From Klebsormidium nitens (lineage: Eukaryota; Plantae; Klebsormidiophyceae), in NCBI GenBank assembly GCA_000708835.1, contig DF237273.1, positions 38,816-102,815 of the forward strand: a stretch of 64,000 nt of DNA. The letters run 5' to 3'. Under the pieces are notes generated by a model. The model saw nothing but the letters and a program-made list of their open reading frames with translations. It ran no database searches and was not told the origin of the DNA. Numbering within the stretch: the stretch's first letter is position 1; each line of letters starts with the position of its first letter. Both the position numbers and the translations under genes were made by a program. Below are positions 1 to 64,000 of this stretch, one piece after another.

Positions 1-2207
1 TGCTTTTCTACCCGGACGTCCTGCACAAGGACCGAGGCTCCCATGACATCAGGTGCCGTGCTAAGCCAAAGGAGGGCGGTGTTGTGAGCGCTAGCCTAAG
101 CAGGGAATGTTCATCTCACGTCAGTGAAGAATAGCAGGCTCCGTGAAGAACAGCAGGCAAGGCAAGCGATGGGGACCGAAAGCAGAGTGCACTGGATACA
201 GCTTGCGTAATAAGTATTACCACCACCCGCAACGGCACCCTCGGGAAGAGCAAAATTGTCAAATGCATCACATTCTGTGGCATGACAGAAACCTGGTTCA
301 AAGTTGTTGTACCGGGAAAGGGAGAGGATGACAGAAAATTGCAGGGTAAAAGACCGACTGAAGCGAATGCAAGCTCACCCCCGACACCCCCGACTTTGAC
401 CCGTTCACGGCCTTCTTCCGTTCCCTGTTCCTGCCTAGCCTTGAAGCTGTCTCCTGGCTTGACGCCGGTTCCGCGACCGCATCTTGAAACACTTCCTCGT
501 CCTCCTCTTCTCGTTGTTCTTCAGCCACCGGCCCTTCTTCTTCTTCTACAGATTTTACAAGCTCTGCTGGTTTCGCCCTTATTTCAGGGCCGGTATCCTG
601 TCCCTTCTCCTCAACCCCATCCTCTTCTACTTGCTGCACAGCCTCCTCAGTGGCCTCAACTTTGTCCTCGTTCTCAGGAGTCGGTTGCTCCGACGGGCGG
701 TCCAAGACCTCTGCAGCTTCTTCTGGTTCGTCGCCTGAGGCGGACTCGTCCTCTCTCTCCTGAGTCAGACCCTGTGGAGCTGTTTCGGCCAGGAAGGGCA
801 GCAGCGAATCGAACCCTGGGTCTTGGGTCATTGGCTGAAACTCATCGAACCTCCTGCAGGAAAGAGGGGGTAACCAATCTTAGAAACTTTGCAGTCTCGA
901 GCATCTTTACCTCACAGCCTGAAGCCAGAAGCACCTGTCAACAAAGAAAACAAGCTACCCATGATCTAAAAGTCAAGAGGCGTTCATAGGTACCAGCAAC
1001 ACAATTATAAGCCGGTCTGGGATTGAAAGTCAGAAGGACGAGTGATGGAAGGAGGAAAGTGCTCGGAGGAAATCATCCTGGAAGAAAAGGTTTTGCTTGC
1101 AAAGGTGCCTGTAGAATGTGGCAGCTTGAGCTTTGAAAGATGTGTGCGGATGTCAATCGACAAACTTCCATCTGGGGAAGTCGAGGCAATTCATGCGACT
1201 TCAAGTGGTAATTATCAGGAGGGAATGGAAACAGAGCTTACGCGTCGGGGGCAGAGGCGGCAGGATCCGCTGCAGGTGGTTGACTCTCAACAGGAGCCGC
1301 TTCTTCCGTCCCATCCTCAAATGCTTCATTGTAGCTGTCAGCTCGGTTAGGACTGTCCAAGTCTTCATCTTGTGAAGTGAAGCGGGCCGGCTCCTGGAGA
1401 TCCAAGAAGCCGCCAGTCGCCTGGATCTCATCTTCAACTGAATCCTGCTATGAAAACATATACAGCAATCACTATCAATCTTTACAAGGACTTATACCTT
1501 TCAACGAAGAGAAGCTGTTTGCTACCTTGTAAAATCGCTCCAAGGAGTCGATAACTCCTCAGAATGTGCCGCCATTGGTAGACGACAAGACTCAGGCACA
1601 AAAGTGTCACTTTGCTCAACTAGCAGCGATGCACAGATAGAAATCCTAAACTTGTAAGGCAGATCTTGGAAACTTTGAATGCAAAAACCACAACACTGCA
1701 AAACCTTGAGGTGGCGTACCTTGAGGCCCGATGCATCTTCTTGCTGCACACCGAGGTCTGCCTGTTCGACAGGCACAGTGTCCTCTTCTGCATCTAGTGG
1801 GGTGAAATCATCGCCATACTGCGCTGGGCCCCAGCCTGCAAGGTCCACAGAAGCGCTGATATGAGATTACCAACATGAGGCTCTTCTTACCTTGCTAGCC
1901 CTCTGTGCAGAAGTGACTGATAGCAACTGACTCTCATCATTGATTGTCTGCCACCGTTGCACGCCAACTCTGAACACAGGGGTTCTATAGAACTTACTTC
2001 AGTTCTTACCCTCATGAAAAAGTCCTTGACAGAGGCAAATGCGGGGATGTAAAAAGGCTGCAAGATGCTTTACCTGGTATCTGAGCAAGCGCTTCTGCCT
2101 GGTCAGCTGGGATAAGCGCCCTGCGGATAGCCTGAAGGTTGACAAGCAAAACTCAGAAAGGTTTTCTTGTCGTTGAGTTTCATTTGTGCCTCCTCTGAAT
2201 TTACCAT
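1..2207 (-). CDS. Hypothetical multi-exon protein (possible organellar presequence, long acidic linker, possibly PPR-like C-terminal part); 3' end lies beyond the window start
   Basis: Manual splicing gives a phase-consistent chain. It starts with an ATG-only first coding exon (2207-2205, cag|ATG|gtaaat), then MAIRRALIPADQAEALAQIPAFLHPRICLCQGLFHEELACNGG...LHRGLASAS, then acidic exons (1721-1855, 1243-1446, and the 298-831 ORF), then exons near 214-285 and 10-110 (SAHNTALLWLSTAPDVMGASVLVQDVR). No family is confidently recognised. Confidence 0.55.
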
Positions 2208-3545
2208 CTGCCCCGTTTGTGCCAGGTCGAATGCAAATCATAATCGAACCTCAATTGATTACGAAGCTCAAATTAACACCTCTGACTACATCATCAAAAG
2301 CTCATCAAGTATCTTGGCAATGCACCACTTCTACTTCTTTCTGCATAAGTATTTGAAGAGGGGCACTCAAGTTTACCAAGGTTTATCAACTTTTACCAGA
2401 AACAAAGAAGTTGATCATCCTGCAAGTTGGGTGTTTGTCCTTGAAGCAGAAAATATCCTCTCTAAAGTAGTACGCAACATTTCTTGCAGCTGGACCATAC
2501 TGGCCACAATGTGACATACAAAGAAAGCAAGGTCTCAGTTTCTCACATTGCTGTATAAATCTGCAGACATTGTCCCACCAGCTCTTATTTTCCCAGCAAA
2601 ACCAAAAAAAGGCAACCCTGCAGATCGTTGATGCAGTTCTTTGGGCGCAACTCGAAGTGCCACCTACAAGTAATGCAGGTGCAAGCTTCTGCTCAGCACA
2701 CCTCTTCCTTCCTCAACAGTGGACACCAGAATGCCGTCTTCGCATAAACTGTTCTGCACATCATGCTGCCAACAGCATTGCCTAGTACGGTAGTAGCTTA
2801 GGCATCCATGGGTATTGGGCAACCTGACTCAGTGCTGCAGCCTGGCCCTCAGCCTGCACTGGCAGGACCAAAACTCAAGACTCGAATGATGAATCAGGTT
2901 TGCCGGCGCAATTTGCGCTGCGGCAGTGTATTTCAGGCAGGGGGGTATAAAAAATTGGCATCTTAGCCCCCAGCAGGGTTTTGGAGTACTTTTGTGACTT
3001 GTCCCATGCGCCACGTAATCACCTAAAATCGCATACAAGCCCAGTCAGAATCCACAAGCATGCCACGTCATCTATAAACCAAGAAGCTATACTGTTACGA
3101 GTCACGAGAAAGTGCACATTGAGATACCGAGACCTGATCTGCTTCATCGAGTATATCATCGAGCTTGCGTTTCATGAACGTTGAATGAGCCGGCGTCGAT
3201 TGATGTCTGCACGATACATCTGAGTCGAGGCAAAGCGGATGTACGTCTTCATGATTTGGCGGCCTCGCAGTATGTCGGAGTCTAAGTTGACGTACAAGTA
3301 CATGAGCATCATCATGGCTTGAAAAAGAGGAGCTTTTGCAAAATCTGCCCTGTACGTATCACGGTTTCGATTCAAATAACGAATAGCCAGCGGCACATGC
3401 ATGTCACTAACACCACATGCGCAGGCTCAAATTCGGTCCTATCCTTACAGACGCAATACTGATACTTATTGCGTGGACAATGATTGCTACGATCTCAGTG
3501 CATCATGTCGCATGTGATTTTACACTCTGTTGATGGGCAACTTTA

Positions 3546-6500
3546 CTAAGACTCTTTCTTTTCAAGCGTCCTTTCAAGCTGAGTTCGACTTGTAAACACT
3601 TTCTTGTTTAGATACAAAACCAGAAGAACGAAGTGTACGAAACCATAGGAAGTCATTGCTGCGGCTTTCAGGTAAGGGTACTGTGCTGGCGGCTCAAGAA
3701 ATAGAGCTCCTAAATGTATCACCACAACTCCGATCAGAGACGCCGGGAACGCAAGTCGAAACCACACGCAAGAATCCCCAAGCCCTGACGGCGGTGGATT
3801 TGCTATCAGGAGGTACAGGACTTGCGAGGCAACGTACGTGAGCGCCTGGCCGTCTCTCACAAGAAGGGGGAACATGCTGAAAGCTGCAATTGGTGCTAAC
3901 CACTGTACCACCCAAGGGCTGTCCAACGCGAGCATTGTTGCGGGCAGTAGCGGCAGTAGAATCGACTTCTCGTGCACTGCAAAGATCAAAGGATTATCAC
4001 ATAAGCCAAAACTTCGCAGATTTTTAGGCAAAATTTCTCGACGACCAGCGAGCAATATGAGCGCAGCAACTCAGCTCTGTCAGTGTTCTGTTAAGATGCA
4101 GTGATGACAACCAATCAGGTACTTATTCCGCTGACCAGAGAGACCAAGTTCCCAAGTTGCGATGACGGAAGGCTCAGCTCGAACGAGCAGGACAAGACAT
4201 CCGAAAGCAGTCAACAGCTCAACAAGTGCATCTTCGCACCAACCCCTATGACCTCGAGACGCCCCACCCAAGGCCGATGAAATTCTACAGCAATGTTCTG
4301 TCCCACCCAAGGCAGAAAGCAAGGAGCCTGCTATACACAACACTTCGTCCCCTCACCCTGGAAGGAAAAGAGGAAGAAGGCCAGGCCCGAGATAAGCATT
4401 CCCCGAATGAGGCCCTGCTTGGACGGCCGTCGGATCTCGTTCCACATGAACGGCAGGCATGCCGTGACAGTCGTCGCTCCCGCCAGGCGCGCCGCAGCCT
4501 CGACGCTAAGGCGCTTCTTCCACTTGAAGGCGCGCACCGGCAGCATCGAGGTGGTGCACCAGAAGTTGGCCACGTGGTCCTCCCACAGGCCGCGTTTGAG
4601 AGGCGCTAGGCGGCTAAAGACCTGCGACAATCAGTTGTCGGCAAATTGTGATTAGATGATTGGCATTTAGTCACAAAGGTCTTGACAAAAGACGGTTTAC
4701 GCAAGACTTCAGAGAGGTCAGAGTTTAGGTACGCTCAGCCACTCCCTCAGCCGAGCAGTCCTTGAAAAGCTGCGCTTGGTCTCTACTGCGAGGGATTGAC
4801 AATCGGTTCAACGGAGAGCGGCATCTACTTCGGGGGGATTGCTTTTCACACCGTCCTTCCAATCAAAGCCGGGGGTCCCCCGTGACAACGTTCGCCTTCT
4901 CAACGCCGCAAACCCCATCCGTTTATACTCATTGTCCAGCTCACGGAATACGGAATTCTTCTCAACACGTAAAGTGGCCGCTCTTCAAACGAGCTTGCCC
5001 GTTACAAATCAGGGCAGAACGACTGCAACGACTCTGCAGCGAACCCCGTCCGGTAGTGACAAGAACATGGTTCAACCTCGCTTGTTAAATGCAATTGAGA
5101 GATAACGAAGCATATCGGGCTGTCTGACCTGGAGAACCGCTTCCGCAGAACTGAGGTACGGCGCCCAGAGCACAGCGAAGGTGGCGATGACAATGACGCC
5201 CAGCTTGATGACGTGCAGCAGGGGCCGCCGTTTCTGGAAGGAGCGGCCCAGGAGGTGGGCGAAGAAAGCGGGGGCCAGGTACATGCTCATCTGCGGAGGG
5301 GAGGGGCGAGTGGTTGGCAGCAAAGAGAAGAGCGAACGGTACAAGTGTCGGGGGTTGGGATCGACGATGTATCATGATTTGATAGATACTACGGGCTCGT
5401 TGTCGAGGATTGATGAGAGGAGGTTACATTGGGGAACCCTGAAGACGATGAGCTGAACTTTGCCTTCGACAAAATCAGTGGAGTAGAAGCATGTGCTATT
5501 GAAAAGTTCACTCGAAAGGCAAGCCTGTGAGTGCCAGCGAGAGACTGATACTCGATCGGAAGTATCACTGTATGCAGAAGAGGCGGCCCTCGTGATTCCA
5601 ACATGCTCACGAAAATGCTCAGTATCAGAGATGGGAGATGCTTATTCTACGGACGTTTTTTTGTCACGTTTTTACGAGAAGGGGCGAACGCGCTCGGAAG
5701 GTTCGGGGTTTACCTGCTTGTGGTTGAGAGACAGGCAGAAGAGCACGCTCCCCACCACCTCGTACTCCTGGATGATGGCAGCTGCGGCTGCGAGAGCAAA
5801 CCCGAGGCTGATGCAATTGTACTGCAGCACAAGCAAGAGCTGTGATGTGAGGCGCGGTCTACGAAGCAATGACCGTTCAAAGTCCTGATCCCAAAGGTTT
5901 GAAAGTAGCTTCGAAGGTGAAGTTGAGTCAAACTGTGAACTCGCAAAGATTGGGGTCCGAAACGCACTTCCATGCACATGGGTTGAAGCTCAGCTACAGT
6001 CAATGGTAAACCGCTCTGTGGCGGCCTAATGATTCTTCTCAGGCCTCGCTCTTTATCTTGCCCGACCGGATGTTGATGATCGTGAAACGATCTTCGATTA
6101 TAACCCATCACGAGTTCAGAGTAGAAGGGGGCAGGAACGAATTCTCCAAGTGGTTCGAGGTCAAGCATATTCATGCCACCACTCCTTGACAACATGGTCA
6201 ATCACAGCGGTCCAAAACTCACGAGGTGATCTGCCTGATTATACACACTGGGGGCTACAGTAGTGCTCGACGGCACACTCGGTCACTTTCAGTGGATCTT
6301 GATCAAACAACTGTGGCAGTCAAAGAACGAAGACGATGAAAGTCACAGCAAGTGACTATCATCACGAGCTTCCTTGGAAAGGAAGCAGGGCAGCAAGATA
6401 GTTCGAGGGAATCTTTCACCTGGAAGTGTCCATGGTCCACCAGCAGGCTGGCAGGCTGCAGCAGCAAGATGGATAGCGCCCAGGCCTGCTCCGTCCCGCT

Positions 6501-7544
6501 TCGTCCACCATAGTATGCCCGCACAAACCACCAGGCCGCCGGGAAGAAGACGAGGACGTCCGACAGGAGTACCGTCCACCGCATGAGCAATTTGCTGTGG
6601 TATTGACAGAGAAGGTGAGTCGGTCATTGATTCACAACTGGGTACGATTCCTCTTGCATCAGGCAGACACGGTGATTTTGATGATGGGTCCGCTCAAGAG
6701 TGGAGGTGGTTGCAACCTACAGACTGGCCCAGATAGGGTGGTAAGAAAGATTTCTCAATTAAGTCACTATCACCAAAGCGCAATCGTCAACTTGCAGACT
6801 TCCATATCAGCCCTGACGACCATGGACTATTGACTTTGTAAGAGAACAGTCTGATTGTACACTGCCCCGCGTCAATTCAAGCTTGGTCTCGGCGCCCACC
6901 TGCTTGGCGTCTCATAACCCCTAGAGGACTCCAGTCCCACCGCCTCAGGTTCGAATGCTGACACAAACAGGCCGTGCAGGTAGCTCTGGTAGGCTGTCAG
7001 GGGGGGGTAGTCCAGGCCCCAGTACGTGAGGTTGTTCTGGGGGGTCTCGCTGTACCACTCTCGCACGGGGGTGTGGAGGGTGATCTCCATCCAGTGGCGC
7101 TGAGCCTCATAGTCTCCAAAAGTGGGGGGGTTGCCAGCACCTTGCAAACGAGCAGGCTTCAGAACTCGGCATCTTCTGAACGAGTCAAAGAATCTGAAAT
7201 GTACCATGACTTTGACAGCAAGGGCAAACCAGTTTGGGCAACTTCCCTCACGTTGCCCCCTTGTCTCCAACCAGCACGCTTGTCTTCGGTTCTAGAAGAA
7301 CTTGAGAATGTAGCCTGACGTTCAGGAAAGTGGTGGTGGTCACCTCTCATCACGGTCTTCTGCTGTCGGGTACATGAACAAAGACAACCTGGACATCACC
7401 ACCTTCTTTATGCTGAACTGGGGGGAGTTTCTCACCACTGTATGACGAAAGGCCCACCAGTAGGCGCACCAGGATGGCCAGGAGGAAAACGAACTCCACT
7501 GCCACATTCTGACGGGCGAGAGAGCCAAGAAATCTTGCAAACAT
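3546..7544 (-). CDS. ALG6: Dolichyl-P-Glc:Man9GlcNAc2-PP-dolichol alpha-1,3-glucosyltransferase
   Basis: About 7 exons carry ALG6/ALG8 hallmarks: GDYEAQRHWMEIT, YWGLDYPPLTAYQS, HGHFQYNCISLG, LNHKQMSMYLAPAFF, RGLWEDHVANFWC, FSFQVHEKSILLP. The C-terminus KKES is a dilysine ER-retrieval signal. The start codon is approximate. Confidence 0.95.
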
Positions 7545-7879
7545 ATTGAAGCCCAGATACAATGCAAGGCAGGGCGATCAATCCCTCAGATTGCAGATTG
7601 CATGCCAAGGATGCATCCGACCACCACCTAATAATCAGAGGTTCAACTATATCAGGGATGCGGCGCAACTCCGCAACATGGTGAAGACTTTGTCTCTTTT
7701 GCTTTTGCGAAAAAGACAGCCACAGCACCACGAAGGTAGCTCAAATTGAAAAGGAGGAGGAACACGATTCAAGAAGGCTTCAAATGATGTTTGAAATTGA
7801 CCCTCCACCAACACGATTCCGTCGACAGATATTGCTCCAGCGCACACGCAAATTGAACATTATTCTCGAAATTTGAAAC

Positions 7880-8090
7880 TTATTAATGACACTGGCGTTT
7901 CAATATAATACCGCAAGTTGCTATTTGAGATATACAGCGTTAAATTTCTTAAGTCTAAGAGAGATCTATTCCCAGTGTCGGCCATGGCTCTTATACGCGG
8001 ATTTAAGGAGCTATATAAAATATATACAGTAGTTACTAGTTACCATGGTTTCTAGCGGGCAGATCAATGCACGACGTACAGCATAGGGTG
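7880..8090. promoter_or_regulatory. AT-rich, palindrome-rich core of the ALG6/DYRK divergent spacer with a TATA-like box (TATATAAAA, 8012-8020)
   Basis: Lies between head-to-head genes and is markedly AT-rich relative to its flanks. About 29 four-base palindromes in about 210 bp (hand count). Promoter function is inferred from position only. Confidence 0.4.
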
Positions 8091-8385
8091 ATTCGTGGAG
8101 CAGGTCGCTGGGAATTGGAGCCCTTGCCAGGGCCGTTAAGCATGGGGACGAGCACCTAGCTGCAGCCCTTACATTGTTCTCTATCGTACCTGTTGCTGGT
8201 TGCTTGAAGTTCAAGGGATTGTGACAGCGATGAAGCGAGGGCGCACTTTTGGCCGGACGTTGTGCTGAGCACCCATTCTGAGGCACCTTACGATCCCGCT
8301 GCGAGTTCACCAGATTAGCTACGATGGCCTTTTTTACTGTGTCCCATCAGAAAGGCCCGCCCTTTACTGGCAGCAAACCCGGTGG

Positions 8386-11300
8386 ATGATGAGCTCAAGT
8401 CGGCACGCATTGGCAGGAACAATGCAGGGTTCTGATGTAGCTTTCATCCTAGAGTTCCTCCGTCAGCATGATCTCAAGGTGGCGGAAGAGGCCCTCCGCA
8501 ACGAGTTGGCAGCAAAGGGCAACCTGCTGTCAGATCCACCTGTTGGCAAGGCCAGTGGGAAGGTTTCTGTTTCAGGGAACGGAAGCATCAGCCAGCTGGG
8601 ACTAGCTCAGTTGGTGACAGGTCCTGCTGCTCCTAGTGTTGAAGATGCAATCCCTCAAGGCCTGGCTCCAGTGAGGATCCATTCGAGCCATGATCTCCTC
8701 AAGGCAGGAGAAGAGCCGGTGGAAGAAAAGGGGAAGCGGAAATCAGTCTCCGACCTATCCATGGTCCCCCCGCCCCTTCCTATCGCCGAGCCAGTCACTT
8801 CCCCTGCCATCTCACCCCCTACACATGAGAGTAGTTCGGGCTCAATTAAGCACCATAATGTGCCTGCAAAACACAAACCCCGGGGGACGGGACACAAGAA
8901 CCAGAAGCAGCCAGGTGTGCATCCAATTCTGATCCTGCAGTACTTGTCTACCTCCCCAACAGTTTCAGTATTTGACTTCCTGAATGCATTTGATTCGTCT
9001 GCGTGGATTGGCACGTTTCAGCACGAACAGAATTGTGCTGCTGCCATATATATCCTTATCTGCTTGAGATGCGAAGAAAGCCATGAGATGTACTTTTTTT
9101 CTCAGCACACAAGTTGCAGACAATCAACCAGTGGATGGTTGTATGTTCTACAGGTGGGATGCATCTTGTCGGCCTTGTGATGTCGAGCTTGACAGAAGCA
9201 GAGAAATTGGAGAATGCAAGTACCAACGTCAAACCACCTTGCAAGCTTGGTCTTTTTGAATTGCTACCATACCTGCTGATGCACGCTGTTGTGCAGGGGC
9301 GGCCGATGGGAAGGCCGCTGGCTTCAAGCCAACCTGGGCGCGGCGGGAGTCCACAGAGAAGGGGGAGCCTGCAGAGCCTACTTCCCTGCAGCAGGCACGG
9401 GAGATGCTGCTGGGATTGGCAATGGGCGGAGAGCAGGCGGTGAGAGCCACTAAGGGCTCTGTTGCAGTAGCACTGCTGCCTTGCAAGGCAATCTGTGTGA
9501 TACCATAAAGAAACTTAATCTGCGCCAGCTTTTGCCAGGCTTAGGGAACGGTAGGGTTTCACTAGCTGGTGGTGTGGCGGGCATTTGAAAGCAACCAGGA
9601 CGAGGTGGAGAAGACTTGCGGTGATAGCCTCACTTCAGCATAAATGCAGGACTTGTGAAGGCAGCTGCCCTAAAGTTGCCTATTGCGGGTGCGGCAATCA
9701 ATTAAGCAGAGCTTGAGTTCAACTCGACTTATACTGGCTGAGCTTTCGGTGTCGGAAATGCTTATGTTGCATGTTCACGGGACTGAAGCGATATTATTGT
9801 GCGGACACTTCGAGTTTGCAAGTTGGAAATTTAGAAGCTTGATTGCTGTACAGCATTCTCCTGTACGATCGCCTGTGGTTGAATAGAGCAATAATATTTG
9901 GGGGTACATAGTGGTGGCGCGATGCCGTTGCAGTGTTGCTCCTTTTCTGGATTATTAGAGAAGGCAAAATCAGTGCATCAACATACTTCAGTGTGGCTGC
10001 ATTGATCCAATTTCTTTGACTATGTCAACGTGTCGCTGTTCACTTTTGCCAATCGACCATCAAAGAAGAACACTATGTGCTACAGCTCTTGCCTTTCCTC
10101 ATCAGGTTGTCTGAATCTGCTTGCTCCTCACTTGTCCAAGACTATTCCTTTGTGCCCACTTCCTTAACACCTCTTGTCTTGTCCCCGCCAGTCTGGGACA
10201 CGGCCGGCGGAGGAGGAGTGGGACAGCGACGAGTACGAAGACGAGGACGATGTTGGGTATCACCGGCAGGCCATAGAGGACGAGGAGGCCTTCCTGGCGA
10301 ATGAGATTGAGACGCCCCCCGAAGAGGACGAGGGCCGGAGGACCAGCGCAGGCGGCGAAGGGGCGCACGAAAAGAAGGAGGGCATTGGGGATGACCCGTC
10401 GTTTCAGGAGGAGGCGTACTTCTCAGGGGAGGAGTACTACAAGCTGGAGGGGAAGCCTCAGGAAGACGACGACGAGACGTCGTCCGAGGCGAGCGTTCGC
10501 GAACTGGAGCAGGCCCAGGCAAAGGCGCTGTCGCGGCAGAGCTCGGGGCTGGGGGATGAAAGCGCCGTGGTAGAAGTGGAGGACTTTGGGATTCTGACCG
10601 CTCCAGAGGGGGTGGTGGAAAGGCAGCGGCCGGGGGAGGGGGACGAGAAAGCGAGGAAGAAGGGCCTGGCGGACCTGCTGCAGAAGCTGACGGCAAAGCC
10701 TACGGAGAGGACGAGCAACGGCCGCCCCGCGGAAGAGATCCCGGGTAGCGAGAAGCTGACGGGAGTAGAAGCAGAGGCGGCCGAGGCTGCTGCAGTGCTC
10801 GCTCAGTATGAGAAGGCTGCTGAGGGCGCAAAGAGGGCCCCGGGCGCGCCGGAGGAGGGGCTCTCAGGGTTCTCCTTCCCCGAGCCCGCTTCCGTGGACA
10901 TTGCGCCTCCGATAATACTCGAAACAGGGGGCAAGTCGGTGTGGTCGGTGGACAACTTGTCCCCTGCAAGGACCGACCCCGAGGCGAACAACGAGTCCCC
11001 GCCCCTGGCGATGCCCGACGCAGACGACATGCTCGCGGGGTTTCTGCGCAAGAGCAACGAGACGTCGCCGGTTGCGAGTCCGAAGGAGGAGGTGCGAAAT
11101 GAGGAGGGGCAGGAGGACTTGGATGACGACAGGGGGGATAGCATGCGCGCGGAGGAGGGGGATGACGACATCGACGCGGCGCTGGAGGAGGGTGACGAGG
11201 ACGCGGCGGTGCACGAGCAGCTGCAGCGGATGAAGGCGGAGGAGGAGGAGTTCGAGGTGTTTGACTTGCGAGTGATCCACCGCAAGAACAGGTGCGCAGG

Positions 11301-14300
11301 CGGACCGTTGGAAGGAACAGACCTGGTGCCTTCTTAGGAGGGAAGCCAAAGAGAGCTTCTGGGAGGAGATGCAGAGAAGATGTCTTTCCATTCTATGACA
11401 GGGAGGACATAGTACCCTTTTCTAAGTGGACCTTCGGGCCTACGTGTAAGATCGTGACGCTATTGTGTGGGGCGTCTGCATCTCCTTTTAGGTTTAGTCA
11501 AAGACTGTTGTCTGTCGAGTATGCCGAGTGGCAGTCGGCTATTGCGGTCCTTTGTAATGATTGTAATTCTGCTTAGCACTCACACCTGTGAAAATTTTGT
11601 CATATGAAGAAGTGTCTGCAGTGAGAACAATTCCCACCTGTTCACACACGTCTGCTCAGATCGTGTTTGAAGATGCCCTCCCTCCCATGTGCAGGACCGG
11701 GTTCGAGGAGGAGAAGGACTTCCCGGTGCAGCTGAACGCGGTGGTCGCGGGGCGGTACCACGTGACGGAGTACCTGGGCAGCGCGGCGTTCAGCAAGGCG
11801 ATCCAGGCGCACGACCTGCAGACGGGGATGGACGTGTGCATGAAGATCATCAAGAACAACAAGGACTTCTTCGACCAGAGCCTGGACGAGATCAAGCTGC
11901 TCAAGTACATCAACAAGCACGACCCCGCCGACGAGCACCACATCCTGCGCCTCTACGACTACTTCTACCACCGGGTGAGCGCCGGGGCAGCGCACGTGAC
12001 CGAGCTCGAGAGCAAGTGGTTTAGTTGACAGCCATAAGTGGGGTCGTACTGGGCATCCTTGTCAAACATGGTTGTGACAGGCTACTGTTGGAAGCGTTGC
12101 ATATGCAAACAGAATACTATCAAATCACCAGATGCCAAGTGAATTGGCGCTGTTTGCCCATGTCTGATCGAAATTGGGTCGAAAGCACGGAAAGCTACAA
12201 ACCTGTTGACAGGTCAAGGAAACCCTTCACGTGCGGCTGACGGCACAGGAAGGTACGAAGTGAGTTGCACGGTCTTTGGCTGAAGTGAGTAAACAGGAGG
12301 GGTGGTTAACGTCCGCCTGCGCTGCTTTGCAGGAGCACCTGTTCATTGTCTGCGAGCTGCTGCGCGCTAACCTGTACGAGTTCCACAAGTACAACCGGGA
12401 GTCTGGCGGGGAGGTCTACTTCACCATGGCACGGATACAGGTGCGGCCACTTACCACTGCGATCGGTTTGGGGTCTGTAAACTATTGGAAGACACCTCCT
12501 TTTTGTCTAACGATTTGTAAGATCTTGGTCCGCCGTTTCTTGTCGTACCCCTCGTTGCCATCATGGATGATATAGACAGAGTTCTCTACTTTCCCGTGCT
12601 AGAGAGTGGTTGTTGCCTTCTCCAGGGAATAGTCATCCTTGGGCGTACTGTAGTGTCCACCCCCTGCAGCGGCTTCAGCACCAACTATTAGGAAGGCGGT
12701 AGTTCGCTTCTCTTTGTGGACCAAGCAGTCTTACTTTCGCCCGTCAGCTTCCTTTACTGATAATCTCTCCCGCCCTCGTCAGCCGGAAGCCTACATAGAC
12801 CCTCTTTCACGGCGAAGTTTTTGGTGTCTTCCCCCGAAGCCGAGTACCCTTTCCCTGTGACGCTGCTCCTGAACCGCCCCTCGCCCCTCTCTGCTCGCAG
12901 TGCATCACGGTCCAGATCCTGGAGGCGCTGCACTTCCTGCACGGGCTGGGCCTGCTGCACTGCGACCTGAAGCCGGAGAACATTTTGGTGAAGAGCTACT
13001 CGCGGTGCGAGATCAAGGTGATCGACCTCGGCAGCAGCTGCTTTGCGACGGACCACCTGTGCAGCTACGTGCAGTCGCGCAGCTACCGCGCGCCGGAGGT
13101 CATCTTGGGCCTCCCGTACAGCCACAAGATCGACATCTGGTCGCTCGGCTGCATCCTGGCGGAGCTCTGCAGCGGCACGGTCAGCGCCGCAGCCCCGATA
13201 CTCCTGCTCTAGTTCTCATATCGCTGGCCACATATGTCAAGAATTCACGGGTCAATTGATTGCTAGAAAGATGGCCAGAATGGAGGCTCGATGGATGACG
13301 GTGCCCCGAGTCTCTGGATGCTACGTGGCTCATTTCTGGGGTGGATGCTGTGGCCGTAGATATTAGGGTATCGCGTTTCGGTGTTGCTTTTTAGAGGGTG
13401 TCCAGGCAGGAGGAGCTCGGATGGTATGACGGTTTAGGCGGCAAGAAAGGTTCAGCGGTACCTGTTTGGTGTCCGTGAAATAAACACCAAACAACATTCT
13501 GGGGGCTATTGAGCAGAGTCGGAGCCCGCAATTGACGCATCCCACAAGTATATGGTGAACGACAAAGCAAAGAACCAGCAGTTTGTTTGAATCAGCGGAC
13601 TTTGTCGATCGTAGCTCTGTAATCTGCTCTATGGGCCGCGCCTCAAAGTGCGTCCCCTCGTGCCTACAGGTTCTCTTCCAGAACGATTCTTTGGCCACTC
13701 TGCTGGCTCGCGTTGTTGGCATCCTGGGCCCCATCGACCCGGCCATGCTGGCTCGAGGCAAGGACACCCACAAGTACTTTACCAAGGCCAACATGCTCTA
13801 CGAAAGGAACCAGGTGCGCCGAACAAGAGGCCTACCTTTTAGAAAGACGTTTCGTATCGTCCTTGCTAAGCAGTTCTGTTATCGCCGAAGGTCCGGATGC
13901 AAAAGTTGTGTATTCAAACCAACCTTCGCTGACCTTTGCATTCTTCTATAAGGGTTTCAAAGGTGCTGAGAGCAGGGCAGGAGAGTATAATTGCAAAAAT
14001 TGGTCGCCATTCCATTGCCATGCCATTGATCTGCTGCGTGATCTTGCTCTGTATTCCAGCCATTCCATTGTTCGATCTGCTGCGTAGTCTGTAGTCTTGT
14101 TCTGCACTCCAGCAACCGCAATTAACTGACAGGCCCTGTTTGCTTGGAACTCGCAGGAAACTGACCGACTCGAATACCTTATTCCAAAGAAAACGTCCCT
14201 CCGGCACCGCCTCCCCACTGGCGATGCTGGCTTCACCGAGTTCGTAAGCACGCTGCTAGAGACGAACCCCGAAAAGAGGCCTTCTGCTGAGGAAGCCCTC

Positions 14301-14342
14301 AGGCATCCTTGGTTAAAATTTCCTTACGAACCTTTCAACTGA
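8386..14342 (+). CDS. DYRKP: Plant-type DYRK (DYRKP-like) dual-specificity protein kinase with N-terminal LisH-like motif and long acidic linker
   Basis: N-terminal VAFILEFLRQHDLKVAEEALRNEL. Kinase exons: RYHVTEYLGSAAFSKA, KIIKNNKDFFDQSLDEIKLL, HCDLKPENIL, KVIDLGSSCF, SYVQSRSYRAPEVILG, DIWSLGCILAEL, KRPSAEEALRHPWL. Stop TGA at 14340-14342. GT-AG junctions are phase-consistent. Confidence 0.95.
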
Positions 14343-14559
14343 CAAGAAGGTATGACCAGGGCAAGAAAGGCTTAGAACGAAGTCACACATTAAGCTCATG
14401 AATGAGTTGATCACAGCATAGTCGGCTCCAAAGAGTCGAAATAAGGAAGTGTTTGACAGGTTAGCATGGACGCCCAGTCCGGTAACGAGAGCCAGCAAGG
14501 CATGAGTTTGTTGTGCGCCTGCCGTTTTGTACCATATAGTTGGTTCCTGGTCCTTAAAT

Positions 14560-14830
14560 GTCCACCTTTTGAAACAATGACCGATCAAATGATCCTACTA
14601 AGTTTCGTGATCTTGTAGACATTTTATGTGTCTCCGACATGGTCTGCATACTGGCCGCATTGCATGGTCCACGCCTGTATGCATACGCGAAAAATAAAGA
14701 AGCTATATCCAGTGATTGTCGACATATATGTGTACACATGTTCTAATATCTTATTCAGGATATTGCCTGACACACATGTGGCCGCTATTTTGAGCTGACG
14801 GTGAAATGCAATCGCATTAACCTGGTCGAC
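14560..14830. other. Palindrome-dense intergenic tract (DYRK/GNAT convergent spacer)
   Basis: Overlapping self-complementary words such as ACATATATGT, TGTGTACACA, ATGCAT, GTCGAC (twice) and CACATGTG. Confidence 0.6.
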
Positions 14831-14942
14831 ATTCTTGCTGTTGGACATGATGCTCCAAGTCTTCGAGAGCAAAGTACAGTCACAGGCTGGGGCCATGATC
14901 GATGCATTTGAATACGAAATTAATCTTTTGCAAGTAGGTTTG

Positions 14943-15541
14943 GGCATCGTGTCAAAACACCTGTGCAGTGGCGTCCGGACCTCCGGTTTTCCGAATTTTC
15001 TTGACGGGGCTGGTGGCCGGTTCTCGGAGCTCCCTGGCGAAGAGTCGAGGTGGCTGGTGGTCGGTGCCCGGCTGAGCATTTTCGACAGCTTTTAAAACCC
15101 ACAAAAATGTCGGAAAGTCTGCCTATAGATACTGCTCAACCTCGTGTACGTGTACCATACGGGTTGCCAGCTCCCTGCGAGAAGCCGCATGGGAGAGGCC
15201 ACACCAACCGACCGGTCTGGAACGAAATGGTCAAACGGGAAGTTTTGTCCTCCATTGAAGGGTCCGGCTGCATATGTAATCGGGTTATTGCCTTATACGG
15301 CTCTGAGTCGCACACGAGCCCTTTGCAAGTAGACTGGTTCGAATTCTAAACCTGGAGTGATTGATTGCGCGCGCAGGCCCCACCCTCGTATATCTATCTA
15401 ATCCCAATTTCTTCTGCGCCGCGGCTTGGGTACCCCTGGTGGCCGGTTTTGTCTGTATCTTTTTCTGCTCGCACCCCCCTGGTGGCCGGGTTTTTTTTCG
15501 GAGGTCCGGACGCCCTTGCAAAAGTGTTTTGACACGATGCC
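14943..15541. mobile_element. MITE, PIF/Harbinger (Tourist)-like, non-autonomous
   Basis: 43-bp terminal inverted repeats matching at 39/43 (GGCATCGTGTCAAAACAC...GGCGTCCGGACCTCCG; 14943-14985 and 15499-15541). A 3-bp direct repeat TTG flanks both ends. Internal repeated CTGGTGG(C/T)CGG motifs. No coding capacity. Confidence 0.75.
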
Positions 15542-15633
15542 TTGCTCACATGATTGAGATCAGATTCTTAGTTTTCCTTCTTCATGATCCGAGGCCAAGC
15601 GAAGTCAAGGTGCCCAAAATGAGGCAATCTATA

Positions 15634-15923
15634 CCGTAGTCCAACGTGATCATTCCGAATGAATTTTTCGAGTAATATTCTCCAACAATCCGACCACGCA
15701 TGCCGAATTATTTATGCGGATTCCGACCAGAATCCGAATGCCCTATGTTCACACTTGAAGAAGCATTTTAGGGCTGATCTGAGCAATTTTCCGCCTTCCG
15801 ATGACCAATTTTAATTTACGTAACCTTTCCGAATTTCCGGTTTCCGAACGGAAAATCTGAATTTCTGACTTTCCGAATGCAAATAATTATTTATTTATTC
15901 GGATTCATTACCTTGGACTACGG
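15634..15923. mobile_element. MITE, Tc1/mariner-like, non-autonomous
   Basis: 31-bp imperfect TIRs (CCGTAGTCCAA perfect, 26/31 overall) flanked by TA on both sides. The interior is filled with repeated (T)TCCGA(A) motifs. Confidence 0.75.
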
Positions 15924-16268
15924 TAGTTCATGGATGAAGCCGGTCGTTGTACATAACCAAAGTGCACTCGCCTGATGCACTAGTATGAGCATTTGATCTT
16001 TTATGTGTGCCGTCCAAGTACTAAGCTGCGATACAACCACTCCATTTGCATACCAAGTGTGGAGCTGTTCGAGATCCCTGTATTTCATGCACTCCCAAGC
16101 ACTACCACCCCGATGCACACTTCCTCTGCCAGTCAAAACCAGTTTCTGAAAAGCTTCTCGAAAAGTGGAACTGATGCACAGTTCTAGATTGCAAGCAAAA
16201 TCTTTTGAGACTTTTACTTTCCAATTCATGCCAGGGAATTTGACAAGGAGATGAACTGCTTTAAGAAC

Positions 16269-16768
16269 CTATTGTTGCCCTGCAATTTGACTTTTATACT
16301 GTGGAAAGCGAGCCAAGAAAGTGTCCTGCAAAGCAGACCCATAAACTGTCTTCCTCAACATTTCTGAAAGGTGAAATACCACCAGGTAAGTGGAAGACCT
16401 CAAACATACAATCGCTAACTTACAAACACAAACATCTTCTTGGCATTGCAAGTATCAACTCGTTCTCAAGCCTCGACAGTGATTGCGTGCTGAGGACTTA
16501 CGCTGACGTAGCTGCATGATGGAATGACAGCCATGTTCCCCAACTTTGCAAACTCAAATGCCGCCTTGCTGAGTTCCGCTGCAGCTCCCTGGCCACGCCC
16601 TTCAGGTGGAACATATGTGTGATACAGATCTAGTGCCTTTTGTTGCCCATGCTGGATTACAGCATACTCGATGTATGCAAGGATTCCTGTGCCATTACTA
16701 ACATCAAGAACAAACCTGTGCCGGTCAGGCTCATGTAGAACAGGAGTGGCATTCATCGGCGCTGTCAT
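16269..16768 (-). CDS. Small GNAT-family acetyltransferase (At1g77540/YjdJ-like)
   Basis: Exon 1: MTAPMNATPVLHEPDRHRF...DLYHTYVPPEGRGQGAAAELSKAAFEFAKLGNMAVIPSCSYVS|gtaagt. Exon 2 (16269-16325): DTFLARFPQYKSQIAGQQ*. HTYVP-x3-RGQG-A and IPSCSYV are typical of this family. Confidence 0.85.
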
Positions 16769-16779
16769 TATGTATACGT

Positions 16780-16808
16780 ACCAAAGCACCAAAGCACCAA
16801 AGCACCAA
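16780..16808. repeat. Short tandem repeat (ACCAAAGC)x3.6 just upstream of the GNAT start codon
   Basis: Read directly: accaaagc accaaagc accaaagc accaa. Confidence 0.85.
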
Positions 16809-17787
16809 CGCATGAGCTTGCAGGACTGCAGATGCTCAAAAAGCACCCAACTCGTCACGCCATTGGCATTGCCTGCACATTCCTGCGACGGTCACCAGAC
16901 TCACCACCTTAGGCTTCGGTCCCTGCAATGCCTGCATCAGTGCATGCCGCAGCTTGCCGCCTTCTTCCACATGAGTGAGTAAGGTACAAAAAAATGGTAC
17001 ATGCCAGGTCAACGTGATCTTCCGAAAAGCAACCATGTCAAGAACCGGGTTGTTGATGAGTAGTGGAAGCTTGCCTTGCGCGCCCGGTGAAAGCTGAAAG
17101 GGCGACCAGCAGTACACATTGCGTACCAGCAAAGAGCCGCGGGCGGCGGGCATGAGTCTGCATATGACTCTCGAGTCTGAGTCTGCCGAGTTGACTGCGG
17201 CGAAACGCAGCTCTCTGAGTCTGGGTTGCACACGACTCGCAGAACAGGAATCAGGGATGGACTGCGAACTGGCAGGGAGGGGTCACCATGAAGGCGCGGG
17301 GTCCCTGCAGGCGCACGGATATTTGTGCTGATTATATGCGCCTGTAGATCCAGGGGGATGCCAGAAAAGATGCAAAATTGGGCAGTCGGTAGTTCAGGAA
17401 GAAGCGTTTGCTGCCGTTCTCGACAAGTTGCATCATAAGAAGCATTTTTGGTTTGAACAAGCATTAAAGAGGATGCATAGATATTTTGACCCATCAGAGG
17501 ACGTCCCTCTGTAGTTCACAGTGTGGGTAACGGATTGAAGGAAAGCGGGCAGACTGCCAAGGATGTTGGAGTGTTAGGCAGGTTCGGCAGCGTTCCCTGC
17601 AAGGGGTGTAGGCTCGCTGTTAAAGAGTCAGCCAAGAAGTCTGGGAAGGGGTACTGCTGACCATCCATGGGATTCTAGGAGCGATTGTTCTACGACGGAG
17701 CGGCCTTGACAAGCAAGCAGACTGATTCAGCAAAGGTTGCTGGGTGTTCTGCAAGGAGGGGAAACGTGGGCAAGAACAAATCGAGGG

Positions 17788-20700
17788 ATGGAACCTCGCA
17801 TAGGAAATAAGTACAGGCTAGGGAGGAAAATTGGGAGCGGGTCCTTTGGGGAGATATATTTGGGTACGGAGAATTCCAAAGCATTCCTTCAGTTCCTTGA
17901 AAGGAGGCTATGCCTTTCCCTATTTATTGCATAGCAGTCGCAAAAGAGCAGCGTCCGCATCTGCATCCAAGGTTTTACTTCCATTTTCGTGTTGTTCACA
18001 CACAACGGATCCTGCTTTACCATCACTTGAGAGGGTCCTTGGGATTGTGCTCAAGACTTGCCCCTTTTGGAACCCTGATCGAGTGTCCCCTGTTTTTCTT
18101 GCTTATCTTCGCTTTGAATTTGTTGCAGGGACCAACATTCAGACAAATGAGGAGGTCGGAATCAAATTGGTAAGGTTCTCTCTATTTGGAAGTGCGGTCT
18201 TGTCAGCGTCACTGCTGAAGTCTGGCTGTGTTTGTTTCAGGGGGCCTCCAAGTGCCCTATGTTCTGCTCGAAAATACTTGTATGCAGTCTTTGACGCCAT
18301 ATACTGGCTTTTGAAGAAGAGGCAAAAGTTGCCAACCTGGTTTGTTTGGTGCTGCAGGAGTCCGTGAAGACAAAGCATCCTCAACTTCTCTATGAGTCCA
18401 AGCTCTACAGAATCCTGCAAGGTGGAAGTGAGTTGGTGAACCTCGTCTTTGGGCTGGCAGTTGAATATGTCCTGCAACCCCGCTTTTGGTTGTGAGGGCC
18501 CTTTCCTGTCGGTCTTTGGGTTGCTGCTTTGGGTTGCTGCAAGTTGCAAGGAGTAAGCCCTGTGCCCTGCAACGCTCTGCAGGGTAATTGATACACTTTT
18601 GTTGCAGCTCTCTGGGCAGTTTCCTGCAGGTCCTCCGATTTGTTATGTCAGGGGTGCTCCTTCTCGGCTTCTTAGGTGCCTGCTTCTCTTTTGCAGCGGG
18701 AATTCCTAACATCCGATGGTTCGGAGTAGAGGGGGATTACAATGTGATGGTGCTGGACCTGCTGGGCCCCAGCTTGGAGGACCTGTTCAACTTTTGCAGC
18801 CGCAAGTTCTCCCTCAAGACTGTCCTTATGCTGGCCGACCAGCTTGTGAGCATCCCAGTCATTGCTGCTGCTCGAGCAAGTGCACGCAAAGGATTCAAAA
18901 GTGGCTCCTGAGCTTGCCTCCTTGTAGGGTTGTCCTGTTTTCGTTTGTCCTAAGAGGAATGTACGATCCGATGAACCAATTCTGACGTACACCGACGCAG
19001 CTAGAGCGGGCTAAGCAGTTATCCACATCATGAACGCCTGAGTATTATAAACTCCTGAAGCAGGGTCTAAATAACTCCTCAGATGGTGCCTGACGTTGCA
19101 AAACGGCTGTCCAGTCAATGCTGCAAGGCTGGGGGACGGCTTTTGTTGACAGGAGGCTGCCAAGCGCCTAGTAGCATTGTAAAGGCTTGGCTGCACGGCA
19201 CCCTCATTTAGAACATTGCTCAGCTCCTGCTCTGTAAAAGCTGTAAATCTCCACTGCTTTGCTTTGTTAAGCTACAGTTGCGGCATTTGTAAGCAAGGCA
19301 GTAGGTTAAGAAGGCAGCCTTTCGGGGCAACAGGTCAGCGGCAAGCAGAGTATGCAGACGGAATCTTTGACACTCCTCATACGCGGCTTGCAGATCAACC
19401 GCATTGAGTATGTTCACTCCAAGAGCTTCCTGCACCGTGACATCAAGCCAGACAACTTCTTGATGGGGCTGGGGAGGAGGGCGAACCAGGTGTACATAAT
19501 TGACTTTGGACTGGCAAAGAAGTACAGGGATCCCACCACACACCAGCACATCCCCTACAGAGAGAACAAGAATCTCACAGGGACCGCGCGGTATGCGAGC
19601 ATCAACACGCATCTGGGAATTGGTGAGTTGTCCATTTTAGAATTGCTGATCCTGCTCAGTGTGCTTGAAGCTGTACCACAGTGGTTGGAGCCAGACCTTC
19701 ATGCTCCACTTTCTTGTCAAGTTTCTTGCAAAGTTTGAGGGGTGGAAGTGTGGAGCGGGCAGCTTTTAGGGTTCCACCTCACTGCCCCAACACTGTATCT
19801 GACCGTTGCCTTTATTACGTGCAGAGCAAAGTCGGAGGGACGATCTGGAGTCGTTGGGATATGTGCTGATGTACTTCCTGCGAGGAAGGTGAGAGGCTGC
19901 AAGCTGCAACCTGTTAGAGGGGGGCCTGGGGGATCGCTGAAGCTTTCGCGAGCCGGTGTCAGTGACCATCAACCGGGCTGAACGCTGGTTAAGTGTCGGC
20001 TTGTTGACAGAGACAGTTCATTATTATTTGTGGTGTTCGTCTATGCCTGGCAAGGTGAGGGCTACCTTGCAGTAGGGCCCTGTGGTGCATAGATCGGTCA
20101 TGCTTGCTGTTTTGACCATTGATTGTTTGGTTCTGCAGCCTGCCGTGGCAGGGCCTCAAGGCAGGGACGAAGAAGCAGAAGTACGAGAAGATTAGCGAGA
20201 AGAAGATGTCGACACCGATCGAGGTCCTCTGCAAGAATTACCCCTCTGAATTCGCCTCCTACTTCCACTTCTGTCGGCGCCTCCGGTTCGACGACAAACC
20301 TGACTATGCCTACCTCAAGAGGCTGTTCAGGGACTTGTTTATCCGGGAAGGTGCGCAAGTGGTGTCTCCGCAGGGCCCTTTCTATTCCCTCTTGTTCTGA
20401 GAAAGTATCCGCCAGTTGTATGTTGCCGCACGTATTTCCAATGATTCTATGTCGTCTCCCCTCTTTGCTTATGACCTGCAATAAAAGGAGCATCAACCTT
20501 TCTGAAAGACCCATGCAGGGAGTTCTGTCGTACCTCAGGCTGCTGCGGTCACCTGATATTTGACCTCCTGCGTCAAGAGGCGCTATTTTCAGCTTGCTCA
20601 TCAGCATCGTCTCTTTTTGCAGGTTACCAATTTGACTATGTCTTTGACTGGACAATTCTGAAGTACCAGCAGTCGCAGATCGGGGCAGGCCCGTCCGCAG

Positions 20701-21803
20701 GGAGAACCTTGGTGAGTCTACTGCGGTGTAATCCTCCTGCGTCGGACCTTTCGGCGTCTGAATCTAAAAACCTGCGCCTCCATTGCATCAGGTGTGTGTC
20801 CCAATTCCCGTTGTGCACTATATTTTGTCCTTGTATCCTAACGTGCATGATTTCTTGGCGCAGGGGGCTGGAGCGGGAGCTGCAGGAACAAGCAGTGCGG
20901 CGGTGCAGGGTGGGGGGCAAACAGATCGAGCAGGTAACGCCGCGACCAGCCTGTTGGAAGTTCCTGGCTTGCTGCAGGCTTGTTGTAACGTTGTGTTGTA
21001 GTTGCTGGTCTCAGATAGGACAAATTTTTCAACATTAGTATCCCACGAGATGCTTTCAAAGTCAGTGTTGCTCAAAAAGAAAGGCGCAGATTTTTGAGTC
21101 ATCAAAAGTGACAGGATGCAGAGAGCCAAAGTGCTCAAAGCTGCATCCGTCAGGTAGTCAAGTGGGCCTACTGGCGTAGTTGCTGACACCGCTGTGCTTG
21201 CTGCTCTCTGCAGGAGGGACCAGCACTCCTGTGAACGCTGGGGATACGCCTGAGGGCACGAGGAGGCGAATGGCGAGCGCCATTGATGCCACCAAGCCGA
21301 GGACGAGCAATGATGAAACCAAGGAGGTGAGCTGTTCCTCCTTCACCTGGCAGAGCACGCTTTATGCAGACTCCTCGAGGTTGGAAGATTGAACCTGCTA
21401 AGTACGTTCCACTGCACGGCGCTCTTTTTCTTCTGTTCTGTAAAGGTTTAGTCATCAACCTTTGTAAGAGATATATGTCTCTTAAGGTGAAGAGTAGGGC
21501 AGTCTGCCCGTGCGCTGGGCCTTTCCGACGTGTTTCGCCAGCTTATTCTGTTTCTGCGTTGGTGTGCAGGAGCAGGAGCGGTTGCACAGCAGTGCGTTTG
21601 CGCGCGCTGGCAGTGCTTCCAAGCGGGCCGTGGCGGGGACAACGCGGGTGGGTAGCTCAGCTGCAGCTGCGGCGGCGGCAGACGCCACTGCCCTGACAAA
21701 CAAGATGGGCCCCATTAGTCTGAGCCGCACTTCTGTCCAGCGGCCATCAGGCGTATCTGGGTCAGAGCCAAAGAAGCCAGTCCATTCGCGTCCTTTTTCT
21801 TAG
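17788..21803 (+). CDS. CK1: Casein kinase 1 (plant CKL type)
   Basis: [139 protein letters not shown], then a low-complexity tail. Stop TAG at 21801-21803. Confidence 0.97.
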
Positions 21804-22719
21804 AATGGGGCGCGAGGATGCATGTAAGTTCTGGAATCGGTTTCGCTTTGGTTTCTTCAAGTCAGCCCTTTTTGAAATCCGTCGCCGTTGCGCCTTCTTG
21901 TTATGTGAGTGTTGTGAACAACGATTCAGAGCACATTCAGTTTACAAAGGGCACAAGCATGTATTGCACCTTGTCTGCATGCTTTGTTACACTCAGAAAG
22001 TGACGTCTCTTATTCGTGGTTCCAGGCAGCATTGCGGCGGTTGGCCGTGTGTGGATCCAAGGATGAGGTAGAAGCCCCTCAAGGGTGAGGCAGAACCAGG
22101 CGCGCTGCTTTTGCTTGTGGCGTGTCCAAAGTCGGCGCTTCAAGGTGGACTTTTGATACATGCTCCGTCCATGTAAATAGTGCTTACTTTGTCGAAGATT
22201 AACGAACTTGAAAATGTCCCCCGACCTTGGATCACTTTGCCATGGCTGCCTCAATCGACAGTGGTCTGAAAGCATAGGCTTGGCAACGTGATCGCTGCGC
22301 AACTGCCTACGGTCTGGCATGTTCATGCTTTGTACTCCTGTTGGCGCCAAACTTTCCTTGGGGTTCCAACTTCTCTACCCGATCTTGAGTCGTACGATGC
22401 CTTTTTTTGATGATCGGACGGTTTTAAGATCAGAAACTAGGCTGGGAACATTTGCAATGGATGGCATCTTCGACGCAAACATTCTGTGCAGTCTCGTCTA
22501 CTATTCATTGCATCGTGCATCCAAACCTGTGGCATCCAAGAATGCCACGTAGTTGCACCTTGCAAAACTCCCTGCACTGTTGCATAAGCTACAGTGGCTA
22601 TGATTATGGCCAGACGGCTTCGATCAAATTCAACTCCTTCTGAGTACATTGTATTTCGAGGCAGATCCTGATTTTGTATATTGTTGATTCATAAGTTATG
22701 GTGCGTATTGATTTTCAGT

Positions 22720-23000
22720 TTCTGGGCGCACATACACGCGCGCAAGAGTCCAAAGATTAGCTAGTTCAAATGCAGTGAGCCTTGCCGCTGGGCCAATCCA
22801 TAGGCTGGCACCTGCCAGGCTGCCACCATTTCGTAGTATGCATAGGACTAGCAACCGTAAGCAATTATTCAATAACAATGACGTTCTCTTTTCAAAACGC
22901 CGTAGCCACATGGGCCATAGGCTTCCATGGCATGTACATGGGAATCAATGTTTGAGTTGCGGACGCCTAGATGCAATAATACAAACAGAAGGCGTTGGCC
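22720..23000. other. Palindrome-rich intergenic tract (CK1/desaturase tandem spacer)
   Basis: Clusters such as CACGCGCGC, TAGCTAG, ATGCAT and CCATGGCATGTACATG. Confidence 0.5.
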
Positions 23001-23044
23001 AAGCTGCCAGAGCCTGAGGAGTTCGCTATTAGATTGAAATACCG

Positions 23045-23958
23045 GTACACCAAAAGTTCATTGGCGAAATCCCTTGGCGGTATCGAAGGTACTAGGTACC
23101 GGTAGTTTAGGTACCTACCTAGCTACTTCCTATAGGAAGATTCACTGAAGATATTGCACGGATACGGGTAAGGCCGTACCAACAGGTAGTAGGTACCTGC
23201 TGATTCCGGTAGGTACTGATACCAGGTACTGACTCCCGCTGCCTGGGAGTGATAGGGAACCGTGCATGGGGGGTTGGGGCAGGTTGGGGTTTTGAATCAA
23301 GGTTTGTGCCCATCTGTTGCATCCAACTTCCACACCCAACTTGCAAGGTCCGCTTCAGAATCCAGCTCAACTGGCGTCACCCGGGCCGATGACCATGAGA
23401 TTCAGATCTGGGGATTCTGGGTGGAGGCTTATGAGCCGCTCAGATGACAACGACGGCACAGATTTATCCACATGGGCACGAACAGTGCGACGGCCAACCA
23501 GTATCTGCAGAAAATCATGCTGGAAGGCCGAGTGATGTAACTGTGGTACGTACCGCAGGAAGGTCGTCCCGGCCTAATCTGTCAAGCGTACACACGTGTC
23601 ATCTTTTCGGGTACAAACAATAATATCTCAACCGACCACTTTCCGGGAAAAATGGATGATATTTTGAAGGTAACACCAACCGGTTGAACTCTTCCGGCCC
23701 GTCTGTACGAAGACGTACCGCGGTCCGACTTAGTGCCGGTAGGGACCGCGTTGTGTACTCAATCCCAACACCAACAACTGTGGGTGAAGGACAACGGGTT
23801 TGGGGGCAAACCCGTCCACCTCGAGGAGATCAGCAGATCAGCCTCTGTGAGGCAAAACGTACAAAGTTTGCGAATAGAATTTGGGAGAATGGGCTGCGGA
23901 CGGTACCGGGCCAGAAATGGCAGCGTACGGTATGCACCGTCGCTGCTCGTCGCGGTAC
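23045..23958. repeat. GTAC-motif cluster upstream of the desaturase
   Basis: 19 GTAC words in about 915 bp by hand count, 8 of them within 23045-23229 (mostly as GGTAC). About 3.6 expected at uniform composition. Confidence 0.7.
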
Positions 23959-23996
23959 CTAGCCCTGGCTACCGCCGAAGCAACCGGGCAGTCTTA

Positions 23997-24110
23997 GTGA
24001 CTTTAGGGTTAAGTCAGAAAGCAGTGACGGTGTGTTAGGGTTACGCCACTTCCCTGTGACGGTTTGTTAGGGTTAAGTTCCTTCTCTGTGACTGCTCTAC
24101 GATTAGGGTT
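23997..24110. repeat. Four degenerate tandem units (about 28-32 bp), each GTGAC...TTAGGGTT (telo-box-like)
   Basis: GTGAC at 23997, 24024, 24056 and 24088. TTAGGGTT at 24003, 24035, 24067 and 24103. Confidence 0.75.
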
Positions 24111-24128
24111 CTTACAAACGGTTAAGCC

Positions 24129-24609
24129 CAGTGTTTCCCCTGCCGGCCCACTCTCTGGTAAAATGGCCGGCAATGGTCAAACCGGGCCGGCAATGGGGGC
24201 CGGCCTCCGGCCCATCCGGCCGGCATTGCCGGGCACGGGCCGCCGGCAATGAAAGTTCATAGCTGGCCCTGTCATCGTATTCCGTGTGTAAAACGATCAG
24301 GATTTCAGGAGATTTAAAGGTTATTGTCGAAAAAAACCTTCCCTCGGGGACTTCTGGCCAGCAGTATCCCTCAATGATCCCTTCGGTAGGACAGGTAGGA
24401 AGTTGGTCGATAATTTTACACGTAGATAAGCTAGAGACTTATGAAAGTATTGTAAAGTCGAATATATGGGGTGCGCGCGCGCGGAAATTCCACATATTTT
24501 GCCGGGACTTGGGCCGGCAATGGCGACCTCGGCCCGGCCCAACGGGCCGGCAAACTCAGGCCCCGGCCGGCCCGGCGGCCAGCAATTAAAATAATTAGGG
24601 GAAACACTG
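24129..24609. mobile_element. hAT-superfamily MITE (481 bp), apparently recent
   Basis: Perfect 13-bp TIRs CAGTGTTTCCCCT / AGGGGAAACACTG. Perfect 8-bp TSD GTTAAGCC (24121-24128 and 24610-24617). Many subterminal GCCGGC-type motifs in both halves with an AT-richer centre. Confidence 0.92.
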
Positions 24610-24977
24610 GTTAAGCCACTGTCCATAGGATTTTGGTATAATTACAGGTCCACCCGAGCACTTCTTGGTGTCCGAACAGGGTGTCCGCGTCCGATTCTCC
24701 CAAATTCTATTCGCAAACTTTGTGCCTCTTGCCTCAGTGAGGCCGTGCAAAACACACTGACGACCGCAGGGCTGGTGAGCAGAGCCAGTGGCAGAGGGGA
24801 GAACCACCACTGGCTTTCATGATCTCTAAGTTTGAAGAAGGCTGTTCACTGGTTCCCTGAAGCTCCGTTTCCTAGATCTGGGGTTGGTTGTCCCGTTTGA
24901 CAAATCTGGTGATCCGTGCTCAGCTTTTTAGCTTGTCTTTCAGGTGTGCAGGCAGCTTTGCGAAGGCGCTTGCCAGC

Positions 24978-27725
24978 ATGGCCGCCGCCGCCGTGCACTC
25001 ATGCGCCACCTCGCGCCTGTTTGCCCCGCGCCTGCCCCTTGCGCAGCAGCGCGCGCAGCCCTCTGTTAGTGGCTCTCCCCTGCCGCAGGGTGCTTTCCAT
25101 GGGCGCGAGCGCTGTTCTGCTGACTCTGCTGCGCCCTGCAGCTCGCGGAGGCCTGAAAAGCTGAGGGGAGATTTCTTGGGGGGTAGGCCCGTGTGTTTGG
25201 CGGAGGCTCGGCAAGCCCCCCGGCAGCGGTCAGGGGGGGTTGTGTGCTCGGGAGAGCCTGTAGGGACGAGTGCAGTAGCAGAGCTGCCAGGGAGCAGAAT
25301 ATGGATGTCGGACGTCGTTGCTCGGCCAAAGCGGAACTACTTCTTGGACCGGCAGTGGACGTCAAAGGATCTGATTTACGCAGGATTTATGCTGTTCATG
25401 CACGGGGCATGCCTGCTGGCGCCCTTCACCTTCTCTTGGGACGCCTTTGCCGTCTTTACCGGGCTGTACTTCATCACGGGGTGCCTAGGGATTACGCTCT
25501 CCTTCCACCGCAACCTGTCCCACAAATCCTTCAAGCTTCCCAAGCCCCTTGAATATCTCTTTGCCTATTGCGGGATCCAGGCGGTGCAGGTAAGCGCATG
25601 TCAGATCTTGGAAAAGAGGGGCCAGCATTGTTTGCGGCGCCACCTTCTGTGGGTGCTTACTACTGGGGTCTAGTGTATGCACTCTGGTGCTGCAGTTAAC
25701 AGCTGCAACGCTGCTCTTATGCTGCTTCTTTTGTACTTAGATCAATAGTGGATGCCGAATGTGTTTGCAAATATTCCTGGTATGAAGAAAGCCGATTTTG
25801 GGGCCAAGGTTTCCATTTTGCCACTATTAGGTCTGTCTTTCATTTCCTGTCCTTTTTCACATCTCGTAATCAGTCACTTTCTGAAAGATCCCAATCTGCT
25901 CTCCGCTTTCGCGGACTCGTTTGTCCCCATGCCAGAGCTATTAATTGAGCGGTTTGCCACATTTTCTGCAGGGGGACCCAATTGAGTGGGTGAGCAGCCA
26001 CCGGTACCACCACATTCACTGCGACACTGAAAACGACCCCCACACGCCCAAGGAAGGCTTCTGGCACTCCCATATGGGATGGCTCCTTGACGACCAAGCC
26101 ACACAGGACAGGGTAAGCGCTGCAGAAAAGAGTCTGCTTCAGCAGTGCTTGCAGCAGAGCGGTTTGCCAATATCTGCAGCTGTGCAGAGCGGCCTTGCCG
26201 CTATGTGTTGAGGGGGCCACTTTGTTGATGCCAAACTCACTGCTTTTGGGGCACTTGAAACATGCGCGCTCAAAGTCAGTTTTTGCACTTCTTCTTCCCT
26301 CAAAGACCCAATGTTTGATTGCTCAAGAAGCCTCCTGTGGTCACCCTGACCCGAGCATTTTCCACCGCAGAAGCAGCAGCTCAAAAAAGTTATGTGTCTC
26401 TGTGGCAGGTCGGGAAGCGCACCAACGTCTCCGACATGGAGAATGACAAATTCTACAAGTTTATCCAGAAGACCTACCCGCTGCACCCTCTAGCTGCTGC
26501 AGTGGCGCTCTTTGCCTGCGGGGGGCTGCCATACCTGGTTTGGGGTATGGTGAGGCCATACGGACCGATAAAAGCTTTCTATCGGTGGTGTCGGCCATGG
26601 GTGTGACAAATTAGTTTACAGTTGGGAGCAATGTCTGATCCTATCACTTGATTGGACTCATTGGTGACAACAGCCTCGGCTGGATAGGGTTCCAGGACTA
26701 TGTTGCAGACCTTAAAGTTCTTCTTGGATTCTGTCGGTTGGTGGGGCCCGCCAAGCATGTGTAAGGTCGGGTGCTGTCTATCAAGAATACTCTGTGGCAT
26801 TATGGTGGCTATTTGTGCCCCCTTCGCATGCATGCGGGAGATGAGTGTTAAAAAGTTCTAATCCCACATTTTGGTGGTGGTGGTGGAGACTGGCTCAACG
26901 TGGTCACATTTGGTGAAGAGACCCAGGTCTTGCGTGCGTGAACGGCGGTGTACCCAAAGTGTCTCGCAGCAAACCGCAATTTTTGGCGCACTGGTTTACC
27001 GACATACCTGTTGGCTGACCGCTGTGCACTGATTTGTTTGCAGGCTGTGCGCGTGGTGTGGGTGTATCACATCACCTGGTTTGTTAACTCGGCGTCCCAC
27101 GTGTGGGGCACGCAATCGTGGAACACGGGGGACCTGTCGCGTAACAACTGGTGAGCTAGCACACACTGCGTAGAGCTTGTCAAACCGGAATTCCTGCTGC
27201 AATCCGTCGGTCATCCTTGATTGCATGGTTCAGTCGGTCTTTGACCTGGCACTACTTATAACAACTGGAAAGTCCACCACCAAGATAATACTCAATATTC
27301 AAGGCTAGAGTCCACCATTTAACGCTTCTCTTCTGGAGTTCAGATTCAGCTGGTTGCTATTTCGGCAGGGCAGGTTTTCTGCCGCTACTGGGACTGAGCA
27401 CTGTGGCCATGCCTGGAGTTGCTGCGGGGCGTTCTCAGCTGTGTTCTTGCTGAAAGAGCTAGTGCAGGGTCGTCTCAATCACTTCAGTTGTTGCTGACAC
27501 TTAAACTCTGGCTTCAGGTGGGTTGCGCTGCTGGCGTTTGGGGAGGGCTGGCACAACAACCACCATGCTTTCGAGTACTCTGCGCGGCATGGCCTGCAGT
27601 GGTGGCAGTTCGACCCGACCTGGTACATCATCCTGGCCATGGAGAAGCTGGGCCTTGCCACCAAGGTCAAGCTGCCGCGGGCCGACCACATGGCTCGCCT
27701 GGCGCCTGTTCAGCCGGCCGCGTAG
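24978..27725 (+). CDS. FAD5: Plastid acyl-lipid desaturase of the ADS/FAD5 (delta-7/delta-9) family
   Basis: Transit-peptide-like N-terminus. Three His boxes: HRNLSH, HRYHH and WHNNHH. Also GITLSFH, DPHTPKEGFWHSHMGW, VWVYHITWFVNSASHVWG and GDLSRNNWWVALLAFGEGW. Five coding exons with consistent phases. Exact regiospecificity is inferred. Confidence 0.93.
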
Positions 27726-28699
27726 GTGTCGTGTTGCCCTAGGTGTACCATAATCACCCCTAAGTCAGCCCCGGGGGGCAGAACTGTGACGAGAAAACAC
27801 ATCTGGGGAGCGGAGGCCCCGGAGTTGCGGGAGAGTTGTAAGAGCGATTGCGCTCTGCTTTCATTTTTGGGGGAGAGTTAACGAGCGGGCCTGAGTTGAG
27901 CCTGCTCGCATCGCAAAGGTTCCGGCATGATGGGCATTGTCGAAGGCGTCTGATTGGAGAGCATCTCGGAGATTGCTTTGCAAGGGCGTAGATAGATACG
28001 GCCAGTCGTTCGAGTATTGGTGGTCGCTTGCTCGAGTTGTCCGGTTCTCAGGTGTCGGTGCAACGCTGTAGTCTCACGCAAATTGCGTGCTTTCTTAGTG
28101 CTAAGATGGCAGGTCCTTGAGGAGGCAGATTGACATCTCTTATAAGGAGGTTTGCTTGAGGGGCGGGGGCCAGAGCAAGCTGGCCCCACATTGGTCTTGT
28201 TAACCTGAGTTGCTTATTTAGTAGAGCTAGCTAGACTGAAGTATTCTTCAGGGACTTGACAGTCTTCATTTGAACCGTTCTCAATGCTCTTTTTAGAGGG
28301 ATTCAATGTTCATGCGGTAGTACCGTAATAAATCACCTTCTTGTGTGCTGCCAAATCATGGGCTCGTTGAACTATGGAACTCTAGCTCAAGAGTGCATGC
28401 ATCCTCATAATTTTATTCCACAATTACCATTTTTCAAAGAAACCGCGCCTGAGCGAATCGGCTTTTTGAGCGCAGGCTTTGGATCGAGTCATCCAGTGAG
28501 TCAACCTCTCTTACAGTATTTGCATCATATTGTGCATGATTACGTCGTTTTTGAAACCTTTCAATCCGTACGTATATGCTGCGGCTGGTTGTGCCACCGA
28601 GCAGATCGATGTAAGTCATAGCGGACGGAAGTTGCACCGTATGTAAAAGGCTCAACCGTCCAAATGGCATCTGACAATGAAACATGCGCATCCTTGGGA

Positions 28700-29340
28700 G
28701 GGTAGCTAGGCGTTCAAAACTCAACATTTATCCGGCCATGTATGCCACATGGAACTGAGCCCATGTGTGGCTACGGCGACGGTTTGAAAAGAGAACATTA
28801 TTCCAAATATCAAATCTAAGTGAGAGTTCCATTATGGTGGCCTCGAACTTGCCTGAAATATGAGATCGTTCCGACACATGCAAACATTCTAATTGCGGCA
28901 ATTCGAGTAAGAGCCTAGGCATGACCATGTATATAGTGCAACTTACCGTCGATCTGACGTCGTCGCTGCATGTTCAACTTATTTGTATGTGTCAGCCATG
29001 GCTGCGGGCGCCGCAGGGCAAGTCGGAATACTGCGTACCCTTTTATAACTTCAAGTAATATAGACGTCTGCCCTGCACGCGCGCGGCCTAGCTCGAGTGG
29101 GATCACAGGCACTATATTGAAAGCCCACATGATGGCCGCTTACGTAGCTAGCTAACAGGCGCCCGGTCCGAATTTTGCCGGAAACATGCAATATACTATA
29201 GTTCAATCTAGCCTGAGCTCAACAAACGCCATTGGCGGCAAGCTAGGTCAACGGCGGCGGCCGGGCCACTCACTTGCATGCATTATGGTCTCTTTTCAGC
29301 TCATCTTGTATATAAGTCAAGCGCACGCCCATTCGTTGAA
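28700..29340. other. Palindrome-dense intergenic tract (desaturase/CSTF64 convergent spacer)
   Basis: 34 four-base palindromes in 29041-29240 (hand count), for example CACGCGCGCGGCCTAGCTCGAG and TACGTAGCTAGCTA. Confidence 0.7.
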
Positions 29341-29664
29341 GTAACCGAATGAGCGTTACCTCTTCCACGGCCTGGGCCGGATGGTGCAGTAGCAAACGAG
29401 AAGTGTAATCGTCCGTACCTCAGATTTGCTCACAATGCCACATTCAGAAATGTTGCAGACAGCGATTGGCGATGCAATCTCATGCGGGATCCGTACTCAG
29501 GTTGAGCGCAAAAGTCGTTGATCGGCTGCTCAAATTGCCGTCAAAGAGACGATTGAAGCAAGATACCTCCACCGCAATCCACAGGTGATGGTGACTTTGC
29601 ACACTGCTTGGAGGCGCAAAACAATGACGTTGAGATGGTTTCGATTTCGATTTCACATTGCACG

Positions 29665-32600
29665 TCAGGCCTTGGCCTGGTTTCTAGCTGACTGCCGTAT
29701 ACTGCGTGCGAGCGCCTGCGCGTCCGGCGGCAGGGCGTTGACTTCCGCTTCCGAGATGCTGAGCAGGCGCGTGTAGATGGCCACCATGTTGGGGGGCAGG
29801 TTCTGCACAGGAGCGGAACTTGGCATGAGCCCAAGAGTGAGCTGAAGTGCTAAACGAACAACGGCGACTTGCGACGAGCGAAAAATCTTCGCAAACAACC
29901 GCGCTTCCGGACAGTGGTGCAAAGAGTCACCGCAAGTTTCCGGCAGGAGAGGCTTACCGGGGGGATAGGCAGCGCTTGCTGCACGGGGGTATACCCCGCC
30001 TGCGACAGCTGTTGCGCTGGCACGGGAGGAGGCGGCAAACTCACTGCGCCAACGCCGCCGTGCATGGTCTGCGGCCGTTGAGACGGCAGCGGGGGGGCGA
30101 CTCCAACGGTTGGGAGGGGAGGGTTTGCTGGCGGAAGGGGGGGGGCTGTGGCGCCTGCTGGGGCACGGGCTGAGGCGGGTAGGGGGGGAGGGGAGCGGGC
30201 GCGACCGGGTATAGCTGCAGTGGAACGGGATGCAAGACAAGCAGGATGAGATTGATAAAAGCGACCGGCAAAGAACCTATTGTCATTCTTTTGGAATTTC
30301 AAGCGCAAGCTGGCCGATCCGGGGTCTGTGTCAATCAACGATCACTTGCCCGCGATAAATCAGCAACGACCAACAATCAAAGATCAAGGGTAGTGGAACC
30401 CTCCTTCATCATTACCCGGAGTGCAACCAAGCAGAGTATCAGTGGGGTCCATGCTCCGCCGTATACATCAGCCTCAGCAAACGAACGTCGACATTTGCTG
30501 AAGCTATAATGCGGCCAGCTCACCTGTTGCGGCGGCTGCGGCTGCGCATGGGCGGGGGGTGGGCCGGGGGGCAGAGCCGGGCCCCGCACCACCCCCCTTG
30601 GGGCGGTCCGGGGGGCAGAGGAGGAGTGGGGGGCGCCCACTGAGTGGCGACAGGGGCTGGGCCAGGGGGGGGCCCAGGAGGGGGCCGAGGGCCGGGGGGC
30701 TGGAGGGGGGGGTACGCGGGGAGGGGAGGCTGCGAGGCGATGGACGTGGGGGGGACAGGCCCGGGGTCCGGGAGGGAGGGGGGGAGTGGGTGCCGGTGGG
30801 NNNNNNNNNNNNNNNNNNNNGCGCGCGGCGGNGNGNGNGNGNGGCGCGCGNGNGNGNGNGNGNGNGCGNGNGNGNGNGNGNGNGNGGNGGNGNGGNGNGN
30901 GNGNGNGCGNGNGCGTGGAGAGGGAGGGGGGGAGTGGGTGCCGGTGGGGGTGTGGGGTCAGCAGGCGCGGCAGGGGGGGGCTTCACCATGCCGAGAGAGA
31001 TTTGCGCCTGAAAGGGTGCAAAAAGAGCGATGAAAAGCCTAAGCCGCTGGAAGGCCCTGATTTGGTTAGCCAAAGGGTGCGAGGAGATGGACGTCGAAGG
31101 CTGAGTTTCGTCCGGCCATCCCAAAACAAGACGGCCTCCCTCAAAGGATGAAATAATATGGATGACTTGGGGGAGAACCGAGCCCGGAAAGATGAGAGAT
31201 GAAGCGGAGAATCACAACAACCGAGAATCCTAGGTCAGATCTCTTTCTTGCTGACAAGGCCTGCTCGTTTCCTTTCAGCGCACTGTATCATCGTACGGAT
31301 GACATTGGACGCAACGTCTGAACAGAGACCTCCAACTCGTCCACAGGCTTCGCATCCTCGCACTGTTGATTGAAAGCGTTCGGCTTTGCAGACGATCTTG
31401 ATTCAGAGTCGATCGGAGCAAGGAGCGATAGCGGCAACAGTTCGAACAGTAGGCTTCTCCTTCCACAAGCTGCTTTCTCGCTTCGGCCTTCAGATGCAAA
31501 ACGCGTTGCTCAGAGAAGCGAGTTCAGCCCGAGCCACTTACGAAGAAGAGCGACTTGGTGAGGTCCGGTTTGGCCATCAAGATCTGGCGCGCCTGTGCAG
31601 GGTTCTGCTGGATCATAGCCTGCGCACATCGCAGAGGACGGATTTAGTGCTCAGTTACGGGCCAAGGATGCTCGTGACCCCAGATAATATGCAAGGTTTG
31701 GGTGAATTGACGAGCCGGAACATAGGATAGGATCATAGCGTTGTTCCGCTTGAGCGGAATCCAACCGAGACGACCCGAGCCTAATCAGGCTCCGGCAGAT
31801 GTTCTTTTGGCAAGATTGCCCAGTATAAGGCAGCTGTCGGAGGTGCCAAAAACGGTCGAGGTCCCGCACAAAAGTCAGTCGGATCGCAGAGTGCCCGGCC
31901 CGAGGGGCATCGGTTCTGTGCAACCCGGTCGAGATTCCTGGTAACCTGAGGTCAGCCGAAGGTCCGGCTGACGGGTCTTGGTTTTTTTCAAATTTCGAGC
32001 CCAAAATTTGAAGTTTAAGAACCCTACGAGCCTGCTACCCAAATAGGAGGTGGACGGCCCGCGAGACAGACGTCAGCGTTCACAATTGGGAGCGCTTTGA
32101 AAGAAGCACAAAGTCTTGTGTCGGAACTCGTCTACGGTGAGAGATGGTGACGAACTTCATGTTGATAATCGGTTGGATTGATGCAGACGCCTATCAGGAT
32201 GTGGGTCCCTCATACGAAACGGCACATAATGCGGCGAACTCAAAGTTGGCCCAGGAACTGAAACAGGCGGGAATAGAGGCGGCCCAGGAACTGAAATGTG
32301 CGCAACAACTTGGGCGCCCCTATGGTTATTAAGCACTTGTACAATCGAGAATCGGCCTCAGACAAGCCTCGCCCTCGTCGCGCACACCCGTTGATCTGCT
32401 GCAAAGCTAGCCATCAACTATCTCGTTGTTGAGTCCAGTCTGAAAAACCAGGTCTCAAAGAAGGTGTGCCAACTTCGCACTCTGCCTTCTACTCCACTTA
32501 GTGAAGTACTGAAATGACTGTGAGGACTCTCAAGGAAGCAATATTGGGATGCTGCTCTCTCGAGTGCCCAAACAAATCCACCACCTTTTTTCCTCCCCGC

Positions 32601-34395
32601 CTCACCTTCATGGTAGCCAGCACTTGGTACAGCTGCTGCTGCCCCATGCCCGCCATGGTCCCCGCCAGGGGGTCCCCCGCAGGGACGCCCCCGGGGGCAG
32701 ACTGCCCCCCTCCAAGAACTGCCGCCATAGTGGACGCAGCAGCAGCTGCGGCTGAGGCCCCGAGAGGGGGGCCTGGGTCGGGCAGGTCAATCGGAGGGCG
32801 GGCCTGTACGGGGGGGGAGGGCAAGAGGGGAGTGTGTAACCACAAGCAGAGACTTGATCGACGGACTCGACTCCTCTAGAAAGAGGAGACGAAGCAGGGT
32901 TGAAGTGGGGTTCGCACTCATGGGCAGAGGGTCGTATGGATTTTGGATGTCAGCAGTATTTGCCATTCTAAAACGCATTCAAAAACGGGCAAGAAACTGA
33001 AGCTTCCGTTGAATCCCTGCAGGCTCCAACACACCGCATATGTAACCGCTCATGTTGGGTCTATCAAGTACAAACTTTGTGGGAAACGAACTTTCTCACA
33101 CGCAAGCACTTTGTGGTGACACTCACGCGCACCTCATGCCCCTTCCTGTCGGCCTGCTTCTCTCCAGTGGGCTCCCCAACGCGCAGCAGACGGCCGTGAA
33201 TCTCGTACCCGTGCAGGTTTCGACGCGCGCTCTCCGCCGTCTCCTCGTCGAGGTACTCAGCAAAAGCAAAGCCCTTGGGCTTCTTCGTCTCTTTGTCCAG
33301 CACCATCCTGAGAAGAAAACGCATGCTGTTACATCAGTGTCAGCACACGGGGCGCCACTGCACCTGATTCACAATTGACACTGTACTGATCTCACACTAC
33401 GACAAAATGATGGGCTCTTGATCTGGGCTCTCGATCTCTGGCGGATCCTTCGATAGGTCTGTGGAAAAGATGATGATTGAACGAGCACTTCAGTCGAAAT
33501 GAACACCCTATGGGGGCTTGTTATTCAGTTCCCAAATGATGGCCTGGAGTTGCAAGATCTTCAGCCCCTACTGTCTGCTGAATGCAAGTCTGGCGCGTGG
33601 CTTATGTTTTGCGTGCCCTCTTGTCAAACTCAAGCTTCCATATTCTTCAAGTGAAAGCAGGTGCATTGAGCCAGCACTTGGTGGCGCTACTCTTCGAAAT
33701 GTATCAGATGGCGATTTGCCGCACGTAGTGCAAGGAGCAGCCCCTCACCGAAGTGACACAATGGGCCCCACCTCCTCGCAGATCTGCCGCAGCTGTTCCT
33801 CTGTGGCATCCCATGGGATGTTGCCAACTGCACAAGAAAGGGCCCACGAGCTTGGACATGGCCACATATTAAACAGCGCAACTGCTCTGTGGCGCCTAAT
33901 GTGGTGGTGTCGTGGGCACAAGGCAATGTACGCTCAACTCCAAGTGTTAAGAAAATTAAAGATACTTCCAGGAGAAGATGTAAAGATGAGCTTTGAGGTT
34001 TGTGCAGCAGAGCGCCTATTTGTGGGCAAGCCTTGCTGTTTCGCAGGAGTGGTGGCGAACACAAGTGCGCCAAGCACCGCTGTGCGATGATCGGACTGGC
34101 ACACTGGCAGTGACAGGTACAGGTGCCCGTACAGACGGTGTCTGAGATGCAGAATGAGTTGCGCATAGGCCCAATAGTCAACCATCTCTGAGACGGATGT
34201 GCTCTTAGAACTTCTACAGATTGACCATGCTTGTACTGTTTCTTCCTTACAAGTAGACTTCTGAACGCATACTAGCACCACTCATATCCTGGAAAAACAA
34301 ACATGAAACACTGTGTGTGGCTACATTTGACAATCCAGGAATGGATACTTACTGAATACTGAGCGGCTCGGCGCCGCCCTCGTCTGGCCAGTCAT
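29665..34395 (-). CDS. CSTF64: Cleavage stimulation factor 64 kDa subunit
   Basis: RRM: [84 protein letters not shown]. Hinge: [45 protein letters not shown]. Then a Pro-rich region that includes the N gap, and a C-terminal [25 protein letters not shown] domain. Confidence 0.9.
30801..30912. other. Assembly gap / ambiguous bases in a G-rich tract (Pro-rich exon of CSTF64)
   Basis: A run of N and alternating gN bases. An identical 28-mer (AGGGAGGGGGGGAGTGGGTGCCGGTGGG) occurs on both sides, at 30773-30800 and 30921-30948. Confidence 0.95.
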
Positions 34396-34879
34396 CGAGA
34401 ATTCCGGGCGGTCGAAGACAGTTTCTGCTAGCAAAACTTCCACGGCAGGAGGTGGTGGTGACGTGGCCCCCGAGCGCCACGCTGATTCAACGAGCAACGG
34501 CCATTCGCCGCCAACAATGCCGTCTCCTTTGAGTCCAAATCTTGAAATGTGGCGGTCCAGCGAATAAAAGGTTTCAGATCCTCAAAATTCCTTGCAGCGC
34601 AGCACAGGGTCATGTATAGTACAACAGCATTGCTGGCGCGACCATCAGTCTCAGAGAAAGAGACGCCCTGCCACCTTGCCGCCTGAGAGACTCGCAGGGC
34701 GCTCTGGTCCTGGATTTTGCGCGGCGTCTGCTCAGAATGCATGTTGCATCTGGTCTGTGTATCTAGGGTGGCGACAATATATGTGCCTAAGTACATTCCA
34801 AGTCCTCTGTGACCGTCCACCTTGAACTTCAAGAAGTATCTTGCTCCCATCCGGACCGCCCGATGTCCTCTTGCCAGAA

Positions 34880-35045
34880 GCCCGATGCATCGACGGTCGC
34901 CAGGCCTCAAAGCTCAGCTTGCCTAGCTGCCTCTGCCATGATCCATGATGACGTTCTGATCCATGATCATGGCTAGCTAGCTGCTGGTTCCTCTTCCCTT
35001 GCTCAGCTGCCCAAGGCAAGCTGATACTACGTACGACTCCGAGTG
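34880..35045. other. Palindrome-rich core of the CSTF64/SpoU divergent spacer
   Basis: About 23 four-base palindromes in about 160 bp (hand count), for example GATCCATGATCATGGCTAGCTAGCT. Confidence 0.55.
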
Positions 35046-35140
35046 TTAGGACGTGTTGGGCATGGCTGCCTGTCTGTCTCTTTAGACTTTAGTGGTCACA
35101 AGTCAGAGGTGGCCCCTACGAAACCCCCCAATACACGACA

Positions 35141-37708
35141 ATGCCACCACCAATATCGTTGGCGGAGGCAGCGGCATTGGATACGAGCCCGGTGTTCACC
35201 TCACGGCAACCACCCAGCACATCGCAACCCGTCAATAACTGGAGTGCTGCAAGCAGGCACCCGTTTCGATGGCCACCCCGACTGACGTGCAGCCATCGCG
35301 CAGGGTCGTTGCTTCAAGCGCAGCGCCTCTTCTTTCCGCATGCCAACAATGACTTGCGCTGCCAAAAGCTGCCCCGTGGAGGGGTGGTGTGTTCTGTGGG
35401 CCAGCAGCAGCCGCCACCGGCCCCCCAGCCGCAACTTGCGTCTCCTGACGCCAATGCTCCCGCATTCCCGACCATCCCTGCGCATGTGCATACAATCACA
35501 AGCCCCGCAAACGCCTACATTCGGCATTGCGTTCAGGTGCGACAGAGCCGCAGCTATCGAGACGCTGCGAACAGCGTGCTCGTGGTGGGGGGAACGCCGC
35601 TCAGGTGAGCGCTACGGCCTTCACCGTGTCTCAAGGTGCAATTGGTGGCATCAAGGATACATTCACTTTCTTCACCAATTGTACTTAAACACTTTCAACC
35701 ATGAGTTGCCAGGCCTGATGGAACGTTTTATGGACTTGGTAAGTCCTCTGAGGGGGGTTTTGAAGAAGTTTTCTGTCTGCATTTCCACCATGGCAACAGT
35801 TGCCTTTAGCGCAAGCAACCGATCAAGGGCGCTCCGTTTCTCCGGAGCCCACTATTTACCCAATTCAACACAGTCAAAGCCCCACCTTCAACACAGTAAA
35901 AGCCCCACGTTCAAAACACTCCTTGCCTCAATGCCGCTCGCTCGATCCATGCCCCCACCTCTCACTTAAGCTTTGGGGGTAGCTTGACCCCCGCCCCCCC
36001 CTTTCTGCACGTTCCAGGGAGATCTGCGAGGCGGCCTCGCAGCAGCGGCCGCGCCCCAACTGCCCCCCAATCCAGGTGCTGTTCCTGCTGGAGAGCTGGA
36101 CTCCCCCTCCCAGCGTGCAGGCCGGCCGCGTGGTGCGCGTGAACGAGGCCGTGATGCGCAAGCTGGCGGGTGTGGAAACCGCGCACCGAATAGACGCCGT
36201 GGGCTTGTTGACCAAGCCGGCCACCTTTGTATCTTTCCTCGACGTCCAGTCGGATGAGTCAGAGGGGCGCAGCGCGGATCAGAACGGCAGTGGGGGGGAG
36301 GCTAGCGGCAGCGGGCGGCGGGAAGAGGAGCGCACGGCGGGGCTGTGCTCTCAGCCTAGTTGTTACATGTCCCCCCAGGAGTGGTGCCCGACCGCGACGC
36401 ATGTAGTGGCGCTGGATGGGATCCAGGTGAGGGGGTAACTGATGGCTGTTCGGAGGCTGGGTCTTGACGATGCGGGGAGCAGTCTGGGGTATGGGGATCA
36501 CATCTTGCGCAGTGGTCCATCAGCAGCTTGTGTGTATTGCTGAATCATGGGGTGATTGCACTTTGAAGTTTTCCTTTCATTGCGGACGACTTTTTTTGTC
36601 AAAACGATGAGAGAGACAAGGAAGAGCGGATGTTTGCATTCCTAGAACTGCCAATGTCTGCCATTCACTAGCCTTTATTGCGACGCTGCGGGTGTGATAA
36701 AGCCATCGCAAGGCTCCTTGCATCGATCAAAGCAGACTAACAGCACAGAGAATGAAGTGTGGATGCCAAGAAAGGGATAGCCTTGGCAAGATGATATTGT
36801 CTTGTGAGCCAAACTGTGCCGGGTTGCCAAGAAGGGGCAAACAGTCGCGAGATCTGGCAGGAAAAGACAATTGAAGAAGCTTCTCCTGTAGGCCTGAGTA
36901 CCTCAACAGAGAGTAGGCTACAGTGATGTTGCTGATTGACAGATGACCCACACCAGTTTCGCCCCTGTGCAGGACCCGGGCAATCTAGGGACGCTGCTGC
37001 GAACCGCTCTTGCATTCAACTGGGTATGTCTTCCCCCTTGCTGCCGCGTCTTCTCAATGGTCTTTGCCTCGATGCTACGTTCTTGCGGTTTTCTTACTGC
37101 CATCATTCAAGCCGGGGGTTCTCGGCTTGTTGTGCCTTGTTGGAAGTAGGCGTCCTTGTAAGAAGCAGAGTCACCATACTTCAGGTCGAGGCTCAGTTGG
37201 GGTTGGTTTTTGGCTGTTGAGGATCGCTCTTCGCCTGTTTCTGTCAGTACCGGTCCCCGACGTTCGACTCTGTCAAGGGCCACTGGTTCGAGCTTGCATT
37301 GCCGCCCTATTGCAGGACGGCGTGTTTCTGTTGCCCGGCTGCTGCGACCCCTTCAACGACAAGGCACTACGCTCGAGCCGCGGCGCCGTATTCCGCCTGA
37401 ACCTCGCGGCCGGCGACTGGACCCACTTTGAGAGTGTATGCGCCGCGAGGAAGCTAGCATGTTACGGTGGAGATCCGGAGTACGCCACGTATCCACCGGT
37501 CAGTTTTGAGCAGTCTAACGGACTCCAGAAAGCTCTCCAGGAGCCGAAATTAAGCCTAGTCCTCGGAAATGAGAGCAACGGGTTGTCGGGCCAGGCCCGA
37601 ATAGTGTGCCAACCTGTCGCCATCCCAATGGCGGGGGACATGGAGTCGTTGAACGTGGCTGTGGCGGGGGGGATTCTGATGTACCTTCTTCGACCTGAAG
37701 CGTTGTAG
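35141..37708 (+). CDS. SpoU/TrmH-family RNA 2'-O-methyltransferase, probably organelle-targeted
   Basis: ITSPANAYIRHCVQVR, VVALDGIQDPGNLGTLLRTALAF, CCDPFNDKALRSSRG, LVLGNESNGLS, VAIPMAGDMESLNVAVAGGILMY (SPOUT motifs). The N-terminal extension is rich in Ser, Pro and Arg. Confidence 0.88.
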
Positions 37709-38029
37709 GTCGTTCAGGATGTAAAGTTTTTGGAGAACGTCGAATTCGGATGATAGACAGGCCGTCAGTTGTGCTTGCTGAGTTCGGAAACCTAGTCGCA
37801 AGCTCGCAACTGATGCGCGGCCGCGCCCAGGATGACCAACGCTGAGCAGTCGTGAGAGCAGGGATAATTTGCCAATGTAAAGCAAGCTGGCATGCGCAGT
37901 GACAGGTATATAGAGGTGGCCGGGCACGTTTTGAACGAAACAATCAAGATCTGACGTGTGTCGGTATCGAGTTGTCTCACGACACAAAATCTTATCCATG
38001 TGACACATCTTCACCGCTTGAATTGAGTC

Positions 38030-38420
38030 CCTTCTAGTTACTACGACGCGGACTGTAAGTTCATGCGCTGGAACTTCGGAAGCTCCGGCGCGACGGCCTA
38101 GCTCATTCAATAATTTCCTAGCTGTCTATATTGAAGGGCCCCGGGCCGGGCCGCGCGCTCAATAATGCCAGTGCAACGCGCACATGATCCGATGAAGACC
38201 CCAACTCGCATGTCGACGTCGTACTGCAATCCGAAAGCATGCATAATTGACACGCTATGTTGCCATGGCATGTGCCTGCCGTCATGGCTATAAGCTGATT
38301 CTATAGTACGTTAATTTGAACGTAGCTATAGAATCCTGTGACGGTACATAGTCGTCCCGGACGTGCGGCCTCTGGACTTGGTCCGATGGATGTATTGCAG
38401 TAATTGCCTCGATCCGGCGA
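38030..38420. other. Palindrome-dense intergenic tract (SpoU/UBC7 convergent spacer) containing a 16-bp hairpin
   Basis: 34-35 four-base palindromes in 38041-38240 (hand count). Hairpin at 38297-38335: GATTCTATAG-TACGTT / AACGTA-(G)-CTATAGAATC. Confidence 0.7.
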
Positions 38421-38988
38421 CAGTTTTTGCATGCATTATACACAATCGGATCACCCAATGATGACACCCGCTGATGCGTCTATTTTGACTCCTAACATGC
38501 AGCACGGAGCTAGCTGTTCAATTGCACATGACCCGCAGCTGCGAACACGGACCGTCCAAACTACATGGTTGGAACCTTGTTCAATGCCAGCATGCTTCAC
38601 TACCGTACTATGTGTGAGTTGCACTGACAGCGCACATGTAGGCAGCGTCCCAAGCACCAAGGATCTGAAACCAGATCTCATTGAGAGGTCGTGCATAGAC
38701 CACTCATGACCACAGGTTCACCAAGTTGGCTCTCGAATGAGGAGTGTTCATTTCCTGAGGAGTGTTTCTTCCCTGTGGCCAACCGGAAGCTAGCCTTGTT
38801 TGCTATCCTATAGAAACTTAACAACGATCTGACTCTACAAGTCTCATTTGGCATGAGCAACAGGTGACCGCATGGTCAACTTGACAAGCTATGGATTCTT
38901 GCGAGCTATGGAACAGTAAAGCTACAGAATGTGAGCACCTGCTGGAGCTGACATCCCGCCAGCAACCAATGGTTGCCAGGCATCCCCG

Positions 38989-41017
38989 TCAGAAGTTCTC
39001 TTGCGATTTCCTCACGATCCGACCAACTTTCTTTTTGAACAGATCCTTGCTATCTCGCCATTCTTTCTGCACAATCACAATGATGAAGACGGGTTGATAT
39101 CAAAGTCGCACAATCAGCACTGGCATAAACAGTACCTCTTGACATAAGCTACCTGGCCCGGTGAACGACATACACTGTTTGACTTGTGAGGCTTCAGAGC
39201 CTGAACTCGTCAGAGCCTTCACTCGTCTCTCCAGTACGGCTAAAAGAACCATCATGCCGCATGCTGCCCGATCGTGGCGGGACGCCAAAAACTCTGAAAA
39301 GTCAGGGGGCCACACAAACATCCATGGAATTGGCCTAACGAGGGCCTCGCAGGGGGCACTTACTGCGGCATCAATGTTCGCGGGCGACTCGTCGTTGGGG
39401 CCGGAGAGCATTGAGATGATGCTCACAAGAATGGTCTCCACCTGCACCATGTGGACGACCCCATCTGATGAGATACTGCCAACGCTTTGCATAGCCAACC
39501 AGAGCTATAAACATGCTGCACTCCGCAAAGTCCAAACCATTTGAGGCACTGAGTAAGCTTCCGAAGCATTGCGGCTGGTCCGACGCATGCCCAGAACAGT
39601 GATAAGTCGTCTAGGCAACCAGGAATGGAGTAGCACGCAGTCCACCTGTGTATGGGTACTCACCGTATGGATGGCTCAACTTCACAAGTAATGATGACTG
39701 GGACTTGCCAGCAGAGCACGCCCCAAACGGCAATCGAAATCACACCAGAGGACTAGGTTGGGCACAAAAACAAGTTAACCTGCATACAGGTACTTACCGT
39801 ATGAACAGGAGACCACCTTTCTGATGCCAGCTCATACCCGTTCGGATCGTCCCCAGGCGCGTGAAGGATGGAGATGCAGACTCGACCATCAGGGTACACT
39901 GCAAATCACCAGGGTTGAATCAACTCAGGCGACTCTGCAGAACGACTTGCTGGGAGCAGCTTGATAAGCTTGCAAGATGGCAAGGACACGGAAATTGGTT
40001 GGAAGAAGCTATGCAGTATCTTTTCCGGGCTCGAGATCAGCAGACGTACCGTTGGGGTGCCACATCTCTGATGTGAACCGCACAGAAGGAGGGTTGTTTG
40101 GATAGTTGTGGGGGAAGCTCATTATGGCATTGAAAAACCTGCAGAAAGGGATAATCAGACAGGATGTCAACCATGGGGAAAAACCTGGTCACTGACTCAA
40201 TTGGCTCACAGAGGACAGGAAAGGAGCACTGCCTCTGGTGCGAAAGAACCGAGATGAAGAATGCAGCACAGTGACGTCCTTCAGCAATTCCAACAAGGGC
40301 AGCAGCTCACCCTCCTTCGTACAGAGTGTCCGGAGGACCTGCACAGGGGCAAAGTCATATATTTAGCTCCATCCTCAGAACAACATGTAATCAGCGATTT
40401 AGACATGCCAGTCAAAGTTGAGGGCTTGGATAACCAATGGTCTATGACGTAATCAAACACCAGGGACCCTAATTAGATTCTTGCAGGAACAGAACCATCA
40501 GTCAGGGGTCTACCATAGGCTGTGAATATGATGAAAGCAACAGGTTAAAGCAACAGGTTCCTCAGACTTCCGGGAGCGTACCGATGATTGTGATGGCCCA
40601 TTCAAACACGTTTGAATCATCCACCAGCCCTGCCGAGAACCCATCAACAGGGTTTCTCATCAACTCTGCATCAGGCAGCGCGAAACAGTGGTGAGAACTG
40701 AAGGCCAGTGGACAAGCTAGGTAAGGCAGCAGACAACCACGCTAAGAAGCACGGAAGCGAAGAAATGTAGATTGCTCCTGAGCGGCTTGGAGACCTTGTT
40801 GCGTGCCCTCACCATTACCAAGATGCAGAAGGTAGGAACCCTGTGATCACAAACACTTCAATCACACAACATTGGAGCTATGCAAAGTGAAGCCCCAGAA
40901 AGTGAAACAAGATAAATCGGTTGCGCTTTAAGGACTACCAAGATGCAAACGGCAGTGGTTCGGTGCCTCACCCTTCAGCTGCTTCCGAAGAAGGAGAGTG
41001 GCTTGCCCCTCCGACAT
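38989..41017 (-). CDS. UBC7: Ubiquitin-conjugating enzyme E2, UBC7/UBE2G1 class
   Basis: [167 protein letters not shown]. The catalytic Cys and the class-specific insertion are present. Confidence 0.96.
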
Positions 41018-41379
41018 CTTCCCAGCCCTTCTTGTCTCACCCCAAATCTGGTCAGCAGGATCTTGCGTCAAGGTGAAGAAAGACAAAGAATGATGAGGAG
41101 AGCTATTGCTCCTGCACAATTGGTATACTCGATGCTTCCTTTTCAATTCCTCAGCAAAAGGTTCTCCACACCAAACCTGCTTGCCCAGAAGAGCTGGATC
41201 TGGCTCTTGTTGTACACAGCTGCGTCGAGCTCCTACGTCCTGTAACCAGCGCTTGAAAGACGAGAATTTGAAGTGCAGATGAGCAAACCCTAATTTAAAC
41301 TCTGCAGCTGGAAAGAAGGTCGTCTCCTCTGACTCGGAGTTGGACTCCTGAAACCAGTGGAACCAGTGCAGTCGTGGAC

Positions 41380-41941
41380 TAGGGTTCGATTCGCACCCAG
41401 GCAGATAAGGCCAACTTTCCAGATAAGGAATCTGAAATTCATTCGCATATAAGCGCAGATTGGTGGATCTGAAAGTTGGAGCATTCGCACATATGCGCAG
41501 ATTCGCGGGTTCAATTTGCGCAACGTTCGCATATGAGGCCAGATTGCTCTGCAGATTCAAGTCGAATCTGAGAAAGCAAAACGACGAGACGACTTTGCCT
41601 GTAGAGCTGAAAGGATAGGCGGGGGGTCCTTTAAGCCCATTTTAGAGTACATTTTCGTACTCAGCCAAGGCAAAATTGTGTACCTTCTCAGTACACCCTG
41701 TGTACATCGTGCGTACCCCAGTACAGTCGACACTTTTATCGTCGAAGTGCAAATTCGAAGCTTTTCCTGGCTTCCAATCCAACTTGTGCTTATCTGATCT
41801 GGAAAACGGCGCAGTTTCGCTTATCTGAAAGCTACCCGGGTTATGCGCAGATCAGATTGGCTTATTTGATCTGAGAAACTTTCAGATCAGATAAGAGGTC
41901 CAATCTGATCTGCAAAATTGCCCGGGTGCGAATCGCCCCTA
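41380..41941. mobile_element. hAT-like foldback/MITE element occupying the UBC7/nucleotidyltransferase divergent spacer
   Basis: Imperfect TIRs of about 24 bp (TAGGGTTCGATTCGCACCCAGGCA versus TAGGGG-CGATTCGCACCCGGGCA). Many CAGAT/ATCTG subterminal motifs in both halves and a central GTAC array. Only a 4-bp flanking direct repeat (GGAC), not a clean 8-bp TSD. Confidence 0.62.
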
Positions 41942-42933
41942 GGACTCGGACTCGGAGTAGATCTGCGGCAGGCTGTTGTCATGACCACTTCGAGAACTTG
42001 GAAGGTTCAAGGGACACGTTGAACAGCAGAATGCTGCCATCGCTGGGGAGCTCTGCTGTTGCTTGCAGCCTGGGCAAAGACGCACTTGTGGCATCTTTCT
42101 CGACAATTGGGTTTGTCAACAGGGTTGAGAGCCTGGTACTGTTGGGACCTGAGAGGGCACTGGACGAGGGGCAGGTCAGGCTTTGCAAACACTAAGAAGC
42201 TGGCGGGACTTCATCGTGCTGGCACTAAGGCAGCTTTCTGCCGCTTGTAAGAGCTCTGAAAGAAACCAGTTCCAGTTCCTTGCGTTTCAGGCCTCGCATA
42301 GCAAGCTGTTGTAACGCTATCGCTGCCTTGAGACGCACTTGCTGAGGCAGCGTTTTGTAAGCCAAAACAGACTTTGAAAAGGTAAGGTTTTGCTGGCCAA
42401 AAGTATAAAAGTTGGAGTGTAGAGATGCCGCCCTAATGTCCTAGCAGTGGCTTGATTTGTAGTGGTCTGCATTGCTTGAAAGTTCTTGATGCTGGTGCTA
42501 GAAGCTATAAGAATATAGATTGCATGCTTTTTGGGCTTCACCAACTTGCATTGCCAGCACATGGCACCTTATCGTGGACCAAGCAAATATGCCCAAGCAT
42601 CAAAGATCCTCACTGTTGATTGTGTTAATGACCGTAGCGTAGGGTCGTGTGTTGCCTTGGTGAGTTCTGTCCATCTATGTCTCTGCTGCAAAGTGCACCT
42701 CCTTCCGCCTGCTCTGCTTATGAGTTGCGGCATGACTACAATTAAGCCGGTGCGCCATGGATGGGAATCGAGTGCCTTCATTGCAGTGACCATGTGCACG
42801 TTGCAAGTGATCTCAGGTCGCTATTATTGGAAGTTGTTTCTGAGCCGATTGATGCAGTTGCATGCGTGGCAGGCTGCCCCGCCAGTGAGTTTGCCCCCCC
42901 TTGGGTGGGCTCAGAGAAGCAGCCCCGGGGAGG

Positions 42934-45900
42934 ATGAGCAGCAGAGCGGAGGTCCAGCCTGGCGGACCCTCCAAGAAACCTAGCAACTCGTCGCCCCCGG
43001 TCGTGTACATTAATGGCTTGGAGGCTGCAAAGGTGCCCCGTGTGCAAGTGCTAAAAGTGCGCCGGAAGCCTGAGGGGGACCTGGCGGAGAAGATCGAGGG
43101 GAAGGTCGAGGGGAGGATCGTGCAAGTGGTGGCGCCAGGGCCGAGTGGGAAGGCAGGGGGCCAAAGAAAGGCAGCGGCCACTTCTGTTGACGGAGGGGAT
43201 AGGGCCCCCAGGGCAACCCTGAAGCAGAGCGCCAGTAGTGAGAGTGTCTCATTGGAAGACAGGGCCGCTGACCGGGCAACGGCCAAGAGTGGCGCTCAAG
43301 TTGCCACCTCAGTTGCAGAAAAGACGGGGGAATCGGAATGTCGCGATCCGAGCGGTCAACTCGCGGCTGCCAGCAGCACAGCAGCTACAAGCCCCGCGTC
43401 GGCGTTGGCGTCGGGGAGGGGCGGCTCAGAGGGGAAAGTGAAGGAGGTGGTTTCGCCCGCCAGGAGTCTGAGGAAAGGAGCAGATGCAGTGCTGCAAGTG
43501 CGTCTTGATGCAGTGCAAGGTCATGACTCGGGTGCTGGGCTGGCAGTAGAGCACACAGCATCCTTCAAAGATGGACAGCAGCTGCGACCGGAAGACGATG
43601 TTCAAGCGAGGGGCCCGCCAAGTCCTGAGAAGCATCATCCTGAGACGGCTCCGCATGAGTCACGAAAGTCAACGGGCAAAGATAAAGCTGCGGGCGATGT
43701 GCCTGTCAGAGCGCATGAGGCCCCGGCAGAGGTGCTTTCCAATGGGGCTGCGGCTGCCTTGAGAATAGAGGAGAGTCAGGGGGCGAGCACAGCGGGGGAT
43801 CGGGAGAGCCTGGCGGACGCGCATCAGCGGATTGATGAGCTGCTGTCCAGGGTGTCACCCAAGAAGCCGGCGGATACGCGGCGGCGGGCCATTGTGAACT
43901 ACGTTTGCAACCTCATCAACAGTTGCTTCCCCGCCGCAGTGAGGCGCCAGACTTTAGGATAGCCGTCTCTTGCGAGCGCTGTGGGGGTTGCGATGGTGTG
44001 CAGACATAGGCCTTACCTTGCCCCATGCCGCCGTGGTGGGGCTTGGGTGTCGCCAGAGTTGTTTTTGAAGAATGGAACTCATGTTAGCGGACTCGGCTGC
44101 AGATTACTGCCATCTTCCCCCACCAAATTCTCCTGTATGTAAGTCGCAGTAGGAAGTTGCGGGCTTCACCTCATCCATGCCACTGAAACCGGGCAACCCT
44201 GACTCGGGGCATTTTCGTTGCAGGTGAGCACGTTTGGGAGTGTCCCGCTTAAGACATACTTGCCGGACGGCGACATTGACGTGGTGGCGTTTGCGTCAGG
44301 CCAGCCGTTCCGCAGCCAGTGGGCCAACGAGGTGCGCGCCGCCCTGGACCGCGAGGAGAAGAAGCAGCAGGCAGAGTTCCGCGTGCGTGAGGTGCAGTTC
44401 ATCCAGGCAGAGGTGAGACCCGCAGTTGGAAGCTCTAAGCACACTTTGCCAGAGGGACTGAAAAGCAGGAGTCTAGGCATACTTTGGGGGCAATTGAAGA
44501 AAGGCTCAACGGAGAGCTTCTGCATTGACGACTAACTCTTCTTCGGCTGACTTTAGCTAGCGTGCATCAAGTAACGTCGGCTGAAGACAAAGATTGTTCT
44601 AGCAAGCGCATCTCATGTCTAGCGTACTGAGACGGATGGTCTCCCACGTGCTTTGTGCAGGTGAAGCTGATCAAGTGCCTGATTGAGAACATTGTGGTGG
44701 ACATCTCGTTCAACCAGCTCTCTGGCATCTGCACACTCTGCTTCCTGGAAGTTGTGAGCCCCGCTTCCCCTTTTCTTACATATTTGCAAGCCTACGTGCC
44801 ATGGTTTGGGGCCAAAGCTAAGATCGTCAGAAGAAAGGGTACAAAGTACGTGGTTCGTAGACAAGGAGACCAACTTGTGATATGCTTTGTGAAAATCGAT
44901 CAGCGCTCGCAGGGTTAGCGTGTTGTCAGACTCTGTTGTCATCTTTCATAAGTACCTGGGTGCTGATTGTTTTCCTTTTCCGTCCTGCAGGTGGACCGTG
45001 AGATTGCGCGGCAGCACCTTTTTAAGCGCAGTGTGATCCTGGTCAAGGCGTGGTGCTACTACGAGAGCCGCATCCTCGGCGCACACCATGGCCTCATCTC
45101 CACATACGCCCTCGAGACACTTGTACTTTACACGTTCCAAGTGTTCCACGCCTCACTCAGCGGGCCTCTCGACGTGAGACACAAAGCCCTCAGTATCGGT
45201 GTCACCTTTCGCACAGGCTTGTCAAGCAGATCTGGTTCTGTGTATCTTCTGTCGCGTTTCTTTATCGATTCAAGCGGGGGGCTAGAAGCACTGAAGTTGT
45301 CCTTTTCTGTTCCTATGCAGGTCTTGTACAGATTCCTGAGCTTCTTCAGCAGTTTCGACTGGGACAAGCACTGTCTCAGCTTGCGGGGCATCATCCCTCT
45401 CTCCTCGCTGCCGTCCCTTAAGGGTGAGGCCCCCTCTACGACCTACATGATTGCGAAGCCACCTGCAATGTTTAGTGACTTATGAGTCCAAAAATAGAGT
45501 TGTCCAGTCTGCCTGTTGCAGCAGGCTCTGGGGTCCGCTTGGGCCTTATCTCATCTTGTTCCAACTGTGAGTCGTATTTCTCACTTGGTACAGCGGAGGC
45601 CCCTGTTGCTGAGTTGGGTGGGTCCCTCCTCCTGAGCGAGGAGTTTCTGACGCGGTGTGTCGAGCGGTTTGCTGTGATTCCGGAGGGGGAGGGCGCCGAG
45701 GCCGGGGGTCGCCCCTTTGTGGCCAAGGCCATGAACATCCAGGACCCACTGCTCTACTACAACAACCTCGGGCGCAGTGTCAGCAAAGGTACGCATCACA
45801 TTCGGACGCCACCTTCAAATGGTCGTATAGGAGGCTGAGACGGTTGTCTCGCCATGTTGACTGTTTCTTCTTCGATATCGATTGGGAAAGGTCCTCGCGA

Positions 45901-48900
45901 AACCACTGCCAGGCTTCATTTTGTTAGTGCACCTGCGACATGGCAGTTTCTGCGGATTCCGGGCTTGATTTTCTCAGGTACCACACAGAGTTCTTGGGAC
46001 TCGATACGAAAGGCTTTCCTTTACGTTTGCTAGACGGGCACTTGTGATTGCACATGTGACCTCAGCCTTATGTGTAGTAGCCAGGCTTGACTGGTATGCT
46101 AACACAACTCGTCGTTGCAGCCAAAGCTCTACAGCAAAGTTGTCACCATCCTAAGGCTGAGCTGCTTTGTTCAATTCGATGCATGGTCCGAGGTGTTTAC
46201 AGTCCCTCCTGCCTGTGTCATCCAGGCAATCTGAGCCGCATCCGCACCGCCCTCAAGAAGGGCGCGGCTACGCTTGGGGGCATTTTGGCAGGGCCTGCAG
46301 AGCGCCTTCTCCCAGACCTGGACCGCTTCTTTGCTAACACGTGGCGCCGCCACGCTACGGGCTTGCGACCAGACGTGGGAGAGCCCCGCCGTAGGGGGCA
46401 CAATCAGAGGGGACCTTCCAGCCCCCTGGCAGCACAGCAGGCTGCGTACGCCAATGGGTACGTTGGCGGGTCGATGTTTGGGGGTGGGGACGCGGATGTT
46501 GCCGGGGGGCGGAACGAGAGAGGGGCGATGTACCCGGAGGTAGGGGCGCCGTTCAGCAGTAGGGAGCTGGCGGAGGCGGCCAGGGCGGTGGCACGTGAGG
46601 TACAGGCGGGCGGCTCGGGGCGGCTCATGGAGAACGGGAGCTCTCACGGGGGGGCGCGGGGGGAGAAAATCGAAAAGGAGGGTAGCCGCGGTTTGCGATA
46701 TCAGAATGGGGGGGAAGATACGGAACTTCCAGGAGAGCACGTGAGGGGGGGCGTCCGTCCGCAGGATGTACCGAGGGCCGAAGTTGTCAGCGGGCGTGCC
46801 GCACTTGGGGTAGAAGCCGGCATCCGAAGTGGGAGACTTGAAGAGCGGGGCAGTTCTCGCCAGCGGCAGGCACAAAGAGACCGATCGCAAGAATCAGGCA
46901 GCCGGCATGCGGGTGGTAGCGCGCAAAGCACTCCGAGCAGCAGCCCCCGAGCGGGCGCGCCTTACCCTTCGGTTGCAGGCCCTAATCAGCATTTCGAGGC
47001 AGGTGCGTCGGGTGCGGTGGTGGACGGCGTGCCATTGTCGTTCTTCGGCGGCCTCCCCAGGGTATCCGGCACCGGCGCCTTCTTCCCTTCCCCCGACGCC
47101 CTCCGCGTGCCCAGTTCGCCCTCCGAGCCCGCCACCGGCCTGCCCTACTGGCTGCTGCAGGCAGCGAGTGCGCTAGGGGGTCCTCATATCGTGGAGGGGC
47201 TCCCCGTAGCTGCGGGCACCCCCCTGGAGCGAAGCCCTGCCGGTAGCGGCGGCGCGCAGCCAGGCTCCCTGCCGCGGCTGGTGGGGGACATTCCTATCCC
47301 TATCGTCAACCTGGAGGGGCCGCCCAGCCCCCGGGTCGCAGTAACCCGCTCGGTTTCCAGGTCCCCCCCCTCTTCCCGCTTGCTCGAACTCCCCCGGGGG
47401 CTCTCGGAGGCCGGAACCCTCGTAACACTTTCCAGCAGGTGTCTTCATCGCCGGCTGCCGGGTGGCTGCCCCCGTATGCAGGGTTTGTGGGTGGCAGCCC
47501 GGCGGAGGGGCTGCCGGGGGGCGTGCCTCTGCCGCCTCCCCTCCAGCTGCCAGAGCCAGCCAGCGGCAGCGGGGCAGAGGGGCACCAGGCAGCGAGGACA
47601 AGCGAGCGACGCATACAAGCGGACCAGGCGGGAGTGCGACATGGGGACGAGGGACGGGGGAACGGAGAAAGGGCACGAGGGTACGAAGGGGAACAGAGCA
47701 GAAGCGGAGCGGTTCCGGGCAGCGCGGGCGGAGGGTACCAGTGGGGGGAGCAAGAGGAGTTGCTGCTGCGGGCCGCAGAGGCAGGGGTGCCGGGGCTGGC
47801 GCTGCCAAGTGGGATGCTGTCCTGGGGCCAGTTTGCCGACCCGCATTTCCATTTGCAGCAGCTACTAGCGAATGGGTATGGGGCCAGTAGCTCGGGCCTG
47901 CAGTATGCAGCGCAGCAGTATGGGGGTTATGCGCCACAGGGGTCGTTCAGCCCGCGCAGTGGGCGGCAGGAGCAGAGGAGCTTTGGGCGCCAAGGGGGGG
48001 CCGGAGAGGGGCAGGGCCGAGAGGAGCGAGGAAGAAGCAGTGAGCGGGATCAACAGGTGCGGGGAGAGCGGGCCGGCGAAGGAACTACGGGGTTGGGAGA
48101 GCATCAGACAGAGGCGATGTCGCCAAGCAGTCGGCGAAAGCACGAAGAGAGCGGCAGAGGGCCATCACGGGAGCGGTCGGTGGATAGGCGCACTGCTGTG
48201 AGCAGCCCGTGCGGGAGCGGAGCGCTTGCAAACGGGATCGCAGCAGCGCAGGGTGGTGCAACGCTGGAACGGAAGGGGAGCATGGAGCGGGGAAGCAAAG
48301 GGGGCTCAGTTCGGCAGGCGTGGGTGGCTAAGGGGGGAGAGGAGGGCCAGGCCGCTGTACGGGATTCGAGCGCGAACGCAACAAGGGAAGGGCAGTCAGG
48401 AAGCACGCATAAGAGCACGGAAGCGGCGAGTGAAGACAGGGCTGGAGTATCGAAGCCACAAGTCGAGGAGAGGGCTTTGGCTGGCCCGGTCGAGAGCAAG
48501 GAGAGCCTGCTTGAAGGAGAGAGAAGCAGACGAGGGGGGGTGGCCGCAGCAGGGGCTGGCAACGGGCGGGGCGCAGGCCACCGGAGGCAGTACAGCGAGG
48601 GCAGCATCGACTTCCAGGCCCGTCAGGCGGTCCCTGCCGCCGCATTTGCAGAGATGGGTACCGCTCCGGGGGCGGACCGCTCCCCTCGCGGCATGGTCTC
48701 AGTGGGCTCCTTGCCTGACCAGCTGTTGTATTGGCCGAATGGCCCGAGCCTCGAAGCGGGCCTGCCGGGGCCGATGCATCTTCCCCCGGGTTCCATGCCC
48801 AACTTCCCTTCTTATTATTTTCGCCGAGAGCAACGGCAGGAGGGAAGAGAGTTTACCCCGGGGGAGGCCAACGGAGAAGCGGCGCACGAGCAGGCCCGGC

Positions 48901-51071
48901 CGTCGAGACCCGATGCGCGAGACGCTGGACGTGGTGAGGGCGAAGCTAGGCAATGGAGCCAAGAGGATGACTGGTTGCAACGGGCGCAGTCCCCTGCGGC
49001 TGGAGAAGCAGCGCACGCACGGCCGCGCCCTCAGCAAGGCTCGGTCAGTGCCCCGCCAGGGTACCCGCCCGCCTTTTACATCCCCCACGTCGGCATTCCG
49101 TATGGACCGGCCTTTTCCTGGGAGGCTGCGGGAGGCCTCTCGTTGAACCCCAGCATGAGTGGGCGGGGTGTGGGGACGGCCAGCGGCGCTGCGCAGCCCT
49201 CCCTTGGCGCAGCAACGGAGAGCCAGGACCCGAGCAGAAGTGCGGACGACGAGTCCGCCTCGGACGAGGACCTTCTGGAGGGGGACCTGGAGGCCCACCT
49301 GCGCAGCCTCGAGTTCGGGCGGCACTGCCAGCAGCAAGTCGACCGCGGCCAAAAATGGCAGCCGCCGTTGCCCCCGCCGCAGGCACCGCCCGGCGCGCCA
49401 CCTCAGGGGCAGTACGGGAACTCCTTCTCGGGTTCTGCCCCGCAGCAGAAGGGCCAGCCGCGCTCCAACAGCCACCCCGGCGCTCATGCCCCCCACATAT
49501 ACGGCCCCACGCTTCGGTCCCCGCAAGGGGGCCCGACACCGCACTGGCAGCAGCCCCCCCAGCAGCAGCACAAGTTCAGCGGGAAGGGCCAGCGCAGCGG
49601 GGGATCCCTCACCCTGCAGCGGCACGGAGAGGAGGCGTTCCGCCAGATGCGGGGGGGCGAGGGGCGCAGCGCGGGGGTGTACTCGGACCCCGGGCGATTG
49701 TACATGCCGCAGGGACACGGCGTTGGGGTGCATTTCCTGGAGGGCGATGCGCGGCAGCCCGCTGACCTGTTTGCGCGGGGGGGCGTGGTGCGTGGCGACA
49801 GTTCCTGTAAACGCTTTCGTACCCGTTTTCGCGCGTAGGCAACAAGTTGTTCGTGCCAGGTCACCTGCTTCCTGTCCTACCTCTGTGCTGATTTTGGAAG
49901 CGGTCGACGGGAAAGCAAGCTTCAGGTTGATTCCTGCCTGCTCATCCCGTTTCTTGTTTGCCACAGGGCCCTGGCATCCCACGCGTGCGCAGCGCTGACA
50001 GCTACTCCTCGGAGGGCCTGCACCTGGACCCGCGCGGCCCGTCCGCGCGCTACCTCGACGCGCGCATGCAGTCCCCGCGCATCGCTCGCGTGCCCATCCG
50101 AGTGGGCGCTTCCGCTGACTTCCGCTTACACCAGTACTCTCCTAAAGACGGGCTTGACATTCGGGAACAGGGCCGGGGGGGGCGTGATGGCTCAGAGAGG
50201 CCAGACTGGCAAGTGGCCGGTGGGTACTTCCCGGGGACGAGCGTGTCGCCCCGCCTGGAGGCACCCATGGCTGGTTTCAACCCGGCCCACTGGCTCGTGG
50301 GAGTCCGCCGAGGAGCTCCGTCTGAGGCCTTCGGCCAGGGAGCACCGAAAGGCTATCCCACCCCCCCGCAGCAGCCGAGCACGGGCGCAACTGACGAGCG
50401 GCCGCGGAGTGTGCCAGGGGTCCCGGCAGGGGCCATCCAGGAGGACACCTCGGCGACACCAAAGTTAAGATCGATCCGGGAGTCCGAGGAGAGGGATCCC
50501 CTTCCGGGGCTCCTTGAAAAGGAGGCAGGCGCAGAAGGGGGGCAACGGAGAGGGGAGGGCTGGGAACGCCCCTCTCAGCCGCAGCGAGGGGCGGATGTGC
50601 AGCCGGGTGGCAGGGACGTGGAAGAAGCTGGCCGGGAGCTGGAGCGGCAAGCGTCGGGCGGCAGCGCTGCGGGGCTGGAGCAGCAGGCGGGGGGCGGAAA
50701 CGCAGCGGGGCCAGAGGAAGGCACGGAGGCGGAGGAGAGGTAAGCGGGAGCTTTTAAACGACTGCCTGCGATCGGTGTAGTCAGTATGATTCGATTGGAA
50801 CTGGTAAGAGACAGGGCTCTGCAGAGGACTGAGTGTGAGTCCTGTGTGACGTGCTGAAGGATGCATCGGCGGGGTCGTCGGTCGAAGAGCCCAGATCCTC
50901 GATACCATTGGTGCTATAACGCTCCGCCCTTCTGTGTGCTACAGCAGCCAACAGTTCAGCGAGGAGGACTTCCCTCCATTGTCAACCAAAGCGCAGCCTG
51001 GCGGCCGGAGTAAGCCGGGGTCAGCCAGCCCTCGGTCTGGGAAGAACTCCCCCAAGGGCGGAGGCGCATAG
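42934..51071 (+). CDS. Non-canonical poly(A)-polymerase-like nucleotidyltransferase (plant NTP / PAP-OAS1 substrate-binding family) with a very long disordered C-terminus
   Basis: RRRAIVNYVCNLI, TFGSVPLKTYLPDGDIDV (GS...DxD), VKLIKCLIENIVVDISFNQ (third Asp), HLFKRSVILVKAWCYYESRILGAHHGLISTYALETLV, FDWDKHCLSL, MNIQDPL...NNLGRSVSKGNLSRIRTA. Later exons encode a G/R/E/S/Q/P-rich tail ending ...FSEEDFPPLS...GGGA* (TAG 51069-51071). Confidence 0.88.
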
Positions 51072-51339
51072 GGGCGCAAAGGCGACTGGAATAAGAGGAG
51101 GTGGTGCTGGAGGCAGCGGATTGGCGCTGTCTATGGTCTGAGCTCCGGTATTTTTGGAATGGGTTTTGCGGAGGGGTGGTGCCAGATGGGCAGTCTTGAT
51201 GCCGTTGTGAATTGCAGCAAGTCAGTGCATGCCGACGCCATTTGTATCATTATCTTCACGCGGAATAAGCATGCACCGCTTGTGCAACCGTCGTCTTTTT
51301 CGTCTTAAACGACGTTCTTTTTGTCAGTCCTTCACCGTC

Positions 51340-52140
51340 ATGCACGAGGTTCACTAGATAAACATACTTGGCCAATCTGCATGGCATAATCAAGTTACTT
51401 GGCGCCTTACTAAGTTGGATGACGATGTATAGCTCGTAGATCATTTGCAGTGGTGCACGATAGCACGCTTATTGAGTTCTCAATGGCATGTGCAGCTCCG
51501 ATTAGCCGCTATATAGCTAGATGGAAAGTATCGTGCCCGCATGAATGAGTGTCGGATCCGGACTCCATATGATCGGTCGGATCGAGCATGTGCTTAAAGA
51601 GCACGTTGGACTTGATATACCGTCCGAACCGGCGAAATGTTGGATCCAACTTGGGCTCGAGCTAGTGAAATGTTCTAGCACCTTTGGCAAGCGCGCTCGC
51701 GACTTTCTCCGTAAAAGTGAGCAATCGAAACTCGGTCGAGCCAACTTTTCTCCTTTTTCCGCTCGCCGCGCACATCGAGTGCGCGGTCTCGGTTACGTAC
51801 AGTGGTTTTGGTTTCCGAAGTCACGCATGCAAAACTGCCGGGCGATACAAATTTGCTGCGTACGCGGCTGACGTCATGCGGATGCATCCGCCGACGCCCT
51901 CTTTAAGCATGTCATTGTGATTATATGCGTCACATGTGCGACTCGCAGACCACGTATGTTGCATGGCACAGTTAGTGTATATAGCGGTAACGGCCGCGGT
52001 CGTTTGGACTCTTAAGGTTAATTATGCGCGACTCGACGACCGTTCACATGGTAAGCTGTACGTGATGGTATACATAGACTGCGGCATGTGACCGGGCCTG
52101 CATTATGCTGTAGACGTAGTGACCATGAAGGTCAGATCGA
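51340..52140. other. Palindrome-dense intergenic tract (nucleotidyltransferase/NDF5-like convergent spacer)
   Basis: About 27 four-base palindromes in 51901-52100 (hand count). Includes the perfect 14-mer GCGGATGCATCCGC and GCGTACGC. Confidence 0.65.
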
Positions 52141-52324
52141 AAACACTGGTCACAGCCAGCTGAACCCCAAACAAATTTGAATCTCCTCCTTTTCAAGTTT
52201 AATTGCAGGATTCCATGCATGACTTTTTGGTCAGGAAACCGAACCGGATAAAATGGGAGATCTAGTGATACGGGCTTCGATTGGCCGAATCATCGGCCCG
52301 GCGCATACGAGCATGCACACGTGT

Positions 52325-55240
52325 TCATTTTTCTAATCGGATCGTTTGTCTACCTTCCCAGCTCTCACCGGGCGCCAGCGTTATCTTTCGGTGGTTCCCG
52401 GCACCAAGACAGAGGAAGCTCGACTCTTGCGTAGATGACCCCGAATCGACAAGAACAACGTCCTCAAATCCTTCCTTGACCAGAGTCATCGTTCGATAGC
52501 CCCCCTGCAAGTGTCCAATATGACCAATCGTTGTCACTGTTCACAAGGATCGGCTGGATTCGAACAACATGCCAAAGAGAGTCCTCACAACCGTCCCGAC
52601 GAAACCTGCGTCCCATCTCATTGAGCACAGAAGCAACACTAGCCAATGACGATTCAACAGCTGCACAGCTTCTCAAAATGAAGAAGGGTTGCGTCCTCAC
52701 TCGGTCGAAGAGGCTGACAGCAGCTTGAGGTTTGCAGTATATCCGCTCTGTGCTCTTCCCTAATGGCACGTCTTGCTGCTTCTCCGCCCCCTTAGCCTGC
52801 ACATCAGAATTGGGCCCACAAATAAGAGATGGGCGCATATTCTCACGGTGTTCGGCAACAATCTTTTGCCTGCGACTGGTGCCCGTTGTCGTGCATAGGG
52901 AGCGAAGCGAAGCAGTAGCGAAAAGTTCTGGAAACCAAGTGAGCCAATAAAGACGCGCGCGAATTTCTGAAATCGCGGAGTGGCGGGAGTGCCTTAGCAG
53001 GCCCCAACTGCCCGCAGCATTTTCGCACGAGCTTCAGGCTCGCTGACGGACGCCACCAGGGACTGACACCTCCGCCTGCCGCAGCGACAGTAGGCCAAGA
53101 CAGACCCAGGCTTCCCTGGCAGCTACCAAGCAGCGGAGCTGCAAAGTGAAACATGAGCTTTTTGAAGAATTGCAACAAGCTTAATTAGCGTACCTTCCAG
53201 TTCCGGTTCAGTTTTGTCCGTGTCACGTACTTGGCCCCCTCAAGCCCCATGACCGTCGCGCCCGCAGGATCCACCACCTCAAGATGCGAATCGAGGGAGG
53301 CGCCAAACGAGAAGGGCCGCGCGTCGCGATTGTGGCAGCGCAGGACGCACACGAGGCGGTCCGGCAGCTGGTGCACCGAGTAGCGCAGAGCGAAGCGGTG
53401 CGGCCACAGCGCGCGCGTCGCGGGGGTGTCCTCCAGGCTCAGCACGATCTGTGGAGGGGAAAGGAGTACCAGACAAAGCTCATTCCTGGTGCACATGCCC
53501 ATCGAATGCCACAACGACAGCAAAACGGGCGTTGAAGACTGTCAAGTGCCGGCCTCCGAACTTTCGTTCCTTCAGAAATGGCAAGTTAACCACAAGGCCA
53601 TCCCGGATCATCAAGAAGGAGGCGCTTTGGAACTTCCTTTGACGGCCTCGCAGAGGTCTCCACACGGGTCGCAATTAGAGACGGCCTTCATCAAAACGTA
53701 CAATCACGCACCGCTTCCGCGAGGCTGTCGTACTTCATCCAGTGGACCATAGGACGTGTCCATAGGCCACATGGGCCTCAAGAGGAAGCAGACCCACCTC
53801 CGCAAAGGCGTCCCCGTCCGCCCACGTGCTGACCACCCGCCACGGCATCTCGCGCACCAGGCTGGCCAGCGAGTTACTGCTTTGAATCCCAGCTGCGCCT
53901 TCTGCCGGCTCTGGAAAGCTGACTGGAATGCCGCCCCGCAGCCAGCCCTGGCCCTCTGCGCGGGTCCTGCAACAGAGACCCCCAATCAATCGCATGTCAA
54001 CACTATGTTCAATGCGTCAGAGACCTCTTTTAACTTACCTGCCTCCATGCTCGTGAATCCTGCCAGCTAAACCATCCCGCTTCAACAGGTTTTTGTCTCA
54101 AAGTGTTCCGCACCAGCCTCAAGATGCCACAACCATCAGAAGCTATCCTGAGCGAATTTCGACTTGAATTTGTCCAGCGGGAAAGAAGCAGGCAGCTGGT
54201 GCGCTTGCCTGTTAAGCTTGCTGTAGATGAGGTCCTCCTTGCCCTTGTGGTACATGACCGCCCGCCACGCGATGACGCGCGCCCCCTCCAGCAGGACCCT
54301 CACGCTGCTGCCCTCCGCCAGCTTGAGCACGGCCACCCGCAGGCCAGACACCTCCTGGAACTCCACACCGGGGCAGCGGAAGCGCTCGCGCAACTCAGGA
54401 ATACTCTGTATGGCTGCCTCAGGCTCTGAGGCGCCTGCAGGGAGTGGGGGTAGATTCTTCGTGAAGGTGAAAACAAGCGCACAGGCTCAAGGATTTGTTC
54501 TCTCCTTTTTCTCAAGTATTTGCGATACATTTACAGTCCAGTATGGCATATACTCTTGGTGGCGCCAAACCGACTTGGTCCCATGTCACTTCCCAAAACA
54601 GCTTTGATGGGTTTTCTGTTCTGGTCAGACTTCCGGGGGCTTTTACGTGATTGGTTGTGAGAAAGTCTCCGACTGTTGATGTTGGTGACGGCGAAAGCCC
54701 CCAGTGTTTCCTTCACACATGACAATTCGGGACGCCTTTTGATGGGGCCCCATTTGCAAAGCAATCATAATGAGTGTTAAGCACAGGGGAAACACCAGCA
54801 TCCAAGCTGGAAATATTGTGCAGGCTCACTGCCAACACCACCAAGTTGCCCACTTCTCGCACTTACTGGGCGGTTCAAACAATTCTGATTGTGAAGAGGG
54901 TCATCAGGAACGCACCTTGATCATTGCTGCTCTCTGCAATTTCCACAGAGGCAGCATTGCACTGAAGGAGACTACCACCACTCCGAGATCGATGTGCTGT
55001 AGCGAAGAAAGTTTTCGTAGGTGTAGTGGGAAGAACTGGTCTGTTCCAGCTTTCCCTCCTCCATCCAGGTTTTCTTGTTACTGCTGTAGGACCTCTGGTA
55101 CAACTGTCTACTAGGAAAGGACCCCACACTGGGACATTGCTCAAAGCGCATGGGCTAGCCACACACGTGCTTTTTGCTGGAAACCTTCCGGAAGATGAAA
55201 CGATTGAGGCAGAGGACAGGTGTCTAGAACAGGACGCCAT
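52325..55240 (-). CDS. NDF5: Plastid-targeted galactose-mutarotase-fold protein, NDF5/PnsB2-like
   Basis: A Ser/Arg-rich transit peptide exon (55240-54914) is followed by ERFRCPGVEFQEVSGLRVAVLKLAEGSSVRVLLEGARVIAWRAVMYHKGKEDLIYS, LRGGIPVSFP, SLDSHLEVVDPAGATVMGLEG, TERIY, EGFEDVV and ITLAPGESWEGRQTI. The fold call is firm; the NDF5 orthology rests on remembered similarity and needs a phylogeny. Confidence 0.7.
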
Positions 55241-56100
55241 GAATCAAGTAACAGAGACCGACCCTGCTGAGGCGTCCACGACTTTTCCCTTTGCATCAAC
55301 ATTCCGCATTTTGGCATTTTTGCACGTCGATCAGGATTCAGGAGCTCAACTTCACTGTGGCAAGTAGTACAAAGAACTTTGTAAAAGTGTTAACAGCCGC
55401 GTGTTACCAAGGCCGGCACTGTCGGCCGCCAGATTGCCGATGATCCCGTCGTCGCCCGTGCGGTAGCGCGTCATCCAACATTCCTCACAAAAGCACCGTG
55501 CGACCCTAGGGCCTATGCTTCTATCTACCGGGCAGAGTCTAACTAGCAACAAGCCTTCCTACATGACCGAACAGTAACCTTTCTCAAGTCAAGTACCAAA
55601 CCGGGGTCTGAACAAACAACAGCACTGAAGCCCCAGACCCAAGCTCAGTATACCGTGTCAGCTTGGAAGATTTAACCCGTCATCGAGCAAACCCTGAAAA
55701 ATCACCTCGCTGCCGCCCCGCGCCGTGCGGCTACCTGACCCTTAAACCAAAACTTAGTTGATCGTCACCGAGGAAAGCAGAGTGCCCGGGGTGCCAAATT
55801 GGCTCAAAGATGCTGACGCAGTCAGACGCACCCTCGCGTAAAAGGAGCATGTGAACACTTTTACAACTTCGTTCTTTGACCTTTTTGCTTCACTGTGGTG
55901 GGGTTTAGGGTTTCGCTTTTGAAGTTCTAGGGCTGGGGTTTAGCTTTTGCAGATTGTAATGCAGGGAAAGGGGGCGCCCACAATGCCAGAGCCCGCTTTA
56001 GCTTAGCTAAGCCGCAGCTATGGGGGACAAGTGGTCTCCAAACGTTGCCTAGTGCAGTGGGAAAGTGCGCTAGCCATTGGAGCCTGTAGCAAATGAGCTA

Positions 56101-59100
56101 ATGCAGCCCAAGGGCGTTACACGGAGGTGCAACATGGCGCTGCTTCAAGAGGTGCATTTGGGAGACTGTGGGACGCAAACAGCCTTCAAGATTCTGAATG
56201 CATCTCCAGGTCTGGGGTTGTGCTGCCCCCCTGGTTGGGCCGCAGGTGGCTGTGGTCGATATCACTGGAGGAAGAGAAAGCACCTGAGGAGCAATCCAGG
56301 CCCCCAATGTTTCGCCATGTCTGGAAGCATCGAAGATAAGTTGATGCTCTCAACAAATGTGGCTGCTCCTGGGCTAGCTGACAGCGCCCATGCAAAACAA
56401 TCGAGCACCTTTCACAAAAGGCGCACCACCACCGAAGAGAGGCCAAAAACAGACAACACTAAGTTTGTCAAACCCAAGACTGTGGGCCACTCTCCGGTGC
56501 CCCCTGCCCCCAAGCTGAAAAGTAGACCAAACAAGGAGAGGGAGTGCAATTCCCTGTTGTCTCAATGTACACGCACTGACGAGGTTTTCAGAGTTGTGGA
56601 TACGCTTGGCCCCACTTTCACCACCGTCAATGCTGTGACGGCCTTTTATACATTAGCACGGTTGAGCAAGGGCCTGCGGCCGTCCCAGAAAGCAGCCCTC
56701 CGCAGCGACCCCCGGATGCGCCGGGTCGCTCGGTTGGCGCACTCCAAGATCCTCGCCTGTGGCTGGCGCAGCCTCGCCAACCTGGCCTGGTGAGGGGCCC
56801 CCTCCAGCTGCCAGCTGGCATGTCTACCTGTCAAAGTCAGCGCGCCAAGGACCAAAATCTTCATCTGGACACTTTCTGATGCTCGGAATGAGCGCCCCAA
56901 TGTGGGTCCACAGATGTCAGCCAATCGCCACTTGTTCTCATGTAGTTCTTACGACTCTCCTTTTTGATGTCTCTTCAAGGTGTCCAGACAGAGCTTTTCA
57001 TTCTCGTGCAGGGCGGAGGCCCATCTCCAGATTGGCGGTCCCAGCTTCTTTGAGGCAATTGCGGAGGCTGCCGTACAACTGCCCCTGGAGCGCCCCCCCA
57101 AACCCCAGGAGCTGGTGGCACTCGTGAGCAGACGCTGGCCCGCACTGTCGCAATCGCTGTGGAAATAACCTTGTCAAGTTGACCTCAGTAACCGGTTCCC
57201 ATGCGGGATGGATCAGGCCTCAGTCCGTCATCTCTAGAAATCCTGCAAGATTCGGATTCTAAGAAGAACGGATGATACATGGGCGCCTTTGAAAAAGATT
57301 TGGAGAACGCAAAGGCACAGTGACCAAGCTCCACAAGTGGCTGACAGTGTTGCCAATTAGCATCACCGTGGAGGCCTTATGGACTGCACAACATCTCGCC
57401 TGCGCCTTTGAATTGCAGGTCTCGGGTTTCGCTCGCTGCGGCACGTCCGCTCCGGCCATGTTTCAGCGTGTTGCGGAACTCGTCGAGCCGTGTGTAGCTG
57501 ACTACGATGGCTGGCAGATCGCCCAGCTGGCCTGGTAAGTCCCACCGCCAGTTGCAATTCCAAATAGGGGCCACTTCTGGGCTTGTTATGCTGCCCTGTG
57601 AGTTCTGAATTCCTGGCGCTGGAGCTGGTGAGGATGACGTATGGCGGATGCGGAATAGTGTTTGGTTCCCATCGAAGCTGCGTCTTTTGACAAACAGCGT
57701 CGAGGGCCTGAACAACTGTGCCTCGTCGCCATGATTGCGGTCTTGCTGCTGATCCGCAGGGCGTTTGCCAAGGCGAGTCCGCAGTCCACAGACGTGGGGC
57801 TCTGGGCTGCCCTCCAGGGAGAAGCGCTGCGCCGCCTAGACACGCTCACCCCGCAGAGCCTCAGCCTGCTGCTCGGGTGAGCCGCCACAGATACCCGCTG
57901 ACGAGATGGTCGATATCGATCACAACGAAGAAAGCAGTGCAAAGAACGAGCGTCGCCAGCAAGCGAGGCATACGTGAATCAAGGGGAAGAGGGGCTGTGC
58001 TGTTTGCACGTTGAAGGCTTGTGCATTCAGGCCATCCGCATTCAAGATTGACAGCATCCTGTTCGGGGCTTGCGAGTGTCTGGAAACGTGACGCTAGCGT
58101 CTCGTACTGGCGCGGGGCACTGCAGCCCAGTCGTCCGCTCAGGATTGGCAGCGTATTAAGTTGTGACAGAGCTGGTTGGGTGGCCCTGGGTTAGCCGGCT
58201 CTGAATGCGGTGCTGTGTGCAGGTCCTGGACGGAGGTGGGCGTGGCTGACGAAGACTGCTTCGACCGCATTGCGGCCGCCATTGCGCCTCGTGTTCATGA
58301 GTACCCCCCCGTCGACATCTCCTTCACTGCAAGGTGAGCGGCGTCGAGCCAGCGGCCTTAGACGAGACAGAACACCACTGCCAGTGTCGAGCCTTTCCTT
58401 CTTCGCTAGTGAACAAAGCGTAGAGAGAAAGTTCCCGAATGCTATAACTTTATTGGACAGCTGCTATCGTTTGGCCAGCTCACAAGTCTCCATAATGAAG
58501 AGCAGCTGCCAGGCGTTTCGTGGTGGGGCCCCACCTCGAAAAGCGGCCCCGAGTTCTGCCTGCGCCTGATATCCCTGCCCGCCCTAACATCTCGGCGGTG
58601 CGCTCTTGCAGGGCCTTCGCCAAGACGGGGCGCGACTATTCGCCTCTGATGGCCGCCTTGGCGGAGCGCAGCAAGGCCGTCGTGCACGACTTCGCTCCCG
58701 AGAACTTAGCGGCCCTCATCTGGTACGGCACGTTCCACCCGCTCTCCGCAGACCCTGTCCCACGTCATCTGCGTAATGATCCTACATTTGCTGCTTAGCG
58801 CCATTGCATGTGCCTAAGAATCTTGACTGGCTGCACGCAATGACGACTCGTGGCTCCTCATTGAACCCGTCACCTGCGATACGCCGCCTTTCTCTCGAGC
58901 GGTGCCCAATCAACGGCCGTATGTTGCGGTTTTGCGGTGCAGGTCGTTCGGCGCCGCCCGCTACTACGACGAGGACCTGCTGCGCACGCTCCTTGCGGCC
59001 CACACGCCCACGGTCGCTGCTCTGACGCCACTCGAGGCCAGCAACCTGCTCTGGTGGGCAAGCCTTCGGCCTAACTTCATGGAAGAGGCCTTATCATGCC

Positions 59101-61292
59101 GTTCCGTGCTCGTACTCTTTCTTGCCTGCTAGCAGGCTGGGTCTCTCCCTCGCTCGATCTTGTGCTGGCCGGTTTGAAGTACAACGATCCAATCGAGCAG
59201 GTCGAACGTTTCGCCAGAGGTGTACGCCGTTCTCCTGACAGACTTGCCTGCTTATTGCCTTTCACTGATGAGCACTATACCGTCTGCTCTCCTCACTTGT
59301 GACGCGTGTGCGGCGTGCAGGGGCCTGGCCATGCTGCGCTACTTCGACCCCGCGTTCCTGGACGCCATGGCGGCCTCCGTGTGCGTGCGCGTGGCCGAGT
59401 TCGAGGACACGCACCTGGCGAGCGTGCTCTTCGCGTATGCCTCCTTCGGGGCCGCCGGGCCGCCCGACTTCCTGCCCACGCTCGCACGCGAGGTCAGCCG
59501 CGCTATGATGAGTGGACGCGTTCGTTTCGCCTTCCTGTTGAAACCTGCGATCTTCCGGACTCGCTTCCCTTCGCCCTTTCTCAGGCTCGCACAAAGCCAC
59601 AAGTCAACGCCAGTGTGTAATCTAGTCCACTCAGATCACCCTCAGATCAGCAGTAGCTGTGGAAATTCACGGGCTGGCCTCCCTGCAAATGTCAGTTTTC
59701 CGCAAACACCCCAGCTCGTGTTTTTCGCTTGCCGCCACCTGACGATTCTCATCGAACTTCGGGTGCAGGTACTCCGCCGATTGCGAACCGGTGCTGAGTT
59801 CAAGCGCGCGTCGCTGGTGAACATTGCGTGGGGGTTCATGGTGCTGGGCTGCTACCCCCCCGCCCTGTTCGCTGCCATGCGGCCCGCGCTGTACCGCGGC
59901 CCCTTCCTCGCGCACGAGGCCGCCAAGCTGCACCAGCTCGAGCTCGCGCTGCGCCTCGAGGCGCCCACCATTGCGCCGCCCCACCCGCCGGGCGACGTGG
60001 CCGCTCTCCTGGAAGACCTCTGGCAGCAGGGCGACGCTAAGTACCGCGCCAAGGTGTGGGGCCCGCGCCTTGAGAGACTCGTTCGCCGGGTCTCAGCTCG
60101 CTGCAACACAGGCGGCCGCTCGAGTCCCGAGACTGTCCGAGTTGCCCGCACTTGAGCTCTATTAAGAACTCGCTTCGGAAGCAACGTACAAGGACCGCTT
60201 CTGAGGTGTCCCAACGTTTCCCCAGCAACGGCTTTGGCTTGCATTGCATGCGCTGGCATGCACCTGAACGTTATTGTGAAAGCAAGAGAGCCATCGATTT
60301 AGGCAACCGTCTGCCTGCCAATTGGGAACGGCCGATCAACCCGCCCTCGAGCTGATCCTGGGCGTGTGCCCGCCCTGCGTGCAGCTGTATTGGGCCAAGA
60401 TGAACCAGGGGGCCCAGGTGGTGACGTCGGCGCTGCAGCGCGACGTGCACGCGTCCTTGGAGCGGCTGGGCGTGGCGGCGCACGAGGAGTACGCGGACGG
60501 CGACCACGTGCTCGACATTGCGCTGCCCGCGCAGCGCATCGCCGTCGAGGTGGACGGGCCGCACCACTTCGCCGCCAATGCGCGCCGCACCCCGCTCGGG
60601 CCCACGCGCCTCAAGCACCGCCTGCTGCGCAGGCGCGGTTGGCGCCTCATCACGGTGAGGCGGGCGAGGATGGGCCGTGACGGAGGGGAGCAGTGCGGTT
60701 TGTTGGAGATGCCGCCCCTGCGCGACGACCTGTTCGTTGCAAAGCAAGCTGACTGGCTTTGATGAGACCATCGCAAAGACCAGATTGATTCGCATTTTTG
60801 CAGTGGGGTATGCTGGCTCGCAATAGCCAGACAAACTGTAAGTTTTTGTTGTGGATCTGGCCTTTGCGGTTGGACTGAGCCGCTGAGGCGCTGCCTGTTG
60901 GGTGGCCGCAGGTGCCCCATTACGAATGGGAGGCGCTGAGCGGCGACGAGGCGCGGGATGAGCACATGCGGCAGCGCCTGGAGCCCCTGGTGCGCGCCGC
61001 GCAGGAAGACGCGGCAAAGGAGGCACCCGCCCCAGCCGGGCAGCCACCTGCAGAACAGAGCGGGCGGCCGTCATCAGATGCGCCCGCCAACAACCACCAG
61101 GAGAGACGACCAAGCCAAGAAGCGCAGGCGGAGATACTGGCACGCTCGGAGAAGCTGAAAATGCTGGCGGCGTCGAGGGGCAAAACGGGCAAAATAGACA
61201 TGTTGAAAAGGGCAGCCGTTCGACGTGCTCTGTTATCAAAAGGCGGGACTAAAGACAGCGACTTGGACTCGAATCAAGCTACAGGTGATTGA
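56101..61292 (+). CDS. OPR-like helical-repeat protein with C-terminal RAP domain (organellar RNA metabolism)
   Basis: Repeats of about 38 aa ending in SLANLAW, WQIAQLAWAFAK, TPQSLSLLLGSW, APENLAALIW, TPLEASNLLWGLAML, DTHLASVLFAYASFG and RASLVNIAWGFMVLG. RAP domain: LDIALPAQRIAVEVDGPHHF...GPTRLKHRLLRRRGWRLITVPHYEW. The start codon is uncertain. Confidence 0.85.
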
Positions 61293-61369
61293 CTGGCTGC
61301 AGGTCTTACTGTCCTGACCATTTCTGTCGAGTTGGCCGACATGTTGAATTATAGCCTGAGCAATCATGG

Positions 61370-61810
61370 TAGTCCGGTCTCATGCAATGATTTGATTTCC
61401 AAAGCGACGGCCTGCATGCATGATTGAGCTGCAATTGTATGTGAATTTAAAACCATGATGCGCAACTGGGATCGCTCCGGCCTGCGCCGGTGGGCGCCCC
61501 GAGCTCGCATGCATAATATAGCTGCACGTGATAATCGCGATCATTTATAGCATGTGCCAGTGTGAGCTACGGTCCAATGATATATCTAGCGAGACGGTAG
61601 CTGCAATGGCCGGACAGGTAGCTCGCCGGCCGTAAGTTGGTATGTCCATATGTTTCGAGCTATCTAGATCCCCAGTACATTGGCTAACAACAAATGAATG
61701 GCCGTGCATGAGATCCGACTATCATATACGTATGGATATCAACCGCGAGTCCGACTGAGCGCGCGAGTACGTTGAGAATACTGACATGCTTAAGTCCTCT
61801 CGGTGCGCGG
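61370..61810. other. Palindrome-dense intergenic tract (RAP/ATG8 convergent spacer)
   Basis: 34 four-base palindromes in 61441-61640 (hand count), covering most of the 16 possible words. Confidence 0.7.
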
Positions 61811-62342
61811 CCTATTCAAACTATTCCTTTGATGTATAGACACTAGGTGAAATACAACAATGACGGGTAGAGCCCTCCGTCACGCAACAACTGATGATTA
61901 CTGCAGCACCTGAAGATAGCGAAGCTAGAATCCAGAAGCATAGGAATGTCACGCGGCACTGAGTAAGTATGAAAAGATTTCGGTAGGAGGTCTGATGAGT
62001 TACAATTTGTACACGTGTAATGTACATCCTACTCTTTCTCGGATCTCCCTAGCTAAGCCAAATAACCGAGCAATACAGGAACCTGTCTACCATATGCTGT
62101 TGCAAGCTTCGGTGTGACAAGTTGTTACATAACCCCTTACCCCACATATTTACACTGGAGAATAGCACAACTGTCTTCCGGGCCTGGCGTGTTGCTCAGT
62201 TGCAAAATGCTCCTGAGTAATCTCTAAAATGTAACGCTTTTTTGGGTCCAAATCAGGGCCTCTTGCACTGATTGACGCTCTCAGACGTTGAGCACAAAAG
62301 ATAGCCTCACAGTCCAAATCTGCAGCCTTGACCCTCCCCAAT

Positions 62343-63763
<1,421 letters not shown>

Positions 63764-64000
63764 TGTGACAGTTCTTCAGTTCTCAGTAAGCAAGTCCCCA
63801 CTTTCCACGCCAATCTTTCAAGCTATACCTGCACCTGCTTTATTTTGCAAACTCTAAACTTTCACTACTTTGCATGCCCTGCTGCAATGCTCACAATTCG
63901 CTAGCAGAAGCTATGTTTTCGCCGGGGTGGAGAGGGAGAGCGCCCTCTCTCTTTTCGATCGAGAGGTCGGTAGGGCTCATACACTGGTCACACATGCCGG

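Follow-up and report, generated by a model that had tools for sequence, protein, structure and literature searches.

How are converging polymerases stopped, and neighboring genes insulated from one another, in a compact eukaryotic genome? To our knowledge this is poorly understood outside yeast, and we know of almost nothing on termination or insulation between converging genes in the streptophyte algae, to which land plants are closer than to any other algae. The question arises in a 64-kb window of the Klebsormidium nitens genome (GCA_000708835.1, contig DF237273.1, positions 38,816-102,815 of the forward strand), the whole stretch of DNA analyzed here, in which a sequence-only reading had pointed to intergenic spacers packed with short palindromes. 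The evidence comes from this single window and its four strong islands of palindromic DNA, all four of which lie in 3' gaps, three of them between demonstrated convergent genes; tracts on the 5' side of genes are weaker. A full-text literature search found no description of this palindrome-island pattern.

The excess of 4-bp palindromes in the islands is real. Palindromic 4-mers average 12.1 per 200 bp over the window (sd 4.9; all windows and words with N were excluded), and the six hand counts of the sequence-only reading were reproduced exactly: 34, 34, 27 and 34 per 200 bp in four tracts, and comparison counts of 7 for an intron and 19 for a kinase exon. Against mono-, di- and trinucleotide-preserving shuffles, in that order, z is 6.4, 4.8 and 4.6 for 28700-29340, 7.7, 6.0 and 5.7 for 38030-38420, 5.9, 4.2 and 4.1 for 51340-52140, 8.5, 5.4 and 6.0 for 61370-61810, and 3.9, 3.9 and 2.7 for 34880-35045, so that the proposed enrichment persists in the four strong islands at z 4-6 when di- and trinucleotide content is preserved. 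At 7880-8090 the excess is modest (z 2.6 against dinucleotide and 2.5 against trinucleotide shuffles); at 14560-14830 it is weak (z 1.8-2.0, and 3.3 over the wider 14300-15100). Divergent and tandem spacers had also been said to share the feature; this holds weakly at 7880-8090 and 34880-35045 and fails at 22720-23000 and 3230-3520, where the shuffles give no palindrome enrichment (z 0-0.7).

Island limits were set by a two-state HMM (Table 1), and gene calls come from Pfam matches on single ORFs, tblastn of SpoU homologs and a codon-usage strand map that prefers the sense strand for every one of the 11 verified exons. Pfam and tblastn show convergence at 14560-14830 and 38030-38420, and the strand map shows it at 28700-29340 and 51340-52140. 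Island E is placed by the 3' end of its left-hand gene, and convergence is claimed for islands B, C and D only. The suggested link to convergent junctions stands within the window, except that one of the five convergent-type gaps is only mildly enriched. A self-trained exon/intron HMM was dropped for over-fitting, its output being either tiny exons by the hundred or genes run together, and a six-frame "ORF-poor" criterion was discarded because ORFs of at least 55 codons blanket nearly the entire window. Known RNA genes and tRNAs were searched for and none were found, and a metagenome scan with SpoU returned distant relatives only (≤49% identity). An assembly gap (30801-30820, followed by ambiguous G/N calls to 30912) lies inside a G-rich tandem repeat (an identical 29-mer is found at 30772 and 30920, on either side of it) about 1.5 kb away from the closest island, and has no bearing on the palindrome finding.

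Table 1. Palindrome islands, weaker tracts and a transposon look-alike in the window, with neighboring genes; features carry no strand of their own, and the strands of genes are given in parentheses
Feature	Positions	Palindromic 4-mers	Per 200 bp	z	Left side	Right side or other details
Island B, strong	28839-29321	70	29.0	5.2-5.5 (dinucleotide shuffles)	Gene (+), coding-like segments to 27722 (strand map)	Gene (-), last ORF stop ~29667 (strand map)
Island C, strong	38062-38537	71	29.8	5.0-6.5	SpoU-type methylase gene (+), stop codon ~350 bp before island	3' side of ubiquitin-conjugating-enzyme-like gene (-) (UQ_con match, E 8.4e-5, fails Pfam cut-off)
Island D, strong but more diffuse	51487-52319	98	23.5		GC-rich gene (+) ending near 50740 (strand map)	Coding segments (-) 53224-54426 (strand map)
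Island E, strong	61327-61809	76	31.5	5.5	FAST/RAP-domain gene (+), directly 5' of island (RAP and FAST_1 matches; coding-like to 61172)	
Tract A, weaker	7825-8195	42	22.6	3.3	5' end of ALG6/ALG8 glycosyltransferase gene (-), tract upstream of it; N-terminal exon 6875-7291	ORF (+) from 8386
Tract F, weaker	34865-35085	25	22.6	3.7		SpoU-type gene (+), tract immediately upstream; first SpoU exon matches 35471-35605
Convergent spacer, mild excess	14300-15100		16.2	3.3	Kinase (+) (Pfam)	GNAT (-) (Pfam)
hAT-type MITE, 481 bp	24129-24609					13-bp terminal inverted repeat and 8-bp target-site duplication, both perfect

Within the islands palindromes cover 38-47% of bases, at about 28 per 200 bp, and the edges are sharp, with 27.5-28.8 per 200 bp inside vs 10-12 beyond. 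From stop codon to island, a distance of 320-520 bp, palindromes number 10-16 per 200 bp, and in the verified SpoU introns 7.5-12.7. Exons, verified introns and the DNA beside stop codons all lie at or below expectation. Relative to base composition, palindromes occur at 0.91x in coding, 0.80x in intragenic non-coding and 0.89x in unassigned DNA (28 kb, much of it non-coding), and at 2.24x in the islands. The islands are strand-neutral and verified transcribed DNA is strand-asymmetric. Their secondary structure is weak (MFE z -1 to -2.8), and no hairpin in them is stable. The HMM also flags 24165-24593, within the MITE of Table 1. That element is a look-alike outside the island grammar, its palindromes being almost all GC-only types from GGCC/CCGG-rich internal subrepeats and its fold-back z being -4.7.

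The grammar is one of strictly perfect 4-mers. The seven highest observed/expected ratios among the 256 4-mers all belong to palindromes, 14 of the 16 palindrome types lie above the composition baseline, and AGCT stands at 2.5x vs 0.45x for AGNCT. CATG, AGCT, TGCA and TATA are high in the islands and GTAC and TTAA are at baseline, with AGCT, TGCA, GGCC and CTAG among the most enriched words. CATG leads the palindromes of every strong island except B, where it ranks second to TATA, and word counts are correlated between B and C, B and E, and C and E (Spearman 0.53-0.73). The largest island-to-rest ratios are those of TA-containing palindromes; TATA reaches 12.4 per kb in the tracts vs 1.2 per kb elsewhere (10x), and TATATA is present in A, B and D. 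CG odds are 1.13 in islands vs 0.77 elsewhere, and TA odds 1.04 vs 0.58. The tracts thus resemble CpG islands in being discrete, gene-flanking and above an observed/expected ratio of ~0.6; CpG retention explains only part of the palindrome excess.

Palindromes above 4 bp and looped inverted repeats add no signal of their own. The inverted-repeat excess peaks at loop 0 (z 11), and inverted repeats with loops of at least 3 show no excess in the islands. Six- and eight-base palindromes add nothing beyond 4-mer content, the spacing, clustering and tandem duplication of palindromic 4-mers give no signal beyond 4-mer composition, and self-complementary dinucleotides are not in excess once the 4-mer palindromes are set aside. 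The proportions of the palindrome types are incompatible with a uniform random half-site model (chi-square 60.8, p 8e-8). Words with exactly one complementary pair stand at 0.965x and those with none at 0.905x, between the predictions of a selection-type model (0.93 and 0.93) and a neutral-insertion model (~1.03 and 0.86).

Three other descriptions of the texture were rejected: purine/pyrimidine alternation of a Z-DNA-like kind (non-palindromic words of the same classes are not enriched), AT-rich/GC-rich patchiness (the one-pair class is not raised), and odd palindromes as a signal of their own (heterogeneous, and driven by the abundant GC, AT and CG dinucleotides). The tracts had been described as non-homologous, sharing a compositional grammar and not a repeat family, and this is borne out within the window: the islands have no significant alignment to one another, and the 9-11-mers they share are nearly accounted for by 4-mer composition (z 1.5-2.4). 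Some longer motifs common to islands (GCATGCAT, GGCCTAGCTC and CTATATTGAA) look suggestive but were set aside, words in general being shared at no more than z 1.5-2.4 over a 4-mer-preserving null.

We tentatively explain the islands as a maintained two-way termination or boundary zone, to which we give a probability of roughly 0.4. A selected boundary or termination element, the first of three alternatives offered by the sequence-only reading, fits best with the location and the shared word preference. The islands are discrete and strand-neutral, run for 0.5-0.8 kb and separate the 3' ends of converging genes, and some genes have shorter and weaker versions upstream; on this explanation perfect 4-bp palindromes, chiefly CATG, AGCT, TGCA and TATA, would be maintained in them at the observed level of about twice the frequency predicted from composition. 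A self-complementary word could act as one signal for both converging transcription units or for a dimeric DNA-binding reader; it is the same word on both strands, and therefore a short shared gap would favor such words. We infer both the maintenance of the texture by selection and the nature of its reader.

It is possible, if somewhat unlikely, that in streptophyte algae palindrome islands form a so far unrecognized kind of two-way genomic punctuation, read identically from either side, in which selection would keep the texture despite sequence turnover. Candidate readers are the termination machinery, dimeric proteins and type II topoisomerase; the last cuts with a 4-bp stagger, equal to the length of the palindromic words. 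Enrichment of 14 of the 16 types resembles a generic symmetry-making process more than a set of binding sites, and about 28 palindromes per 200 bp is a very high density for discrete sites; both observations run against a signal zone. We know of no reader that favors nearly all palindromic 4-mers.

The main rival to a signal zone is palindrome making of a repair type. Repair acting in the gaps would, again and again, insert or overwrite 2 nt to match the reverse complement of the adjacent 2 nt, and 4-bp palindromes would keep being regenerated; it could start from hairpin-capped ends that are opened 2 nt away from the tip, or from breaks associated with type II topoisomerase where genes converge. 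Templated synthesis naturally yields complementarity between positions, the breadth of the enrichment across palindrome types is in favor of this process, a neutral insertion-and-decay simulation can accommodate the pair-class counts, and the exact 4-bp unit would suit a fixed 2-nt offset. That simulation, however, demands ~0.3 palindrome-making insertions per substitution, and matching deletions, within ~500 bp. There are no extra self-complementary dinucleotides outside the 4-mers and no extra 6-mers, and therefore the offset would need to be exactly 2 nt. Word usage, moreover, is far from half-site proportions and is common to different islands, non-palindromic 4-bp tandem duplications occur about as often as expected, and the verified introns, which are indel-tolerant, show no excess. 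We hold such renewal to be doubtful, though a serious contender. Template switching in its usual form, the third alternative of the earlier reading, finds no support, with loops of at least 3 not in excess and 6- and 8-base palindromes following 4-mer content.

The texture could instead be a passive by-product, if the gaps alone were free of transcription- and methylation-linked pressure and the neutral equilibrium of the genome were rich in CG, TA and palindromic words. The undepleted CG and TA of the islands (both depleted elsewhere), their strand neutrality, and the place of TA-containing palindromes at the head of the island-to-rest ratios are all in keeping with this. We nevertheless consider it improbable: the excess persists when every island is compared with its own di- and trinucleotide content, context effects on point mutation are blind to complementarity between positions i and i+3, the 28 kb of unassigned DNA, much of which is non-coding, is at 0.89x, and the excess of self-complementary dinucleotides is fully due to the 4-mer palindromes.

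It is more improbable still that the islands are targets of symmetric modification (5mC at CG, 6mA at ApT) or of several modification enzymes, with palindromic sites retained because both strands must bear the mark. Maintenance methylation does require self-complementary sites, the commonest word, CATG, has an ApT center, and a review (PMC9861306) credits Klebsormidium with cytosine methyltransferases that make up a set like that of land plants. Against this, AGCT, TGCA, GGCC and CTAG are among the most enriched words and contain neither CpG nor ApT. For most of the island words we know of no modification enzyme.

Least credible of all is an origin of the islands as decayed transposon insertions or stacked hAT-type excision footprints: a hAT-type MITE does exist in the window, a MITE-like 100-bp segment adjoins island B, three islands are near the MITE in length (476-483 bp), and short loop-free palindromes, a feature not specific to hAT footprints, are in excess, but the islands align neither to the MITE nor to each other, the ends of islands B-E have no terminal inverted repeats beyond chance (4-mer-preserving shuffles) and no target-site duplication, adjacent 8-9-bp direct repeats are not in excess, and the GC-only palindromes of the MITE differ from the mixed island grammar. 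Excision footprints, the second alternative of the sequence-only reading, are also not supported by the numbers. Adjacent 8-bp repeats number 3 vs ~10 expected (direct repeats matching at ≥7/8 bp at offsets of 8-14; 9.6-10.8 expected) and 9-bp repeats 0 vs ~3, the type mix contradicts random half-sites, and a neutral insertion model needs the same ~0.3 palindrome-making insertions per substitution.

A texture that marks convergent junctions could be computed with no input but the DNA sequence, and might help to map termination or boundary zones, to annotate gene ends better and to provide plant and algal engineering with two-way terminators of compact size. Were it a repair scar instead, the texture would represent a new, highly localized mutational signature, from which the sites and the manner of double-strand-break repair in untranscribed DNA could be read.

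Several known systems bear comparison with the islands. Like bacterial REP elements and intrinsic bidirectional terminators, they concentrate palindromic DNA between convergent genes; those systems are homologous families or GC-rich stem-loops with arms of at least 10 bp, whereas the islands have 4-bp words only and no homology. They share with CpG islands a discrete extent of a few hundred bp beside genes and undepleted CpG, but CpG retention accounts for words with CG only: the enrichment of AGCT, CATG, TGCA, TATA and CTAG is as strong or stronger, and the islands with the highest excess lie at 3'-3' junctions and not at promoters. P-nucleotide additions and hAT footprints are likewise short, perfect, loop-free palindromes, and hAT-type elements occur in the window; the islands differ from them in having no flanking remnants of target-site duplication, a length of strictly 4 bp, and a strongly non-random word usage common to islands, and would need about one event per 12 bp. 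The final comparison is with Saccharomyces cerevisiae, where palindromic UAUAUA serves as a two-way poly(A) signal (the efficiency element) in nucleosome-depleted bidirectional termination zones (bioRxiv 10.1101/2022.11.02.514956). The yeast zones are AU-rich and use one motif, whereas the islands are ~50% GC and draw on almost every 4-bp palindrome, CATG, AGCT and TGCA being level with TATA. Both are nonetheless short, lie between convergent genes of a compact genome, have strand-symmetric composition and are enriched in a self-complementary word, in the islands TATA at 10x, a putative poly(A) signal there.

Palindromic tetranucleotides, which read identically on both strands (CATG, AGCT, TGCA, TATA and the like), are concentrated in islands that form discrete units of the window. 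Their density over the whole window averages 12.1 per 200 bp (sd 4.9), and computational recounting matched the hand counts made earlier from the sequence alone, both in four palindrome-dense tracts (34, 34, 27 and 34 per 200 bp) and in the comparison intervals (7 per 180 bp in an intron and 19 per 180 bp in a kinase exon). When the same intervals were shuffled with preservation of mono-, di- or trinucleotides, the enrichment persisted under di- and trinucleotide shuffles in five of the spacers listed as enriched by that sequence-only reading (table below); it is modest at 7880–8090 and weak at 14560–14830, and 22720–23000 and 3230–3520, also on that list, show no palindrome excess.

Features of the window (shuffle z is given as mono-/di-/trinucleotide)
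Feature	Position	Strand	Evidence or value
Spacer tract	28700–29340		shuffle z 6.4/4.8/4.6
Spacer tract	34880–35045		shuffle z 3.9/3.9/2.7
Spacer tract	38030–38420		shuffle z 7.7/6.0/5.7
Spacer tract	51340–52140		shuffle z 5.9/4.2/4.1
Spacer tract	61370–61810		shuffle z 8.5/5.4/6.0
Weaker tract A	7825–8195
Weaker tract F	34865–35085
Fifth HMM island	24165–24593		HMM
Strong island B	28839–29321		HMM
Strong island C	38062–38537		HMM
Strong island D	51487–52319		HMM
Strong island E	61327–61809		HMM
hAT-type MITE, non-autonomous	24129–24609 (481 bp)		perfect 13-bp terminal inverted repeats (CAGTG start), perfect 8-bp target-site duplication
ALG6/ALG8 glycosyltransferase	C-terminal exon 3549–4055, N-terminal exon 6875–7291	-	Pfam/tblastn
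Protein kinase	exons within 11567–12025, 12799–13209	+	Pfam/tblastn
GNAT acetyltransferase	16469–16891	-	Pfam/tblastn
SpoU-type RNA methylase	exon matches 35471–35605, 36016–36456, 36967–37056, 37277–37705	+	Pfam/tblastn
Ubiquitin-conjugating enzyme, weak match	39103–39504	-	Pfam/tblastn
FAST_1/RAP-domain gene	~59220–60759	+	Pfam/tblastn
Coding segments	24951–27722	+	codon-usage strand map
Coding segments	29704–33306	-	codon-usage strand map
Coding segments	up to 50737	+	codon-usage strand map
Coding segments	53224–54426	-	codon-usage strand map

A composition-corrected map (200-bp windows with dinucleotide shuffles) has a mean z of 0.21 over the whole window and maxima at 37951–38350 (z 6.5), 28801–29300 (5.5), 24301–24650 (4.5) and 61251–61850 (4.4), and a two-state HMM delimits five islands that jointly make up 4.2% of the window. 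Around the SpoU gene, introns carry 12.7, 7.5 and 8.2 palindromes per 200 bp and exons 13.9; downstream of its stop codon the density is 16.2 in the first 321 bp, 28.8 in island C and 11.9 in the 622 bp past the island, and such a step is also found at B, E, A and F. Relative to base composition, observed/expected is 2.24 in the four strong islands and 1.82 in tracts A and F, with 0.91 in coding-like segments, 0.80 in non-coding DNA within gene spans and 0.89 in 28 kb of unassigned DNA; the excess is not general to non-coding or intergenic DNA. All N-containing words and windows were left out of the counts, and the assembly gap (an N run at 30801–30820, then alternating G/N calls to 30912), ~1.5 kb from the closest island, does not affect the palindrome finding. 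The gap lies in a G-rich tandem repeat at 30680–30980 (period ~148 bp), with an identical 29-mer on either side of it at 30772 and 30920; the surrounding region has a strong GC skew (+0.35), and the codon statistic points to a proline-rich-looking gene on the - strand.

One of the five HMM islands is a look-alike, separate from the true islands: it is the hAT-type MITE. Its target-site duplication is GTTAAGCC, it lies upstream of a + strand gene, and its palindromes are nearly all GGCC, CCGG and GCGC, out of internal subrepeats resembling GGGCCGGCAATGG. Islands B, C and E (476–483 bp) are of almost equal length to it, which may be coincidence. The tracts had been judged not to be homologous to one another, and all-against-all BLAST agrees, giving no significant alignment among the islands. 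The sole real match (22877–22970 with 28706–28802, 74% over 101 bp, inverted) lies outside the palindrome core, one segment adjoining island B; no terminal inverted repeats were found in the two segments, which probably derive from a single family of mobile elements as fragments. Around B–E, candidate long-range inverted repeats are within the shuffle range and have no target-site duplication in their flanks. Neither Rfam families nor tRNAs were found within the window, and folding the islands gives energies only slightly lower than folding their shuffles (z -1.0 to -2.8).

The grammar is built from perfect 4-bp palindromes, with no longer unit. That most of the 16 types occur in the tracts proved to be so, with all 16 above second-order Markov expectation and 15 above first-order (the exception being GCGC); summed observed/expected is 1.64 in the tracts vs 1.04 in the remaining window. 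When all 256 tetranucleotides are ranked by observed/expected, the top seven are palindromes, and words that share their purine/pyrimidine classes but are not palindromic show no enrichment. Complementarity between positions is elevated at distances 1 and 3 only, and shuffles that preserve 4-mer counts reproduce the 6- and 8-base palindromes and the xyNNy'x' class, as well as how far apart the palindromes lie. Odd palindromes are heterogeneous, with GCNGC and ATNAT high and AGNCT (0.45x) and CTNAG (0.55x) low, although their gapless counterparts AGCT and CTAG show strong enrichment. The 4-mer palindromes account entirely for the surplus of self-complementary dinucleotides; between non-complementary flanks, 26% of centre pairs are self-complementary. 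Islands are strand-neutral, and verified introns and exons are strand-asymmetric.

Islands share 8–11-mers beyond the dinucleotide-shuffle prediction (z ~4), and only marginally beyond 4-mer-preserving shuffles (z 1.5–2.4). The RY-like 8-mer GCATGCAT, which contains TGCATG, occurs eight times in the window, seven times on the + strand (26826, 28395, 29276, 38237, 38429, 61414 and 61507) and once, overlapping, on the - strand. Five occurrences are within islands B, C and E, mostly followed by TA, AA or GA, and on this small sample of eight it could be a directional motif. Another 8-mer, TGACGTCA, has its single occurrence at 51869, within island D and outside any gene. Palindrome usage is uneven: against a composition baseline of ~11 per word, the islands hold 50 CATG, 34 AGCT, 34 TGCA and 33 TATA, with 12 GTAC and 13 TTAA. 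Word profiles of non-homologous islands are correlated (Spearman 0.53 for B–C, 0.69 for B–E and 0.73 for C–E); for pairs involving D the values (0.33–0.40) are not significant.

Genes were located by Pfam matches on single ORFs and by tblastn with fetched homologues, exons being searched individually. In leave-one-out testing, a codon-usage strand model trained on verified exons preferred the sense strand every time (11 of 11). A - strand ORF ending at ~29667 has a translation resembling a protein C-terminus. Among named organisms, the SpoU exon has its nearest relatives in streptophytes (Mesotaenium and many land plants), and it is 97% identical to a 128-aa protein from sequencing-run assemblies; a metagenome scan found no close relative. 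A 5-kb block at 46000–51000 (63–70% GC) ends just before island D. Its + strand ORFs are very long (≤799 aa), Pfam gave no match, and the block may be a large gene for a low-complexity protein. The verified genes and the strand map therefore place B, C and D between converging genes. Island E lies just beyond the RAP gene's 3′ end, and in the convergent kinase/GNAT gap the enrichment is only mild (z 3.3). Tracts A and F are upstream of genes.

We tentatively read the strong islands as maintained zones that serve termination or boundary formation in both directions (probability about 0.4), because they occupy 3′ gaps (three shown to be convergent), have sharp limits, are strand-neutral and share a word preference without homology. 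Against this, we know of no reader for so many different palindromes, and for discrete sites they are packed very densely. The main rival, a localised repair process that generates palindromes, is possible though doubtful. Simulating a generic process that inserts 2 nt copied in reverse complement, with substitution decay, matched the observed 2.06x at ~0.3 insertions per substitution, with matching deletions, restricted to ~500 bp. The predicted values are ~1.03x for words with one complementary pair and ~0.86x for those with none under this process, and 0.93 for both under a simple selection-type model; the observed values (0.965 and 0.905) are intermediate. Word usage is more telling than this comparison: an excess proportional to half-site dinucleotide frequency was rejected (chi-square 60.8, 14 df, p 8e-8). 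Template switching, suggested earlier, would yield arms of several bp separated by loops, and such arms are not in excess, nor are inverted repeats with loops of at least 3 in the tracts. A passive compositional by-product is improbable. Symmetric modification sites would account for the islands with still smaller likelihood. Transposon origin is the least credible: hAT footprints, also proposed earlier, retain a duplicated 8-bp target site, and adjacent direct repeats show no excess (8 bp, 3 vs ~10 expected; 9 bp, 0 vs ~3). Because the unit is 4 bp long and the location convergent, a type II topoisomerase is attractive under either the two-way zone or the repair process, as speculation.

The sequence-only reading knew of no description of this pattern, and our full-text literature search, with subscription journals mostly outside its coverage so that absence is not proof, found no account of intergenic islands of 4-bp palindromes, whether in Klebsormidium or in another eukaryote. 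The present analysis contributes the 4-mer-only grammar with a non-uniform word profile common to the islands, the tests against target-site-duplication remnants and spaced repeats, the insertion rate that a neutral model requires, the island limits, and the separation of the MITE from true islands. The closest published analogue is in yeast, where bidirectional termination zones are nucleosome-depleted and the palindromic UAUAUA works on both strands (bioRxiv 10.1101/2022.11.02.514956).
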